Shown: piece by piece, positions 1 to 64,000 of the stretch
Layout: every line of letters begins with the position of its first letter
How positions within the stretch are numbered: position 1 is the first letter of the stretch
NCBI GenBank assembly: GCA_008632985.1
Contig: QPGO01000102.1
Location: 124,001 to 188,000 of the forward strand
Origin: Psammoneis japonica
Taxonomy: Eukaryota
Direction of reading: 5' to 3'
DNA: 64,000 bases
The notes under the pieces: generated by a model
Databases searched by the model: none
What the model saw: the letters and a program-made list of their open reading frames with translations, nothing else
What the model was told of the DNA's origin: nothing
Translations under genes and position numbers: made by a program

Positions 1-71
1 GTGGTTGGAATGAAGCACAGCAGCTGGGTTGCACCGCCGAGCAGCTCCTTGGGGCCGGTTGCAAGATCGAG

Positions 72-1218
72 TTGGTGGGTGATCAGGCCACCTTTGTGAA
101 ACCGGAGGTCCTGCCTTTTTGCAGCGGCAAAAGCGAGGAGGCAGCCAAGCCCGCGGCCAAAGTGGTTGCGAAAGCAACGGCGGAAGAGGAAGAAGAAGGA
201 AAGCAATTTCCGGACCCCAACGATCCGTCATTCGACTTGTGGGACTGGGTGTTGCGGCACGAAAAATCCGATAAATTCCAGGAGTCCATGTGCCTGATGA
301 AGGATGCGCCGAACAATCCCAACCTCTGGTTCCCCGCACTGGGAGAACTGGGGTGCATCAGGAGCGACCCTGAAGCCGTCGCGAATGCTCACAGCAAACA
401 CTGCAAGTGGGTGTGGAGGTGCCGCACGGAAGTCGGCGAGAGGGGCATCCCAGACTCGACGCCGAAGAGCAACAAAGTGTTCAAGACCGCCATCGAGGCT
501 TTCGAAGCGGGGTGGTTGCTCGCACTGGTCTGTCTCGTGAAGAGAGCAAGTGCAGAAGTGTGCACATTTGGATGAGGCGCCGCGTCACTTAACCTGCGTT
601 GTTTTGCCTCGAAAAGTCCGTTCGCTCCGCAGGCCCCAAGGAGGTGGAGGTGGGCGAGCTGCGCGTGTCACAACGGAGGGGCGCAGGCATTGGTTTTTTT
701 GCCTTGTGCCAGTTCCAGAAAGGCAGCACGGTTGGAATCTACGTGGGCCCCAGGGTGCCCGGTACGACGAGGAGCCACTCGTGGTGCGACCACGACAGCA
801 AGTTTGGAGAAGACCACAGCGTGTGCTGCTCCACCATCCGTGACAGCGAGGGCCACTGTGTCACAGTGGAGCCAAAACGCTTGATTTTAGTGGTCCAGGG
901 AACAAGAGTTCCCATCCACTCTACCTCAGAATGCACTGCGTGAACGATGCCACCGAGTCGTTCAAGGACAAGAAGAAGATCAAGGCAAGCCAACACACGG
1001 ACAACAACTGCAAGTTCTACAACGACGGGTGCTTGGCAGTCACGAAGCGAATCATGCCCGGGGAGGAATTTCTCTGCAGATGCAACTTGGACGAATCGGA
1101 GAAGAAGAAGAAGAAGAGGAAGGCGACGTCGGGTGCCATGAATCGGAAGAAGAAATCGTGTCTACTCCCCAAGTCGGGGGGGAGAAGCTCTACGTCTGGC
1201 AAAATGTCTGCCATGTAG
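72..1218 (+). pseudogene. SET-domain (protein-lysine methyltransferase-like) gene, disrupted
   Basis: Frame 599-943 has 'VSQRRGAGIGFFA...KGSTVGIYVG' (SET motif I/II). After a frameshift near 900, frame 931-1218 has 'PLYLRMHCVND...NNCKF...AVTKRIMPGEEFLCRCN' (the SET NHS-like and GEEL.xxY motifs, with Tyr read as Cys). ORF 72-575 may be the N-terminal part of the same gene. Confidence 0.65.
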
Positions 1219-1328
1219 TGTGCTCTGTAAATTAGCAGCACAGTGTGTTGGTGTTTTTCAGCGAAACTGTGGCATTGGTTGGAAAGGCGTGGCCCCAATT
1301 GTGGTTCGAAAAATGGGAACGAGGAAGA

Positions 1329-1455
1329 ACAGAAAGTCGGTAAATTTACGCAAATCCAGCAAATTAGCAGGTGCCTGCACAGTCGCCTGAGCACAGAAAG
1401 TCAGTAAATTTACGCAAATTTAGCAAGTTATTTTGCACCATCACAGTCGCCTGAG
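1329..1455. repeat. Short imperfect tandem duplication (about 64-bp period)
   Basis: acagaaagtc(g/a)gtaaatttacgcaaat at 1329 and 1393; cacagtcgcctgag occurs twice. Confidence 0.7.
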
Positions 1456-2583
1456 AATGGTCTCTTCCTCTAGAGAAAGGGGGATCGAATTGTTGTTCTT
1501 GCCCACTGCAGCACTCTTCAGGTGGAGAGACATGCAAAAGAACTCGTCGTTTGAGTTTGTCCTGCTGGAGATGCAGTGGCACTTGGTGGGGTTAAAAATG
1601 ATGACATCACCAAGCCGGAGTGCAACGGAGATGCCTTCGGTGGGGAAGCAGAAGCATGCCACAATCCCGTCATTCATGGTGCAGCTGCCGGACGGAGGGA
1701 CTCCCACCACGGTGACTGCTGACAGGAAGAAGTCCTGGTCCCAATGGGCATTGAGGAAGACATTGCGCCCAGCCGCCAGAGAGGAGAAAATGCCATCTGA
1801 CCGCACCAGGGATTTCCAGTTGTGAAACTTTTTGACACGAGCGACACCCTCAAGGATGGCACAGTCCACGTGCTCATTGACAAGGTGCTCCATGCGTGAA
1901 AGAAGTCTGGTGAGGTGGTGAGTGTGTTGGTCGGCCATGCCAGGCTGCTTGCAAGAAATTGGAGTGTCCCTCGTGGCAGCCAGGCCAATCGTGGAACACT
2001 TGCTCCTGTCCGTCTCCATGAAGGTGACGCGTTGTTTGCCGCGCACAGTGGACTGGGCGGTGCAGCATTCTAGTGCTTCGAGCGCTCGGCACTGAGCAAC
2101 TAGTTCTGCTGGGTTGGGGGAGCTGAACACCACAGCAGAATGCGGCAGCAGGGTGCAGGTGTTGTCGCAGCGGCAACCGTCCAAGCCAAAGAAAGGCTTC
2201 AGATCGAGCACAGGGTCACAGACGACCAGAGGAGCCAATTCGGCAAAGTCAATGTCAGCAAGACAAGGTGGTGCAGGCTGAGTGCAGTCACCGTTATAAA
2301 CTAGAGTGCGGTCAGCTACGCAGTGTACGGAGAGACTCTCAGTGGCGCACGGTGCGAGTGGAACGAGGCCAGCAATCTTGGATGTTTTCCTGCTGGCGCG
2401 GCTGCGGATTCGCCTGCGGCTGCGGCGGGCCTTACGAAGTGGCGGTTGAGCCCTCAACACGTTCTCGTACATCCTGGTGCGCATTGACGATGCGGTGTTC
2501 GCAGAGAACGTGTGTGCGAACTTGCCGGTAAATGTTCCGCTGCTTGACACTGTCGACGTGTTCCAGTCCCAGGTGACGCACAA
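1441..2583 (-). CDS. 2OG-Fe(II) dioxygenase-like protein with TET/JBP-type motif layout (TA-scarred, possibly dead)
   Basis: 'RNVFLNAHWDQDF' (HxD at 1738-1746), then 'FCFPTEGISVALRLGDVIIFNPTKCHCISSR' (distal His at about 1576), as in double-stranded beta-helix dioxygenases. The canonical R-x-S-x-V-x-Y strand is not clearly present. True start uncertain. Confidence 0.55.
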   Translation of the reverse strand: MCVTWDWNTSTVSSSGTFTGKFAHTFSANTASSMRTRMYENVLRAQPPLRKARRSRRRIRSRASRKTSKIAGLVPLAPCATESLSVHCVADRTLVYNGDCTQPAPPCLADIDFAELAPLVVCDPVLDLKPFFGLDGCRCDNTCTLLPHSAVVFSSPNPAELVAQCRALEALECCTAQSTVRGKQRVTFMETDRSKCSTIGLAATRDTPISCKQPGMADQHTHHLTRLLSRMEHLVNEHVDCAILEGVARVKKFHNWKSLVRSDGIFSSLAAGRNVFLNAHWDQDFFLSAVTVVGVPPSGSCTMNDGIVACFCFPTEGISVALRLGDVIIFNPTKCHCISSRTNSNDEFFCMSLHLKSAAVGKNNNSIPLSLEEETILRRL

Positions 2584-3131
2584 AACGACAATCGGATTTT
2601 GAATATAATTTATGTATGTTTTAGTGTATAGAGCATTTTAATAAAAATACTTAGACGGATTGACTTTTATAGGCTTCTAGAGTATGAACATTTAAATAGT
2701 TTTTTGAGGGGTATTCAAATCCTCATAGGATATGTATCATAAACTTCCTCAGTAGACTCAATACTGATTGTACGTCAGTAGATTTATACTGAGATTTTTT
2801 TGTAGGTAGAAAACCTACCAAGTAGCATCGTAGAAAGATATATTTAGGTAACATCCAAATAACGGCAATATTTTCGCCGAAAATCATCCGTTGTGTTACG
2901 AATCTTTTAACGCAATGAAAAACATAGATAGCACAATAACAATGATATTGCAACACTCACACGAGTCTTGTTAGTGTTGCAAAACATTTATATTTGAATA
3001 AATCTATACTTTTGGTGGTGAAAGTTCGATCGTAAGTTAGGGACCGCGCAAAAATCGCGCAAATGTCGTTTTTGTGCACGATTTGGTTCACGTGCGGCTG
3101 GAACACGTCTGTCACTGTCGTCTCAACAGTG

Positions 3132-3295
3132 CCCAAAGCAGAACTCTGTCGACAGGGACCGGCGGACTCCAGGGGAGTGGGGTCAAAACCCAATCGAGAG
3201 ATGTGTCTGCTTTCCGTTGCCTCAAGAGCACCCAAAGCAAAACTCTGTTGACAGGGACCGGCGGACTCCAGGGGAGTGGGGTCGAAACCTAATCG
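3132..3295. repeat. Direct repeat, two ~65-bp copies 99 bp apart
   Basis: cccaaagca(g/a)aactctgt(c/t)gacagggaccggcggactccaggggagtggggtc.aaacc.aatcg at 3132 and 3231. Confidence 0.85.
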
Positions 3296-3880
3296 CAAGA
3301 AGCATTTGCTTGTTGTCGGGCTGCGAGCTGCACATCCCAAACCCCCACACTGTCGAGACCGGCTGTAACTCGATCGCGACAAGTGCTTGTCGTTGGCAGG
3401 ACGACGCAGCGAGGCACGAGGCAGTTGCGACATGGTGTGTCTCAATTTGAAATGTGTTTCAAAACACAATGACGGAAGTGTTGTCACGTTGTTTTTGTCT
3501 CCGCGGAGGGAGGATCATCCCATGGCAATCTCAGTGCGAGTTCTCGCGTAGAAGTGCGTTGCGTGCCGTGCCAGCTCGTGCGTTTGAATTGCACGGACAT
3601 GCAAGTGCGGCGATGATGAGAAGCAGTCCGAGATTCAAAACAAATTTTACCACCTAAAGGCGTCTTGTTGTTTCAACGCATCTACATGTCTGTTTAAAAT
3701 GACTTCACACGTCGCTCCATGCGCAGGCAGAGGTGGCACGCCGCGTTTGAAAATTTCGCGCGCGCAGAGGGCGCGACGGCAATTTTACGCATTCTGCGCA
3801 CGTCACAGTTTGGTTTGGAAACGCGACATCTGGTCAAACCCGCTGCAAGCAAGGTTGATGTTGCCACAAGGTTGGGTGCG

Positions 3881-4750
3881 ATGAACCATCGTTGCAGAAG
3901 TGTTAGGGAGTTTTGTCTTCAAACGGCTCCGGACTCCGCGCTCCAGAGCAGGCGTGTCTCCGGAGACGGAAGCGGATCTTCGCACGGCGGCGAAGTTGGC
4001 TTCGCTTTGAGCAGCGAAGTGTTTTTGAACGAACGCCTTCTTGGCGTGAATCACACCTGCGACACATCTGTCGACATGGGCGGGGGAGTTGCCGGACCCA
4101 GCATCGGGCTCAAGTTACTTCGTCGCCGTTGCACCGTGGTGAGCATCGAGGCCAACCACGATCGTCACCAAGAGGCTGTGCGTTGGGCTCATCGTGCTGG
4201 CCTTCGCTCGAACGGCGGGCCAGAGTTGATCAACAAGTCATTCTTGGACAAGAGGCTGGCTCCTTTGTGGAAAAAGAAAGGACTCAAGGTGTTCTTCAAC
4301 AACTGCAACTCCCGCATGGTCGACGACAAGAACACACAGCAGAAGGCAGAGGCGATGCTTTCGAAGTTGTGACGTGCTGGGACCGTGGTGGTGGCACCAG
4401 ATCCGCTGTTCGCGTCGCACGCGGGAGAGTGGATGCACGAGTCCTTCACGGTGGATTGCCATGATGGCGACTTTTTGTGGCACAGCGGAGACGTGAAACA
4501 TCTCGTCTTCCACAAGTGCACCAAGAAAGAGGAGACTTCTCAGTCAACCAGCCAGCACATGCGACGTCCCACTCCGACACACTTGGAACGGAAGCATTTG
4601 CCCGTCGCGAAACAGCCAATTTTACTTAAGAACTCAACTGAACTGTTTTTTTACTGTCACTGCACTGGACGTCACACGCCAGTTGCTCTGCTCAATTTGC
4701 CATTGCTTCGCGGTGACGTAAAGTTGTTGTCGGAGATGGTGCACACTTGA
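3881..4750 (+). pseudogene. DOT1-like class I SAM-dependent methyltransferase with one in-frame TGA (4370-4372)
   Basis: Motif order matches DOT1: 'HGGEV' (YGE-like), 'DTSVDMGGGVA' (motif I), 'VVSIEAN' (post-I acidic), 'INKSFLD', 'VFFNN', then after the stop 'AGTVVVAPDPL'. ORFs 3719-4372 and 4385-4750 share a frame. Confidence 0.6.
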
Positions 4751-5711
4751 AGAGACAGAGGAAAGCTGAGTTGCAATCGACACTTGGTTTACCAAACATT
4801 TGCAAATTTACACTGCACCGGCCAAAAAAAGAAACAACTTGGTCTTCGTCGCTGTCCTGAAGCACCAAGTCGTCATCGACGTTCAGGTCAACTTCGCAGT
4901 TGAGCTCGACATCATCATCGGCCTCTTCTCCAGCTTCTTCCACCGGAGCTCCAATGAGACGACAGAGTTCCACAGGCAACGACCCCTCGCAGAAGCAACT
5001 GTGAAGCAAGTTCTTGTTTTGGGCGCACCAACCGATGTGAAACTGACCACCTTCCTTCTGAAGCTCGGCAAGCGCCGCCTCGTTGCCGATCACTTCGGAC
5101 CAAACAGCATCCTTCATCCAGAAGAAGTCGTCTTCAACGAAGACCTCGGTGTTGTTCTCAGGGTCATCGTTCAGCTGCTTTGCAATGCACTTCCCGAGGC
5201 CGCGCACCCCAGCATCGGTTGGGACTTCTTCGAGGAAGATGAAGAAGAGACGCACGGCGCAGTTCTTGGCGTTCGTCTGCAACTCGCCCTCGTGAACCCA
5301 CCTGCCAGCGTAAGGGTGGAATCCGACTTGAACCGCCCACGGAGTCCTGCTGCGAAGGTCATCAAACAGAACCTTCTCCGACCAAACATTGGTTGAAAGG
5401 GGATTCTTGGCTTGGAGACGAAAAACGACGCCTTTCTTGCGGCCGACAGTGACAGTGGCGCAGCGCAGGAGGGCGACCTTGTCGGAATGGCTGCCATCGT
5501 CAGAACCGGCGGATTTGGAAAGCTTGAACCCGTGCTTGGCAAGGCAGTCTTCCGGTTTAAGGTCGTTGTCGGTCAAGCCATTGGTCTTGCGGGGCGGACT
5601 TAGTTTCTTCAACAGAGCATCAGAAAACTTCGTCTTTGCCTTCTTCTGTTTGGTTTCAGCGACTTTGGCTTTCGCAGCCGGGGAGGTCGTTGTGTTTCTT
5701 TTGCGTGCCAT
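4692..5711 (-). CDS. Hypothetical protein (basic N-terminus, globular core, acidic tail)
   Basis: Long open frame (ORF 4692-5891) with a likely ATG at 'MARKRNTTT'. Protein-like composition; no family recognised. Confidence 0.5.
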   Translation of the reverse strand: MARKRNTTTSPAAKAKVAETKQKKAKTKFSDALLKKLSPPRKTNGLTDNDLKPEDCLAKHGFKLSKSAGSDDGSHSDKVALLRCATVTVGRKKGVVFRLQAKNPLSTNVWSEKVLFDDLRSRTPWAVQVGFHPYAGRWVHEGELQTNAKNCAVRLFFIFLEEVPTDAGVRGLGKCIAKQLNDDPENNTEVFVEDDFFWMKDAVWSEVIGNEAALAELQKEGGQFHIGWCAQNKNLLHSCFCEGSLPVELCRLIGAPVEEAGEEADDDVELNCEVDLNVDDDLVLQDSDEDQVVSFFGRCSVNLQMFGKPSVDCNSAFLCLFKCAPSPTTTLRHREAMAN

Positions 5712-6261
5712 CGAATCAGTCGGAGAGAAATTGTGGGAACAAAAAGTGCGATCGTTCAGAAGTGCCAAGAAAGACCCAGCAGAGCTGCGTGCATCACACC
5801 AAGGAGAACTGGCAACGTCAGCAACCAGATTCAAACACGTCGAACTGCAACAAGGTAACCTTCCAGGTGTCAGCACTTGCAAGTGGTGCATGGATTCAAT
5901 TTGAACAAAACAGACACAAGGATCAGAGCACGCAAAGTCGCACTAAGTTTGCTGAAAATGCGTAAAATCACGTGCAATTCCGTCCGTGCTTCGTGTGCAT
6001 TTCAGCCGTTGCTGCCGCGCGGCCATCGCGCACGAAATCTAGTCGCCAAACGGTCGATGCCATCGCTGTCACTACATGCTGTACCTGGCAGTTAGCTGAG
6101 GTGGGCCCATCACCCATTTGGAGGATTCGCGCGCACTTTGGAAACACGAATGATGTCAATCGCATTGTCATTGCCACACGACTGACTCAGCTGCCCCGCC
6201 ACTCGTCAAAGCATGATTCTACGGAATTTACGTAAAGCTGCGCCCACCACCAAGATTGCCG

Positions 6262-6365
6262 AAACAACTTGAACAAGATCCGAATCTTGCCCCATGGAAT
6301 GTTCAGAGCAGATGGTCGAAACAACTTGAACAAGATCCAAATCTTGTCCCATGGGATGTTCAACG
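6262..6365. repeat. 57-bp-period tandem duplication (NNLNKI.IL.HGMF x2)
   Basis: aaacaacttgaacaagatcc.aatcttg.cccatgg.atgttca occurs at about 6262 and 6319. Confidence 0.8.
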
Positions 6366-6517
6366 TCGACGAAACTAAGCAGGACATCGTGCGTCTGGTG
6401 CGAAGAAGGACGTGGGAGGAACGCACACGTCACTCTTCCGTCGAGGTGAAAGAGGCACACTTTCGTCTCACTTTTTTGTGACAGAACCTTTGCGCAAAGG
6501 GAAACGAAAAGCATCCA

Positions 6518-7200
6518 ACTGCGGTGATTGGGCCACACCGATCGCAGTTCTCAGTTCTCACAGTGACCTGGCAACGCAGGTTGTGAGATGACGCACAAGC
6601 TCAGCTGCGGTGACTGGGTGACACCAGTCGCAGCTCTCACAGAGACCTGGTCGCACAGGTTGTGAGAACACGACACAACGCTGCGGTGATCGGACAGCAC
6701 TGACGCAGTTCGTCAAGCAACTAATTCACTTGGCTGCGGTGACTGGACGACACCAGTCGCAGCTCTCACAGCGACCTGATTGCACAGGTTGTGAGCAAAC
6801 AACACAGCGCTGCACCTCGTAATGCAGGTTGTGAGATGACGCACAAGCTCAGCTGCGGTGACTGGACGACACCAGTCGCAGCTCTCACAGAGACCTGATC
6901 GCACAGGTTGTGAGAACACGACACAACACTGCGGTGATCGGGTGGCACCGACGCAGTTCGTCAAGCAACTGGTTGGCTCGGCTGCGGTGACTGGACAGCA
7001 CCAGTCGCAGCACTCACAGCGACCTGATTGCACAGGTTGTGAGAAGACGACACAGCGCTGTGGTGAACGGGCAGCACCGACGCGGTTCGTTGATCAACTG
7101 GACAGAACCACTGCGGTGACTGGACGACACCAGTCGCAGTGCTGCAGGTGGCGAGAAAACACACATCGCTGTGGTGATTGGATGGCACCGATCGCAGCTT
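6518..7200. repeat. Tandem array (129-bp period) built from ~10 copies of a 28-29-bp imperfect palindrome plus a second hairpin motif
   Basis: ctg(c/t)ggtga...cacc..tcgcag-type units at about 6519, 6605, 6681, 6734, 6853, 6929, 6982, 7058, 7111 and 7169. Spacing 6605-6734, 6853-6982 and 6982-7111 is 129 bp. Confidence 0.85.
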
Positions 7201-7284
7201 CACGGTGATCGCACCGAAAAAACAACTGTTTTTGCTGAGTGACTTCTTGAAATTTGTCGAGTCAAAGCATCAGCTTAAATTAAA

Positions 7285-10200
7285 ATGGACGAGGCCAACT
7301 CCCGTGTTTGCAATGCAATCAATGGAAAGTTTGAGATGCTTTGTCTGCACAGAGACGGAGAATTTAGACCACACGCATGTTTGGTCTGTGGCGTTCTGCT
7401 GAAACCTAGAGAAGTTTGCTGCTTGCCACTCGAAACATTGGAATCAGCAAGAAACTTGCTCACCCCTTCAGACTGGAACAGCGCATCTGATCGTCTCAAG
7501 TCCTGCTGCACTGTAGAGCATGAAGATGCTGATTGGATCAAAGACCTGCTGCTTTCTCCCCGCGCCCAATGCGCAGTGCAGGAAGACAGACGACGTGTCG
7601 ACGGATTCACTTGCTGCAGCGAATGCTGAAGAAGCCTGGGAAGAGCCATCATGCCAATGTGCGCGACAGCGAACAACTGCTGTTTCGGCACCCCGCCGCA
7701 CGAACTGTTGTCCCCAACCGAGGTGGAATTGGCAATGCTCACACCAGTGAAAACATGCGGGTGCTGCTTCAGTTGCCTTGGCGGCAAACAGAAGAAGCTT
7801 CAGGGAAGTCTGACATGCTACAAAGTCAAGGTGCAAAGCATCATAAGAACTGTTGTGCACTTCGACGTGCTGAATTTACATCAGAATGTGATTTGCACTG
7901 ATGACTGGAAAGATGACTCCGGAGCAAAGACAACTTGCGCGTTCAAAGAACAGAATTAGGACGCACTGCATGCCAAGGGCGATGGAATGGCTGTTGCACC
8001 ACAACCAAGAGTGGGTGTGCCAACAGACAAATCTAGACGAAGTTGGGCGTGATCTGCGGAATCCTGCACTTGTCGACAGCACCGGCGAAGAAGAAGGAGA
8101 AAATGCAAATGTTGAGACCTCAGAGTCATTTCACATTTGCTTTCCTGATGGAACCATGTCTCCTGCGACCGGTGGTCAGTGCAACCTGGACTGCTTCAAA
8201 GATCTTGTGCACGAAGCTGCTGCCAACGGATTTGATTTAGAGGTGCAAGCACAGTTGTCTGAAGAATCTGCGAGTGATTTCAAAGGCAACAACTTCATCA
8301 ATGCGTGTCTGCTGCAGTTTCCTTTTGGCAGAGGAGGAATCAATGAGACGAGAATGAAGAAAGACGGAAGTCTTGCAGACAGCACCAACCTTGCACACTG
8401 TGCCAACCACTTGGCACGGATTTCCCAGCCTCACTTCCACGAGCAGCTCTTCGTGTTAACATGCCACAACTTGACAATGAAGCAAAGGATGCTGCAGAGC
8501 ACAGGGTGGAAAGTCAGGGACAAGAATCAGGCTGCACAGTTTGCAAACGAACTGACAGTGGACGATGTGGACAGAGCTGTTTGTGATCGCAACTTGGGTG
8601 AGAGAAGAGATTGTGGACTCGGGCACCACTTTTTGCGCGCACTCGACGTTGCATCTGCATCTCTGCCACACAGCAACGAAGCGGCAAAGAAAATGAGGAG
8701 AAACGCCGAAACTCATCAGCATCATTTTGGTCAGGGTGGCATTTTCTTGACCGTCAGTCCGGACGATGCAAATTCGTTTCTTGTGCAACTGCACTCGGGT
8801 GTCATCCTGGACCCAAACGAAGACGTGACACAACTGACGGACGAAATTCTTGCCAGCAGGGCTGAGCAACGTAATGAGCTGCGTCTAAAGTTTCCCAGTC
8901 TAACAGCCTTTGCATTCGAGTGCTTGTTTGACATTGCAACGGAAGAGGCAGTGGGTTGGGATCTGAGTGCCAACCAACCAAGAGAAAACTTTAACTTCTG
9001 CGTTGGCAGGCCAGCCGCATTTTTAGCCGCAGTTGAGGAGCAGGGACGTCTGACAGTGCACGGACACATGCAGATCTGGTTCGCATCGATCAACAATGCA
9101 AGAGAGAAACTGCATTCACCAATGAGACAGATCCGACGCGAAGGTGCTGATTGCCTTGCCAACACAGTTCAGAAGATCTGCAGCACGGAATTAATCTGTG
9201 GCGAGGACTTCAGCACCAACGCGTTGCGTGAAGCATTCGATCATGACTGCACAGCACCAAAAATGTGTCGCACCTCTCCAAAAGCAGCAGACGACCAACA
9301 GCTAAGAAACCTGAGGCATGAAGACGGCCAGCAGTCGAAGAACGGAATGTTTGCTTGTTGTCGTCACTGCACCAAGTGCTGGACAAACGTCGAGTTTGTA
9401 GAAAGCTTTTTGCAGTCACGGCACCGTGTGCCTGGCCTGACTCGCCATCCAGATGACCATGCAAAGCAACTAAAAGCAATGTGTGTACAACACCAGCGAA
9501 GTGGTCCGCAAGGGACAATGGAGGCATGCATGCCGGACGCAGCTTACAACCATCACATGCACGTTACGAAGTCGTGTTTTCCCAAATGCGCAGAGTTACG
9601 TAAAATGCGCAAAAAAACCCCACACGAGGAACTGGACGCGCTGTCAAGGAAAAGGAAACGAGAGGAGCTCAAACTGGGTGACTGCCGTCACAGGCAACCA
9701 GCTGCTTCGTGTCCAAATAATTTGGCAAGGAACGCAGATGACACTCAGATAAAGTGGTTCAGCTGGGATGGGACTTTTACGCATCGGTGCGTGAAGGAAG
9801 TTGTTCCGAAGAGGAGAAAGTGCGATGCTTTTCAAAACGTGCCGTGCCCTGCAACAAGCAGATCAAAACTGACATGCAACACAAACATTGCTTTGTTGAT
9901 GCCTGGACCGTCTGCTCAACACACGATCAAGCACATCCTAAAAGATGCCCAGAAAGATGACACTGCATCGTACGACAAAGTGCTTCGAACTGCGAACAGG
10001 ACAGCGACGGAATTACGGAAACACGCATCTGATGCATCGGAAGCAATCAGACGTCTCACATGGGGTGCTCACTCGCATGACAAGACGAACGTCATTGGAC
10101 CACCACTTGCGTCTTACATGACAAGGAACAGAAGCCGTTTCATCGAATCTCATTTGACCGCATGGTGCCCCTTGAAAGACATTGTCAGCACACTAGAAAG

Positions 10201-13018
10201 AGACGAAGTGTCTGCGACTGTAGCCCATTTTGGCGACACACCGTTCTTCCAATGCCAGGCCTTGCACCACCTGTGTCGTCCAACAGCACTGGAGAATCTT
10301 GGTCCGTTTGCGTTTTTCAGTGAACACGAAGTTCTTCGCAACACAAGGAAAAACGAACACGGCATGATGATGTTCGACAACAGAGCGCACAGGCACCCGT
10401 CTTGTGATTCAACGAAGAACAAGTTTCTTCAAGGTGTCAGACAGCGACAGCAACCGCGATTGTTAAAAGTGCTTCAGTGTGATTTTCCTGATGCAGCCAA
10501 GTTTGGCAGTTGCCTTGTAAATCCGCAGCAACCAACAACGCCAGACAAAGAATTGCACTGCAAGTTGGCATTGGCCTTGTTTGCGCCTTGCAGAACAATG
10601 ATGGAACTCAAACCAATGACCCGTGCATGCCTGCGTGAATTCCAACTCTCTGCAGCAGCCGGTGTTGTTGCAGAGGAAAACTTGAACTTCTTGCAGAACC
10701 TGCAGGATGCCAAGTCCAACTGCCTTCGTCTCAAAAGCACATCTGACGATCTGCAAAGAAAGACAGAGCAATTTAGACCTGCTGACGTTGCGTTTGACTG
10801 TTGCGAAAGTGACGAGGAAGAAGGTCTTTCAGGCGCCGTTCAGGGTCAACTGCTGGATGCACTCTTGGAAGAAATGGCAGAGCAGCCAGAAGACGATGAC
10901 ATTGGGTTGAGCGACCAAGCAGTTGTTCCTGCGCATTTGAGCGGCAAACGTGCAAGACAGAAAGGTTCGCACATGGGTGGTTGCAAATGCTTGGCAGACA
11001 TGCACACTGACCCACCAAACGAGGAAAGCCAGGTCAATGAACGACAACTTTTTGAGAATCTAGAGGGCGGCGATGACACCGACGAGGAAGACCAGAATGA
11101 AGGAGTGCAACAACACATCCACAGCAGACCACTGTCAAGAGACGACATTGTTCGAGTGATGCTGACTAGAACGCAAAGAACAAGAAGGTCGTTTGAGGAC
11201 ATGACAGGTTTGGAAGAACACGTCGATGTACGTCAAGCAAACGGATCTGCAGCAAGTGTCATAGACTGGGCTAGGAAAGCAAGACTGGATGGGCAACAGC
11301 AGCGTGCCTTTGAAATTCTGGCAGGAACCTTTGTGCTCACTTGCTGTCAAGACGCTCTTCAAGACGAGACGTCATGCAATGGACTCAATGGGAGAAACAG
11401 CAGACATGAATTCACAACAAACCTTCGCCAATTGAAGAAACTCGTGGAAGTGCAAAGACGTAGAACGTTGCAACTTGTGTGTTTTTTACATGGTGCAGGT
11501 GGAAGTGGCAAATCAACCACAATGGACCTCGTCGTGGAATGCGGAAGAGAGCATTGCTCGCTTGTTGAGCAGCCGTTCACAACAAGCACAATCAGAGTGA
11601 CTGCACTGACCGGAGTGGCTGCCACTGTTCTCAAAGGGGACACAATCCACCGAGTTGCACACCTCATGAGAAGAAAGCAAACAACTGAAGAGCAAATTGA
11701 AGCATGGTCCGACACGAGACTTTTGGTGGTAGACGAGATTTCTTTTGCAAGCAAGAGAGAACTAGAAAAACTCCATGAGAATTTGACAGTGTTGAAGAGC
11801 GAATTAAGCAAGCCGTGCGGTGGCATGAACATTGTTTTCGCAGGTGACCTCAGGCAACTAGAACCAGTCGGAAAAGGAGTGAAACCACTGTGCAAAGATG
11901 TGTGTCCCGAGTTTCACGAGTGGATCAACTGCCACATGGAACTTCATGGTGTGCACAGGTTTAAAGACGATCCATCATGGGGAAAACTGCTCAAGAGATT
12001 CCGCACTGGCAAGATTGCAGTTGACGATGTGGAGCACATCAACGAACGAGCAGTTCAGAATGAAGATGATCTGCCCAGTGACCTCCGCCATGCCACGTAC
12101 GCAAACAAGGACAGAGATGCAATTGACACTGGCCCATTTGAAAAAAGAGTAAAAACACTGCATGGAAGAGATGGAGACGTCCTTGACTCAATGTTGATTT
12201 TCAGTGACGACTTGCAGGTGCAGAATGGCACGAGACTCTGCCAACCATTTCCGGTTTGCAACAGCTTCTGGAACAACTGTGGTGAAGGAGACGTTGTCAT
12301 GCAATCAGGAAGAATGGATCCAGTCTTACGAATTTACAGAGGATGCAGAGTCATGACACCTTTCAACGAAAATGCAGCAAACGGTCAAGCAAACAGAACG
12401 CAAGCCACTGTTGACAAGGTCGTTCTCAAACCAGGACAGGAACCAAGACCAGTGACTTTAGACAACAACATTGGCGTTCCTGCTGTGCTTGCCAGTCAGG
12501 TAGACCACGTTGCATTGGAACACTGCAACAAAAGCATCGACCCCGCGAAGTTTTTAGTTGAGCCAAAAACAAATGCTTTCAGGGCTTGCATCGCCAAGCC
12601 CAGCCTGGCTTTAGAAGAAGGCGACAAACAAAGGCACACTTTCCAACTGAAGGCAACCCAGCTGCCGTTTGTCATCAACAATGCCACTGCAGGGCACAAA
12701 CTGCAAGGGAGTGGAGCCCCGCAGTTGTTTGTACACTCTTGGAGCTGCACTCAGAATTGGGTGCATGTTGTGCTCTCCAGAGTAAAGACCAGAGAAGGGC
12801 TGTTCATGCGAAAGCCACTGAGCAAGGACCTGCGAAAATGCAAGGTCCCAGAAGGCTACGAAGCCTTGACAAGACTCATGAAGGAGAGAAGCGCCGCGCA
12901 TTTTTCTCAGCAACAGTGCGCAGAAACATCAATGCAGTGCGCAAACATTGGATTAGGATGCTCAACCACTGCACAACCATTTGGCGACCCCAACCGTAAA
13001 AATGCGGAAATTTTGTAA
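7285..13018 (+). pseudogene. Helitron-type Rep/helicase (DUF6570-like N-terminus, HUH Rep, PIF1 helicase), TA-scarred
   Basis: N-terminal 'CLVCG' and 'ANNCCFGTPPHELLSPTEVELAML' in interrupted frames 7285-7959. The 1705-aa ORF 7901-13018 has Rep motif 1 'FLTVSPDD', motif 2 'VEEQGRLTVHGHMQIW' and motif 3 'HTIKHILK' (YxxKY expected). Helicase motifs: 'HGAGGSGKS', 'VVDEIS', 'FAGDLRQLEPV', 'HRFKDD', 'AGHKLQG', 'HVVLSRVK'. Confidence 0.9.
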
Positions 13019-13083
13019 AATGAAATGTTTCGATTAGATCAGCACATTGCGCAGAAATCTGCACATGCGTCACACAACGTTGA

Positions 13084-13554
13084 ATGGATTTTAACCAACA
13101 AACCAAGAAACGCGAACGCAACCGTCACAGAAAACGCAGCAACAGAGAAAACATGGATTTGCAACAACAAACAAAGAAGGCAGACGAGCCAAAGAAAACT
13201 GGTGAGGACAACAAAAAGGTGCAGACACATGCGGAACTTCTTCAGTCATTGATGAATGAGGAAGACGAAGAGGAGATCACCTTGGAAGAAGCAAGAGCGG
13301 CGTTTGACCTTGCTTCAGGAAATTTTGATGTCACTTCTGCACTTGTGCAAGACAACACGACAGTGGACAGTCATCATGTGGAAACAACGGTCACGCCCAA
13401 GGATGATTCAACCATGGAGGAGCTAAAGGCAGCACATGCAGCGGCGATTCCACAGCGGTCGGGGAGATTTTTCACCGAGGAGGAGATGGCGGAGCAGGAG
13501 AAGGAGCAAGCAAAGTCCCTTCAGAAGAAGCATGGCCAGAAAGAATGGAATTGA
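13084..13554 (+). CDS. Small acidic hypothetical protein
   Basis: 156-aa ATG-initiated ORF immediately downstream of RepHel, in a block where stop codons are depleted, so weak evidence. Confidence 0.3.
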   Translation: MDFNQQTKKRERNRHRKRSNRENMDLQQQTKKADEPKKTGEDNKKVQTHAELLQSLMNEEDEEEITLEEARAAFDLASGNFDVTSALVQDNTTVDSHHVETTVTPKDDSTMEELKAAHAAAIPQRSGRFFTEEEMAEQEKEQAKSLQKKHGQKEWN

Positions 13555-14496
13555 GCAAATTGCAAACAACTGTTTGGCAAAGACAACCGCATCAATGCGT
13601 GAAATGCATGCACATGGACTTTCACTTAAGCCGCCGCGGATTGAGCATGGCCACAAATGAGGACTGGCCATTTGGCAAAGAAACTGCAACAATGCGTAAA
13701 TTTCGTACATTTCCACATTCACTTAATCCAACGCAGCTTGCCTCAGACAACATCAACATGCACAACTGGACAACATCAACACACACAGACAGCCTCATGA
13801 AACCTCACAGAAGACAGAACGGTCAGAAGCAAAACAACCAGCACCACGCACTAACGCATGTCAGTCATGTCGCGTGGGTCGCGCAAAAGCGCGCACCGAA
13901 ACGACCGTCATGTGTCACAACCAATTCGAACGCCCGGCGCAAAATGCAGCAAAATGATTGGTGCAGGCAATCGTCATGGCTTTTTTTTCTGACAGCAGCG
14001 AGGGCGGCAATCCAAAATCTTTCGGCTTCAGACTTCGATCTAGAGAGTTCCACCTAAAAGAGGAGGAACCAATTGTTGGTGCTTGCCTTTGACAGAAAAA
14101 ACGCGCGTCAGTCGCCTGTTTCCTCTCCAGCGTCTTTTGGTGCAAAAAATGCTTGGGCTTTGTGTGCGATTTCAGAAAAAAAGATGAGGTTTGCTCTGAA
14201 AATGCGACGGAGGCGCATGGTTGCATGGAATGCTGCAGAAGCGTGAGACAACAATGGCGCACTGAAGCCCTGCCTGCATCGGTGTTTGGATTGGTCTGTC
14301 CCCTTGACAACACCTCTGCAGTGCCTTGCTGCAGTTCATAGAGTGGGGCCCCACCTGTGTGCTCAGTCTACGAACAGACACAGCACAGGGTGCCGCGCGC
14401 ACTGTGTTGCCCAAACTCATCATTGTCCACAAGAACCACGGCTTTGGAAAAGAATTGCATGCCGCGCATCAACCAAAGTGACTCCAGAGAGGGAAT

Positions 14497-15395
14497 TCAA
14501 AGTGCTTCACTTTTTTGTTTTTGATTCTCAGTGTGAGATGGCTTGATTGGAGAAGGCTTTTCCTTGAGGAAGTGGCAAATCAAGTCAGGCTCTTTTCGCG
14601 TGTGCGCCAACACCTTTGCCCACAAAGCATCAGGGACCCCAGACTTTTGCAACAAGGAACTTTCTTCCTTTTTGCAACAATGACAATCCTCAATTTCAGC
14701 ACATCCTCTCTCTCCAACAGTGCGACCCAGAGAATTGACACTTGTTGTTGTGTTTTTTCCTTTGGTGCGCGAGCCATTGTTGCTTTCAATCTGGCACCAC
14801 CAAACTGATTCTCCAGGATGTCGAAACATTTCATCATGTGATTCTTTTGCAACATCTTTCCAGAAGCTCTGGTGCCTTTGATGCCAAATCAATTGCCCCA
14901 GAGTTGCAATGTCTTGGCTCTCTTGTTCTGGGCAAGGACTTTCCCTGTGGCTCTGGCGCCCTCATCTCCCAAAAGATTCTTGATGAGACAAACACACACA
15001 ACTGTGTCATTCTGGGTGAGTCCTTCAAAAAGCTTGTGTGCACCATCATCTTCAATGTCAGTGCCACTCAGAGCCAAACTTCTGATCACATGGTTTGTTT
15101 TCAACATTTCTCCAATGTGCTTTGCGCCCTCATCGCCAATCTGACGATTGCGATCCTCAAGGAAGAGCACATTGACTGAAGTGTTGTTCCTCAATGCCTC
15201 ACACAGAAACCTGATGCCAGTTGGGCCAATGTTGGTGTCAATTGACACCAACCATCTTGGACATGGCAGATGTGGGATCACTTGGGGCAACTGGCACATC
15301 TCTTCATCTCTGACGTTTTTTCCAACGAGTTCAATCCACTCAACATTTGGAACTCTCATGGCCAAGATGTCTTGTAAATCCCTTGAAGATGACAT
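14497..15395 (-). pseudogene. Degenerate copy of the RNI-like LRR gene
   Basis: Aligns to 21266-22153 and 31404-32294 ('DLQDILAMRVPNVE...EPDLICHFLKEKP'). Premature TGA at 14889 derives from CGA; frameshifts; Tyr read as Cys/His. Confidence 0.9.
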
Positions 15396-16829
15396 TTTGT
15401 CAGAGGTGTCAATGACAAGAAAATGAGCAAGCACCTTAAGAGGACAGCAGACAACAATGATGGTGAGTGTGTCATGTGACTCAGTGACTTTCCATGGTCT
15501 GCATCAAGAGTTTGGAGTTTTCGAGGGAAATGGCATGGGCAGTGGGCTGAGTGGTTTGAGCACAGTGCACCCACTCAATCTGCAATCCACGATGACACAA
15601 CGACAATTGGACACTTTGCTGGGTGGCCTTGTCTCATTGTCTTGGCACAAACAGAGTGACCACAAAGTGCTCTGTTCTCTAGAATGATGAGCATCACTTT
15701 GCCACTCTTCAAGAGAAGAACATCTGTGGCATTCTTGGGCTTTGGTTGGATGTTCATTTTGCTGGAAAGCCAACAGGACACCTGGCAGCACCCCCATGCA
15801 AGCACTGCAAAGTGCCCCACCAGCATCATCTTCATCATGTCTTGCACCTCTCTGACCAACTTGTTGACAGCACTTGCCACCCACAAATGGTCTGGTGCAG
15901 CAAGCAGAGAGCGCGCACCATCTCACACCACATTTGACCACCATCAACAACAACAATGCTTGCTCCTGTCTTTGCAGCTTGCAATCTGGCTCTTGATGAG
16001 CAGACAAAGCTGGGGTCATTTTGTTTGCAGCCCACCCAGATGCTTGTGCAATGCAGAGTGACAATGAATCAAGGCACAGGGGCTCACATTTTGAGCTTTG
16101 CCATGGCCGCCCTCTGACAATTGTGAGGCCGAGCAAGGGCATGCAGAGAAAAAGAAAGCCAGAAGTGCTTTTGGCTTTTTTGGGAAGTTGAGCTGAAAGA
16201 AAGTGGTTCTTTGGATGACTTGGAGTTGATGAGGGTTGATGGTCATTGGACAAGGTCAGCCAGCCTGCACCTCACAAGCTGAGCCCACTGTCTCTTGAGG
16301 CATGAGAAAAGAAGGTGTGGTCTGTCTCATGTGGCCCAAGAAGAGACACACATGTTGTCAACTTTCTAGCTCCACTCAACCTCAGTGTGGCAGCAAGCCA
16401 GCTGGAGATTGGTGCACAATGTGCAACCAGCCAAGATCAAGATTGTTGATCTGTCCATGAGTGCAGGAGTGGACACCTCAAACAAAGACTGCACCATGCC
16501 CAGATGGGGGGATGTGAAGCTCAGAACAGAGAATGCAACAGCTGACATCCTCAGCCCAAAGGATGTGAAAAGCAAGCAGTGTGACATGTGACAACAGAGT
16601 GGAAGGGGCAAGTTCTGGCTGTTGGGCAAGAAGACTGGCAAGCAAGTCATGGCATTCAGAGTTGACAATGTTGGGCTGCACATGTTTGCACCAAGCCAGC
16701 AACTCTTTCACTGCACAAAAGAGCTTTGAGCAAGTGAGCTGCATGTGAGCATGCTGTCAAAGAAGGAGAAGAAGAAGAAGAAGAACAGTCCCAAGCAACT
16801 TGCACAAATGGAAATGTTGTGAAAGTGAC

Positions 16830-18070
16830 ACCCACTCAATCTGTGATCCACGATGGTGTGCTGACAACAACAACAACCACGCAAGTGAGAACAGTGAGCC
16901 ACAAAACAACACATCAGCTGGAAGCAACTCTTTGCCACAATGGCCAACTGCAGCCACCAAAAATGACATTTCCCAGTTGGTCAAAGAGGCTGGAGCCTTG
17001 TTGGGTGCAGCAATCACCCAGGTGCCTTGCTTGCCCCCTCTTCAAGCACAAAAACAGCCCCCCCCCCCCCCCTCCCAAGGCACATGTGCAGCTCTTTTGC
17101 TGCAACAGCCCTGGCTCTTCTTTCAAATTTGTTTTTTCTGTGGCTTTCACATTTCTGCTCTCTCAGCTCAGAGGAGCATGTCTTGTCAAGAGCCAGCAGC
17201 GGTGTCTCCTGGGTTGTGTTGACAACATTGATGAGGTTGCTCTTTCTGCCCATGTTGAGAGCACAATGGGTCCCATGCTGAGATCTCTTGGGGTCAATTG
17301 CATCATGGACCATTTGGCTCTTGTGGGAAATGGGTTGATGAGCCAAACATGTGATGGCTTGTTCAAGTCAGTTCAGCACATGTGATGGCCTTGGCTGGCT
17401 CTGATCAAAAGTCTTGCAAAAGGCTTGTCTGGGAGGAGTGCAAGCAATGCACAGCCATGGTGAGCAGGACCTTTCAAGAACCTGGCTTGCCTGAAAAAAA
17501 TTGTGCCATGGGCTCAACAAGCAAGTGTCTTGCAGCCAAGCAGTTGCAGACTCAAAAAGCAGTGTGGAAATGCTGGCAAGCCATCACATTGCAGAGAATC
17601 AGCTTGGTCTGCATGTGCTGTGTGGCATGTCTGGCTGCACCAAGCACTTGCCAAGAGTCCTCCAGCCAAGTTTGTCTTAAGGTCTGACTTGTTGGACAGA
17701 GATGGGGCTGTTGCAAAAGTTGCATCTCTGCTTTGTCAAGCCACCCAAGATGAGTTTTTTGAAGTGTGGCATCAACAAGTGGTTGCTGACACCTCAGCAG
17801 ACAGGTGGCACACGTGCTTCCCCTCCAGCACCAGCCAAAAGTCTTCTGAGCTTGCCAACCATGCATGTGTGCAGTCCCATTTGTGTGTGCCAGTGTCTGG
17901 AGTGTGAGCATCCCATGAGGTCTGGCCTTCTTCACAGCCCACAGCACCAGACAAAAAACTCCAGTTTGGTTGGTCCAGGTTGATTTTCAAGCCTCGGAGG
18001 AACACAGCAGCAAGGTCCATGGGTGTGGCATGGAAACCAAAAAGTCAGCTCAAGGTGCTGGTGCATGTGC
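16830..18070 (+). pseudogene. Degenerate copy of the 5' UTR and 5' coding region of the HEATR5-like gene
   Basis: 16962 aatgacatttcccagttggtcaaagaggctggagccttgttgggtgcagcaatcacc aligns to the start of 31126(-). Homology continues to about 'FVLKSALEDKA...DKFPEVRQ'. Confidence 0.85.
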
Positions 18071-18721
18071 AGAAGGCAGAGCTTGTGACCATTTGCAAAA
18101 CAAGTGCCAAGAGCAGCACCTGGCAAAAGATCAAGTGGCACCAACAGACATGGCTGAAGAGCATTTTTTGCACTCTGCTGTCAGGTTGCAGAACTGGGCT
18201 TCATGGCACCTGTGCCAATGTCATTCACCTCAACTTGGCATCATCACCAACAGGTGACACCAACCCCAGCTGATTCTTTTGCCTTTCTGCACCACACCAT
18301 CTGTTGCAACGGAAGTGTGTGCGGGTCAACCTGCGGCACTGTTGTTGGCACAATGGCGCAACACCAGTGCTCTGGACTGGGTCCAGTTTTTTCAACACCA
18401 CTGGAGCTTGCTGCAGCTGTGGCCTTTGCATTGCTGCTGGCACTCACAGCAGCCAGAGCCCTGGTGCTGTTGGCACTCACAGAGGTTTTTGCACAAAACT
18501 GGCACCGGGAGTGGTTGGAGCCTTCTTGATGCTGCTGGCACTTGTTGTGGAGGTTGGAGAGCCTTCACATTGCTGTCATGGTTGGGGCCTTTGTGCTGTT
18601 GACCTTTGCTGCAGTTGAAGCCTTCTTTGTGTTGCTGGAACTTGCAACAGTTGGAGCTTTTGAGCCACTGGTGCTCATGGCTGTGGCATTTGTGGCAGTC
18701 AAAGCCTTGGAGCTTCTGGCA

Positions 18722-19440
18722 TTTGCAGAGGTTAGAAACTTTTTGCACAGATGGCACTCACTGGGGGTGGATTTCTGCTGTTGGTTGTCCCGCCACATCT
18801 TCCTCTGCTTTGGAGAAATGATCATGACAAACCACAAAGGAGCAACAAACCAGAAGCAAACCACCAAGCTTTCTTGAGCAAAATGACAAGAATGACCACA
18901 AGTTGCCCAGCCCACCAGTGTTTTGTCAACTTCTTTGAAAAAAATCCTTGTCCAGTGCCCACACAATGAAGAGCAATGCTGCACCATTGTTCAATTGTTT
19001 TTCTCTCCTTGCATGTTGGTGAGTGCAGTGCTGGCACATCACAGTTGTAAAGTGGCGCCAACAGACATGGCTGAAAAGAGCATTTTTTGCACTCTGCTGT
19101 CGGGTTGCAGAACTGGGCTTCATGGCACCTGCAGAGGTTAGAAACTTTTTGCACAGATGGCATTCATCAGGGGTGGATTTCTGCCATTGGTTGTCCCACC
19201 ACATCTTCCTCTGCTTTGGAGAAATGATCATGACAAACCACAAAGGAGCAACAAACCAGAAGCAAACCACCAAGCTTTCTTAAGCAAAATGACAAGAATG
19301 ACCACAAGTTGCCCAGCCCACCAGTGTTTTGTTGACTTCTTTGAAAAAAGATCCTTGTCTAGTGCCCACACAATGAAGAGCAATGCTGTGCCATTGTTCA
19401 ATCATTTTTCTCTCCTTGCATGTTGAGTGCAGTGCTGGTG
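18722..19440. repeat. Direct repeat, ~310-bp copies at a 406-bp period; 19048-19130 also repeats 18130-18212
   Basis: gcagaggttagaaactttttgcacagatggca... at 18725 and 19131, near-identical through ...tgcagtgctgg. Confidence 0.9.
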
Positions 19441-19454
19441 CATCGCAGCTGTCA

Positions 19455-19610
19455 GTTGTTGTTGTTGTTGTTGTTGTTGGTGTTGGTGTTGGTGGTGTTG
19501 GTGGTGGTGGTGTCAGCCATTGTTGTTGCTGTTGTTGCTGTTGTTGTTGTTGCCGCTGTTGTTGTTGTTGTTGTTGTGTTGGTCGTGGTGTTGTTGCTGT
19601 TGTTGTTTCA
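19455..19610. repeat. Compound (GTT)n/(GGT)n microsatellite
   Basis: Direct reading of the sequence. Confidence 0.95.
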
Positions 19611-21265
19611 TGTGGTTGCAACATGATGTCTCAAACAGCAGCAGCAGTGCTGCAGTTGGCATTGATGCAGTTTGCAAGGATGCTGGTGGCACAGACTCTA
19701 GCAGCAGCCACACTGCTGGTGGTGTCCCCCAAGATCACAGCAACCACCTCCAACAACAGCACCTCTGACAGCAACAGCAACAGCAGCACTTCCAGCTGGG
19801 TGAATGATGATGATGACATGTTGCAAATGATGACTCAGCCAGAGTGCAGCAAGCCAGGTGATGCTCCAGAATGGCTCATTGTGGGCTCCTCTGACAAAGC
19901 CAGTGGAAATGCCAATGGCGCCAATGCGGCAGCTCATGAAGGTGCTGGCAGCTCACCCTTTGACTCACCCAATGAAGCTGCTCACAATGGCACTCCTTTC
20001 TCCCATCCTGGCTCATTGTCTTTCATTTTGATGCCACCACTCATTGCCAGCCACCTTGTTGTTTTTCTTTGGAGTTCCCCGCCAAGCAGCAAAACAAGGA
20101 ACTTCTTAAAAAATGTGGCTCACTGTTGATGATCTTGTTTGTCAGGAGATTGTTGACTTGCACCCTGCCAAGGATGAGATTTTGAATTGTTTTGAAAACC
20201 AGCAGTCTTCGTTTGAGAAACTCAAGCTGAAGTGCCCCAAACAATTTTTTTCCTGTCGGGCATTGTTTTTTGAGAAGCTGCAAACAGCTGCACCAGGTGG
20301 CTGTCCAGTTCTCAGACATGTGAGCTGTGAGCTGCACCCACATTGCCAAGAAGGTTGTGCACCAGAGACAAAATGCTCTTTCACCACTCAGAGCAAACCT
20401 GACATGGGTCACCAAAGACAAGCAACCCTTCATTGGGAACTCTGCAGGAAAACAGAGCCAGCTCATGTGCCCCTTGAATGTCATCAAACAGTGTCTTTGG
20501 GGGGGGGGGGGGGGGCACTCAAAAATGCACAGTGACAGGAAGTTGTCAAGAAGCATCTCAAACAATGAGACTGGGTCATTGCTCCACCAAGGAAAGTGGG
20601 AAGTCAAACAAAGTGCTTTGCCTGCAAAAAGACAAGCATTTTGTGCAACAATTGCCCAAGTTTCCAAGCACTCAAGAGGCATTCCTCAAGACAGAAGACA
20701 CAAGGCAAAGATCTGTCCCATGTGCTCAACAGTGAAATGCCCCCCAACAACACAAGGGATGTTTGTGATGATCACATGGAGTCAGAAATGTGCCCCACCA
20801 AAATGAGTGGTGTCATCATTCACAGCAGTCTCCACATGGTGGTGGACAACCATGGCAAAAGTTGCCTTGAGCATCCCTCTCTGACAAAGACAGCAAATGT
20901 GGACCATGACTTCAAAAAACACCAACGGCAACCGTGCTTTCATCAACAAAAAAATTGTCCACTTCTCACATCATCTGTGAGATGGATGCTGGGAACTGTG
21001 TGACCACAAGTGGCTTCACAGACATGCACATCACAGCTGCCGTTGGTGTTCGGGACGCTTTCGGTAGCTCCATGCTATACAGCATCATTTATCGGTGCGG
21101 TAACCAGCACGATTCCTCAACAGTGCCATGCTGTACCATAGTTCATAGAGTAGGGCCCTACTAGTAGACTTACGAATAGATGCAGTAGGTTAGTATGACG
21201 TTACCTAAACTCATAACTAGGAGTTTCACGCTGTGCATTGACCACAGCGGTTCTAGAAAGGGAAT

Positions 21266-22153
21266 TCAAAGCGCCTCACGTTTTCGCTTGCGATTTTCCG
21301 TGGTGGCCGTCTTGATTAGAGAAGGCTTTTCTTTGAGGAAGTGGTAAATCAAATCAGGCTCTTTTCGCATGCGCCCCAACACATTTGCCCACAAGGCATC
21401 AGGGACCAAAGACTTCTGCAACAAGGAGCTTCCTTTCTTTTTGCAATCACGATAGTCCTCGATTTCGGTACACGCTTTCTCTCCAACAATGTCACCCAAA
21501 GAAAAACGAAGTATTGCTGTGTTTTCCTTTAGTGAATGAGCTAAAGCTCTCTCTCCAGCATCACCAAAACGATTTGGCCAGACGCTGAGGCATTTTATTG
21601 TGCGATTCTTTTGCAACATCTTTCCAAAAGCTCTGGCACCTTCATCGCCGAATATATTACTGAATATATCAAATATCTCAATCGTCCTATTTTGGGCAAG
21701 GCCTTTCCCGATGGCTCTGGCGCCTTCATCTCCTATGCGATTCCCTTTCAGATCAACGCTTCTAACCGTGTCGTTCTGGGCAAGTCCCTTCGAAAGCTCT
21801 TGTGCTCCATCGTCTCCAATTTTATTGACAGATAGAGACAAACATTTGATTGTATGATTTGTTTTCAACATTTCTCCAATGTGTTTTGCGCCCTCGTTGC
21901 CAATCTGATTGAAGTCAAGCCGGACAGTCTCGACTGAAGTATTGTTCCTCAACGCCTCACACAGACACTTGATGCCAGTCGGGCCAATGTTGTTCAAAGA
22001 TAACACCAATTCTCTTAGCCGTGGCAGAGAAGGGATCACTCGGCACAATTGGCGCATCTCTTCATCTCCGATGTTTTTGTCACATAGTTCAATCGACTCA
22101 ACATTCGGAACTCTCATCGCCAATATCTCTTGTAAATCATTTGAAAATGCCAT
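21266..22153 (-). CDS. RNI-like (LRR_6 / NLRC3-like) leucine-rich repeat protein, 295 aa
   Basis: 28-residue repeats 'L.L..N.IGDEGA..I...L..N.TI' and the C-terminal 'LWANVL...PDLIYHFLKEKP'. Confidence 0.9.
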   Translation of the reverse strand: MAFSNDLQEILAMRVPNVESIELCDKNIGDEEMRQLCRVIPSLPRLRELVLSLNNIGPTGIKCLCEALRNNTSVETVRLDFNQIGNEGAKHIGEMLKTNHTIKCLSLSVNKIGDDGAQELSKGLAQNDTVRSVDLKGNRIGDEGARAIGKGLAQNRTIEIFDIFSNIFGDEGARAFGKMLQKNRTIKCLSVWPNRFGDAGERALAHSLKENTAILRFSLGDIVGEKACTEIEDYRDCKKKGSSLLQKSLVPDALWANVLGRMRKEPDLIYHFLKEKPSLIKTATTENRKRKREAL

Positions 22154-22495
22154 TTTTCAGAGGTATCAAAGAGACAAGAAAATGAGTGAGCACTTGAAGA
22201 GGACAGCGAGAGGTTTTCAACAAAGATAACAACAACGATGTTGCGTTGACGCAGACTTCGTATTGTTCCAGCACTTCGATCGTCGCGTGATGCGGGCGGC
22301 GGGCATGCCTAATTCTGAAAATCGTGTATGTATGTACTGTATTGTGCCGCGCAGACAGACGCGCAATCGCGCGTCTGTCTGCGTACGAACATGCTCGCGG
22401 CAACACAACATTGAACATCATCATCTCACAATGACCGAGCCGCCGTCGGATTGGCGTTGCTGTGTAACTGTGTAATAGTTAACATCATTGACAAT

Positions 22496-23758
22496 ATGAT
22501 GGAAGCAATCAATCACAAGCCAATTCTTGTAGCTCTGTTTCGAGCGCTTGCATGCTGGATAGCCTTGTACTTGCTTGTAGCTCATGTATACATGATTGTC
22601 ACGTGGCCGTCCGTGTCGTCCGAGGCAGCAGCAGCCGCATCAACGAGTCAGATAATACAGTACAAAGAAGAAGAAGAAGAAAAGGCAATTGTTGAGGACG
22701 ATAATTCGGAGGAAGTGTATTATAAAGAGCTTTCTGAAAAGGTCGAGAGGCTCCAACAAGAATTGCAAAGTGTAGATAGCAAGCACGGAGAATGGTACGA
22801 GTCGACACAACAGCGAGTCTCGCTACTCGAGCACAATGCCAATTCTCAGTTACTGCTAAATCCATCTCCTGAATTGGACTGGCAACAGGTAAAGTTGCCA
22901 CATTTGCAACACTTACTGGAGCAAACCAACTTGGAAGGACTGACAGACGAGGACCTCTCGACGGCTCTTGACAACGTTTCCCAAGAAGTGGATGCCGTGA
23001 TGAATCGGTTTGATTCGGTTGCGTGGGACGGGTGGCTGTCGATTCTAAAGGGAGATTATGCAAGAGAAGTGCCCTCACCGAAACGGTGTAGTGACGGTAA
23101 TGATGATGATTCTTCTGCATCACCCGATACAGCACGTCATAGTGACTTGTATTCTCGAGTCCAAAAGGTGGAGGCAGCCATGGCGAAACGAAAAGACACG
23201 CCACTGACCGAGGGAGAAGTCGTTTCCTCGATTCAATCGACTGTTCAACAACAGTCCATGAATGATCAAGATGATGGCGAGTACAGTGGCAATGATGATG
23301 AACAAAATGATGATGAGTGTGTAGATGCCGATCAAGTTGAATGGCTGGTGGACCAAGGTTTGGATGCACTGTTGCGGCACAAGGACTTGCGCATGGTTCT
23401 ACAGAGAGCGCTGGCAGAGATTGATGAGGAGGCTGCCAAGAGAGTCATTTTGGATGCTGTATTTCCATCTGGCACCAAGACTGTTGGCAGTAGCGGTAGT
23501 AGCGACAGCGTCAATTTGCGACACTTGTTGGATACGCCACTCGTTTCGCAAAAGTCACCCAAGTGGGTCGATGGTGTTGTGGAACATGTTAGCGGGCATG
23601 TGGATATCGTAGACGATACTTTGGATTCTCTCTTGAATGATGACAATGACTCTATTGGCAAAATACTCGTCTCAAAGGTTTTAAATGCAGCGGGGAGAGT
23701 CAATGTTCCGAATCCTTACAGCCATATTGACAGCAAGGCGGGTATGCTAAAACCATGA
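22496..23758 (+). CDS. Hypothetical membrane-anchored coiled-coil protein
   Basis: About 420-aa ORF with an N-terminal hydrophobic segment followed by an acidic coiled coil; normal host composition. Confidence 0.75.
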   Translation: MMEAINHKPILVALFRALACWIALYLLVAHVYMIVTWPSVSSEAAAAASTSQIIQYKEEEEEKAIVEDDNSEEVYYKELSEKVERLQQELQSVDSKHGEWYESTQQRVSLLEHNANSQLLLNPSPELDWQQVKLPHLQHLLEQTNLEGLTDEDLSTALDNVSQEVDAVMNRFDSVAWDGWLSILKGDYAREVPSPKRCSDGNDDDSSASPDTARHSDLYSRVQKVEAAMAKRKDTPLTEGEVVSSIQSTVQQQSMNDQDDGEYSGNDDEQNDDECVDADQVEWLVDQGLDALLRHKDLRMVLQRALAEIDEEAAKRVILDAVFPSGTKTVGSSGSSDSVNLRHLLDTPLVSQKSPKWVDGVVEHVSGHVDIVDDTLDSLLNDDNDSIGKILVSKVLNAAGRVNVPNPYSHIDSKAGMLKP

Positions 23759-23846
23759 TGCACTCTCTCTGCAATAACAGCTGTAGATTGTAATATCTAA
23801 AATAACACAACGGGGCATTTATTTTATCTTCTTAACCAGAGCGCTG

Positions 23847-26800
23847 CTACTTTTTGAAGCCCTTTAGGCTCAGCTTTTTCTTTTCCGGAGCTTGCACTTC
23901 CGGAGCGGCGTATCCGCTCATTTCAGCTCGAACCGACATTTCCATAATAGCTCGTCCTTGTTCCGACATGGACGCCATGCATGCCTTGAACAAAAGTGGA
24001 GACGTCCGTACAATGTGCATGGTAGCTTGTGCAGACATTCGACCCAAGGCCGGATCGGCTCCAGATGGCGTTCGTGATGGGTGGTTGGGAAGGCCATTGA
24101 AGAGAATGACGCTCACTAATGCTTCAAAAACCACCGAGAGGAAGGCCGAAACCTCATCGTCGTTGGCTTCTGCTGCAGAGGTCAAATGTTGAAACCCGAG
24201 CATTACAATTTTCATTGCATCAGCGCAAACAAGAGTGCGACGTGCCTCAATTTCCTTGACTGAGATACCTGACAGAGTTCCATAACAACGGAAAAGGAAC
24301 AAGGCTTGGGCTCCAACACCATGCATGACACATCCAACTAGCTTGCTATCAATTGGTGCTCCCTGAACAAGACTACGGACAGCCGCCAGTGCGGCAGCAT
24401 GGCGTTGATAATCCTGCAAATCTTCCATGGCGGAACGGACACCATTTAGACTATGCCGCATTCCGGATCCGTCCTCGAGCTTTCCACAAATTACAGCCCA
24501 TGCACCCCAGTTACCTTCGGCAGCCATGTTCTTGGCAATGAGTCGCTGGTCCGAAGGTGGCGTCGACTCGTGGCCCATGCATTTAATCAAAAGCGTGGAT
24601 GCCGCTTTCGTAACCTCATCTGGTGTCGAGGCGACGACGATAGCAAGTCTAGTGAAAGATGCAGCATGGCTTTCACCAACTCATCATCGCCTGCTGGACC
24701 GTCAAGCAATTTCGATACCGCTCGTAGGCACGATGCGACGACATGAGCCAATACTCATTGTCGAGAGTTATCCTTCCTTGTTGTACAGCGTCGAGTGGAG
24801 TCAACACAGCGCGAACAATAGAGTTCAGGTCATCCTGTCTAGATCTGTACAACCAGCGACTTCCTCATAAAAGAAACATGCTTCAAACACTAGCTCTCGG
24901 CTGTCAACTGCTGTTTTGCTTGGAGGACTTTCGGCTTCCTTAACCTCCTCTTCCTTGGTTTCAGTCGTCTCTTCCTTCTTCGCCGTCTGACTTCTTCGCT
25001 GGCTTATCCTCGTCTGCATTCAGAATAGGGGACAATACAAGCTGCGAGAGCTCGTCCACCACCAGTCCTAGTTCCTCTCTGCCTGGAATATCAGACAGCC
25101 CATTTGACGAAGCTTTCAAAAGTTCGCGGATTCCATGCAAGCATGAGGTGGCAATGTCGTTTGCAACCAAACCCCTCGACCACAAATGGGCATTCTTCGT
25201 GGGTGATTTTGATCCTTCTGCGGACAGATATGTGAGAGAATCATGCAGTCCTACAAAAAGTACAGGCACCAGCTTCTCCATCCAAACCCCACTAGCTTTG
25301 ACCATATCCTCGTCTACCCCTTCCGCGGTGGATAGACGCACAAGGCAAGACAGTGCGTTCGAAGCACACGCAGGCCATGAATGAACCATTGCTACCTTGG
25401 TATTCGCATCCAAATCGGTGACATTCGCAAATGTCAAACCGGCTTCACAAGAGACCGACAGGGTGTCGTCGACTTTCGCCTCGTCTTCGGATTGGAAGGA
25501 ACCCGTAGGACTTCCACAGAGTGACAGTCCGTTGCCTCGCAACAACCGTACTCCGTCGATAGCCAGTGCGGCTGAATGAACGGCGATTCCACTAGTGCTC
25601 TTGTCGATAATGTCCACTACCGGACTAGCGACGCTCTCAGCCAATATCCCTTCATCGAAGAAAAACTTCAACTTCGCAACCGTCCACAGTTTCCCAATGC
25701 GAGGAAGCAAACTGGATCTGTCTTTGTCGAAGCTTTCGTCGTCATTAGGTCGAAACGGGCTGTTTAAAATTTCCTCGGGGTAAGGGTGGAATGGGATTTC
25801 GGTTGTAGGAGGGATTACCGGACGAGCTAACCGTTTTAGCGACATGGAATCAATTAAGAGTCCTCGCTCTGCAAGCGTCTGGAGTGCGTCACATCCAGCC
25901 ATAAACAGATGGAACGCCGGTTCCCCGTCGGTCTCATCACTCGCTCCCAGTGCCTGCTTAACCGAAGAAAAGATCTGAGACGCGAACTGTTCAAGAATGC
26001 TAACATCGGGTTGATCTGGGTCAGAAATGTCGCCGGTGGCCGTCACTAGCGAAGCCAATACACGAATGCCACTTTCCTGGAGCAAGAACAGCTCTGACTG
26101 GTCCAGAGTCGCAATCGACGCGCCACAGGCAGCCGAAAGAATCTCTGCAAGATGGAAGACCAAATATGACGAAGGGATCGTGCCATCTCCGTTCGGTTTC
26201 TTCTTCTTGATTTCTCTACAGCTCTGGATACAACTTTCATTGCCCTGGTAGGGTTGAAATCAGGAGCTTCTTTTGTGCTCCTGCCTACCCTTCGACGCAT
26301 CATTATGAGTTGATCCAACGCCATACACCCATTTCTGGTGATCTGGCACTTCACCTGCCATCTTGAAGGGCTCCCGTGATCCAGTACAATCCGTGCGTCA
26401 GCACTGGCCTGTAGATTTGCCGTCCGTATCACATTGGCCCGAGTGTACGGATCGCTGTCTCCCTCATCCTCGGCATCCTCTAGACTTCCACTGAGCAAAT
26501 ACCTGTCAAGTAGCAGCCAATGGAGCAGTCTTCTCGAACTGACAGTATCGGTAGCGAAAGACTCCTGAATAAGGCAGCAATCAAGAGCGGAAACGATCTG
26601 TCGCTCAATCGCATCATGTTTCAAGCTCGCTCGCTCCACCTCGCGAGGAGCGGCAATTTCTCGATAAAGCGTAGCGCTACCATAGCAATGAGAACCGCAA
26701 GTTTCCTCCAAAAGGGCGAGAAGAAACGGCGGGAACTTGGAGTCCTCAGCATCTGTGAAAAGTACTTGAGCCTCACATAGCAACCGTACGCAAAGCACAG

Positions 26801-29800
26801 CTGCTCTGGTCGTAATAGGCGACGACCAACAGCCCGCCTTCGTCCATATCATCTGCCCGTGAACCGTCGGATGATCAGGATTGATAGCGCGGAGAAGGAT
26901 TGGACCACACGAAAAAGGGGAATTCTCTGTGTGAATGAGCTTTGGTGAAGCAGGTGGAAGCAGGTCCTGAAAGGATGACAAACGTTCAAAAAATGCAATA
27001 GCCTCTGATAGGACGGTCGGATGGGACGAGCAAGATTCCGCGATCGACGTGGCCATCCGAGAGAACCGAAACGCAATGTTAGGATCGGAATCTTTGAATC
27101 GGGGTAGCGCAGGCAAGAGAAATGTCATCATTCTCAACAGAACAGAGAGGAAAGCTGCCTCGGCGGCCAATTTCTCGCCCTCTTGCCCTTGGTCACGGTC
27201 AGCTGATGCCACCGTCCACGAAGAAAGAAAGTTAGCTTCGACTGCTTCGATGGATTTTCTCAGGAGCTGAATCACCTCCGCGCTCAGCGATGCCGCGTCC
27301 AGTGGTGCCGAGTAGGAGATAAGAATCACAAACGAATGCAACGCATACGTCTTCACTACGAACGACTCTCGGAGGAGAACACCAATGGATGGGAGGATGC
27401 GAGTCATCATTTGCACGGTTGGGAGGGCGTCGTCTAGTGCTTCGCCAGTCCCGTTCTCAGAGGTAGGAACACCTCTTTTTCGGGCATTTTGCTTCATCTT
27501 GATGTTGTGTGCAGTTCGCTGAATACACGCAAGAGTAAGAAGAGAGCCTGCGCGAGCGGCAGACACCGGTTCCAAGGGAATTGGCCGTGGCTTTCCGTCG
27601 GGCTGATTACCCTGCATAACCTCGTCAAGAGAGTGCAGAACAGCACTTTGGAGGGTATGGGCGTCCTCTGACACTCCGAGTGTTGCCAACAATGCCAAAC
27701 CTTCAGCCGCTGCACGGCGGACAAGGTTCGATGCCGACGGCAGTAGTGTCAGCAGTAGGTCTTTGGCCTTATTCATCCAGCGCGGGCCCAACCCAATAGG
27801 AACATTGTGCGTTGCTTCATACACTGGAAGGGCTTGTATGCATGCCAACAAAACAGCCGTGATATTGGCAACGGCGGCGCTCTCTTGTTTTGACTGCGAG
27901 TAAACAAAAAAAGTATTTATGAGAACAGCTGAGTAGGACGAGTGAACGAACGCTCCATTAGGCATACCTTGCTTCGCCGCTCAGGCTCAGTCAGGGCTGT
28001 ATTGACACCAATCGCACGAGCCAGCTGAGCCAGAAATGGTGGAACCAATGATTCTAGCATATCCATCGCTCGTTGCTGCTCTTTCCCGTCATTCATACTG
28101 AAGTGGCAGCAAACGCCTGTATGGCAGCATCGACAAGGCGGACTTTGGAGCAGCCAGACGGTGACGATGGCTCGCGCCATGTTCCCACCTCATGCAAGGG
28201 TGTGGGAATGTTTCGTTGTTGCTCGGCAGCAAACACGCCAAGGATGGGACTACCTTGAAATTCGCGGATCTCGTCGCCAGACTCGTTGTCGTGAGGGAAA
28301 AAGTGCAAAACCGATTCTCGTTCGCCGTGGTGAGCTGCCTCGGATGTAAGAACCACAAGGTTTTCCTCCACCTCACGGGCGCCGCCAACTTGACCTACAC
28401 GTTGTGCCCGGCAAAGTGTCTTGGCGTCCAACAGCTTGTCTTCGTTGTTGAGAAGCGTAGGGAGAATAGAACAGGTGACTTCTTCCTCCGTACCAGACTG
28501 GATGTGGCGTGCTGCAAAGGCGAAGAGCGTATTGGCAATCAACGGAAATGAACCTGGAGGAAGCCATGCGAATGCCTCCATCACACTCGCCTTTGCACTT
28601 GAGAGTCGCGATGCAGCGGCCGGGTTCAGAGGAGTGCTCCCCAACCGCCCAGTACACAAAAAGAGCGGCAAGGTCTCTTCCAGAATAAGGGACGTTTGGC
28701 TAAGAGCGTCTGGGACAGCCATCATCAATTCAGAGCAGTTCTTGAGATACACTACAACGGAGGAGAGAGCCGCATCAAGACAAATCAAGTCGTGATCTGT
28801 TGTAAAGTTCATGCCGCCTTCGGTAGCGCTTTTGGCCGATTTCTGCCACAAACCAAAAATTTGAGCAAGGTGTGGTGCCATACCAGTAGCTCCCGTGTTG
28901 AAGGCACCCGCAATTATGCCATAACCGGCTCGAACGCAGGTACACGCTGCGCTCGCATTCACCTTGGTCATGATATCACTGTATTGGCACGACACCAAAA
29001 TTTCAGCCACCGACACGCCTGTACTCAAAAGATCCGTAGACAGGCCTCCCGGTAGACGTGGGAACTCTCGAAGCAATATGAAATCATGAGAGCATGTCCA
29101 TGAATGGCATACTGATGAGGCAGCGACTTGTCTCCGTCGGGATTCGATTTCCCGGCGGATCGTCTGAATCGCCGTTTGCGGTTGGGACCACCATCTCCTT
29201 GAGTGCCGCTGCTGTCACTACCCATGCAAGCCAATGTGACAAGCTCCGCATGATGCAATTGAATTTCGTCCACAGATGATCGAAATAACTTGCGCCCCTC
29301 TGTTGGGAAGGGGGCAGCCATGGCGGCACAAGCAATAGCGGCTTCGTGGCGTACGCCATGGTCCGAGTGTGAGAGACACTCCTTGAGCGCCGGAACAAGA
29401 TCCACCAAGGACGAAGCCGCCGCTTGTCCAAGAGTAGTTAACAATGAGAAATTTCAATCAACACCACCTGCAGCTGATGGGGATTCAAGAGCATTGCTGC
29501 TTCGTCTGCGGTTTCCTCATCAACACTACCTGCGTCACTACTGGAAGGGCACAGCTTGATGAGTTCGTGCAGGATATTCACCTGCGTTGGTTCCGAGGAA
29601 ACTTCCGATAGTCCTTGCCTCAGCACTCGACTGGTTGCTACTCGAGCTAATCCGGCGTCGGCGTGAGACTTGTATCGAGTCGCACTGAAGAGAGAGCCGG
29701 AAGAAGTCTTTTCTGTCCCAAAATCATGAGCAGTAGCGTCCAAATGTTCCATAGGAGAGGATGAAGACTCTGTCTGCTTTTTGAGAAGCTGCTTCTGCAG

Positions 29801-31126
29801 TTCTGGTCCAACCATTTGCAACGTAGCACTAATAACTTGTTGCAACGACATACTCTGGGAGGGTCCGATAGTGTCTCCCACTTTGCATTGCAACGCAATA
29901 AGTTTGACTAATGCCAGAGAAACACCAATACGTACAGCGCGCCCTCCCATACTAAACGAACCTCCACCACGAGAAGCTGCCAACTCTCCACCCACTTTGC
30001 AAAAATGATGAACGAGAAACTTGATGGCCGCTGGCAACGTACAGCACGTCATGGCAATACCCGCAGACTTGGTATTGCTGTGATCGCTTCGTTCCGACGA
30101 GCGTTGCTTCTCCCCATACTCAATACTCGTACACAGGCACCGTCCCAGTGCTTCCGACCATGCTGCAGAGACACCCGCCCTTTCGTCATCGACATTCTTC
30201 AGACTCATCACCAAGACATCCTCGAGACTGGCGGTTGGACCACCGGAAGAACCAGCATCGTTGGGTTTGGAAGACTTTTGGCTGATATTGGAAGTAATTA
30301 ACATGGGCGCCACTAGACTGGCAAGATTGGCAGCTGCCTGACGTACTTCAGGAAATTTGTCTGAGGCGGCTTGACGAAGCATACGTACAGTTTCGACAAT
30401 TGCCTTATCTTCCAAGGCAGACTTCAAGACAAACTTTGCTGAAGGATTCTTGGTGAGCGCTTGACGACGACACGCCACAAGGACGGCACACGCGGTTCGA
30501 ACTGATTCTATACGATACGACGGCTCGCCATTCCCACTACTCTTGAGTCCACGATGACTTAGCTGTAAGACATTCAGAGCCCACGGCGTTAGTTTCACAG
30601 ACAAGTCGGATTGAAAGAGCCCGCCTATCACGGCCATGGCTGATATACGAGTTCCTCCCGCCGCCTTTTGTGACTTTGGATTGGTACCAGCCAAGGCCAT
30701 CATGCGCTGAACAAACTTGAACAAATCATTACGTGTTTTTCCCGTCAATCCATCGCCCAGTACCAAACAGTCCACGACGCAATCGACCCAAAGAGATCTT
30801 AGCGGTGTGGATAGCAACATGGGACCCGTCGTTTTCGACTTGGTGCTCGACACAGAGAGTAATTTCATTAATACTGCCAATAAGCTAGGAGAAGCCACGA
30901 GAGGTTCTTGACGAGACGCGCTCCTGAGCTGAGAGCGTAGAAACGAAAGCTGCAAAAACAAATCCGAGAGAGGAACCGGGGCTGTCGTAGCAAACGAACT
31001 GTGCATGCCTTTGGGCGGTGTAATTGTTTCTGCGCTGGAAGAGGGGGCGAGGCACCGGGTAATTGCTGCACCCAATAAGGCCCCAGCCTCTTCGACCGAC
31101 TGGGGAACGTCATTGTCGGTAGTCAT
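23847..31126 (-). CDS. HEATR5: HEAT-repeat protein of the HEATR5/Laa1/SWEETIE family (one clear intron at about 27967-27897; several 1-bp frame breaks)
   Basis: Consecutive minus-strand ORFs total about 2300 aa. Motifs: 'LKECLSHSDHGVRHEAA', 'RLVDAAIQAF', 'RRAAAEGLALLA', 'ARAGSLLTLACIQR', 'PDVSILEQFASQI'. Confidence 0.75.
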
Positions 31127-31403
31127 AGTGGGCTATGGTGAAGTGTTGCTTTTAGCTGTTTATTGCGGCTCACTTTGCGGTTGTTGTTGTCAGTGTGTCA
31201 TTGTGGATCACAGATTGAGTGGGTGCGTTATGCTCAAGACAATCTCAAATCACTTCCACCGTCTGTGCCCCCCGAAAACTCCCCCGCCACGAAGCATCCT
31301 CCTGCATCAACATCGTTAGTTTATTGTGATACCTTTGATGAAAACCTCGCTGACCTCTTCAGGTGCTCACTCATTTTCTTGTCTCTTTGACACCTCTGAC
31401 AAA

Positions 31404-32294
31404 ATGGTGTCTTCAAGCGATTTACAAGACATCTTGGCCATGAGAGTTCCTAATGTTGAGTCGGTTGAACTCGTTGGCAGAAACATCGGAGATGAAGAGA
31501 TGCGCCAGTTATGCCGAGTGATCCCGTCTCTACCACGACTAAGGCAGTTGTCGTTATCTCTGAACAACTTTGGCCCGACTGGCGTCAAGTGTCTGTGTGA
31601 GGCGTTGAGGAACAATACTTCAGTCGAGACACTCGACCTATACTGCAATCGTCAGATTGGCGATGAGGGCGCAAAACACATTGGAGAAATGTTGAAAACA
31701 AATCATACGATCAAAAGATTCTGTCTAATTCGCGCTAATGTTAGAGATTATGGTGCACAAGCGCTTTTTAAGGGACTTGCCCAGAATGACACAGTTGTGC
31801 GCGTTTGTCTCATCGGGAATCGCATAGGAGATAAAGGCGCCAGAGCCATCGGGAAAGGCTTTACCCAGAATATGAGAATTAAGACACTGCAACTCTACGG
31901 CAATCGAATCGGCGACGAAGGCGCCAGAGCTTTTGGAAAGATGCTGCAAAAGAATCGCACGATAAAACGTTTCGACGTCCGGCGAAATCAGTATGGTGAT
32001 GCTGGAGAGAGAGCTTTAGCTCATGCACTAAAGGAAAACACAGCAATACCTTGTTTTCTTTTGGGTAGCATTGTTGGAAAGAAAGCATGTGCTGAAATCG
32101 AGGATTATCGTCATTGCAAAAAGAAAGGAAGCTCCTTGTTGCGAAAGTCTTTGGTCCCTGATGCCTTGTGGGCAAATGTGTTGGGGCGCATGCGAAAAGA
32201 GCCTGATTTGATTTACCACTTCCTCAAGGAAAAGCCTTCTCTATTCAAGACGACCACCACGGAAAATCGCAAGCGAAAACGTGAGGCGCTTTGA
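31404..32294 (+). CDS. RNI-like LRR protein, paralogue of 21266-22153
   Basis: Intact ORF from ATG 31404, with the same repeats and a near-identical C-terminus (ENRKRKREAL). Confidence 0.9.
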   Translation: MVSSSDLQDILAMRVPNVESVELVGRNIGDEEMRQLCRVIPSLPRLRQLSLSLNNFGPTGVKCLCEALRNNTSVETLDLYCNRQIGDEGAKHIGEMLKTNHTIKRFCLIRANVRDYGAQALFKGLAQNDTVVRVCLIGNRIGDKGARAIGKGFTQNMRIKTLQLYGNRIGDEGARAFGKMLQKNRTIKRFDVRRNQYGDAGERALAHALKENTAIPCFLLGSIVGKKACAEIEDYRHCKKKGSSLLRKSLVPDALWANVLGRMRKEPDLIYHFLKEKPSLFKTTTTENRKRKREAL

Positions 32295-32624
32295 ATTCCC
32301 TCTCTAGAACCGCTGTGGTCGATGCACAGCATGAAACTCCTTTCCAAAGCATGGTTCTTGTAGATAGTTATGAGTTTAGGTAATGTAATACTGCATCTAT
32401 TCGTAAGACTACTAGTAGGGCCCTACTCTATGAATTACAGCATTGTAGGTATCTTTGAGCAGTTCAAATGCCGACAGGGCTACTAGATAGAGCATCCTGT
32501 GATCCTGCATAATGATGGCATTTACGATGAAAACTTGGCGGGCTTGCTTGCTTGAGACGTCCGTCCGTCTGTCTGGCAGTCCGTCCGTCTGTCTGTGCTC
32601 CGCCATCTGTTACCGTCCCTGCTT

Positions 32625-32940
32625 ATGCACACGAACCACCTGGTGGTCCGTGTGCATTTTTGGGTGCACACGAACCACCTGGTGGTTCGTGTGCACCCTA
32701 CGCAAAATGCTGCGTAGATTTGTACCGAATAAATCTGAGTACAGTAAATCCGACGTAGGATCTACGTGTTTGTACCACTCAACACTTGTCCACCGAGCCG
32801 GCAGTCTGTGCCGGCCGTCGTGATAAATATTTTATGTCAAAGAAAGAGTTCGTCAGGGCCGGCGAACAACACCCCACTACGATGCGACTGGTATAAAATG
32901 TACGTAAATGCACAGGAACCAGCATGTGGTTCGTGTGCAA
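32625..32940. repeat. Three related long palindromes upstream of SF3A3
   Basis: gggtgcacacgaaccacc-t-ggtggttcgtgtgcaccc (32662-32698, perfect 18-bp arms); variants at 32625-32657 and 32908-32940. Confidence 0.85.
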
Positions 32941-32988
32941 ATTAGAGCTCGTGAAAAATAAGCATATTCTCAGAAAACGCATCCGACA

Positions 32989-35076
32989 ATGGCGTCGTCG
33001 CTGTCCGCTGATGGTGAGCCTCCACCTCCGCCGCCGCCACCACCGCCGTTACCGCCACAAGAGCCTCCGCCGCCACCACCACCGCCGCCACCTCCTCCTG
33101 CTGAAATTCCTCCCCCACCACCGCCGCCTCTGCCTGTCGAAGTGTCTGACGAGACTCGCCAGTTAGTCAAGAGCGCCTGCAGCACATTGGAGGAAGGTCG
33201 TTGCTTGGAGGCTGAATTGGAAGCCTGTCTCTTGTATGGATCGTCTCTGCTTCAACATCCTCATGGAATTGAAGATACAGAAGGTTTGCCGGGTGGAGTA
33301 GAAGATGCGTGGGCGGTGCTACAGGAAGCAACAGCAACACCTGCCGAAGAAGAGGAAAGCAGCGGCGCAGGAAATAGCTCAGCCACGGTCTTTGGAATTA
33401 TTACAGAACAAGATAAGGATCAAAAAAGAGGATACAAGATTGGTCATGGACAACTGGGAAAAGCGGCATACATGACTGCGCTGGCAACCACTTTAAAACG
33501 AGCCAACACTGTCGCAAAGTCTACCATGAGTCGACGAGAAGCGGAATCAAAACTCTTCAAGTCAGCCATGAAGGAGAGTGCTAATAATCCTCAGGCTTTG
33601 CTACAAATCATGGATGACTCCTTGAAGGACATTCGGTCGTATCATGCTCGTCATGATGAGACTGCTACTTCTCGGCCGTTGAAGCGACAACGTGTGGTAC
33701 TTGGTAATCCCACTGCGGACGGGTACGATTTAGCGTCCATTATAGCACAAGCCATGCACGGCGACGACAAGAGCTCCTTGGACGTCATATATTCGTCCGA
33801 AGAAGTCATGGGCAAGTATTTGGATTTGCAAAAGAGTCACGAACTCTTTTATCAATCCATGGATCATCACAAGACCTTCTTTGACTTTGTCACGATGCTA
33901 AGCAATCGATTGGAAGATCTCGACGAAGACAAGAAACTCAAGGAGCGGAAAAAATACATGCGCTTTTTGAGCCATTTGCAAGACTACTTGCAAGATTTTT
34001 TGAATCGAACGTCTCCCCTGTTGGACCTCAAACAAATTACGGAGCCAGCCTTGGAGGAATTTGAAGCCGAGTGGGGTCAAAACGGCGGTACCAAGACTTG
34101 GAAACACGTGCCTGCCGAAGCGGCATTCTCCTCTACAAAGACGAGCGAGATGGATGCCTTGGACTTGTCAAAGTTTTCGTCTGTGGATGAACTCGAGGAA
34201 AAGGTGGATGGCAACGCGCTCAAAGCGGAACTGTCACGGTTAAGTCTCAAGTGTGGTGGTACCGTAAAAGATCGGGCGAAACGATTGTGGCTCACCAAGG
34301 ACACGCCTCTGGAAAAGTTACCGAAAAAGCTATTTGTAGCGACCCAAGAGCGTCGTATTGATATCGCTCGCAAGGAAGCGGTCGTGGTGGCGCTTTTGGA
34401 TCAATTGCGTCCGACTCTGGAAGCCACACTTCGTCGTGCGGAACGAAGACAAACGCAGACGTTGAATGAACGAGAGCAAGAAGTTAAGGAAGAGCTGCAC
34501 GGGTCGTCTCTAGAAAAAGACAAGGACGAAGAAAACGAGGCTAATTCGTCGGACGAGGAAGAAGAGGATGCTCCCATTTACAACCCCAAGGGTGTGCCGT
34601 TGGGTTGGGATGGCAAGCCCATCCCTTATTGGCTTTTCAAACTGCACGGTCTCAACCATTTCTATCCGTGTGAGATTTGTGGTAACGAGTCTTATCGTGG
34701 TCGTAGGAACTTTGAAAAGCACTTTGCCGAATCCAAACACGTGCACGGCGTAAGTTAAATATGTTTGTGTGAATTTCACCCCATTCAATGTGATTCCATT
34801 CCTTATATTTTTTGTTCCACTCCATCCACATCCGTGACACAACCGTGACCGGCAAAAACAAAGATGCGGTGTTTGGGCATTTCCAACACGCAACACTTCC
34901 ACGGCATTACTAAGATTCAAGACGCGCAGGAATTGTGGGAAAAACTACAAAAGGACTTGTCGGAAGGCGAGCACGCCATGTTTGACTCGTCCAAGCAAGA
35001 AGAATACGAAGACTCGCATGGGAACGTCCTGACTAGAGCTACATATGAAGATTTGGCGAGGCAGGGTTTGTTGTAA
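32989..35076 (+). CDS. SF3A3: Splicing factor 3A subunit 3 (Prp9/SF3a60); intron 34750-34863
   Basis: 'LKCGGTVKDRAKRLW', 'YNPKGVPLGWDGKPIPYWLFKLHGL', 'CEICGN..Y.GRR.FEKHF.E.KH.HG|MRCLGI', 'EEYEDSHGNV...YEDLARQGLL'. A GT-AG intron joins the frames. Confidence 0.95.
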
Positions 35077-35394
35077 AGTCATAGTGCTAGTTCACTCAAT
35101 CTCCAGTTAGGCGAACAGCGAAGCGACAACAGATATACTATATCAGATGTTTCATGCCATTGTTACTCTGCAGTAGTTCGCTCTCAACAACGTCATTGAA
35201 AGTCAAACCAAGAGTTGGCAGACACATTCCTTGATCGCTCAACTCTCTTACACCTTCTTTCAGACACCACAGGATGATTCTCCGACTGAAATGACTGAGT
35301 GCAAGAAGGACTCGGATTGGGCCGGTGACATTCGTCATTGACGTTCTATCTCGGGCATTGCATTCTTGCTTGCTAGCACTGCCATTGAGTAAAA

Positions 35395-35750
35395 ACTTGT
35401 GTGCAACCAATGGTGTCTGCCTCATCCTCCTCTGGAGCAGAACTCATTGATGCTTGTGTGATGCCAACAAGATGGCTCTGTGCTTGCATGTTTTTCTTGA
35501 TGAATTGTCTGTCCCTCAAAAGCAGGCTTCACTGGTTTACAAAAACAGTGCTGCATCCCTTTTGATGGCCAATGCCAGCCAACAATCTGAACGATGCCGC
35601 ACCTGCCATGTTGACATGTTTTGGCCATTTTGCTCAACAGAACTGGGTGGAACAAGAGTTGGTTAGAGTGCCAAGCAGGTGCTGCTGCAATGATGAATTG
35701 ATTGTTTTGTCCACTGGTCACTGGCAAAGCAAATGTGTGCCCCATCTTTG
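35395..35750 (+). mobile_element. Ty1/Copia RNase H remnant (diatom CoDi-like), heavily degenerate
   Basis: Across frames: 'SSSGAEL...CDANKMALCLHVFLDELSVPQKQASLVYKNSAASLLMANASQ...RTCHVD...QNWVEQELV', matching the Copia RNase HI pattern SS.EAE...DN..A...A....RT.H.D. Confidence 0.75.
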
Positions 35751-35859
35751 CTGGGGTCTGCCTGGTTCTCTTGTTGCTGTGTGCAGGAGGAGGGGGGGGG
35801 GGGGGGGGGGGGGAATGGTGAGAGCACCTCATTCTCACACAGATGCAAGGATTCTGGGT

Positions 35860-38800
35860 GATGGCCAAGAATCATGACTGACAAGAATGTTCTTGAAAGT
35901 GCAAACCACAACCAGAGTGTGCCAAAAAAACATTGGCAGCCATGTTGTCAGAGGCAATTGTCACACACTTGGACACCAACTGAAGTGGAGCACCAGCTGG
36001 ATGATTTGTTGCCTTTGAGAAATTAGATCAGTTCCCCAGACAAACACACAATGTGGAGATGATGCCAGAGCAAATGAGAGAGATTGATGGAGTTGCAGGA
36101 GCCACCAACCAAATGAACAATGCCTGCATGGCACCAAGCTGCAGCCCTTTTGGAGGTCAGACAACAGATTGTTGCCTCCAAAGCACAGAGACAACATCTG
36201 GCACATGCTGGCATGCCGCGGTGTTGGGCATTGGTTGAGACATGCAGCAGTGGACTGTTGCCAACTTGAAGCCTTCACAAAGGCAATGGGTGGCAAAACA
36301 CGCATCTGGGCCATGTGGAGCAAACACAAAATGCCACACGGTGGAGCAAATTGCAGGACAATCCTGCCCAAAACACACGCCATCCACACCTGGTGGGGGT
36401 GCACCGCTCATGTGCCATTGTGCCAGGACAGAGTGCCAGGCGCAGACCAGCAGTGGGGGAGCTGTCATTGTCATCATCAGAGGTGCTTGTCACTCACTTG
36501 GACACCAACTGAAGTGGAGCACCAGGCAGCTGGATGATTTTGCTGCCTTTGAGAAATTAGATCAACTCCCCAGATGAACACACAGATGTGGAGATGATGC
36601 CAGAGCAAGCAAGAAAGGTCAGCAGAGTTGCAGGAGCCACCAACCAAATGACCAATGTTTGCACAGCACCAAGCTGTGGCCCTTTTGGGGTTGGGGAAAA
36701 CAGAAGATTTCTTCCAAAGGGCAGACAACATCTGGCACATGATGCTGGCAGCATGCTGTGGTGTTGGGAGCACTGGCTGGGACATGCAGCAGTGCACTGT
36801 TGCAAACTTGAAGTCTTTGTCACAAAGACAATGGGTGACAAAACATGCATCTGGGCCATGTGGGGCAAACACAAAATGGCACAAGGTGGGGCAAACTGCT
36901 GGGACAATCCCACCCACCACACATGCTGTCTGCACCTGGTGGATGGTGGAGGATGCGCCACTCACCATGTGCCAGTGCACCAGGACAGAGTGCCAGCAGA
37001 CCAGTGGTGGTGGGTGACCTGTCATTGATGGAGACAACTCTGGACACCTGTGCAATGTGAAAGCTGGGGCTGATCCAGAGCTGCTGGTTGAGACAACATT
37101 GCAACACCACAGCTGTGACAATGGAAGGAATTCATGTTCCCATGGAGCCAAGGATGCTGCAAAACAAACTTGCGTGCATGAAGCAGTTGATGCCCAGGAG
37201 GAGCTGGGCAAGGTGATGCCTGCCCAAGTTCTGTTGAGGGTTTTGCGTTGCCCTCAACCAGAAGTTTGCACAGAGAATGTGTTGATGACATGCAAGCTTG
37301 TGGGAACAAGGGCAGCAGCAGACACACAACAGCTGTCTTCAAGCCACAACTGACATTGTGTGGGGCCAGCAGGACCACACTCATCACAATGAGCAGCACA
37401 TCCACCCAACAAATTCATGATGCTCACATGGGCACAGATGGGTGCAGCTTTTGTGAGCAGGTGCAATTTGAGCATGCAGTTGGGCCACAAAACTTGCCCC
37501 CAATGGAGCAGCTCCTCTTTGACAGAACATCAGACAATCTGTTCAAAATTTAGACCCCAAGTGCTTGAAAGTGTGGCCCAACAACCATGTCATGCTGGGG
37601 ATGTGGCAAGGGATCATGTGCACAGAAAGTGCTGCAAAAAGCGCCCATTTGCATGCCCAACTCAATGGCACCAGCAAAAATGCTTGATGTTTGCACTGCT
37701 GCTTTCTTGGGGTGGGGAGACACCATCATTTGATTTCACAAGTCCCAAAACACCAGCAGCAGGGCCCATCATTTCTGGGTCAACATTGGCTGTGCAGTGC
37801 AGAAGCAAGCCAGCCATTCAATGCAGCAACAACAGCTGACAAGCTGTGGTCTCCTTGTCAGAGGCACTTGCCAAGACATTGGCAAATCTGTGGGGAAGTG
37901 GCAAAAGTGAGTGAGAGCAGCACTCATTCTGTGAAATGAAAATCTGCCCAACAAGTGCTGGCAGTGGGGGGCTCGCCCTCCAGCAGTGTCCGGAGCAAGA
38001 GGCGAGAGAGGAGGAGGAGAGCAAGAAAGTTTTGGCTGTGTGTGTCCAAGCCTGTGCTCTTGGCTCATTCCATGATCTGCCAAGACACCCAGTTGTGTCC
38101 AGAGCAGAAGGAGATCCATGACTGCAAATTTGGATCAGAGATTGTGATGTGGCTGTTGCAGGGTTCAACGGTGCTGGCGGGTGTTTTGCCTGCGGGGAGA
38201 GCCTGTGGTGTTGCAGGTCAAAATTTTCCCAATTCATGTTCAACTGCAGTGACACCCTTGCCAAGAATTTGGCCCCAGTGCTTTTTGCTGCCATCTTCAG
38301 CACATGCCATTGCTGGATGTCACCATCCCACCTTCATTTTGGACAACTCAGTGGGCATCATTTTCTGTTGATCACCACTGGCAGAGAAGATGTTCCCCAT
38401 CTTTCTTGGGATCTGGGTGGGTTCTCCCACCAGTGTGTGTGGTGGGGTGGCTGGAGCTTGCTGACAGCATCATTCCTGCACAGATGGTGCACAGATGCAC
38501 AGACCCTCATTGTTGCCAAGAATCATGACTGACAAGAATGAGAGAGGGAACGCCAAAAGCACGGGGGCACCCATGTTGTCACAGACACCCACTGAAGCAG
38601 AGGGGGGCCACTTGAACAATTTCATTGCCATGGACACAGGTGCCAGAGCAACGAAAAGAATGGCGGAAATGCAGCTGGCATCCAAGCAACAAACAAAGCA
38701 AGCAAGGGAAAGCTGTGGCTTTCTTGGATCAAACAATGGACAACTGCACCCAACAAAGTGGGCGGTGTTGTCTGACACATGCTGTTGAAATGAGGAAGAT

Positions 38801-39300
38801 GTTGCAGTGGCAAATTGGCAACAAGAAGGGCTGCAAATGATTGTGCCACAGCATTGGAAGTGTGCTGACAGCTGGGGCATGCAAAAGCAAGCAATTGCTG
38901 CTGCTGACTTGAAGCCTTTGCAGAGGCAGTGAATTGCAAAACATGGTGAATCTGGGCAGTGTGGTGCAAACAAAGTGCCACACAGGTGGAGCAAATTGCC
39001 AGTGCAACCCTGCTTGTGCTGTCTGCCTGGTGGAGGATGCTGTTCATGTGCCAGCACATGCATCATCAGGACAGAGCAGGAGCAGGCAAAAGCGGGGCTT
39101 GTCATTGAACAAACTTCAGATCTGGGCAATGAAGGCCAGGGCTGATCTGGAGCTGGTTGCTTGAGATGGCAAGGCAGTGGCTGCTGTGACAATGGAAGGC
39201 AGTGTGCCCATGGAGCTAAAATTGACAATGATGCTCCAGGGTGAAAGTTGCAGAGGGGCAGCAGTTGCCATGACCCAGGAGGAGCCAAAGCAGAGCCAAG
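35860..39300. repeat. Degenerate repeated sequence: ~530-bp tandem duplication (35961 and 36490) plus a more diverged copy at about 38500-39300
   Basis: cacttggacaccaactgaagtggagcacca...gagaaattagatca occurs at both sites. gccaagaatcatgactgacaagaatg at about 35864 and 38515; ggtggagcaaattgc at 36340 and 38985. Source gene not recognised. Confidence 0.75.
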
Positions 39301-40509
39301 CCTTGCAGAGGGTTCTTGTTGCACTGCACTGGGCTGGACTGGAATTTGCAAACTCACAGAAACACAAGAGGTGGTGACAAAGAAGCAGACATGATGGCTG
39401 GTTGTTCTTGAGTCTGGTGTGATGCTGCATGAGGCCAGTCAGAGCACTGGAGCACAGCAGATGACTGAACAATCATGGCTGCCCTCTGGCATGCCACTTT
39501 GGTGGTGGAATGTGAGATGGCAATCTGGGCTCATGTTGGCAAATGGCAAACTCCCAGGCAGCAAGTGCTTGAGAGCATGGCCAAACAACAAAAAATGTGG
39601 GCACGTTGCAAGGGATGTGCACAGAGCACTTTTGAAAAAAGAGGGCCATCAGATGAAGCAGGAGCCACTGAAGCAGATCCAGCTCTGCAGCAGCACCACC
39701 AACAGCAACACTTGAAACATTGATGCTGCCACACAGGGCGGGAACTTCTTCTTTGCTTGCTTTTGTTGGCAGAAAGCCAGCAGAAGGAGGAGGGTCAGGA
39801 GGAGGAGGAGAGTCATTGCCACTTTTCTGGGATGATGGTGAGATGCAAAAAACCATTTGGTGTGACAACAAACTGTGATTTTTGAGTTGTTGATCATTTG
39901 TTTGTTGGAGTCACTTGTCAAGACATTTGCAAAGCTGCAGGCAGGGGAGAGCAGCTGAAGCTCTTGTGAGAGCAAGGGAGACACTCTCTAAAATTGAGGG
40001 TCCTCCTCTGCCGCCCTGGTGCTCAACAAGGATGATGATGCCCAGTTGCATCGAGAAGGAGATTGATGATTTTGCAAATCCAGCCCAAATGCATTGTGGC
40101 TGTGGCTTAAATGTTTTTGTTCTAGAAACACCGTGACACAGCAGAAGAACCCACTGGGTGGGGGTGTGCACATGGTGAGTGGGGGGGGAGCAGTGGAATC
40201 AGGAGGATGAAAGTGCCAACAACACAAAACATTTCTTGGAAACGCAGCGGAAGTTGAGAGTGAGGGGGTGGCTCATTCCAAAATGAATGTCCATCCGACG
40301 AGACACTCAGGACACCCAGTTGCGTGGGTGATCTTGCAAATCTGGACCCGACAGATGGGGGGGCTGTGGTTTCAAGTTTCAACACACAGTGCCGCGGCCT
40401 GTGGTTTTCGCAGTTTTTAATTTGCCCATTTTCGACAGATTTTTGATCTTTTCAAATTTTACTTTTCGGATTTTTCACTCCGAAATTCTCTCTTGGTTCT
40501 CGGTCGACC

Positions 40510-41703
40510 ATGGCGAAGCAAACAAAGCGGAGCCGCAACAACAACGCCATCAGCGGTAATGCTACTTCTGAATCACCCGTCAATGATACTCTTTCTCCTC
40601 CTACAGTTGGTAGTGGCAGATTGGATTGGCTGATTGTATTTCTTGGCGTACTTCTTGCGTTTTCGTTTGGGGTGCTACTGGAGCAGATTCGAGCGCTTTG
40701 GTTAGAGAGTAATGACAGTAGCAGTACGGATGTTAGAGAAAGCGAAGGACGTGGAGTAGCTCGAATCATACTACCAGATTTGAAAGAATACAATGATACG
40801 GATAAAGAGGTGGAAGCAGAGATTATGGCCTTTGTGGATCGAAACGAGCCTTTTGTCTGTCGATTCTGCCTGCCGCCTGCGAGTCTCGGAGGATGGTGGG
40901 ACGATGACGCGAATCTTATCAAAGTCATTGGAGCAGACACTCGATTACTTGTTCGAGTGGCACAACGAAATAACATTATGGGGAATAACAAGGGCTTGCA
41001 TGAAACTCCTCCCACTCAATTTCGCCGAACCACAGCTCCCGGGATGCAAGGTGGAATTGGATCTGCTTACCAAGAAAGAAACATGACAGCCGCCGAGTTT
41101 TTCTCGACATACAATACCCAAGGCAGCGTCAGTCACCGAGAAACTGTAAAGGAACACTTGTATCTTGCACAGATTGACATAGTATCCATGCTTCCGGATT
41201 TGCTTCCCTATGTTTACAGCTCCGCACCGCCTCCGAATCTCCTTTTGGAATCAATCGGACCCACTCCGTCAGCCTCCAGAAGACCCTTTTCTATGTACCT
41301 TGGAGCCGGACTACGTACATTGCAGACACATTATGACTCGTTTGAAAATGTGGTTTGCGTTGTCAGTGGAGGTTCCAAGACGTTTGCCTTGTATGATCCC
41401 ATGACTTCCTCCAAGCTCTTGTACGTGGACAGATCGGTAGACGGAAATGGATCGCCGGTACCTCCAGACACTCGAGACGATGCAAATTTTCCACTTTCAA
41501 AGTATGCATTACCATCCACTGTTACGTTGCATGCTGGAGATTGTCTTTATCTGCCTGTGTACTGGTATCACAGCGTCACGTCATCGCAAGAGCGAACCAT
41601 TTCGCTCAACTGGTGGCGAGAGCCTAACCCCAACAAGATGAGTCTCTTGGAGCATCTCTTTTGTGGCAAGGATGACTATGGTGCCAGTGCTAAGTGCGAA
41701 TGA
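40510..41703 (+). CDS. JmjC / cupin-8-type 2OG-Fe(II) oxygenase with an N-terminal TM segment
   Basis: 'LYLAQ', 'THYDSFENVVCVVSGGSKTF', 'LHAGDCLYLPVYWYHSV', 'ISLNWW'. Confidence 0.85.
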   Translation: MAKQTKRSRNNNAISGNATSESPVNDTLSPPTVGSGRLDWLIVFLGVLLAFSFGVLLEQIRALWLESNDSSSTDVRESEGRGVARIILPDLKEYNDTDKEVEAEIMAFVDRNEPFVCRFCLPPASLGGWWDDDANLIKVIGADTRLLVRVAQRNNIMGNNKGLHETPPTQFRRTTAPGMQGGIGSAYQERNMTAAEFFSTYNTQGSVSHRETVKEHLYLAQIDIVSMLPDLLPYVYSSAPPPNLLLESIGPTPSASRRPFSMYLGAGLRTLQTHYDSFENVVCVVSGGSKTFALYDPMTSSKLLYVDRSVDGNGSPVPPDTRDDANFPLSKYALPSTVTLHAGDCLYLPVYWYHSVTSSQERTISLNWWREPNPNKMSLLEHLFCGKDDYGASAKCE

Positions 41704-42287
41704 AGAAACGAAACCAAGAGTTGAAGCATGCCGCTGATTCAGCGGATTACGACTATGCAGAATGCAGAATGGCTTTGTTTTGGAAGCTGCAATTCAACTT
41801 CATTCCCTGACGAGATTGAAACTACCTCTTTACATGAAAGAGACGAACTGCATTACTAGCGGTAGACTGTCGACATATTTAGAACTCATTTCGCCTCCTC
41901 CGGTGCTTTGACGTGTACTGTGTATGGATTCCGTCTCTTGATGGCCGATTGCTCCTCCAGAGAGAGGAATACTCGAGTCTCCCTCCGTCTTGAAGCATTG
42001 GTCTTACCGTATTTCCATAGTCTTAGCGATCGATTTCCCTGAGGTTGGTAATTTATAGCTAGAAGCTAGAGAAAGGCTAGAGTCAGATACTCTAGGGCTA
42101 CTAGCTACTTTAGAGAGTAAAGCAGTCTCTAGCTAGAGAGTAGAAAGCGTGAGGAGTCGTCGCCACGCACCGACGGTGGCAATGATCCATGGCCTGCTCG
42201 TCGTCAGTCTACAGGACGGAGAAAGCTGTACTGGATCTACGTAAACCGCAACGGAATAGCAAAACGACGCAACAACAAAAGATCGCC

Positions 42288-42764
42288 ATGAGCAATGATG
42301 ACGAGGGTCCGTTTACAACCAATGCCGAAGATCAAGGCGAAGCCTTGAAACTCAAGCAGAGATTAGCATCTGCTTCGGAGAAAAGTTCACAGTCACAGTC
42401 GGAATCATCCGCAAAAGGAGATGATGTACCATCCGTTACAATTGCCAACGGTGCACACAAGTACGTTCTTATTTCTGCGGAAAAGTCAGGGAAGAAACGT
42501 GACTTTGTCGTGAGCCGACGGGGTGCAGCCTATCATCGAAACGCCGCAGAACCTATGGTTTATACCTTAGAAACACATGGATACCGAAATATAGAAATCA
42601 AAGGAGGCGGTCGCATTCATCTGGACGAGGTAAACAACACAATCTCTATCTTTGGCTTCAGCTATGGTTTCGGAGCAGCTAATCATGCTGTGAGCAAGTA
42701 TGTAATCGAGCACGACGAGAGATACAAAGGCTATACTATTACCATTTCAGACGATGGCTACTAG
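42288..42764 (+). CDS. PHPT1: Janus/Ocnus family 14-kDa phosphohistidine phosphatase-like protein
   Basis: 'GAHKYVLI', 'AAYH', 'GGGRI', 'IFGFSYGFGAANH', C-terminal 'DDGY'. Alternative start at 42189. Confidence 0.85.
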   Translation: MSNDDEGPFTTNAEDQGEALKLKQRLASASEKSSQSQSESSAKGDDVPSVTIANGAHKYVLISAEKSGKKRDFVVSRRGAAYHRNAAEPMVYTLETHGYRNIEIKGGGRIHLDEVNNTISIFGFSYGFGAANHAVSKYVIEHDERYKGYTITISDDGY

Positions 42765-42879
42765 CTGAAGCAAGAAATAGAGTAGACCATAGCCAGACAA
42801 AATGAAATCTAATAGTATCGTCTATGATCTTTTCTTCGTCTTTGGCTTTTGCCCCTCTTAAATCGATATCGGCAGTAGC

Positions 42880-45032
42880 TTACGCCTGGCCTTCCTTGCG
42901 ACCGTTCATGTCCATATGACGAAAGTCGATGCATCTGGCGGAAACAGGTGTCACAGCAGTAGTCCCTCTGCTTGATTCAGGAGTATGTACTCCCTTCGTG
43001 TCTGCTACGTTTGCCATCTCCGCGGCCTCGAATCGCCCTCGTTTAACCATTCGTTCGTCGGTAGGCTTTGGATATACATTGTTTTCCGGGGTCGTGCGAA
43101 TTGATCCAACTTGACTTATGGCACTGGCAGCGGAGACGATGTCATCGTCGCACTTTCTTTTCGGCGAACGATATCTGTCTTCAGATACTGCCTTCTCCGG
43201 TGCAGCCGCCGAACCTCTCGCTTCCGGAGGCGCATTCCCACTTTCAGTTCTGCCTTTCTCTTTCGCCTGAGATGGATTTGTCAGCTCGGTCATTGCGTAC
43301 GCAGCCATTAACAACGCATTCACTTTTCCGCCCTGCTGCTTGTCTCCCGCAGATGTAGGTACACCTTCGGCTACATCTGGTGATGTATCTGTTGAGGTCA
43401 TGGATGGCACTGGCGGATATTCTTGAGCGTTCGACCGGCTTGGCTCAGGACGATGTGGTGAACCACTCTTGAGAAAAGTCTGCAACAAAACGGAAAATGT
43501 AAGGAATATTAGATTAGCCATAGGAAGTATGAATCGAGAGGCATCAGAAAGATATATAGACGTACCAAGTTTTGTGCGGCATCCACCGCTACTCCCCTGT
43601 CCTGTTCCTTACTACCGGTATAGTTTCCGTACTTGTTCTTCATCGAGTAAACATCTGCAGCAAAGGAACGAGCCACCAACGAGTGATCTGGACGAGCGCC
43701 TGGACCGAGACCACCTGGTGGCATGTTTCGGCAATCAATGCATCGGCAACTTGCACTGAAAAGATAACAACAATAACAACGTTAATGAACGCAACATAAG
43801 CATCTTGGTTCAACACGCTTCGACTCCACTTACCTGCATTTTACTCCACCATGATAGCATTCGCAGTATTTCTTGAGACATTGGCTTTTTCGACATTTGC
43901 ACCCTGACTTGTGCGCCACGACACGCCCGCTCTCCGCCGTTGCTACCTTGTCCGTAGACTTAAATTTGGTCTCGAATGCTTGCGGGTTCCGTGCCAATAT
44001 TGCACGGATAGCCTCCTTCCGCACATAAGCATGCCGTGGTGTGTTATGACAAACCAGGCAACGACAGTTGGGTCCGCACATGACAGAAGCCGCAAAGCAC
44101 TGGCAGTATAGCTTGAGGCACTTTGATTTCTTGCATGTGCAGCCTGTATTGACAACATCGTCCCTATGGTTGGATGTGATTTCGTTGGGTGACGCAGCTG
44201 TCTGCGGAGGTGGAATTCCGTCGGGAGAAGGAGCAATATCTGAGAGACGTCGGCTCCTATCGGCAGTCTCCTTCTCAGCATGACGAACACTTTCATAATG
44301 ATGGTCCACTCGGTCATCCCTTGGAATGTCCCTAGGGGGCTCTCCATATCGGTAATGCGATCCGGTCTTGAAGTCATCGCCAATCACAGATGCGTGCGAC
44401 TGGGGCGGGAGCGACTGCCTGCCAGCCGGTGGTTGAGACGGTGCATTATCTCGAACACTAGCGCCACCTTCATATGCGCCGTACCGCCCCCGAGGCTCTG
44501 CATCGTAGGGAGGAGGATAAGCGCCTTGAAATGTTGGAGATGGGCGTCTACCATGATGGTCCATCGCACCAGCTGGTGCCGGCGGTCCGTGGGAGGGCGG
44601 CGGGTATCGATGACCTTGCATTACGTCCGTGTAGGCATGGGGAGGTGGGGGGCCGTGGTTTGCATTAATCTCTACTTTCTCTTTTCCCTCAGAGTCAGGA
44701 GAGGCCCTTGGATCGTATGGCGGCGCCCCGTAGTGTCCTCTCGCAGACGAGTTCATCGTTCCAGCGGGTGCGTCGTATCGATCGACAGGACCTGGTCCAG
44801 AGACACGGTCGTCCATCCTAGGATGCTCATCTCTATATATTCGATCTGGTGGAGCTCCATATGGAGGCGGGATCGTCGCACCCGATTGTCCTCCTCCTCG
44901 CGAGTACTGCGTCCCCGCAGGGTAACCTCCATAGGGCGGCGGCGCTCCATGCATTGGAGGTGGTGGAGCACTGTAACCAGGGGGTGGCATTCGGCTATCT
45001 CGATCTGCGCTTCCGATTCGATTGCTCCTCAT
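42880..45032 (-). CDS. Tesmin/TSO1/Lin54-like CRC (double CXC) domain protein; introns at about 43833-43756 and 43563-43480
   Basis: 'CTCKKSKCLKLYCQCFA...C..C.C..C.N', linker 'RNPQAFETK', 'GCKCRKSQCLKKYCECY...C|SASCRCIDCRN'. Confidence 0.9.
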
Positions 45033-45318
45033 GGCGCTGAGAAAGGGAGAATGGTGAGTGAGACCGATTTGCACTGACATGTTCAAGAGCACAGAGGAAG
45101 AGATCCCACAATGCGATGCAAAAAGGGAATTATGAGGACATCTATCAGCGCAAAACGCGCGGCGAAAAATTCAACTTCATATTTCAAAAGTAAATGTTCA
45201 TACTCGATCATGAAGCAAGTTAACATTCACAGTATCGCAAGATAGAGGCTAATGAATTCGCAACATAATAACCAACGGAGACTACAAGGTTTAAAAAGCC
45301 TTCAGTTCCGAATAAATA

Positions 45319-45331
45319 TTTTGGCGGGAAA
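45319..45331. promoter_or_regulatory. E2F-like site TTTTGGCGGGAAA in the Lin54/ROD divergent intergenic region
   Basis: Match to the E2F consensus. Similar sites at 54373 and 61073 (reverse). Confidence 0.35.
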
Positions 45332-46051
45332 CAATACACAATATCATTCATGAATACGAAAGATTAAAGCGTTGCGTAAACAAGTATCACGGCCACCGCA
45401 TAGAAATTGCAATACTAATTCCTACGTAGAACGCACGTGGCACCAAAGCAACTGGTTCATCGCATCCGTCGCCATGGCCATGAGCGGCGGTGATCGCAGT
45501 TTCCGTTCAGCGGTCATTGACTGGTCTTCTCGTCACACAACGGCGCTTATCAACAAGGCATGATGGCTGCAACAATGATTGAATACTTACCGCGGTGATG
45601 AGGAAGCAATCGTCTTCGCCTGTGGCCTCGTCGTTCGTGCGGGGAGACGAGAGGAAGATGTGTTTCGCGGGCGAATTTTGTACGGGATCTGTCGTACAAA
45701 TTTGCGGTTTGCGAGCTACGAGATAGACTTATTGCATCGATCGTATGTAGAAACTATACTGAAAATGTCGTGACGGACAAATTTCATAATAGAAAATTCA
45801 AATTCAAACCTTGAATGCAGCAGTTTTATACCATGTTAAAAGCTGCATAAATTTAAACATGTGTACATTGTGGTACAGAGACAACGTAGAAAGCTAACTC
45901 CAACGGACAAACCGTTGAGCAATGAGAACATCAAAAATCCCACAAACAACCAACGATCAAAACCCAAAATTGCCAAATTGCGAAGACGCCGCGCAACAAA
46001 AACCACAACTCTCAACTCTCTACTGTATGAGAAGACTCTGATCCACTGGCA

Positions 46052-49000
46052 ATGTCCTCGTTGAAGGATCTGCCGCTGCCTCAGACGGGATGCGTGGATA
46101 AAGCAGGCGAAAAGGCTGGCTGGGACGAGACCTTCGCCGATGCAGCATGGACAAATTCCTCGGTCACACGGGCATCCATTTCATCTCACGCTATAGCACA
46201 CGGGTGCTATGTGCATGGTACATCCGAGGGCGACAGAAATTGGATCAATTGGAGCACATCGTTTGCGCCTCAAAGGGTGTGCCGGGTTGCATCCAACCAA
46301 GATGGCTCGGTGGTTGTTGTTTCGACGGACGGCGGTTCCGTATCACTTCTCCGTGGTAGAGACGGCAAGGTACTTGCTACGCGAAAAGTCTCGAGCGCAC
46401 AAGGTCTGCAACCTCCTGCTGAGATCAGCTTCGTCGGCATCCCAAGACACCTGAAGACTAAGGATGTTCTTACCATTCAAGTTCCACCAGAAAACGAAGA
46501 GTACGACGAAGAAAACCTAGATTCATCCGTACCACACTCCAACATCATTGTGGTTTCTTCTATTGACGGCAAGAGCCTCAATAGTGAAAAGCCTGCTGAA
46601 TCAGCTGAAGCCATACGAAACATGTCGGTACAAAAGCTGCATCTAAATCTCCCTGAATCGCAAAGCCTTCGCTCGATCAAGGGCTGCTTTACCAACTCGA
46701 GTACCATCCGCTTCATCGTGTCCGACACAAACGAAATGCTCTCGATTCACGATTACAGCACTGACAACAGAACCGTTGTTCAAGTCCAAGCCGAAATTTT
46801 TGAGACTGATGCAATTGCCGACGCATGGAAATTTGACCCAACACTCGGTTTCCGATTTCAACGATACGGAACCGACAACGCCTTCTTTCTCCTATCATAC
46901 CTCTCCACTACAAAGTCCAAGGTGTGCTGGCTAAATGTCTTCCATCTGACAGTGGCATGCGAATACGAGCTATCGCCAACGCCATGCCTTTCTCCCTCAC
47001 AAGAATCAAGACCGAGGGTACAAGCTATTGAGCCTTTGCGTAGTTGCTCGGATGAATCAGCATGTCCATCGCCGTTGCTGGAAAATGTTTTGAGGATTCC
47101 AACGACTACACCATTCGAGTCATTCAAACTATGGTGGATGACACACTAGGACTTACGGTCCTTTCCAAGCCCGACGTTTTATATACAATGCCTCAGCTAT
47201 CAACTACAGATGCATGTGAGGTAGAGTCGGTTTCTCTTGCAACATTGGATCGTGACAGGGCCGGTCCTTATTCCTTTCGATTCAAAGTCTGCACTGGCTC
47301 TGATGCAAGTGTATACAAGGAATTTATTTCTCGAAGTTCGCAAGACGACGGCCACACTGCTGGGAGGTTCCGTTTGCTTCTTTCGAAGGGGATGTATGAC
47401 GATGCCGACCAGCTGTTGACGAGCAGTGCGGGCCAATACATTGTTTCTAATGATCCATTTGCAATGGTTCATTTCTCAGAAGTTGCTTTGCAAAGGCTAG
47501 AAGCACTTCTTGTCGACACCTCTATATCTTCCATGGATCTTGTGGAAAGTGTCCAAAACTGCCTGAGGAGGTTGTCTGCCGGTGCGGTTTCCGGAAACGA
47601 CGTTGGACTACATTCTTTCTTCCGTGCATTGGACTTCGTGACCTCGTGGCCCTCACGAGGGAATGTCGACGCCCATCCGACATTTGAGGTACTTGGTAAT
47701 GCCTTGTCAAGCTTGATTGATATGTCTTCAACGGTTCAAGAAGCCATATCTATTCACAAAGAAGAAATCGAAAAATGGAAGAAAGATCTGACAGGGCAAC
47801 TGGATGCTCTGAAATGTTTGCAAGAAATTGCCGGAATCTCGGGAAAGGAGAAAATATCCGAGCCATTTCTCTCAATCAAATCATGTAACGATCTCTTCAT
47901 GATACTAATCACAGAAGGGCTTTTCCCCACAGCCGAGCGGATGGCTAGATCAGAGTGGGGGCGGGACATCTCTACAGAAACTATGGTGTCGTCAATTGTG
48001 CGGGTACTGCCAACAGTCGACCCAAGGGAGTACGCCAGTCTTCTAGAAGGTACTGTGATTCCGAGCCTTTCCGTTACTCACGATGGGCTTCAACCGATAC
48101 AGAGCTGGGCATGTCGCACCGCGGAGGCGTTTGACGCCGATTCATCGAACGAGCAAGACTTAGATTCCTCAATATTCTTGCTGCTGGTAAGACCATGTTT
48201 GCAACTTCCATGCTTATGTTTCTTTGGTCGACCGTGTCGTCTAAGTCTTTCCTTTTATCCCTCTATTCTCAGACGACGTTGAACGCTATCAAAAGGTTGA
48301 ACGTAAGAGTCCATGAATCGTTTTCCTCAGCTACGCCATTCACTGAGCCGAGAGTACGCTCGAGAGTTTCGCCTACAAACGCATTATCTACCTCTTCGTC
48401 TCAAGATCTTAGCTTCTCTTCCACAAGATCTACAAACAGCTTTAATCAATCGGTGTCGTCGAGCACACTATCTGCACTCACCAACGAACGTCCAAGTCCG
48501 ACAATACTAGAACTTGGTCGAATGAAAGGAGGAGCTCAGAAGAACTTTCTACGTGGATTGATCAGAAACGATACTGGCACACCTTTCCGCGATGTAGACG
48601 ATGATGGTGATGATTGTGTGGAGGTTGCTCTTAGACGGGCGACGCTGCTGAAAGAATCAAGGTCACTTGGTGTGTTAAAACAATCGATGAATCTCCGTAA
48701 CTACGTGAGCCTTGGCGGGGAACGATATCTTGCAACAGAGCTCATCAAGATATTTTCTAGCACCGCCGTTGATCATGACAATCGCTCCGCTAGGCTTACA
48801 GGTCAACTGCGTTCTTTTTGTGAGCACGCTCTTGTTAACTGTGACGATATCCTTATCGGATACGCCACGCACTTATGCAAAGGCAAACCGACGAGCGAAG
48901 AATCGATTGTTGAGGCGGCATCAATTGCGCGATGTTGCCACCGGTCTCTAACGAAGTGCCAGATTGCTCTTGCAGTATTTCACGCAGCGAACTTCTATGG

Positions 49001-52000
49001 CAAATCTATTTCCTCGGTTACGCAACTTTCAAAAGATTCTCTTGACTGGGCGCCCGAGGGATCGCATATCCGCTCCGAACTGGAAGAGGCGATACGATTG
49101 CAGTCAATAGGCGAAATCATTTATCGATATTGTGGCTTCGGAGCTAGAACGCTTTTTCGAGTTGATCACATTCCCCATGCCGTCAAGTTATTGGATTTGG
49201 TTTGCCGGCATATCCTATACCCATCGGTTCTGGCTGATGCCTTCAGCCTCTGTGACGCATTTTCCCACTTGTCAAGGGAGAAGGCGTGTCTTCTTTTACT
49301 GCAGCGCGCAATCACGTCCAACAGTATCGAAAGATGCGGAGAGCTCCTGAATGAACTCTACGTGGAGGACGAGAAACTGGCAAGACGTATGTGTCATAAG
49401 ACAATTGCATTTTGTTCAGAGACGATCCGAGAATGCTCTGAGGGGATAAGCTTGCAAGAACCATGTATCTTGGATTCCATGAAGAAAAATCAAGCAATGA
49501 CAGCATGTAGAGCAGCGTTAGTCATTCTTGAGGTCGCCCATTCTCAAGAGGGCAGTCTTCAGTCGTCAGTATGGGTGAAACGACGAAAAGAATTTGTCAC
49601 GCTTTCAAAGCTTCAGAAGAATCATTCGTTATTTTTGTCAGTGTCGGATCTCCGCTCAGAGAACAAGTCAATCGAAGCTGCAATGCGCTTGATGGAACCG
49701 ATTCTTGAATCCGACAGTGGTGATATGCAAGTCATGCTTTCAAAAGCCAAAAAAGGCTGCTCGTTGATCTTTGGAACTGATCAACTTGGCACTTCCCAGA
49801 GCTGGTGTGTAGCTGTTAGAGATGTCGTCTGCGAGCTTGCAAACTACCCAGACGCTGAAAGGTGTCTCGATTTTCTGGAAGCGACGGGAATGTTGGACGA
49901 AGCGAACAGTGATCCAGTCTTCCAAGTTATCTTCTCATGTGCACTTGGACTGTGTGTCAAGGCTTCCCGAAGCGTCACGAACGAATGCACAGTCGGGAAG
50001 ACCAATTTGACAACAATGAAGCATTTGGTAATGGCATCATCTTTGCTACAAGACTACACTTTAGCTACTTGTCCCCGAGACGGGCTACCAGCCTCTGTTC
50101 TCGCGGGAACGTTGGTGGATACAGTGGTGCATATCTTGGTAAGAGCGGATGAAGGAACAGGTGAAGCTCTAAGTGTTTTCAGAATCAACCTAAACAAAGA
50201 GGCGCGGTCACGACGAGAGCCTTGCGCTACTTCAATCGGAAGTCCAAACTGCAACGTTAAACCGACAGGCCAGAGGCCCTTGCATCCTTCGTGGTATGTT
50301 GGTGACGGGTTACTCCTTCCTCCGATGGAAGCTCTCTCCCTAGGTGTTTCGTATTGCAAGGAACTCATCAATTCTATGATAGTTCTCGAAGAGAACCAGT
50401 CAAGACTGACTTTCCTACTTAGTGAAATGGTGGACCTTCACAAGTTTCTTGGTATGAGAGGAGCGCACTCTGTCGGTCTACGAATGCTGTGCAGCTCCAC
50501 GGCTTTTGCGATGTCGTCCACCGCCCATCCACTCTGCTTGGAAGAGGAGATGGTCAATCAGTCATTGATAGCTTTGCAAGACAACCTTATAGATCTGGCT
50601 GAACGCAGTCTCGGTGGGTCGGGAAACGGGATCACAAGTCAAACGATCGATTCTCAGCTTTCTGCAGCTTTCCTACTATCACTTCCAATTAAGCAAGCAT
50701 TCAAAGTGAGTAGTGGCTGGTATGAAAGAAAATTTTCACGTCACGTCTGTAGCTCATCATCCTCCTTTTTCTTTTCAGGTGTATATGGCTACTCTTCCCA
50801 CCGCAATCACGAGACGCGATTTCTCCCGGGTTATAACATTATCAAACATTGGTGTGCATGCGTGTGAGAGCGACCACGCATCAAAACACTGGAAGAAGCA
50901 AGAGAAATTTGCAACACAGTGCCGGGAGCTCGCAACTAAAGGGCACTGGTGGAGAATCTTGCAGAAATTCAATGTCGACTTCGATCCGCGCAAGTTTGAA
51001 AGCAAAGCGGCTCCAGGTCGAAGTACCACCGAAGGCATCAAATCAGGCGCTGGCGAACTACGAAGCAAGGAGTACCTGTACGTTTCGTCTCTGCTTGGGC
51101 CTTTGATTAAGAAGTCTTCCAAATCCCTGGCGGCAAGCGAAGCTAGAGATCTCGCAACAAAGCTTGCAATTGCATTTAGTATTGATGGTCAGTTGGCTAC
51201 CCAGAAGCACATTGAGTATCTCCTATCTTTGTCTCCGGATTGCTGTCGCAGCGATGTTTTCATTGGGGCCAGTTCGTGTCGCGCCGATAGTGCTGGGCAT
51301 ACTTCATACGACCGTTCAGTGAGGCTCTCGCTTGGTCTTCTGCAGTCTGACATGGATCGAACCCACGTACTGCGCAAATGCGTGATTTCCTTGGAAAAAA
51401 ATGACCACCATTCCACAGACTACGAACGCCATGCATATGTTTTGGCACTTTATCGACAGACACTTCATTCTATGATTGAAAAAGATGGACAAATGAAAAA
51501 GTCACAAAGGACTGCCTTGAAAGAGGAGCTGGCACTCATAGATCGCCGTTACGATGCGCTTGACGCCCTCAGTTCGTTCTTTCAAGGAAGTCAAAAACGC
51601 CATCGGCCAGCCTACCCGAAATTCTTCACGCCACTTTCTGATCCGTTTGACGTCAATATGGTTCGTAAAGAGAGGACAGTTTGTGGTGTACTTGGAATGG
51701 AAGAAGGAAAAGGTGATGCGTTTGATCCCTTGTACCCACTTTGCAAGTATCTTTCAAAACACCCGGGCCAGGTGATAGCAGCAACTTTAGACTCTCTTTG
51801 CTTCGCGCTGGAAATTCCTAAAGGATTCATACATGCCAGGGCCTTGATTGAGAGGTTTCGATATGCAAAGCTGAAGAGCTTTGCGCTACCTCCAGTTGAT
51901 GGTGATGTACTCAACGTGATTTCAAAGCTACCGTCAGCGTCGGACAAGAGTAAGGTTCTGGAATGGTGTGCGATCCAGTACACTGATAATGATGCGAAGC

Positions 52001-53922
52001 TGAAGTGCCTAGAGAACGCCCTCGACTACGCTGTAAAAGCTTCGAGGGACCTCGAGCATCGACAACGGTCTGCTCACGAGGAGCAAGCTGCTCTTGAAAG
52101 CGTTAAGCGCATTGATCAGAACAAGTCGGCCTTAGAGGACCAGCTCCTTGTAAGCAACGCTTTTCGTTCGAATTCGCAGGCAGACGACTTGGCAACCAAG
52201 AGTATCATTGATCGCCTGGTTGCTTCTCTCGCTACCCAATTTCAAAAAATGCCATCTCCTGAGTCAATCGTTGAGTTCATCTTATCTGAATCATCGTTTC
52301 TGGTAGCGACCGCAACGTTGGAGGAAAGCGAGGCCCTATCGATCAGTCGCATTCGCGGGATTGCGTCGCTGGTGCACTCTGGATGCAAAGCTCTTGCTGA
52401 TAAGCATTCACATGTACATGCCGGACTGATTTCTAGACAGCTGGCAAGACGGTGGCTCATTCACGGCGACGCTACAGCAAATCATGGTGATGCGGATCAG
52501 AAGAGAAAGTCGCAGCCCGAGGAGCCAACACAGCCTTTGAAGTCTAATCATTTATCACTCTCGGTCGAAGATGACGATACAGTACATTTCGTCTTGGATC
52601 TAAACAATCTTGGTGATTCGGAGCAGGTTTGGTCCGATGATGTGGGGTCAAATAATAATAGTGACGTCCACAACCAGGTTACGTCAGAAGAGGAGACGTC
52701 GCCATTGAAGTTGGATGGATCGGGAAGGGAAGCTTCAGAGAATGCATGTAGACGAGTTTCGCTTCGGATCGCCTTTGTCCTATCTTTCGCCGAACAAATG
52801 CATCGTGCGTCAGAAAGACTGGACGACGAGTGTTTTGAAAAAGAAAACCAAGGAGTAAACTCAAAGAGTGAAAAGCCATCACAAACAAAGAGTCGTCGGA
52901 ACGCACTACTCTCCCGTATTTCTACAACATCTGTATCTCAGCAGAGCATCATCGTCATGGAGCACGCACGTGAGCTTCTCGGTGTCGTGTTTGCCAAGTC
53001 TGGTGGGACGCAGCACGCGTTGTTTTTATCCACCGCAGACCAAAATACAGCTGCGGATAGCAAACCTATCACTTTCGCAATGCGCCACCGAGCGCTGCGT
53101 ACGGCGGCTCTTCTATGCCCTCAAGAAGCATTGGATCGTGTGATAAGAGAAGAATGCTACTTGCAAATGAGTAGCAAGAGCGAATCAGAATGCACACTGA
53201 AGCAATGCTCCTTTGGATCCTTCGTGGCGAAAGAGATAGAGGAAATGGGCTTACCACTACCGCACTCTGACCTCGTGGCCTTGAGTACGATGCACTTCCC
53301 ATCCTACGCAGGAGCACTATGGCGACACCATCGGTCGGCTGACTGCAACGGAAACAGAGGCAGGCTATTTCTGCTACTCCTCGAAATGAGCATGAAGGAC
53401 CGAGTGGTAAACGACAAATCGCTGGTGGTTTCAATTCTGAAAGAAATGTCCGAAATGAAAATACCGAGATCCTTTGTGCTTGGCTGCGAAAGTATTATCC
53501 GTTTCAAAGATCGTGCCTCAAAGCGAGAGTATCGGCTATTGTACGATGAAATACATCCGGTGCTTTCTGCCGGTCTCACAGCTGTTGGAAAACTTACAAT
53601 GGTAGAGCTCCAACAAATTCTTTCAGCCAAGCCTTTCAACGCCTCCGAAGGACTGAAAGCCCTTCCTACGCTTCGTCGACTTGGTTTCCTTGTTGAGAAG
53701 CTTGGACATGACCAAGAGTATGCTGAGAAGTTTGTTTGTATCATTCTCAGTATTCTCCAACAAGTTTCCGAGAGCCGCCTTGCAGAAGGTTTGGCGTCCA
53801 TAGCTCTTCGCGCAATATGCACATTCGATGACCAAGAGCAACGAGAAGGTCTGCTTGTAAAGCTTGCTGGTTCAGAAAGTGGCAAAGAAGTAATACGCCA
53901 GAGACTTCCTTTAGACATCTAG
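46052..53922 (+). CDS. KNTC1: Rough deal / KNTC1-like kinetochore (RZZ) protein; introns at about 48187-48273 and 50706-50778; one frame break near 47060
   Basis: About 2500 aa with a beta-propeller-like N-terminus and helical body. C-terminal Rod_C-like 'RHRALRTAALLCPQEAL...EIEEMGLP...ALWRHH...LLLLEMSM...D..L...IL'. Confidence 0.65.
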
Positions 53923-54994
53923 ATATCTCTCTCTTGAGAGTATCACTCAGTTTATGGTCTTGATACTCGTTTTTCATTGACCTCTCGCGTTGCCCATGAA
54001 CTATGCGAGGACATCAACATTGAAGAACAAATTTCAGCAATAGGGACGCTTGTAGTACGTGTAATATAGTGACTGATTTGAGAATAGTGTTGTACCAAAA
54101 CCTGCCAGTCGCATTTCTGGGAATTCATCTAGGTACGGTAGTTCCACTTGTGCAGGAGAAGGCGACGAAAAACACTTGAGATGTACTCGTAGACTATTTG
54201 GGATATCGGTAGTACCAGAGACCAGTGCATTTTCGAATGCAGTAATTACACATTAATGTGTAATACAGAAGTCGGTTATTGCGTTGAAGAGTATCGATGC
54301 TCTTCCTCAAGCAGGCACTGGTAGCACTACCGGCATCTCAACCTCTTCCTTCTCTTCTCATTTTTTGTTTTCTTTTGGCGGGAAGGACGCGGCAATGCCA
54401 AAGTTGCGCGAGTTGCGCGCGCGCTCGAGAAAGAGTGACAAAATCCATCAACCTTTTGTCTCTGCAAGGTGTTGAATCGGCAAAACAGTTTCGGATGCGG
54501 TAAAGATTCAACATTCTCAATACGAAGTTCGGTAATGGCGCTGAAGCGAATGAGCGCTCTTGCTCAAATAAATAGGTTTGTGTCATTCATGTTTTGGGCG
54601 TTGAGTTTGGGTCTGTTTTGGGTCTGTTTTGGGCGGGAATCCGATGCGCGCGCGAAACGATTCCAGAGATGCCAGCAAAGATCAACGATGTGCGGGAGTC
54701 GTCGTCCAAGTTGAAGTTGCAAAAAAGTGATGTCACAAATCTCCACGTAGAATGAATACCAGATGCTACGGCAATGGCGACTGACGACTTTTCGGAAGGA
54801 AGAAAAGAGAGAAAAAGTACGTGGCGGTTGATGTTCAGGACCTTGTTTGAGCTGTCGTTGTCGGAAGCAATCCCTCGAAGACCAAGGAAAGAAAACGAGT
54901 TGCTGCCCTAAAAATCGCCTTAGTTTTGTGTGCTCGCCGTGCGGCCTGCTGTTAATTCATTGAGATTTGAACAAGAGGAACAACATTATTTAGC

Positions 54995-56314
54995 ATGCAA
55001 AGAAAAACGAGGGTCCACTCCTGGACGGCATGTCTGTTGCTTCTGTCATCTTCATCGCCGAACCACCCCCTTCAAAGGGTTTCTGCTTTTGTAGGACCAT
55101 CGATGCCAATCCATGCGTCGACCAGAAGAAGACCACGAGTAAATGAAATTTGTATGACTAGCTACCATGCTAAAAGCAAAAAGGAAGAAGAGCAAGGGTT
55201 TTCGTCATCCACAGACAACAAATTTTCCAACCCGCTGCAATTCCTCTTTGAAAAAGAAGAGGGGAGCGACGAAGTAAAACTGATTGAAGCATTTCGCGGT
55301 GCCTTTGCAAAGTTAGCAAGGTTGAGCTTGGAAGATTACAAGTGGCGATCTTCGGTCTTCAAGTCGAACGAAGCCGACCGCAGAATGGAAGAAAGTGTAG
55401 CTCGAATGATGGGAGAAGAGCCATCGTATGTTCGACCCATGGATGCAGCAGAAGAAAAGATGGGTCCCCTGGGTAGAGCGGAAAAGAATGCAGTATCGTG
55501 GCTCAGCAAGGTTATTGAAGAGGAAGGGCGGCGGGCGGAACGGATTGCCAGTTCTGAAGGAGCTTTAGTTCGACCTATTGATCTTGCAATCGGCGAGGAT
55601 AATACCGGTACCGAGATGGGACCGTTGGCATTTTTAGAGAAACAGGCTGTTGATTTTCTCAATCGGATTCGTGATTCTGAAAAAGAGCGAGTGGAAACGG
55701 GAACCTTGCGTCCGAAGGATTTGGATGAATCGAAACGTGGTCCCCTGGGCGAAGCCGAGGCCAAGGCGGTTTCTGCATTCAGTGAAATCAGGCAATCGGA
55801 AAAGCTGCGAGTGGAACAATCGAAGCAAAGGGGTGGACAGGTCGTCCGTCCTATTGATGTCCCGGGCCCCTTGGGTGAATTGGAAAGGAAGATTCTGGAA
55901 ATATTCGACGCCGAACGCGAACGGAGAAAAGATCGAGTGCGCAACGAAGGACGATTAGTTCGGCCCAAGGATGCAACTATCAAGGGACCATTGGGTGCCG
56001 CAGAAAAGCAGGCCATGAAGGCTGTGGAACAACTGCAAGAAGAAGAACGTGAAAGACTGCGCAATATCCAACGTGTCATGGAAGAAAACCGACCCATGGA
56101 ACTTGATCGCTTGTCTCCCTTGGGTATCCTCGAAGCCATAATTGTCGGTGTTTTGCGTGCTCCTCAAATGCTAATCAGCGTCTTTGAGCGAGTACAGGAA
56201 CTAATGTCAAGTGAACCGCTCAATGCTCAGGACGAAGACGTACTGAAGAAAGAGGACGAGGAACAATTCAGACTACGCCTACCTGATACGGATTCGTTGG
56301 GACCCTTCCAATAG
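54995..56314 (+). CDS. Hypothetical plastid-targeted repeat protein
   Basis: Signal peptide with 'SAF' cleavage motif. About five repeats of 'VRP.D....GPLG.AE..A...L..I...E..R'. Confidence 0.85.
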   Translation: MQRKTRVHSWTACLLLLSSSSPNHPLQRVSAFVGPSMPIHASTRRRPRVNEICMTSYHAKSKKEEEQGFSSSTDNKFSNPLQFLFEKEEGSDEVKLIEAFRGAFAKLARLSLEDYKWRSSVFKSNEADRRMEESVARMMGEEPSYVRPMDAAEEKMGPLGRAEKNAVSWLSKVIEEEGRRAERIASSEGALVRPIDLAIGEDNTGTEMGPLAFLEKQAVDFLNRIRDSEKERVETGTLRPKDLDESKRGPLGEAEAKAVSAFSEIRQSEKLRVEQSKQRGGQVVRPIDVPGPLGELERKILEIFDAERERRKDRVRNEGRLVRPKDATIKGPLGAAEKQAMKAVEQLQEEERERLRNIQRVMEENRPMELDRLSPLGILEAIIVGVLRAPQMLISVFERVQELMSSEPLNAQDEDVLKKEDEEQFRLRLPDTDSLGPFQ

Positions 56315-56435
56315 ATAGCCCTACCACTACTTTCTTAAATTTTCTAGAGCCTTCCATATTGTACAGTTTATATAATAGATATACACAAATAGCGATGAGT
56401 TGCCGTTGAGGCAAAACAGAAATCGGTGTAGATGA

Positions 56436-56605
56436 ATCCAATCTTGGATGCAGAAATGGCAAACTTAGAGTGATCGTCGATACAAGTACAAAGAAAGTCA
56501 CGTTTGTTCTCAACATGAGCCGCCAGAGTCCTTCACGGTTTGGAGCACCAATAATGCGCTCCCTTTTTATCTATTTGGACGTTTCAAAAAGACATTTCCC
56601 AGACT
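56436..56605 (-). pseudogene. Partial tandem duplicate of the 3' end of the AIM6-like gene
   Basis: ccaatcttggatgca.aa.tggcaaactt.gagtgatcgtcgatac...ttctcaacatgag.cgcca...ttcacggtt.ggagcacc at 56439 versus 56746. Confidence 0.8.
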
Positions 56606-56732
56606 AGCGCTGCACACAATTAGAGTTTTCTACAGTCTCCCATAGTGTATAGTGTGAATAGATGATGTACGTAGAGTTTATAAGGACAAAAGAAATCTAT
56701 GTAGATAGTGCATTGATTAATAAAATGAATGG

Positions 56733-57950
56733 TCATCTGGAGAAGCCAATCTTGGATGCAAAAGTGGCAAACTTGGAGTGATCGTCGATACTGAGCAGGT
56801 CCACGTTGCTTCTCAACATGAGGCGCCAAAGCTCTTCACGGTTAGGAGCACCCCATACCCGCAGACGCTTGCCTTGCTTGTTCGCAAGTTGGACCTTCTC
56901 GCGAATGTACGCTTCACCACGTCCCAGGAAGCGAGCCAATTGGAGTTTTCTCCATGGCAGGCTCACCATGGGGACCAAGCTGGTGTCAGTTTCACTGTCG
57001 AGGTCGTGGTCCCGACCATCGATAAAGATGAAGCGGCTGTTTGAGTCCTTGGAAACCAGGCTCTCTGCTTTTGGTCGGTTGCCTGATACAAGAATGGTCA
57101 CCTTACCATGGTGGAACTTTCCGTTCTTATCGACCTTGGATAGGTAAGGATGGAGGGGTTTGATGGCTTTGTGAAGAAGAGCCATGGATTCTTCGGCGTC
57201 TGCCTTGAAGTCGACGAGGAGTGTGATGGCTTCGTCATCCATGTTCATTAGATGGTTGCTCGTGGTTGATTCCTGGCTTGCTCGAAGACCTGGCGTGTTT
57301 CGTCGGGCAACGGGGAAGGGTCTTTCGTCGGACTCTGAAGTCACTCGTGGGTCAGAGCGTGAAAGAGGGCTTCTTGAACGCGATACGACCTTCAAAATTG
57401 GTTCAACATAAAGATTCTCAATTGTTCGGCTGGAATCGAGTTCGAATCGAGTGTGCCCCACCCAAAGTTGATCGTTGCGAGGAAACACATCGACCTCGAC
57501 GCTCTTGATACCGTGCTGAAGAGCAGAACCCAGTGGATCTTCTTGGTGGTAATCATTGTGTGAGTGCGCCCGATGTGTTAGTAGGCCCACGCGTTGCGAG
57601 ATTCTCCCTAAAATACTAAGGGTCGATGTTCCACTGGCATCTGAGTAAGACAGGCCACAGTGAGCAATCGGATAGTGGCTACTTCTTCCCTTGAGGAGGA
57701 ATGAGGGCAACATAAGCGCCCGAAGCAGTGTCTTCATTGTCGTTTTGAAGGCCCCATTGAAGCAAGTTGCACCCGGTCGTCGCTTGACGTTCGTTCTGGA
57801 GAGTACATTCGAACGGTTCAAAGACATGGAGGAGACAACCTTTTCGTGAGCTGCTTTCCTTCCTCTTGTCCGACAGCGCGAGCAGTCAAGCACTCTTGTA
57901 GAAGAGTCGACACTCGATTGTGTTTCCGAAGATGAGTAGTGGTAACACAT
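56733..57950 (-). CDS. AIM6-like PLC-type (TIM-barrel) phosphodiesterase
   Basis: 'AHSHNDY', 'GIKSVEVDV', 'LWVGH', 'LYVEPIL', 'LLVDFK', 'SGNRP', 'LRVWGAP', 'W..ML...VDL...DD'. Start uncertain. Confidence 0.85.
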   Translation of the reverse strand: MCYHYSSSETQSSVDSSTRVLDCSRCRTRGRKAAHEKVVSSMSLNRSNVLSRTNVKRRPGATCFNGAFKTTMKTLLRALMLPSFLLKGRSSHYPIAHCGLSYSDASGTSTLSILGRISQRVGLLTHRAHSHNDYHQEDPLGSALQHGIKSVEVDVFPRNDQLWVGHTRFELDSSRTIENLYVEPILKVVSRSRSPLSRSDPRVTSESDERPFPVARRNTPGLRASQESTTSNHLMNMDDEAITLLVDFKADAEESMALLHKAIKPLHPYLSKVDKNGKFHHGKVTILVSGNRPKAESLVSKDSNSRFIFIDGRDHDLDSETDTSLVPMVSLPWRKLQLARFLGRGEAYIREKVQLANKQGKRLRVWGAPNREELWRLMLRSNVDLLSIDDHSKFATFASKIGFSR

Positions 57951-59416
57951 TTTACGATTCTATGAGAACTTTTAGTTGAGATGTAGATTCGTTTGTTGTT
58001 GTGGACAGCGGTGTAAGCGCGCTGTTTGCAATCTGACAATGGGCAACACGTAAGAAGAAAAAGTGAGATTCATCGTCCTCGTAGGATATCTACGACAGAT
58101 TCTCGTACAAGAAAAATCGCGCATTTGCAGACGTGACGTAACAGTGAGAGCAAGGAATCTGGCAGCTGCGCAATGAAAGGGGACGCCTCTCTAGAAATAT
58201 ATGATTTCTTGGCGTATGACAACGATAAAAGAATGTGTGATAATACAAAAGGGGGAGTCCCTCCAGGATGACACATTGTTTCTGCTTACGTCAGGCCGAC
58301 ATCTCAAACAACGCTCATTTATTGGATGAGACAGTGGTGACGTCTGCAGTTGTCGATGACACAGAAACAAAGGTGGTGGCGCGAGGGGCGGCGGCACTTC
58401 AGAACTTCCCGCCGACAGACGAACCACAAACCCTGCGCGACGACGACGACGACCAACGGCGGCTTTCTGCCAATCTCTGCTCTTTGACATACCGTACGCG
58501 ACGATGAACTTGCGAAAGAATCAATCGTTTCAACAGAATCAAATAGAGTGGACAGGACGTTGTGACTAGTAATGCAAATACATGGCAGGCAGTTGGACAA
58601 GGGGCGATGCGATAAGTGCTTCTGCAAAGTCGCAATGCCAGCAAAAAAAGTGATGAACGCTGACCTACAATTGTCTCGCAACAACATCTGCATTCAACGT
58701 TTCCAATCTCAGTAAAGCATAGTAATAATCGACTTTCGAGTGTTGTATTTGAGTCAAAACGTACCTCTTGAAGGCTTCGAGAAAAGACAACTTGTTGTCT
58801 CGTGGTCAAGCGATAGAACAAAAAGTGAGCCTGCTCACGATTTCTTGTTGTTGCGATAGATAACGTGACGACGAGAAGCCCGTATGGAGAAGAAAACCCT
58901 TGAAGGACGCGAGAACTTTATGTGCTGAAACACAAAATGACACGATCGTGTTGCTAATTGTTTTGCGTTTGCTTTATTATGTGATTGGATCGGCATCACC
59001 GCTCTCGGAAGTTCAGCGACACCGTGTTGGCACCTGCTCGAGCAGAAAGACGTCATTTTGAAATTTTAGTACTGAATCAACGTAGATTTCTACGTCGGTG
59101 TCGGCGGCATTTTTGGTGTCAACATGAGTCAGTCACGTGTGTAAAACGGCACTCGGGACTGAAACTTCCCTCCGAGACCTCCGAGACATCACGACCGCTG
59201 TCACATGCAATTTCCGTTGGATGCAATATTTGAGCCGCAGGGCTTCAGCTTTGGCAGAGACTAAAGATAACAGCCACTAACGAATGTCGCCGAATCGTTT
59301 CTTGTTGTTCTATCGCTAGTTGATCGAGGCTTTGTTGAAAATATGACTTCCTCGTTGATGGTTGTCTTGTGGTGCTTTTTCGCACACCAAGCATGTAATA
59401 CCGCGCTACTTTCGGC

Positions 59417-60372
59417 ATGGAGTCCATGGCGGTGTTTCTATTGGTAAGCGAAACGAATCCTAAGGAATTGGCTACATATTTTTTTTTGTCTGTTTGTTGG
59501 CGACTGAATTTTCAGTTCGTTCTTCTGCTGGTCGCTTTTTTTCAGGGGAATGGAAGATTTTCATGACGACGAATCGTGGTTTTGCAATTGGTACTCCACA
59601 GGTCATTTGCATGTAACGACGTTATTGATTTGTTCGGCACTGGGGAAAACCGCAAAAGCCTTTGAAATGGCACTCGCTTACATGTGCTGCATAATTATTG
59701 TCATTCATTCAGTTCTGGATTGGTGGAGTGGCGATTTGTTGGACCCGCCCTTGGTGCTTGTGCAAGTTATTCAACACGTATTCGTCCTTGGTTTAGTGTG
59801 GTTCTATACAATGTCAAAGAGAAGGACGCATTCGCCAAATATATTCAGCGATGAGGTAAGCAAAGCGGATACGGAAGGGGACGACGAAAATGCAAAGGAT
59901 GAAATTGAACCACGGTCAAGAAGGACAACCACAGGTTGCGTGGCATTCCAGTTTGTGGCGTCCTTGTTTCGATATGTCGACATGGCATTTGGGGGTCGAA
60001 TCGAAAGCTATATAGGGGAAATGTCAAGGTAAGAGGAGATATGATTTGCAGCCTCTTGCTTTGACCAAGGTAGACGGCATGACTCATTTCTACATCCGGA
60101 TCCTCCTTGTCCACAGTCCAAATTCGGAGGACGTTTTCAACCGGTTTAGTGCGGATTTGGGTGTAGTTACATTGTTGCTAGCATTCACTCTTTGGCGTTG
60201 CAATGACAGACAACAAAAGAACGTGTTGTACGGCCATGCTCTGGTGCTATTTGTATCACAACTCATGCTCGTTGGCAGACAAGGAGACTTGATCCGACAA
60301 CCCGACGAGGACATTGCGTGCATTGTCACCTTTACATTGATTGCAGTAGCCTTTGCCGGATCATTGCTATAG
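59417..60372 (+). CDS. Hypothetical multi-pass membrane protein (intron-containing)
   Basis: Hydrophobic ORFs 59550-60032 and 60046-60372 with GT donors at 59444 and about 60029. Exon structure uncertain. Confidence 0.45.
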
Positions 60373-61288
60373 GTTCGTCATTTACTGCATTTTTGAATCT
60401 CGTATGGGTTGCACTGCTGGATTTGTTTCCGCCGTTTCGGACGACTGCTGAGCTTCCTCTGTACAGACAGAATCATCACCACTAGGGTTTGGTCACTTAC
60501 ATCGACGGGAAATTAGGAAGCATTCAATGGCTTTATCAGTTGCCGTCGTCCCGCTCTCTCACCCTACTACTGCTAGTGCTAGGTCCTAGTACAGGTCACG
60601 TCTTTTCGAGGAGAATGGCGTCAATATTTTTGCAGATTTCGTTCCGCTCAGAATTTCTGATTCGTCTAGAATATGCTAACCACACCCGAGGGTTCAATCG
60701 TCATCTCCTGAATCCCCTTGACTTTGATGTAACGTCCAAATATTTGCAAGTCATTGTAGCTGGTGTGACACCCTACAACAGAAATCAAAAAGCCATAAAC
60801 TCAGACGATCTAAGCCGAGACGATTCGATTCTCAGAAACATGAATCTTCTGTACTGTCCACTCAAGCAGTTTCGAATTTTGAACAATGAGCCTTTCTTTC
60901 CCCTTCCTCGTTTCATCAAACCCGGATTGTAAAACGCCCATGACTGCATTATACATATGACGCGGAGTTGTTGACAAACGCCTCTGTCGTCATATTTGCT
61001 AACACGGAGTTGCTCTTCTACTGTATTTCGAACAGCTTGCCCACAACATCCACTACATCTACTCTATTAGTGTTTCCCGCCAAAGCAGTTTTTGTTTTGC
61101 GCATTTTTTCGAAAATGTGAGAGTCCGTCTGTCAACCGGAGCGTGAAATCGAATGGCCGCCGATTTCTACGTCGAAGCCTACCAACAAGCATGTAAGTAG
61201 AAATCCGTTATCACTCTTTGTACACTCAACAACGAACGACGACCAGAGATCTTTTTGGTTGAAGTGATGTCTCTGGCATAACTGCAAA

Positions 61289-62532
61289 ATGATGATGGTC
61301 AAGAAACGGTGTGCCGTCGCTCTACTCGTGGCCATGATGGCCACGGTTCATGGCTTTAGTACTACTACCCCAACAACAACAACAAACGTTCGACGACAAG
61401 GTTCGAGATTGTCAGCTGCTAGTGATGCGGACACCTTGACCGAGTACATGGTGAAGGCACACGAGGAGAAATTACGTGCCGTCAAGGATGCCGAAGATAA
61501 AAAGAATGCTGAAATTCAGGTATGTATGGAGAAAACAGTTCGAGTGGAATGGAATATGATGTTTTCTAATCTGATGTTTACCCTCTTCATCATGAATTCC
61601 AATCAATTTTTTTTTCTCAGGCACTCAAATCCGAAATTGAACAACTCAAGTCATCTTCCTCTTCTTCGGCTCTTGTGGCTCCATCCGCAGTAACAGCCGA
61701 TTCCAAGGAAGAACTTGCTGCCAAGGTGATTGCTTATCAAAATTTCATTGCAAAGTATATTGTAGAAGCACAAGAACAAAAAGTCAAGGCGGTCAAGGCT
61801 GCCGAAGATGCGGTAAAGCAAAAATATGAAGACAAGCTCTTGCTTCTTGGTGGCGCTGCTGCACCTCCCGTGTTGGCAACAGCAGCAGCAACAACACAAG
61901 AACCCAAATTGTACAAGGATCGTAATGCTCAAGTGGGTGCTGCGGCGGCAGTTGGAAAGTCTCGATGGGGAGACAAAGAAGTGGAACGTGTTGCCAAGGG
62001 AGGACCGGGCGTGGCACCCGTCAATGTCGGTGCTGCCGCATTGCAGTCGGCTGCTAGTACTACTACTACAGCACCAGCCGTCAATGGTGCAGCTGCCACT
62101 GCTGCTCCTGTAAATGGTGTACCGATTCCACCCGAAGTAGAAGCTGCGGATCATGGATTACGTTCCGATGGAAGTGTCGGTGGATTGACCCTGGCCGAAC
62201 GAGTCGCCTTGGGTGCTACTACTACTACGAGTGGCTCAACAGCTGCTGCTGCTCCGCTTGCCATGCCGTCTCCCAAGACAATTCTATATCAAGGACGAAA
62301 CAAAATGGTTGCTGCAGCCGGCAAAGCATCTCGTTGGGGTGAAATGGAAGTTCAAAAGGCAATCCAATTGGCGTCCGATGCGGCTGCTGCTGCAATCTCT
62401 GGAGGAGCAAGCAGTAGTAGTAATGGTGTGGATGTACAAGCTGCCGACCATGGACTACGATCGGACGGTAGCGTCGGTGGTCCATCTCTGGCGGAGCGCG
62501 TGAATTTGGGAGCTCAATTGTTGGGTCAGTAA
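61289..62532 (+). CDS. Hypothetical plastid-targeted Ala-rich repeat protein; intron 61520-61620
   Basis: Signal peptide 'VHGF' and a Thr/Arg transit-like stretch. Duplicated motifs 'Y..RN..V.AA....SRWG..EV' and 'AADHGLRSDGSVGG..LAERV'. Confidence 0.85.
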
Positions 62533-62665
62533 TTGGACTGAAAGTCAGTAATTGGACTGAAAGAATTGTTTTGTGGAGGTAATCATAGAGTATGGCTACA
62601 ATTCATAAGTATTGTAAAAGCGTGCCACTTTATCTTAATGATTGCTACTATATCCAATCTTCTCT

Positions 62666-63244
62666 TTACAATTGAATTTCGGTTCCATGTTGTTCCATCA
62701 TGGCATGAAACCAGTCTTCCGCATCATGACTACTACAAATGAGCGAACACATGGGTGTTCCGGTATCTGTCAAGAATCGCATAACTCTCATGACTTGATC
62801 CGAATTTGGCTGTTTTTGCTTTTCCGATAATGATATTTTGGAAACTTGTCCCAATTTGACATGAAATTCAAACGACTGATCTGCAGATGCCAACGTCATG
62901 AGCGGTTCTCCCGTGGTGGGTGAACCTGAGACCTTGCACGTGGGTCCCAATTTGGACGTTGTTTCCAAAATGGCACCATTGCCCACCACCACGACACGAA
63001 ATTCCAAATCCGATTTGTGAATTTGAGTTAAAAAGTCACAAACGCGAGTTTGAGGAGGAGTCAATTCCAATTCTGTTGCAGTTGTTGTTGTTGTAGACCG
63101 AATCGTGCTTCTTGTTTTTGTTGGTATGTTTACTCTAGACCAGGACGGCGTCACGGTAAATCCATCAACTTGCGTTGTTGAACAAAGGATGATGAATAAC
63201 ACGCACAACGTCAAGGAACGACAGGGGTTGTTTGACTTCATCAT
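62666..63244 (-). CDS. ChuX/HutX-like heme-utilisation protein with a signal/plastid presequence
   Basis: 'FRVVVVGNGAILET', 'FEFHVKLGQVSKISL', 'VMRFL' and an N-terminal signal peptide ending 'VDGF'. Confidence 0.6.
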   Translation of the reverse strand: MMKSNNPCRSLTLCVLFIILCSTTQVDGFTVTPSWSRVNIPTKTRSTIRSTTTTTATELELTPPQTRVCDFLTQIHKSDLEFRVVVVGNGAILETTSKLGPTCKVSGSPTTGEPLMTLASADQSFEFHVKLGQVSKISLSEKQKQPNSDQVMRVMRFLTDTGTPMCSLICSSHDAEDWFHAMMEQHGTEIQL

Positions 63245-63497
63245 GGTGAATAGCTTCTCGCAAATATCTTGTGTGACAACGCGAAGTCCCCGCTCAAAAC
63301 AGAAAAAGATCTTTTCAGCTTGGCACAGACACGTTCGGTTCAATGTGAGCAATCTCAGTCGAACTCTCGCACCGACAAATGTACCAGATAAACAGACAAG
63401 CCGATGCCAATGCCTTGTAGAAACAATACTGAGTTCTCTGTGGCCCAAAGATCGGTCATTATTTCATCTGCTTCTGACAAAATTGATCTCCATCACC

Positions 63498-64000
63498 ATG
63501 GCGCTGTCTTCGTCTCAACGGAGCGGCACCGAATCATCATCATCATCCGCCGTGGTTCGTCCCGCTCCAACAAATGAACAGCATCAGCAACAACAAGAAC
63601 AAAGTTCAGCAGCCGCCGCTACTGTCAAACTGCTACTCCAAGAAGACCCTCTGTTGACCCAACACGAGCTTCATGTCAATCATCATCATGACCATGACAA
63701 TGATCATGATGCGCATGTCTGTGCCTATGCCGCGGCTCTGCTACTACAAGACGATCATGAACAAGTAGTCGAAACCCGTGCTACACAAGCGTTGGAGGAT
63801 GTACAACGCAAATTGACACTTGTCGAAAGCTTGGCGGAACGTGTCTCGCGTACCAGTCCCGAAGCAGTTGCGGGGCCCTTGCTCAAGTTGCACGGATACA
63901 CTACACTACAACATGAACAACAAGACGAAAGCAGCGAGGAACAACAACAACAACCCATGACACTGGTGGCAACGCGCGAAAAGTGTCATCGTTTGGAACG
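63498..64000 (+). CDS. N-terminus of a coiled-coil protein truncated by the window end (possibly COG5-like)
   Basis: Open frame from ATG 63498 to the window end: 'CAYAAALL...ALEDVQRKLTLVESLAERVSRTSPEAVAGPLLKLHG'. Family assignment is tentative. Confidence 0.55.
   Translation, partial: MALSSSQRSGTESSSSSAVVRPAPTNEQHQQQQEQSSAAAATVKLLLQEDPLLTQHELHVNHHHDHDNDHDAHVCAYAAALLLQDDHEQVVETRATQALEDVQRKLTLVESLAERVSRTSPEAVAGPLLKLHGYTTLQHEQQDESSEEQQQQPMTLVATREKCHRLE

Follow-up and report, generated by a model that had tools for sequence, protein, structure and literature searches.

Block-wise replacement of TpA by TpG or CpA in transposon and other non-genic DNA of Psammoneis japonica

The closest described process is found in the chlorarachniophyte Bigelowiella natans, for which TpA → TpG/CpA hypermutation of integrated viral DNA was reported from mutation-accumulation lines, according to the main text of the preprint at TpA only and at about 1000 times the rate of the genome remainder; an adenine deaminase was proposed by the authors (Mettrop et al., bioRxiv 10.64898/2026.01.13.699255, 2026). 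RIP of Neurospora and other fungi also is a transition hypermutation of repeated or selfish DNA with a dinucleotide target, one hit each and abrupt borders, and converts C to T at CpA, thereby creating TpA and stop codons. In animals, the deaminase-type enzymes APOBEC3 and ADAR hypermutate selfish elements as single-stranded retroelement cDNA or double-stranded RNA and leave strand-clustered runs of G>A or A>G, with ADARs favouring a 5′ U (bioRxiv 10.64898/2026.01.13.699255, Discussion). The tRNA deaminase ADAT2 of amphioxus acts on DNA as well, where it deaminates A in the context GAA and C in the context TCG; its substrates were hairpins or single strands, in vitro and in E. coli, and no other eukaryotic ADAT2 is known to edit DNA (PMC10354150).

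In this study, we analyzed a window of 64,000 nucleotides of P. japonica (contig QPGO01000102.1, positions 124,001 to 188,000). As in the B. natans preprint, the transitions at TpA lead exclusively to TpG or CpA and lie in discrete foreign or selfish DNA, and long-term TpA loss with gain of CpA and TpG is clustered in blocks; the enrichment of transposon domains in TpA-poor B. natans genes is a further likeness. The two cases differ, as far as the preprint describes its own, in the host, which by the best-matching named homologues of one protein is a diatom-like stramenopile here, in the targets (integrated viral DNA there; a family of Helitrons, a copied piece of a host gene and inserts here), in the extent of depletion, which is saturated here (observed/expected 0.03) versus Rho 0.45 in the B. 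natans NCLDV region, and in the accompanying CpG decay, which is not a feature given for B. natans. Moreover, the B. natans process is a measured rate, whereas here it is read from fixed differences alone. In contrast to RIP, TpA is destroyed, stop codons cannot arise, duplicates can stay intact and the heaviest scars lie in single-copy blocks. Unlike with APOBEC3 and ADAR, a DNA transposon and intergenic DNA are affected, with hits interleaved on both strands. Amphioxus ADAT2 shows that a eukaryotic enzyme of the TadA/ADAT2 type is able to deaminate DNA at A as well as at C, matching the two changes found in the window, but its report gives no transposon link and its contexts are not TA.

TA and CpG depletion in discrete blocks

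For each block, observed/expected ratios (o/e) of dinucleotides were calculated; expected TA counts refer to the rate in the host gene blocks, and P values are binomial. The TA shortage described in an earlier note on this DNA is real: o/e is 0.03-0.25 in 1-21 kb and 35.4-40.4 kb, compared with 0.55 (21051-35400) and 0.57 (40401-64000) in the gene blocks, and all ten short words that the note quoted were found where it had placed them. The high-copy repeat at 1-2549 contains 31 TA (o/e 0.25) and has retained CpG (o/e 0.80); the word depth of contigs from run X1 is 3000-7000 there (covered from 2001 on) versus 55-80 in single-copy DNA. A further high-copy block with a Helitron inside (3110-14050) holds 105 TA (o/e 0.16) instead of 412 (P 8e-75) at a CpG o/e of 0.87. 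The single-copy block at 14051-21050, with a word depth of 55-120 across most of its length, has almost lost both dinucleotides, with 15 TA (o/e 0.033; 263 expected; P 7e-93) and 64 CpG (o/e 0.15), and the sole scoring match in a Pfam scan of its ORFs is an LRR_6 relic. The second TA-free, CpG-poor block (35401-40400) occupies the gap between an SF3A3-like gene and a JmjC/cupin gene (ORF from 40510) and contains 9 TA (o/e 0.031; 188 expected; P 6e-69) and 38 CpG (o/e 0.12). These two are the most depleted blocks; TG and CA reach o/e values of up to 1.8-1.9 in them (1.8 in 14051-21050). All borders are abrupt, with the final sparse TA at 20107 and dense TA from 21065, and with dense TA up to 35390 and again from 40557. 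The change is restricted to transposon and non-genic blocks; the earlier note had placed it in repeat and TE blocks.

CpG loss appears as a second change in the same DNA. Its o/e of 0.12-0.15 in the two most depleted blocks compares with 0.80-0.87 in 1-14050, and in the paralogue comparisons described below 21/30 and 43/57 ancestral CpG have become TpG or CpA. We suggest a second, slower process in the silenced DNA, for which deamination of 5-methylcytosine would be the simplest reading, because diatom transposons are CpG-methylated in a DNMT5a-dependent manner (PMC9998398). The likeness to 5-methylcytosine decay concerns CpG → TpG/CpA in 14051-21050 and 35401-40400, where methylation is presumed; such decay leaves TpA alone, whereas here TpA is also erased. 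The earlier note was right that neither this decay nor fungal RIP accounts for the TpA change, but it named the former only as background and missed the separate CpG process. CpG decay is near-complete only in the single-copy blocks, which presumably are the older ones.

Direction, sequence context and escape

The direction of change was derived from paralogues within the window. A scarred LRR pseudogene copy (14407-15448, minus strand; LRR_6 relic in ORF 14892-15503) was aligned three-way with two intact paralogues of normal TA content, A (21139-22231, minus strand) and B (31327-32437, plus strand, aligned as 32437-31327), to which it is 79% and 75% identical. The 22 TA common to both intact copies appear in the scarred copy as 11 CA, 9 TG, 1 TC and 1 TA. 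Compared between contexts, T>C is in excess at TA (11/22 versus 3/72, 6/49 and 7/91 in the remaining T contexts), as is A>G (9/23 versus rates of 0.04-0.12 outside TA). For HEATR5, 16790-17810 was aligned with the reverse complement of 30300-31260; the scarred segment (16829-17765, plus strand) is 67-68% identical to 31225-30345, which together with LRR paralogue B forms an intact source-like locus (30345-32437; HEATR5 segment 30345-31225 on the minus strand) of normal TA content. The intact copy has 36 TA, of which the 34 that are gap-free in the alignment became 17 TG, 9 CA and 8 other dinucleotides, none being retained. The outcome TG or CA at 20/22 (LRR) and 26/34 (HEATR5) sites agrees with the direction read by the earlier note; pooled, 46 of 56 ancestral TA changed in this way, one is still TA and none became CG. 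The scarred copies additionally hold about 10% ordinary substitutions plus indels. Internal duplicates of the depleted blocks show CA↔TG double differences in 6/15 and 14/74 events, the latter in a tandem duplicate of the second block (35948-36470/36477-37027), compared with 1/134 between intact paralogues.

The TA that survive in the depleted blocks point to a context preference. Densities per kb in 1-2549 plus 3110-14050 are 0.6 versus 20.2 in genes for ATA/TAT, 5.9 versus 23.0 for GTA/TAC, 5.7 versus 17.9 for CTA/TAG and 8.0 versus 14.3 for TAA/TTA, and an ATA/TAT flank is found on 9 of 160 surviving TA versus 658 of 1424 in genes (P 1e-27). The process is quickest at ATA/TAT and slowest at TAA/TTA. 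At the 39 paralogue sites scored, position −2 relative to the adenine presumed to be hit is A in 12 cases; for the strand left unhit the number is 5, a non-significant difference. In the main text of the B. natans preprint (supplements aside) the words 'context', 'trinucleotide', 'CpG' and 'diatom' are absent; the ATA/TAT preference comes from the window.

An unmutated island within the depleted DNA is a MITE-like insertion of 555 bp (2555-3109) with 53 TA (o/e 0.91), a 12-nt perfect terminal inverted repeat and a 5-bp target duplication (CTGTC). A run X1 contig (depth 996) runs from 2549 straight to 3109 without it, while depth is 18193 over 2668-3334; the MITE is young. The two intact LRR paralogues share 84.6% identity and are likewise unaffected by TA loss. 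Since both the MITE and these duplicates are spared, neither position nor duplication alone sets the targeting. The term 'regional' in the earlier note is therefore too simple.

Proposed mechanism and alternatives

With a probability of about 75%, the pattern is the trace of a DNA mutator that is real, targeted and specific for TpA, like the one in B. natans. Such a process would rewrite TpA to TpG or CpA at the DNA level, each TA undergoing a single transition on one strand or the other. It would act on copies of transposons, on a duplicated piece of a gene and on further non-genic inserts, sparing adjoining genes. As the first hit removes the target, TA would never become CG. The leading guess for the chemistry taken alone, held at slightly less than even odds, is a nucleic-acid deaminase that converts adenine in 5′-TA-3′ to hypoxanthine, read as G when the DNA is next replicated. 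Part of the earlier interpretation stands, as TpA direction, confinement and a targeted, defence-like mutator are still the best reading; its statement that no mechanism was described is out of date, the B. natans preprint having measured the same signature directly. The window is a new, saturated example in a further lineage, adding transposon and gene-duplicate targets and the ATA/TAT preference, and the same mutation type in an unrelated alga suggests a possibly widespread genome defence.

Thymine instead of adenine is an unlikely target, although outcome and targeting would be the same and chemistry alone would differ: a TET/JBP-type dioxygenase or similar enzyme would modify T at TpA to 5-hydroxymethyl- or 5-formyluracil, pairing with G and giving T>C. 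5-Formyluracil does mispair with G, and since TpA is its own reverse complement, a hit on T and one on A leave the same sequence. The modified base suggested in the earlier note is this one of the two chemical options. The B. natans study, the sole one on the process, proposes adenine deamination as a hypothesis. The DNA contexts reported for ADAT2, which are GAA when it acts on adenine and TCG when it acts on cytosine, are not TA (PMC10354150) and count against the deaminase proposal. Modified TpA bases in heterochromatin might instead be miscalled, with TA truly present, an artefact that is very improbable and already largely refuted. K-mer contigs built separately from the public run X1 at a depth of 55-66 agree with 14046-21288 apart from 0-2 differences in each piece of 0.5-1.7 kb; as this run may be the source sample of the window, they exclude an error of assembly or polishing more firmly than a read error specific to the chemistry. 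Together with this assembly, the 53 TA read in the MITE within the block argue against an artefact, as do the absence of CG at the 56 ancestral TA, each altered on a single strand only, the ordinary substitutions and indels of the scarred copies, the same scar in four metagenome contigs of other assemblies, and Illumina mutation-accumulation data that, in the preprint's account, show a real process in B. natans.

The preferred reading, a DNA mutator, is also to be weighed against composition and RNA editing. The elements might have come with a TA-poor composition or have been selected for it, for instance to evade a TA-cutting nuclease or TA-targeting insertions, which would fit the TA-poor state seemingly common to most high-copy repeat copies, as in an adapted lineage. 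This is as improbable as an artefact: conserved and invariant tyrosines are destroyed in two unrelated Helitron lineages, host-gene paralogues changed alike after duplication, and CA and TG occur as alternative products at one site among copies. Least probable of all is ADAR-like or tRNA-deaminase-like A-to-I editing of transcripts with subsequent reverse transcription and re-integration. A TA target does agree with the preference of ADARs for a U on the 5′ side and with the natural ADAT substrate, in which U33 precedes A34, but Helitrons, as DNA transposons, have no RNA copy step, the scar spans intergenic DNA and a segmental gene duplicate with both strands interleaved and no long single-strand runs, and TA specificity is near absolute, in which hyper-editing differs. 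No signs of retro-copying were found in the scarred copies of the window.

Tyrosine loss in open Helitron frames

When TA becomes TG or CA, no stop codon can arise and existing TAA and TAG codons disappear, so that hit genes keep an open frame. Under the standard code, no TA-free Helitron can encode its catalytic tyrosines, as these need TAY codons. They would lose tyrosine codons (TAY → CAY or TGY), and the tyrosine-dependent nuclease of a Helitron would thereby be killed, a transposon enzyme being destroyed while its reading frame stays whole. The Helitron Rep/helicase ORF at 7901-13018 (plus strand; Pfam Helitron_like_N, PIF1, AAA_30) extends over 1705 codons without interruption and encodes 6 Tyr (0.35%, versus 3.5% in 23 homologues), 73 His and 66 Cys. 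In 22 conserved Tyr columns, 4 Tyr are kept and 9 His, 6 Cys and 3 Phe are found, the 15 His/Cys replacements carrying CAY/TGY codons; 350/398 other conserved columns are kept (Fisher P 2e-12). The motif Q-Y-x-F-K-Y-x-L-K (9920-9934, plus strand), whose paired tyrosines we take to be the Rep catalytic pair, has CAC (His) at 9920 and 9932 in place of Tyr, invariant in 23/23 homologues. Judged by these replacements, the ORF is evidently inactivated despite its open frame.

In the repeat of roughly 50-80 copies, most of the TA loss may go back to a single event in a master copy. Of 4664 aligned run X1 contig pieces, 1237 are alike at ≥99%, and copies therefore do not fix the number of independent events. 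Among the 35 listed sites that differ between copies, the TA axis accounts for 12 and the CG axis for 18, with 5 falling outside both. At 8465-8466, Tyr in 22/23 homologues, the window has CA (His) and another run X1 copy TG (Cys); such differing products at one site indicate independent hits after copying. Related Helitrons occur at 77 metagenome loci, of which four carry the same scar: TA o/e is 0.02-0.19 in L016, in L045, in L050 and in the right half of L029. In L016, an ORF of 1882 codons is open and has kept 0/25 conserved Tyr (16 Cys, 5 His, 4 Phe), with 425/448 remaining conserved columns kept.

TpA loss and its direction

The earlier note had described TA as nearly absent from most of 1-21050 and 35401-40400, which was confirmed by dinucleotide counts, and the short words it quoted were all found at their positions (10/10). 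TA numbers in the depleted segments were far below those expected at the host rate, with 31 instead of 96 in 1-2549 (observed/expected (o/e) 0.25; binomial P 5e-15), 105 instead of 412 in 3110-14050 (o/e 0.16; P 8e-75), 15 instead of 263 in 14051-21050 (o/e 0.033; P 7e-93) and 9 instead of 188 in 35401-40400 (o/e 0.031; P 6e-69). The gene blocks contained 502 (21051-35400) and 926 TA (40401-64000), with o/e values of 0.55 and 0.57. The o/e of TG and CA was 1.4-1.9 in depleted blocks (1.8-1.9 in 14051-21050 and 35401-40400), compared to 1.1-1.2 in genes. At the right border of the first depletion, sparse TA ends at 20107 and dense TA starts at 21065; around the second block, TA is dense until 35390 and again from 40557. 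Within the 64-kb window, the borders between blocks (o/e 0.03-0.25) and genes (0.55-0.57) are sharp to about 50-150 bp.

Self-comparison of the window revealed scarred copies, in which TA is erased into TG or CA, together with their intact paralogues. The scarred LRR copy (14407-15448) matches intact copies at 21139-22231 and, on the other strand, at 32437-31327, while 16829-17765 is a scarred fragment of the neighboring HEATR5 gene with its source-like counterpart at 31225-30345. In a three-way LRR alignment, the 22 TA common to both intact copies became 11 CA, 9 TG and 1 TC in the scarred copy, with 1 TA kept. The T>C excess at TpA over other T contexts, on which the earlier note had made its reading depend, was seen: T>C occurred at 11/22 TA, but at 3/72 TC, 6/49 TG and 7/91 TT, corresponding to a rate of 0.50 versus 0.04-0.12. 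A>G occurred at 9/23 TA versus 0.06-0.10 in other contexts. In the HEATR5 pair, 34 aligned TA became 17 TG, 9 CA and 8 other dinucleotides, and none was kept. For both scarred copies together, 46 of 56 ancestral TA were converted to TG or CA, so that the direction proposed in the earlier note was borne out, and none of the 56 had become CG; therefore, exactly one target-destroying event occurred per TA. TG and CA products are interleaved along both scarred genes, and a search along them for long single-outcome runs indicating strand processivity found none. Taken together, the process is a TpA-specific, one-hit, two-strand transition with sharp borders that acts on selfish and non-genic DNA.

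The two scarred pieces (14407-17765) are arranged relative to each other like the intact genes (30345-32437), but in inverted orientation and separated by about 1.4 kb of additional DNA. The region resembles an old inverted segmental duplication that took in two adjacent genes, located about 13 kb from its source.

CpG was also altered in the scarred copies. In the LRR copy, 21 of 30 CpG were converted (15 TG, 6 CA), and in the HEATR5 fragment 43 of 57 (25 CA, 18 TG). The pattern of methylated-CpG decay, i.e. CpG converted to TpG/CpA and a CpG o/e far below 1, was found in 14051-21050 (o/e 0.15) and 35401-40400 (0.12), compared to 0.80-0.87 in 1-14050. This separate CpG decay is complete only in single-copy blocks.

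The TA loss depended on the flanking bases. In 1-2549 plus 3110-14050 versus genes, ATA/TAT occurred 0.6 versus 20.2 times per kb, GTA/TAC 5.9 versus 23.0, CTA/TAG 5.7 versus 17.9 and TAA/TTA 8.0 versus 14.3. Among the surviving TA of all depleted blocks (counted over 1-2549, 3110-21050 and 35400-40400), 9/160 had an ATA/TAT flank, compared to 658/1424 in genes (P 1e-27). The process is thus fastest at ATA/TAT. For the struck base of the TA pair, flanks were compared at 39 paralogue sites: the second base on the 5′ side of the adenine presumed to be hit was A in 12 cases versus 5 on the spared strand, which was not significant. Trinucleotide gains are confounded by composition, and from sequence it cannot be told whether T or A is struck.

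Targets in the depleted blocks

The ORF 7901-13018 encodes a single protein that has both a Rep domain and a helicase of the PIF1 type (Pfam: Helitron_like_N, E 1e-9; PIF1, 6e-15; AAA_30, 9e-16), as is characteristic of Helitrons, i.e. rolling-circle transposons. It has 90 full-length relatives with up to 45% identity. Its 1705 codons run without interruption and include only 6 Tyr (0.35% versus 3.5% in 23 homologues), together with 73 His and 66 Cys. Among the 420 columns in which at least 80% of the 23 homologues agree, 350 of 398 non-Tyr columns were kept, but only 4 of 22 Tyr columns (Fisher P 2e-12); the altered ones now hold 9 His, 6 Cys and 3 Phe, with the codons CAY and TGY. In the motif Q-Y-x-F-K-Y-x-L-K, both Tyr are invariant in 23/23 homologues and are His in the window (CAC at 9920 and 9932). 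We take these Tyr to be the catalytic pair of the Rep nuclease, and by this reading of its sequence the window Helitron is a dead copy that has lost the pair. Since the change from TA to TG or CA makes no stop codon, deletes TAA and TAG and abolishes TAY, a gene remains open yet dies; the process has inactivated a Helitron while leaving its frame open. A DUF6570 match at 7630-7956 (+), typical of the N-terminal part of Helitrons, adjoins the long ORF upstream, with its own ORF overlapping the start of the latter in another frame. The original protein probably had about 1850-1900 residues like its relatives, with the start now split off.

When 101 stop-to-stop ORFs from the depleted blocks were scanned against Pfam, only DUF6570 (7630-7956) and an LRR_6 relic exceeded the cut-off, with no such match among the ORFs of 35401-40400. 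For the ORF 4695-5942 (-), no relatives were found at E ≤0.001 among proteins of 228-728 residues. The ORF starting from 1444 (-; to 2549/2637), located in the high-copy repeat, has 701 relatives at E ≤0.001, and a Pfam scan of 11 of these found no family. It may represent an unrecognised transposon-borne protein of a large Pfam-less family.

In Logan contigs of X1, the one public sequencing run containing the region, word depth was 3000-5000 over 2-14 kb versus 55-80 over most of 14.7-21.3 kb; therefore, the left part is a repeat present in about 50-80 copies, and the right part single-copy. Two other runs, X2 and X3, contain almost nothing of the stretch. The repeat copies differ in their hits. 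At 8465-8466, a codon for Tyr in 22/23 homologues, the window has CA (His) and another X1 copy has TG (Cys). Among 35 listed variant sites in 2-14.3 kb (386 more exist), the TA/TG/CA axis accounts for 12 and the CG/TG/CA axis for 18, with 5 outside both. Double differences between CA and TG made up 6/15 and 14/74 events between internal duplicates of old blocks, compared to 1/134 between intact paralogues. At least at some sites, the process thus acted after copying. Of the X1 contig pieces, 1237/4664 are at least 99% alike, and much of the TA loss in the repeat may be shared by descent. At 6576-7139, the high-copy block contains tandem repeats (248 and 129 bp), and their copies differ mainly at CG/TG/CA sites (6/18 events).

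The TA "island" seen in the earlier note (2555-3109) corresponds to a MITE-like element of 555 bp with a perfect 12-nt terminal inverted repeat, a 5-bp target duplication and 35% GC. It has 53 TA (o/e 0.91) and no TA scar. Its depth in X1 was 18193, the highest of the stretch, versus about 60 for single-copy DNA, and one X1 contig links 2549 to 3109 without the element. The family is very abundant and apparently young, and the MITE is a younger insertion into DNA that was already scarred. Because this TA-rich younger element lies inside a depleted block, the scar is neither a uniform regional property nor a regional read error. With respect to duplication, the scarred sequences include a duplicate, the LRR/HEATR5 copy, and a high-copy element, the Helitron, but the intact LRR paralogues (21139-22231 and 31327-32437; 84.6% identical) and the MITE are unscarred.

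Recurrence in metagenomes and alternative explanations

Metagenome contigs were scanned with an alignment of Helitron proteins, resulting in 77 loci. TA o/e was 0.03 in L016 (7761 bp; CpG 0.30), 0.07 in L050 and 0.19 in L045. In L029, the right 2.2 kb (2001-4169) have a TA o/e of 0.02 and the left 2 kb are normal (0.5-0.7), with a sharp border near 1970. The remaining 73 loci showed values of 0.37-0.98. The Helitron of L016 is 44% identical to that of the window and has an open ORF of 1882 codons with 2 Tyr. None of its 25 conserved Tyr columns was kept (16 Cys, 5 His, 4 Phe) versus 425/448 others (95%), so that the rate at TA must be far above background; the tyrosine-pair motif reads Q-C-x-F-K-H. 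Tyr was replaced by Cys and His in 6 versus 9 cases in the window and in 16 versus 5 cases in L016, and due to this opposite bias no transcription-strand rule can be derived.

A base-calling or assembly artefact would have to produce the scar from DNA that still carries TA. X1 contigs at depth 55-66 agree with 14046-21288 (0-2 differences per 0.5-1.7 kb piece), although X1 is possibly the source sample, with the library type unrecorded, and such a match tests assembly and not biology. Against an artefact speak the one-hit rule, the ordinary substitutions and indels by which the scarred copies have diverged, the TA-rich MITE and the recurrence in metagenomes, which make it very unlikely. Fungal RIP is triggered by duplication; diatoms are reported to carry DNMT4 enzymes related to the RIP factor RID (PMC9998398). 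RIP converts C to T at CpA and leaves TpA excess and premature stops, whereas in the window TpA is lost and the 1705-codon ORF stays open, i.e. the direction is wrong. ADAR hyper-editing followed by retro-copying was rejected as well: one-strand A>G clusters are absent, TG and CA alternate, and the scar is carried by intergenic DNA and by a DNA transposon. Selection for a TA-poor composition was also rejected.

Relation to Bigelowiella natans and the host genome

To our knowledge, a cellular process specifically converting TpA to TpG/CpA in DNA had not been known before 2026, and the statement of the earlier note that no mechanism was described is now outdated. The same signature has been reported for Bigelowiella natans (Mettrop et al., bioRxiv 10.64898/2026.01.13.699255). 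According to this preprint, 231 of 302 nuclear single-nucleotide mutations in 15 mutation-accumulation lines lay in integrated NCLDV and virophage DNA; A>G and T>C accounted for nearly all mutations in viral DNA and fell without exception on TpA. The rate was given as about 6e-7 per site per generation, raised about 1000-fold and in some lines only. For the genome, 124 clusters of TpA-poor, CpA- and TpG-rich windows were described, with an ADAT2 homologue as candidate. The main text of the preprint is silent on CpG, on context beyond TpA and on diatoms (bioRxiv 10.64898/2026.01.13.699255). Our literature search for the TpA to TpG/CpA signature found this preprint as the sole description, and no report from diatoms. 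The window shares with B. natans the coupling of TpA loss to CpA and TpG gain in its dinucleotide counts, the depletion in discrete selfish or foreign blocks amid normal genes within 64 kb, and, in the LRR and HEATR5 paralogues, changes confined almost entirely to A>G or T>C on TpA.

These features suggest a process of the same kind in both organisms, and adenine deamination in DNA is the favoured candidate mechanism. In amphioxus, ADAT2 was found to deaminate A and C in DNA, in the contexts GAA and TCG (PMC10354150). Diatom transposons are reported to be CpG-methylated by DNMT5a (PMC9998398), and the CpG component would correspond to decay of 5-methylcytosine, lagging because it is slower. 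The process presumably serves as a defence, and the core inference of the earlier note, a genome-defence or chromatin-coupled mutator acting on TE domains, is judged sound.

The window represents a second eukaryotic lineage, with new details, for a phenomenon first reported in 2026, for which the B. natans evidence so far consists of one preprint on integrated viruses in a single rhizarian alga. It adds a saturated signature in a diatom-like genome, transposons and one duplicated gene fragment as targets, a clean read-out (open ORFs without tyrosines, dead catalytic sites) and the scar in environmental contigs; together, window and environmental scars point to a widespread, possibly ancient defence. 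A broader proposal, which we regard as tentative (probability about 0.3), is that diatoms and chlorarachniophytes, perhaps much of SAR, share a programmable defence. It would consist of a natural DNA adenine deaminase acting on TA, best on ATA/TAT, aimed at single selfish elements with base-pair-sharp borders, possibly via small RNAs or chromatin marks, and disabling them quickly by erasure of Tyr codons, never by stops. If true, such an immune system would amount to a natural "adenine base editor" and would mirror fungal RIP. The ATA/TAT preference is a constraint that any candidate enzyme must match, and if the enzyme is a DNA adenine deaminase, it would be directly relevant to base-editing technology. 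Genetic tools exist for diatoms. Elsewhere, the process can be searched for by TA o/e <0.1 with TG/CA near 2 and by Tyr-free ORFs.

Concerning the host, an SF3A3-like ORF (32989-34758) has best matches with 53% identity, and all five organism-named matches are diatoms (two Pseudo-nitzschia, Fistulifera, Nitzschia and Cyclotella). Going by this one protein, the host is assigned to a diatom or a close relative, not to Bigelowiella. An exact look-up of 10 proteins of the window in the protein collection found none of them. Four long host ORFs that overlap or adjoin each other (365, 406, 890 and 1069 aa) were found at 46052-53922 (+), for which Pfam is almost silent, with only a weak hint of KNTC1 ARM repeats; they are probably parts of a single large gene that has short introns or frame changes.

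Follow-up and report, generated by a model that had tools for sequence, protein, structure and literature searches.

The window, i.e., the whole 64,000-nucleotide stretch of diatom DNA analysed here, opens within a transposon that, judged by its sequence, is a Helitron, and a dead descendant rather than an active member of its family. Copies of this element are interspersed, have defined ends and an A|T junction, and show no target duplication; the 5′ end was common to 17 of 20 upstream loci and the 3′ end to 31 sequences. The base before the 5′ end is A at all but one of 17 loci, and a T follows the 3′ end in most, these bases possibly being the element's own. The termini read TAAGG and CCAA, a hairpin stem is predicted near the 3′ end (about 14047-14070), and the termini of the Helitron1 variant (5′-TC and CTRR-3′) are absent. 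The features discussed below are as follows.

1..14072, + strand: copy of the Helitron, ~14.0 kb when the nested MITE is discounted, starting some 520 bp ahead of the window (G000 C103, near 123,480)
576..1217, + strand: SET-domain-like gene, erased copy; Pfam SET at E 0.01-0.08 in 5/5 copies scanned, below cut-off
1441..3514, – strand: TET/JBP-like 2OG-Fe(II) dioxygenase gene, split by the MITE; HxD...H invariant in 15/15 aligned sequences
2555..3109, no strand: nested MITE-like insertion with imperfect TIRs and a 4-bp target duplication, absent from other Helitron copies; 40 family copies compared
3719..4747, + strand: class I SAM-methyltransferase-like gene, DOT1-like; a lead, from Atlas matches of 0.89-0.91 to methyltransferase and DOT1 clusters
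4692..5891, – strand: accessory gene without assigned function, kept upstream of RepHel in relatives (tblastn matches to L135, L140 and L162 at E 1e-11 to 5e-37)
7285..12937, + strand: family RepHel gene, ~1884 codons, with DUF6570, HUH Rep and PIF1 helicase; broken in the window copy
7627..7629, + strand: premature TGA derived from CGA by CpG decay (copies: CGA 24, TGA 3, CAA 3, CGG 1)
7892..7894, + strand: extra T causing a frameshift, in the window copy only; absent from the 31 other copies spanning the site
7901..13018, + strand: 1705-residue open reading frame, a RepHel fragment truncated at its 5′ end and extended at its 3′ end
9059..9067, + strand: HUH motif (H-G-H), intact; H387/H389, His in 64/66 homologs at both positions
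9920..9934, + strand: Rep motif 3, with CAC (His) in the window in place of each of the two catalytic Tyr; positions 674/678
12764..12766, + strand: Tyr codon of helicase motif VI, CAT (His) in the window, with the following LSR retained
12935..12937, + strand: stop codon of the family, TAG, changed here to CAG, so that reading continues for 27 codons (copies: TAG 17, CAG 11, TGG 3)
14073..21000, no strand: older flanking block with near-total loss of TA and CG, ending sharply near 21,000 (0-2 TA in each 250 bp, and 5-21 past the boundary)

The long frame at 7901..13018 had been described in a sequence-only reading as intact-looking, and this proved wrong. The family gene runs from the ATG at 7285, present in 30 of the 31 copies with letters there, to the TAG at 12935; in the window it is interrupted by the TGA at 7627 and the extra T near 7893, and it reads through to 13018. 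In alignments, the Tyr-intact homolog P0001 covers residues ~8-1863 in other copies and only 209-1838 in the window copy. The frame itself retains Pfam matches to Helitron_like_N (E 1e-9, above cut-off) and to a PIF1/SF1 helicase fused downstream of Rep (PF05970, E 6e-15), while DUF6570 lies upstream of it in a different frame. The extra T may be genuine or an assembly error; it is missing from two contigs of run X1, which may represent other copies.

Four or five accessory genes precede RepHel. The SET-like gene is also found upstream of RepHel in the TA-intact relatives L140 and L162. For the dioxygenase, a predicted model (pLDDT 71) gave CcTet as top match (E 1e-7) and CMD1 as next; with its HxD...H triad and a modelled double-stranded beta-helix closest to TET/JBP, the product is a putative enzyme of that type. 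Pfam Tet_JBP scored below cut-off (E 0.06-0.2, in 2/14 homologs) and a PDB sequence search with the alignment gave no useful match. Scans of four copies of the 3719..4747 gene gave no methyltransferase- or DOT1-type Pfam match in any.

Loss of tyrosine codons at conserved sites

The composition of the frame is as the sequence-only reading had described it, poor in Tyr and rich in Cys and His: among 1705 residues there are 6 Tyr (0.35%, all TAC), 66 Cys (3.9%) and 73 His (4.3%), and the TpA observed/expected ratio is 0.18. The 67 homologs have 2.4-5.3% Tyr, 1.9-3.6% Cys and 1.9-4.0% His, and even if the lowest Tyr rate of any homolog is taken, six or fewer Tyr have a probability of 5e-12. In motif 3, the codons at 9920 and 9932 are both CAC, at columns where 65/66 homologs have Tyr, and motif VI reads HVVLSR, with Tyr at its first position in 94% of 51 homologs; both substitutions had been noted from the letters. 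Tyr is the residue of 50% or more of the homologs at 32 columns, where the window shows Cys 12, His 11, Tyr 5 and Phe 4 times (P0067 was omitted from the homolog alignment).

The comparison of genomic copies that had been proposed as a check was made with the window Helitron and 33 other copies. The first motif-3 codon is TGC in 19, CAC in 14 and TGT in 1; the second is CAC in 21, TGC in 11 and still TAC in 2. Both tyrosines are kept in 0/34 copies, and the first is lost in all 34. Because the copies are reciprocally CAC or TGC, because TAC survives at 9932 in two of them and because the homologs have Tyr, the histidines of motif 3 represent former Tyr codons. More widely, at TA-class columns with His or Cys the commonest homolog residue is Tyr in 28/48 cases, compared to 3/87 at other His/Cys columns; the ancestral dinucleotide at these codons was thus TA and not CG. 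A divergent subfamily (L064, L065) likewise has Cys or His at the motif-3 sites.

The reliance of HUH nicking on these residues agrees with the bat Helitron Helraiser, in the available text of which losing either Tyr abolishes transposition (PMC4778049). By analogy, loss of both motif-3 tyrosines likely leaves the transposase inactive. The diatom RepHel shares with Helraiser, as described in that text, the HUH motif, the two-Tyr motif 3 site, the PIF1/SF1 helicase, the 3′ hairpin and the lack of target duplication, but it has His/His in motif 3, ends in TAAGG...CCAA rather than TC...CTAG, and carries its accessory genes upstream (PMC4778049). An intact master copy was not found among 41 DNA matches, 41 protein matches or the 25 of 189 candidates that were scored with P0001; since the assembly may be incomplete, this is not proof of absence.

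Context and distribution of TpA loss

Measured against an ancestral-TA yardstick derived from the Helitron copies themselves, ~79% of inferred ancestral TpA sites in the 34 copies have become TG or CA, on both strands. TA-class columns hold TG 5483, CA 4862, TA 2795 and CG 49 times, and at about 416 sites the copies are split reciprocally between TG and CA. The rate of A>G per copy-site was 54% for TAC, 47% for TAT, 28% for TAG and 26% for TAA, i.e., a preference for 5′-T-A-(C/T). Elsewhere A>G occurred at a low level (AAY 1.6-2.6%, CAY/GAY 0.7-1.2%, non-T NAR 0.13-0.39%, with transversions at 0.10%). This recurrence of the 3′-pyrimidine rule outside TA looks, from the sequence, as though it came from one enzyme with relaxed 5′ specificity. 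Re-estimated without rows L062, L055, L052 and L048, the hazard is about 1.8 for TAY and about 0.02 for AAY, a ~70-110-fold gap.

Erasure was largely independent in each copy. Pairwise TG/CA agreement had a standard deviation of 0.039 (0.030 when shuffled), with 1/561 pairs above 0.75. Shared transversions were few, and the weak shared structure that does exist (14 pairs at 0.70-0.75 and one at 0.91) means that some TA hits may predate later copying. Processive editing of a single strand was rejected, as no same-strand runs were seen (r at most 0.023, rows L062, L055 and L048 omitted). Contigs of run X1, possibly the source sample, have the same four transition classes at 88/89 listed places. 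We regard the erasure of TpA, leaving aside what enzyme performs it, as highly probable.

The distribution of erasure is uneven. Within 100 bp of the Helitron 5′ end, TA was kept in 24/25 observations beside TA-rich flanks and in 7/49 beside TA-poor flanks, in a test where several 3′ flanks were common to more than one copy. Spreading of erasure into the flanks was rejected, since TA-rich flanks show no TA drop toward the junction. The MITE at 2555..3109 keeps 52/55 family TA sites despite lying within an erased Helitron, and young MITE copies (97-99% identity) are barely hit. Its family is bimodal: 28 copies have lost 0-6 and 12 copies 16-44 of the 55 TAs, with private other changes alike in both classes (median 3 versus 2, p 0.75). 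These 40 were scored out of 308 candidates picked by likeness to an unmutated copy, so that heavily hit copies are under-counted. CG loss was greater in the heavily hit class (14/300 versus 5/700), and because TA and CG loss go together, the two classes could differ in insertion age under a fast clock instead of recording pulses. TA observed/expected was 0.04-0.22 in element reading frames and about 0.5-0.64 in seven host ones in the window. Two host LRR paralogs that share 86.5% identity over 1 kb have escaped erasure; a third, lying inside an erased block, has not.

CpG decay ran alongside at ~15%, with CG kept in 85% of observations at CG-class columns. For each CG change there are about 5 TA changes in the Helitron, and heavily hit MITEs have 377 TA changes and 14 CG changes. 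Copies with more CG loss have lower TA survival (rho –0.76, n=32, L062 and L055 omitted). The proposal that TA loss makes no stops and removes them held: of 35 gained stops none came from the TA process and 25 are CGA>TGA, whereas the family TAG at 12935 has become CAG or TGG in 14 of the 31 copies where this codon is clean. Since indels and CpG decay run in parallel, none of 26 near-complete copies is free of both stops and frameshifts, and 10/26 lack a gained stop; some of the 1-bp indels may be assembly errors. The further claim, that the process silences Tyr-dependent elements while leaving their reading frames open, stood in part. L141, a metagenomic relative from a different organism, has a Pfam-positive RepHel of 1871 stop-free codons with 2 Tyr, and the same erasure was found in 4/74 metagenomic relatives. 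On the other side, none of the near-complete copies in this genome is intact, and Tyr loss makes up 59 of ~147 TA-driven missense changes and 6/12 of those at strongly conserved columns, so that the process amounts to general missense loading and is not specific to Tyr elements.

Candidate sources of the TpA changes

We lean towards an account in which a host enzyme that deaminates adenine in silenced DNA rewrote each Helitron copy from TA to TG/CA after insertion, with loss of the transposase. As the copies suggest, the hits would have come through many separate events, confined to chromatin-like domains that weaken within 100-200 bp of unmutated DNA, and possibly in pulses. Adenine would be deaminated to inosine and fixed as G at replication. 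The putative enzyme may be guided by silent, probably CG-methylated chromatin that also drives the slower CpG decay; by comparison with Helraiser, conversion of the catalytic Tyr to His or Cys would have stopped transposition. A search with MafB19-deaminase gave five loci resembling ordinary housekeeping deaminases, none of them diagnostic, which we read by sequence as organellar TadA-like, two dCMP-deaminase-like copies, a 2OG-Fe-oxygenase-fused deaminase and ADAT2-like.

Alternatively, TA changes could be a by-product of CpG decay, through error-prone repair synthesis (polymerase-eta-like, A>G at WA) at T:G mismatches in CG-methylated repeats. The second rank of AAY among mutated contexts, the correlation of TA loss with CG loss across copies and the CG-poverty of erased blocks all agree with this. 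The WA bias of polymerase eta is only few-fold, however, against the gap measured between TAY and AAY; the excess of TA over CG changes in both Helitron and MITEs and the absence of strand-coordinated clusters also speak against repair synthesis, and we regard it as unlikely.

The sequence would fit a lesion of adenine and one of thymine alike, in that T>C at R-T-A leaves an identical signature from the opposite strand. TET/JBP enzymes oxidise thymine, and the Helitron carries a TET-like gene whose model matches CcTet and CMD1; such a dioxygenase, whether the host's or the transposon's, or else a methyltransferase that misfires, could modify T in RTA to a base that pairs with G. Yet every copy viewed has the carried gene itself erased, the 74 metagenomic loci, mostly short, yielded no such gene, and unrelated elements and the host LRR paralog are also hit. 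The role proposed for transposon TET genes in the available text of PMC12730594 is to oppose silencing rather than bring it about. We regard a thymine lesion as about as unlikely as repair synthesis.

The changes could also be non-adaptive, made by an off-target tRNA-editing or other enzyme on compact chromatin without a role in defence, the element having died of CpG stops, indels and silencing. The 25 CGA>TGA stops, the lack of any fully open copy and the young MITE copies that stay unmutated within erased blocks are in line with this. Conversely, the first motif-3 Tyr is lost in every copy while 10/26 escaped a gained stop, and regulation is suggested because host genes are spared, domain edges are sharp and activity in Bigelowiella natans is line-restricted. 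We infer an adaptive defence and consider the non-adaptive reading rather improbable.

Highly improbable are an alternative genetic code (rejected, as seven host frames use Tyr at 0.5-3.8%), RNA editing (to restore Tyr, one set of copies would need C>U and another G>A), GC-biased gene conversion (neither TA-specific nor CG-removing), an origin in CpG decay of Arg codons (CG also goes to TG/CA, and reciprocal CAC/TGC could in principle derive from CGC, but homologs have Tyr not Arg and TA-class columns are almost never CG) and an assembly artefact (suggested by the many 1-bp indels, but the X1 contigs share the transition classes).

Related processes and elements

The closest known process, described in one preprint, is the TpA hypermutation (T:A>C:G) of integrated NCLDV and virophage DNA in B. 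natans (Mettrop et al., bioRxiv 10.64898/2026.01.13.699255), where, in the text available, de novo T:A>C:G at TpA was measured in some lines only and ADAT-type deamination was proposed. Common to both are the conversion of TpA to TpG or CpA by strand, the targeting of foreign or silent DNA with the host spared, and possibly uneven activity; TpA-poor transposon-domain coding sequences are noted there. The preprint concerns a chlorarachniophyte, two viral regions and mild long-term depletion (rho 0.45), whereas the diatom case involves multicopy DNA transposons, ~79% saturation, a 3′-pyrimidine rule, end-sparing and parallel CpG decay. A>G also occurs at AAY, CAY and GAY in the diatom, and the 231 B. 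natans mutations reported may be too few to reveal such sites. The preprint's main text mentions neither tyrosine, stop codons, diatoms nor Helitrons, and no description of a TA process in diatoms was found by title or abstract start, with few subscription papers within reach.

Fungal RIP, which changes C:G>T:A mostly at CpA and creates TpA and stops, resembles the diatom process in that repeats, one copy after another, are saturated with dinucleotide-specific transitions on both strands. RIP is premeiotic, involves the RID methyltransferase and is triggered by homology between repeats. As regards such a trigger in the diatom, of the three LRR paralogs only the one within a block is erased, sparing of the Helitron ends depends on the flank, and the young, nearly identical MITE copies are barely hit. 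Its direction is opposite: the diatom process destroys TpA and yields only missense, silent and stop-loss changes. In the diatom case, 119 CAA/CAG/TGG codons would be exposed to RIP, and its signature at CpA/TpG is absent from the Helitron copies (C>T at NCA 0.12-0.2%). Engineered TadA8e makes genome-wide A>G off-targets at TA (PMC13225742); such TadA-derived editors share the A>G/T>C change with TA preference but, per the available text, are laboratory-evolved.

Fungal DNA transposons including Helitrons carry TET/JBP genes, and the diatom element, with its TET-like gene and top structural match to CcTet, is like them, except that SET-like and DOT1-like genes accompany it (PMC12730594, in the text available). 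The main text of that study has 0 mentions of diatoms or stramenopiles, and our literature search for TET-bearing Helitrons gave fungal cases only. These chromatin-modifying genes suggest an arms race. Tentatively, and with less confidence than for the deaminase account itself, diatoms and other microbial eukaryotes could run a natural DNA adenine base editor on silenced chromatin, an inverse RIP that would kill transposons through missense load, with Tyr lost and long frames left open, and with the TET-, SET- and DOT1-like genes as counter-measures to the guiding marks. Should genomic adenine at TAY indeed be deaminated by a natural enzyme, mutational genome defence would exist in a second kind next to RIP, and engineered adenine base editors would have a counterpart in nature. 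Direct tests of this are possible with the context rule, the 100-200 bp edge and the time series that the MITEs offer. Tyr-poor, Cys/His-rich open frames with good Pfam matches can be dead genes, of which L141 is a clear case, and transposon ages taken from raw divergence are inflated several-fold.

Loss of TpA across the Helitron copies

The conversion of TpA to TG or CA (the TA process) in the Helitron copies is real. A 901-bp probe gave 41 matches in the genome under study; the comparison took in 33 further near-full copies plus 6 that are partial or divergent, together with upstream DNA for 19 copies and for the neighbouring stretch of the window itself. The copies have common ends, one at 14072 and the other ~520 bp upstream of the window start, so that the element measures ~14.0 kb; it lacks a target duplication, and a hairpin is predicted at its 3' end.

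Features of the element and the second block (window positions)
576-4747: SET-like, TET/JBP-like (best fold match CcTet) and DOT1-like genes on the diatom Helitron
2555-3109: nested MITE, 555 bp, 52 of 55 family TAs retained
6560-7200: repeats internal to the element, imperfect and ~120-130 bp long, just before the Rep/helicase gene (RepHel), seen as self-matches in most copies
7285 to 12935: family RepHel gene, start ATG to stop TAG
35250-40500: second erased block with abrupt borders, TA and CG almost all lost

Across 34 copies, the 416 ancestral-TA columns, a class inferred from the copies themselves and checked against homologs, held TG 5483, CA 4862, TA 2795 and CG 49 times, i.e., a TA loss of 79% affecting both strands. 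Transversions stood at 0.10%, and 15% was lost at 468 CG columns. Homologs have Tyr opposite His/Cys at 28 of 48 TA-class columns versus 3 of 87 elsewhere, which supports the class. The copies were mutated almost independently: between-copy agreement had an sd of 0.039 versus 0.030 when shuffled, with one of the 561 pairs at 0.91 and 14 at 0.70-0.75, and no same-strand runs of changes were seen at any distance.

Consequences for the RepHel reading frame

The open frame at 7901-13018 (1705 aa; TpA observed/expected 0.18; Pfam matches Helitron_like_N and PIF1) contains 6 Tyr, 66 Cys and 73 His, compared with a Tyr share of 2.4-5.3% in 67 homologs retrieved with its residues 150-800 as query, bearing out the Tyr scarcity pointed out in the sequence-only reading. 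The motif 3 tyrosines said there to be lost (codons 9920 and 9932, columns 674 and 678) are each Tyr in 65 of 66 aligned homologs; at column 1622, Tyr is found in 94% of 51 homologs. Among the copies, the first codon was TGC in 19, CAC in 14 and TGT in 1, and the second CAC in 21, TGC in 11 and TAC in 2; none of the 34 retained both tyrosines. Some 147 missense changes in the window copy are attributable to the TA process, and Tyr became Cys/His at 59 of 66 inferred Tyr positions. Where columns are at least 90% conserved (homologs plus family yardstick), 12 are changed, 6 of them Tyr. In the passages on Helraiser (PMC4778049) that concern the equivalent residues, mutating Y727 or Y731 abolished transposition and Y731F abolished cleavage, His/Cys substitutions lying outside that test; by this analogy, the RepHel protein of the window family would be dead.

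No sense codon can become a stop through T>C or A>G at TpA; of 35 gained stops, 25 came from CGA>TGA and none had a TA origin, so this part of the earlier claim stood. Its corollary, that open frames are left standing, did not in this family: none of 26 near-complete copies was free of both stops and frameshifts, 10 being without a gained stop and 5 without a frameshift; assembly errors may explain some of the 1-bp indels. Nor is the window frame itself intact. This copy has CGA>TGA at 7627, near 7893 it has one T more than any other copy, and its family stop reads CAG; the frame is therefore short of ~205 N-terminal codons, within which DUF6570 falls, and gains 27 at the end.

A Tyr-poor frame that is still open, as had been predicted, occurs instead in the metagenomic locus L141 (2077-7689). 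There, 1871 codons run without a stop and include 2 Tyr, motif 3 reads Cys/His, identity to the window frame is 44%, and the Pfam matches to DUF6570, Helitron_like_N and PIF1 exceed the cut-off. No L141-like copy of the genome under study appeared in the results of a search with P0001, a Tyr-intact RepHel homolog, where a high rank was expected (25 of 189 candidates scored). Among 74 metagenomic loci, 4 had TA observed/expected <0.15, and 20 of the 22 covering motif 3 were Tyr/Tyr. Further TA-erased Helitron relatives, on metagenome contigs of other organisms, are L181, L185 and L189, the last with an abrupt border from TA-rich to TA-free DNA.

TA loss by flank and block

Up to 100 bp from the 5' end, 24 of 25 observations showed TA retained beside TA-rich flanks (5 copies), against 7 of 49 beside TA-poor flanks (10 copies). 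At 50-100 bp inside the 3' end, retention was 26/43 versus 4/32, respectively, with several 3' flanks common to multiple copies; in the final 50 bp, TA was mostly retained whichever the flank. No loss toward the junction was found in TA-rich flanks. Shared 3' flank beyond the Helitron end was observed in the group L032, L033, L035, L036 and L038 and in the pairs L041/L063 and L031/L045. This could mean that the element has a longer variant of its end, that it prefers one target repeat or that the copies are segmental. L047 and L050 form a tandem pair on one contig (C238), one of the two truncated.

Sharp borders of erased blocks lie near 21,000, 35,250 and 40,500 in the window. An LRR paralog inside a block (14300-15500) has TA changed to TG/CA at 28/36 sites and has lost CG too, while at its paralogs outside (21266-22153 and 31326-32294; 86.5% identical to each other) neither was erased. 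Copies of the nested MITE family (L090-L129), which has imperfect TIRs and 4-bp target duplications, lost 0-6 TAs in 28 cases and 16-44 in 12, with nothing intermediate, among the 40 scored out of 308 candidates; private other changes were alike in lightly and heavily hit copies. This two-class distribution fits either pulses or two ages of insertion. Each of the 40 copies viewed was bordered by TA-poor DNA on one side or both, which suggests insertion preference for erased blocks or survival only there.

Candidate mechanism, known systems and accessory genes

We favour, as an unproven explanation, adenine deamination by a host enzyme within silenced DNA, in which deaminated adenine would be fixed as G through many separate events. 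The extreme dinucleotide specificity and a graded context rule argue for it: a pyrimidine 3' of the A doubled the TA hazard (1.8 versus 0.9), and AAY, CAY and GAY showed a weak A>G signal under the same rule. The portions consulted of a Bigelowiella natans preprint (bioRxiv 10.64898/2026.01.13.699255) give a matching de novo TpA spectrum and propose a deaminase, and those of a TadA8e study (PMC13225742) describe off-targets biased to TA. A lesion on thymine would give the same sequence pattern as adenine deamination. Error-prone repair writing the TA changes fits in part, agreeing with the AAY signal and with the correlation of TA survival with CG loss (rho -0.76 over 32 copies), but leaves the ~70-110-fold TAY:AAY gap unaccounted for. 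Five deaminase loci were found in the genome, all ordinary-looking. In the host gene L133 (319-1791, minus strand), a DIOX_N/2OG-Fe(II) oxygenase is fused with a zinc deaminase domain; the gene probably serves nucleotide metabolism and is still a candidate deaminase.

The TA process works like the hypermutation described in those portions of the B. natans preprint, the one source from which this kind of process is so far known; it also resembles an inverse of repeat-induced point mutation and falls outside that class. Our literature search found no paper describing it in diatoms. To this, our analysis adds tests of the Tyr and stop-codon claims on 34 copies, end-sparing dependent on the flank, the MITE series, L141 as a clear case from another genome, and chromatin-modifying genes on the Helitron.

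Upstream of RepHel lie SET-like, 2OG-Fe dioxygenase and DOT1-like methyltransferase genes, the last no more than a lead, along with two genes of unknown kind. One of these two, like the SET-like gene, is again present upstream in TA-intact relatives. The predicted fold of the dioxygenase matched CcTet and CMD1 best. The sections consulted of PMC12730594 describe TET-bearing Helitrons in fungi, whereas the host here is a diatom. The SET-, TET/JBP- and DOT1-like genes could constitute an anti-silencing kit of the transposon. Silicon-transporter matches, which mark the host as a diatom, were numerous in the genome (best E 2e-208), and a single open frame of 1511 aa on contig C38 (226311-230342) carries three silicon-transporter repeats.

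Follow-up and report, generated by a model that had tools for sequence, protein, structure and literature searches.

Parts of this diatom DNA have almost lost the dinucleotide TpA, and most of the few TA sites left in them share a single context, YTAR. This raises the question of what kind of process removed TpA from some stretches while sparing their neighbours, and what the bias of the remaining sites says about it. The question was addressed in the window, meaning the whole 64,000-nucleotide stretch of Psammoneis japonica DNA analysed here, using base composition, comparison with intact paralogues, and counts of TpA by flanking base.

Depleted domains and their contents

Region A (1..14329) is depleted in TA and retains CG (TA o/e 0.11-0.26, CG o/e 0.6-1.2 in 1-kb windows); its definition leaves out a TA-rich island at about 2590-3030. 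Next to it lies block B1 (14330..21050), where by composition TA and CG are almost absent and CA/TG is doubled (TA o/e 0.01-0.08, CG o/e 0.05-0.19, CA/TG o/e 1.7-2.2). The right border of B1 is sharp, at about 21050. A second block, B2 (35395..40420), is also almost devoid of TA (TA o/e 0.00-0.04, CG o/e 0.05-0.14); CG is almost absent as far as about 40130 and is back beyond that point. Across 1-21 kb and 35.4-40.4 kb, TA o/e values of 0.00-0.26 are coupled to CA/TG o/e values of 1.3-2.2. Within B1 and B2 together the corresponding ranges are 0.00-0.08 and 1.7-2.2, and the borders are sharp within about 10-200 bp.

The targets comprise a Helitron in region A, a copy of host-type genes in B1 and, in B2, a block without a recognisable family. 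Pfam scans of stop-to-stop ORFs, mostly the longest, returned a degraded LRR_6 alone in B1 (14 of 42 ORFs scanned) and no family in B2 (12 of 33 scanned). Three matches below the curated cut-offs in these scans were treated as noise. No viral genes were seen among the hypermutated targets.

The Helitron is represented by a RepHel 'ghost' ORF (7901..13018, + strand), recognised by its Pfam Helitron_like_N and PIF1 domains and still open over 1705 aa. Tyrosine makes up 0.4% of its residues; in 84 homologues the median is 3.3% and the minimum 2.3%. At the 24 conserved tyrosine columns, defined by Tyr in at least 70% of 39 homologues, the ORF carries His at 10, Cys at 7, Tyr at 4 (all TAC) and Phe at 3, which places His or Cys at 17/24 of these positions. 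Tyr674 and Tyr678, both Tyr in 39/39 homologues, are CAC codons in the Helitron ORF. Control residues were retained (Phe 32/35, Trp 15/15, His 18/18, Cys 15/17). Long ORFs persist in hypermutated elements because the change from TA to CA or TG removes TAA and TAG stops and creates none. A practical warning follows from this ORF: others like it may be annotated as intact genes despite the loss of their catalytic tyrosines.

Conversion of TpA and CpG in scarred copies

The composition of B1 can be compared with that of two intact relatives in the window, which served as references. P1 (21139..22214, − strand) is an intact LRR_6 gene copy (LRR_6 E 1e-30; TA o/e about 0.56-0.59). P2 together with P2b (30257..32437, + strand) comprises a further intact copy of the LRR gene, in inverted orientation, and part of its neighbour; it is defined by inverted repeats I1-I10 and by alignments (LRR_6 E 4e-21). 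Hidden paralogues were sought by BLAST in a purine/pyrimidine (RY) alphabet. Two strong matches to 31-32 kb, at 14399-15607 and 16809-17859, entered the analysis, and the long tail of short matches was ignored because E-values are meaningless in a two-letter alphabet.

Scarred copy S (14330..15470, − strand) is a third copy of the LRR_6 gene that can be aligned with 21125-22230 and with 31320-32450 in reverse complement; LRR_6 is still detectable in it as a weak match. Scarred copy S2 (16809..17859, + strand) corresponds to part of the ORF at 29438-31126, with an RY-alphabet match of 84% over 1075 columns and a supporting alignment. The stretch 22380-23500 was rejected as a second reference for S2, being not homologous, and was left out of the counts. 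An insertion within the scarred copy (15607..16809), delimited by repeat and RY-alphabet matches and by word depth, carries a multi-copy element: word depth rises from about 60 in the surrounding sequence to about 320-350 at 16203-16736. It is flanked by two copies of sequence homologous to 31186-31247 (15549-15606 and 16829-16874, each matching 31180-31244).

The fate of individual sites in these copies demonstrates both the direction of the change and its dinucleotide specificity. In S, 3 of 30 ancestral TAs were kept, 13 became CA and 12 became TG, while the 30 ancestral CGs yielded 4 kept, 15 TG and 6 CA. S2 kept none of 36 paralogue TAs (17 TG, 9 CA) and none of 57 paralogue CGs (27 CA, 17 TG). 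When the two are pooled, TA is kept at 3/66 sites and converted to CA/TG at 51/66, and CG is kept at 4/87 and converted to TG/CA at 65/87. The changes at ancestral TA sites of S are transitions in 26 of 28 cases (T>C 14, A>G 12). Outside TA and CG, 114 of 824 sites changed, with transitions in balance (T>C 22 and A>G 18, against C>T 17 and G>A 16); the AT->GC excess is limited to TpA and absent at these other sites. TA outcomes show no strand bias (TG 23, CA 18), nor do the replaced tyrosines of the Helitron ORF (His 10, Cys 7); strand-coordinated runs are absent as well (22 runs against 21.2 expected), and the susceptible flank does not predict which base of the TA changes (9 against 13). This lends no support to a simple model in which TAN is targeted on one strand.

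Such a pattern bears on whether selection, rather than mutation, removed TA, acting against TA-rich signals, RNA cleavage sites or stop codons and functionally tolerating YTAR. The mild under-representation of TA in the ordinary genes of the window (o/e about 0.4-0.7) speaks for some selection of this kind. The affected sequences are, however, functionally dead, as the lost tyrosines of the Helitron and the degraded LRR copy indicate, and TA and CG have given way to little other than their transition products. The sharp borders moreover ignore gene structure, and YTAR holds TAA/TAG on both strands, the opposite of stop-codon avoidance. Selection is therefore a very improbable explanation of the loss.

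The blocks also contain repeats of their own. A young internal duplicate pair in B1 (18697..19464, + strand; copies 18697-19060 and 19103-19464) differs by 14 events over 328 columns, namely 6 CA/TG swaps, 2 cases of TA against TG/CA, 2 of CG against CA, 2 indels and 2 others; 10 of the 14 lie at TA/CG-type sites. B2 contains tandem repeats of about 530 bp (35926..37070, + strand); a third copy, at about 38560-39140, has diverged. CA/TG swaps account for 17 of 49 adjacent double differences between the first two of these repeats and for 2/32 in the unscarred control comparison of P1 with P2. Because the internal repeats differ by CA/TG swaps, their ancestors in both blocks had TA or CG at these places. 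The blocks were mutated in place, after the local duplications.

Read data support the sequence itself. Eight contigs from run X1, which may be the assembly's own sample and whose library type is not on record, cover 14046-21288 at a word depth of about 56-68, span both borders of B1, and differ from the window by 0-2 letters each over 7.2 kb. X1 differences at 19282 and elsewhere were not counted as polymorphism, since they trace to contigs that stem from the internal duplicate or from diverged copies.

These results also weigh on the idea that the YTAR bias is incidental, the blocks being either DNA of foreign origin or distinct composition in which TA and CG were lacking from the start, or the product of errors in sequencing or assembling heavily modified DNA. 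The part of B1 at 17.9-21.05 kb is without an unscarred paralogue, and the uncertain origin of X1 likewise leaves some room for this idea. It is countered by the alignment of B1 to two paralogues of normal composition, with TA->CA/TG at homologous sites, by the CA/TG swaps between internal repeats of both blocks, and by the agreement of contigs at about 60x across both borders. Strand-mixed miscalling should, we infer, also turn some CG into TA and some TA into CG. A foreign or artefactual origin can be given hardly any credence.

Flanking bases and the remaining TpA sites

B1 and B2 (about 11.7 kb) contain 23 TAs, 14 at 14330-21000 and 9 at 35400-40400, of which 18 are YTAR (10 and 8, respectively). 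In neighbouring ORF-dense DNA the share is 229 of 1428 (16%). Two YTAR sites are counted twice through duplicates (18733=19139, 36024=36558), which gives an independent count of 16/21. Against neighbouring gene DNA, the excess has a binomial P of 7e-11 (18/23) or 2e-9 (16/21). An earlier note on this DNA had described the surviving TAs as almost all YTAR. The 14 heptamers that it quoted, and both of its exceptions, lie where it had placed them, and the description holds for 18 of 23 sites; the exceptions nevertheless number five rather than two (14339 ATAG, 14369 CTAC, 15375 GTAA, 19048 GTAA, 35538 TTAC). Counting all 16 NTAN tetramers confirmed that depletion is non-uniform: in the blocks, TA/(TA+CA+TG) is 0.028 for YTAR, 0.0034 for mixed flanks and 0/631 for RTAY.

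Region A reveals a graded effect. Survival by the 3' base of TAN follows the order A 1.23 > G 0.55 > C 0.36 > T 0.07, relative to a baseline of neighbouring coding DNA that is imperfect, as the TAA value above 1 shows. A flank model multiplicative over both sides fits the region well (chi2 1.6, against 77.4 for uniform depletion), and uniform depletion is rejected. TAA is the best survivor and TAT the worst in all four sub-regions of region A and in both blocks; in sub-region A3 the order of G and C is reversed. A further effect is present at +2, with TAGA, TAAA and TAAG the most persistent, and the flank effect on CG is mild (survival 0.056-0.12 across CGN). Nearest-neighbour duplex stability was rejected as the cause of this order, since TT/AA flanks are weak stacking steps yet the most resistant.

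The earlier note had further proposed that TA preceded by a purine or followed by a pyrimidine is the target and that YTAR resists. The first part is borne out: loss depends on the flanks, and these contexts are hit hardest in the blocks, in the four sub-regions and in the B1 duplicate, where the sole TAs differing between copies lie in CTTAAG and TCTAGT, both YTAR. The second part finds no support in that form. All 12 YTAR sites of the intact paralogues were lost in the scarred copy, against 2/42 kept in other contexts, a comparison of low power in which nearly everything was converted. Nor is YTAR a binary class, the rule being a gradient in the 3' base (T >> C > G > A) plus the +2 effect. 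The excess of YTAR would on this view reflect slower conversion under a flank preference rather than immunity. The note also left out the loss of CG that accompanies that of TA in these blocks.

An eraser without flank preference could also leave a YTAR excess if, after complete erasure, new TAs were created in a context-biased way, for example by deamination of methylated non-CG cytosine. The complete loss of paralogue-defined YTAR sites favours such an account, as do the YTAR TAs at 15437 and 17678, which are not simple survivors because both are TGAA in the intact paralogues. The TAs that differ between copies arose variously, however (15437 by G>T, 17678 and 19281 as G/A, 19360 as C/T), and because they stem from different changes no single creation pathway fits. 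If TA were re-created in the blocks by any single substitution, the expected YTAR share would be only 23-24% at transition weights of 1-1000, and the observed excess over this null has P 3e-8 to 6e-8 (18/23) or about 5e-7 (16/21). Deamination of CAG to TAG alone should give ATAG and GTAG as well, yet a 5' purine occurs in 1 of 12 NTAG sites in the blocks. Depletion in region A is incomplete and its TAs must for the most part be old; there too the flank order holds in four sub-regions, along with the multiplicative fit of loss. Biased creation is thus unlikely to be the source of the excess, even if it retains more plausibility than selection or artefact.

A proposed process and its relation to known systems

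The reading that we favour, and consider likely, is a locus-restricted, flank-reading TpA -> CpA/TpG hypermutation of certain domains in the diatom nuclear genome, with CpG erasure in two blocks. TpA would be turned into CpA or TpG within certain domains only, these being the dead Helitron and its surroundings, the decayed duplicated gene segment and the tandem-repeat block. In the two most degraded blocks, CpG would also become TpG or CpA. The eraser would read the bases beside TA, converting the alternating ATAT, ATAC/GTAT and GTAC fastest; for TTAA, TTAG/CTAA and CTAG, above all with an additional purine, the rate would be about a tenth of that. Near-complete erasure would then leave few TAs, either old or regenerated by ordinary mutation, and these would be almost all YTAR because YTAR is converted more slowly.

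The earlier note had invoked an enzyme rather than drift. A directed process does fit better than drift, because TA->CA/TG transitions are confined to sharply bounded domains, and an enzyme would be its plausible agent. One candidate would be an ADAT2/TadA-type adenine deaminase acting on DNA, as put forward in a preprint on Bigelowiella natans that is discussed below; another would be an enzyme modifying the T of TpA. The process appears to be aimed at silenced or repeated DNA, and the CpG loss is probably due to methylation of cytosines and their deamination within a nested sub-domain. A broader proposal is advanced only tentatively: diatoms may possess a genome-defence editor marking silent, repeated or mobile DNA, which would erase TpA with coupled CpG, read a duplex tetranucleotide (RTAY preferred, YTAR disfavoured) and alter either TpA base at random. 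Together with Bigelowiella, it might represent an old, widespread defence of the SAR group (stramenopiles, alveolates, rhizarians). If this is true, the measured flank profile would be a fingerprint for identifying the responsible enzyme.

The footprint resembles repeat-induced point mutation (RIP) of ascomycete fungi, which likewise hypermutates duplicated or mobile DNA by transitions, in a defence-like manner, within limited domains and with a dinucleotide preference, and whose dead copies can still be recognised. In RIP, C becomes T, chiefly at CpA, which raises TpA and lowers CpA/TpG, and both copies of a duplication are mutated. Here the direction is opposite, with TpA lost and CpA/TpG doubled, and the intact paralogues P1 and P2 are unmutated and keep normal TA and CG. 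The CpG decay of methylated repeats is matched by CG->TG/CA conversion in a bounded domain (21/30 in S and 44/57 in S2), but 5-methylcytosine deamination does not explain the loss of TA, and region A loses TA while keeping CG. ADAR and TadA/ADAT2-type adenine deaminases share with this process the change of A to G with U/T directly 5' of the edited A, and both strands are affected. ADAR prefers a 3' G, whereas TAG is a slow context here and TAT is the fastest; unlike ADAR hyper-editing of dsRNA, the changes here are fixed in DNA, in a segment whose duplication took place at the DNA level.

A limited literature search for diatom reports of TpA depletion or RIP-like mutation gave the B. natans preprint as the sole relevant match (bioRxiv 10.64898/2026.01.13.699255, 2026). 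It reports that integrated viral DNA undergoes de novo TpA->TpG/CpA hypermutation, as measured in mutation-accumulation lines, and gives a TA o/e of 0.45 for a giant-virus (NCLDV) region. As described there, A:T->G:C transitions are likewise limited to TpA, give TpG or CpA by strand and occur in particular regions; over the long term TpA is likewise depleted and CpA+TpG enriched, and the genes so depleted show an excess of TE-type domains. The present case differs in its host, a diatom rather than a rhizarian, in its targets, namely a Helitron, a segment of duplicated host genes and a set of tandem repeats, with no viral genes seen, and in its extent, erasure being near saturation in the blocks. 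It differs also in the co-erasure of CpG in two blocks and in the flank rule, by which RTAY is fast and YTAR slow; the words 'context', 'flanking', 'CpG' and 'diatom' have zero occurrences each in the main text of the preprint. De novo mutation was measured in B. natans, whereas the evidence here is a sequence footprint. Judging from that preprint and the limited search, locus-targeted TpA hypermutation has been described once so far, in a rhizarian alga, and the saturated diatom footprint widens its phylogenetic range. In the diatom a Helitron and duplicated host DNA are hit, and the process follows a quantitative flank rule, which provides a specificity profile for testing candidate deaminases or thymine-modifying enzymes.

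Three compositional states in nuclear DNA

The window is eukaryotic nuclear DNA, dense in ORFs, with Pfam matches to SF3a60/Prp9, a HEATR5/Laa1 repeat region, a JmjC/cupin protein and a Helitron RepHel protein. The nearest named relatives of the SF3a60 protein belong to the diatoms Fistulifera, Pseudo-nitzschia, Nitzschia and Cyclotella, and the best matches overall reach only 53% identity.

Observed/expected (o/e) ratios of TA, CG and CA/TG, scored in 1-kb windows, resolved into three states with sharp borders. In ordinary DNA (21-35 kb and 40.4-64 kb), TA o/e is ∼0.4-0.9 and CG o/e ∼0.8-1.4. Region A (1-14.3 kb) has lost TA (o/e 0.11-0.26) but not CG (0.6-1.2); its exception is a sharply edged, TA-rich island of 440 bp (∼2590-3030; 49 TAs in 2601-3000, few CGs), which was either inserted later or shielded from erasure. 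Blocks B1 (14330-21050) and B2 (35395-40420) together show TA o/e of 0.00-0.08, CG o/e of 0.05-0.19 and CA/TG o/e of 1.7-2.2. Towards the right border of B2, CG is back from ∼40130 and TA is missing until ∼40420, ∼290 bp further on, so CG loss is nested within TA loss. Because CG returns first at 40130-40420 and region A (1-14329) loses TA alone, the two erasures are separable. Methylation-driven decay within the nested sub-domain is the simplest account of the CpG loss; one enzyme common to CpG and TpA loss is possible.

The erased sequence of B1 is unlikely to be an assembly artefact. A DNA sequencing run (X1), of unrecorded library type and perhaps from the same sample as the assembly, contains 91% of sampled words from 13800-21800. 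Eight of its contigs (word depth ∼56-68, 0-2 differing letters each) span 14046-21288 and bridge both B1 borders. Even if the sample was shared, exact 31-mers at ∼56-68 depth speak against an artefact of consensus building or base calling. Word depth, ∼60 nearby, rises to ∼6900 at 13800-14066 and ∼320-350 at 16203-16736, which marks these stretches as multi-copy elements.

Scarred copies and their intact paralogues

An LRR_6 gene is present as an inverted duplication (21139-22214 and, inverted, 31186-32437; 87% identity), with ∼9 kb of ordinary genes lying between the copies. TA and CG content is normal in this pair, but the third copy, 6.8 kb off at the left end of B1, is fully scarred. At positions where the intact copies agree, it keeps 3/30 TA sites (13 now CA, 12 TG) and 4/30 CG sites (15 TG, 6 CA). 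The remaining sites changed at 114/824, in balanced fashion (T>C 22, A>G 18, C>T 17, G>A 16). A second, hidden paralogy emerged once sequences were compared in a purine/pyrimidine alphabet: 16809-17859 matches the reverse complement of 30257-31247, part of a neighbouring ORF, and has kept none of its 36 TA sites (17 TG, 9 CA) or 57 CG sites (27 CA, 17 TG).

The common end of the three LRR-segment copies bears a 12-bp palindrome, GTAGGGCCCTAC (21150-21161 in the intact copy). In the scarred copy (14343-14354) it now reads GTGGGGCCCCAC, still perfectly palindromic because one TA became TG and its mirror TA became CA. This end may be a mobile-element terminus, or may have arisen by chance. A 1.2-kb insertion (15607-16809), within which the multi-copy stretch 16203-16736 sits, is bounded by duplicated copies of sequence homologous to 31186-31247. 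B1 also holds long homopolymers, one of C and one of G, and a long, imperfect GTT/GGT microsatellite that gives way to CAG/CAA-rich sequence (17062-17075, ∼20497-20513 and 19440-19610).

Internal repeats indicate mutation in place. A Pfam scan of 12 of the 33 stop-to-stop ORFs of B2, mostly the longest, found no recognisable gene in this block, which carries ∼530-bp tandem repeats. Between these, CA/TG swaps make up 17/49 adjacent double differences, against 2/32 in an unscarred control pair, so ancestral TA or CG was resolved independently in each repeat. A young duplicate in B1 shows the same, with differences mostly of CA/TG, TA and CG type: over 328 columns there are 14 events, namely 6 CA/TG swaps, 2 TA versus TG/CA, 2 CG versus CA, a pair of indels and just two remaining differences. 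With 10 of the 14 at TA/CG-type sites, erasure was fast relative to background divergence.

Flanking bases and TA survival

The earlier note had claimed that surviving TAs are almost all YTAR (pyrimidine-TA-purine), and every heptamer it quoted was located. The excess is confirmed on solid statistical ground: of 23 TAs in the blocks, 18 are YTAR (10/14 in B1, 8/9 in B2), compared with 229/1428 (16%) in the window's ordinary DNA (P = 7e-11; 2e-9 with the independent count of 16/21, since two YTAR sites within local duplicates are counted twice). Exceptions are somewhat less rare than described, five rather than the two quoted. The NTAN tetramer counts proposed as a check gave non-uniform depletion: normalised to CA+TG sites with the same flanks, the TA fraction is 0.028 for YTAR, 0.0034 for mixed flanks and 0/631 for RTAY (purine-TA-pyrimidine), a roughly tenfold purine versus pyrimidine contrast internal to the blocks.

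The further claim that YTAR resists holds only as slower, flank-dependent conversion. For 54 TA sites that the paralogues define together with the base on either side, losses were 12/12 for YTAR, 14/14 for YTAY and 14/14 for RTAY; RTAR alone kept any (2/14, one at a block edge), and YTAR is thus not immune. Between the copies of the young B1 duplicate, TAs differ only in CTTAAG and TCTAGT, and the TA of GTTAGA is in both, as slow YTAR conversion predicts. The YTAR TAs at 15437 and 17678 are TGAA in the intact copies; either they arose after duplication and persisted, or the paralogues changed. Slower conversion follows alike whether YTAR sites are old survivors or regenerated TAs that escape re-erasure. 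That biased creation by itself generated the excess is less likely. If TAs were re-made by any single substitution inside the blocks, YTAR would make up 23-24% at every transition weight (P ∼5e-8; 5e-7 with 16/21). Moreover, these YTAR TAs differ from their counterparts by changes of various types, and the same flank order holds in region A, whose TAs are of necessity mostly ancestral.

In region A the same process is seen at a less advanced point, with depletion still partial (overall TA survival of 0.245 against host-like expectation). Relative to host and normalised to CA+TG bearing the same flanks, survival was 0.00 for ATAT, 0.01 for ATAC/GTAT, 0.04 for ATAG/CTAT, 0.11 for ATAA/TTAT, 0.12 for GTAC, 0.17 for CTAC/GTAG, 0.39 for CTAG, 0.51 for GTAA/TTAC, 0.66 for CTAA/TTAG and 1.27 for TTAA. 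An independent-flank model fits (chi2 1.6; uniform depletion, 77.4), with survival by the 3' base of TAN of 1.23 for A, 0.55 for G, 0.36 for C and 0.07 for T. TAA survival above 1 marks coding DNA as an imperfect ancestral baseline; the contrast of TAT/ATA with the rest is too large for any baseline effect. TAA survives best and TAT worst in all four region A sub-regions and both blocks, with G and C swapped in the Helitron-ORF sub-region. The base after TAN also counts, TAGA, TAAA and TAAG being most persistent. The proposed context-specific, enzyme-like process is right in kind, as context-reading and directed, but its degree is slowness rather than resistance, and a gradient rather than a class.

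The Helitron ORF in region A (7901-13018, 1705 aa) contains 0.4% Tyr (84 homologues: median 3.3%, minimum 2.3%). Of the 24 columns where 70% or more of 39 homologues carry Tyr, 17 have His (CAY, 10) or Cys (TGY, 7) in this ORF; the other seven have Tyr (4, all TAC) or Phe (3). Control residues are retained (Phe 32/35, Trp 15/15, His 18/18, Cys 15/17). Tyr674 and Tyr678, present in 39/39 homologues and, from their spacing, presumably the Rep-domain catalytic pair, are both CAC. The ORF is still open because TA to CA/TG changes cannot make stops and remove TAA/TAG. Dead TpA-erased elements may therefore pass as intact genes in annotation.

Mechanism and known systems

Conversion outcomes are balanced (TG 23, CA 18), with no strand-coordinated runs among them (22 runs, 21.2 expected). 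Tyr codons of the Helitron ORF likewise split (His 10, Cys 7) without coding-strand bias, which speaks against a sense transcript having been edited and then reverse-transcribed. The susceptible flank does not predict which TA base changes (9 versus 13), so the recognition target may be a duplex tetranucleotide. The authors of a Bigelowiella natans study hypothesise an ADAT2/TadA-like adenine deaminase acting on DNA (bioRxiv 10.64898/2026.01.13.699255). Modification of T in TpA would be a candidate alternative; as strand complements, the two are inseparable from sequence alone.

Fungal RIP runs in the direction opposite to the TpA erasure seen here. ADAR prefers a 3' G, a preference that the TA losses do not show. 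The nearest known case is the TpA hypermutation of B. natans described in that 2026 preprint (bioRxiv 10.64898/2026.01.13.699255). According to its main text, 231/302 de novo mutations fell within two integrated viral regions, essentially all of these being A>G or T>C, and every one at TpA; across the genome, windows poor in TpA and rich in CpA+TpG form clusters in which TE-type domains are enriched. That main text makes no mention of context, flanking, CpG or diatom. A full-text literature search of limited coverage found no diatom report of the signature. The phenomenon is a variant of this recently described hypermutation, a near-saturation TpA erasure in a diatom-like genome. It acts on a Helitron and on duplicated host DNA, is coupled in places to CpG erasure, and has a quantitative flank profile.
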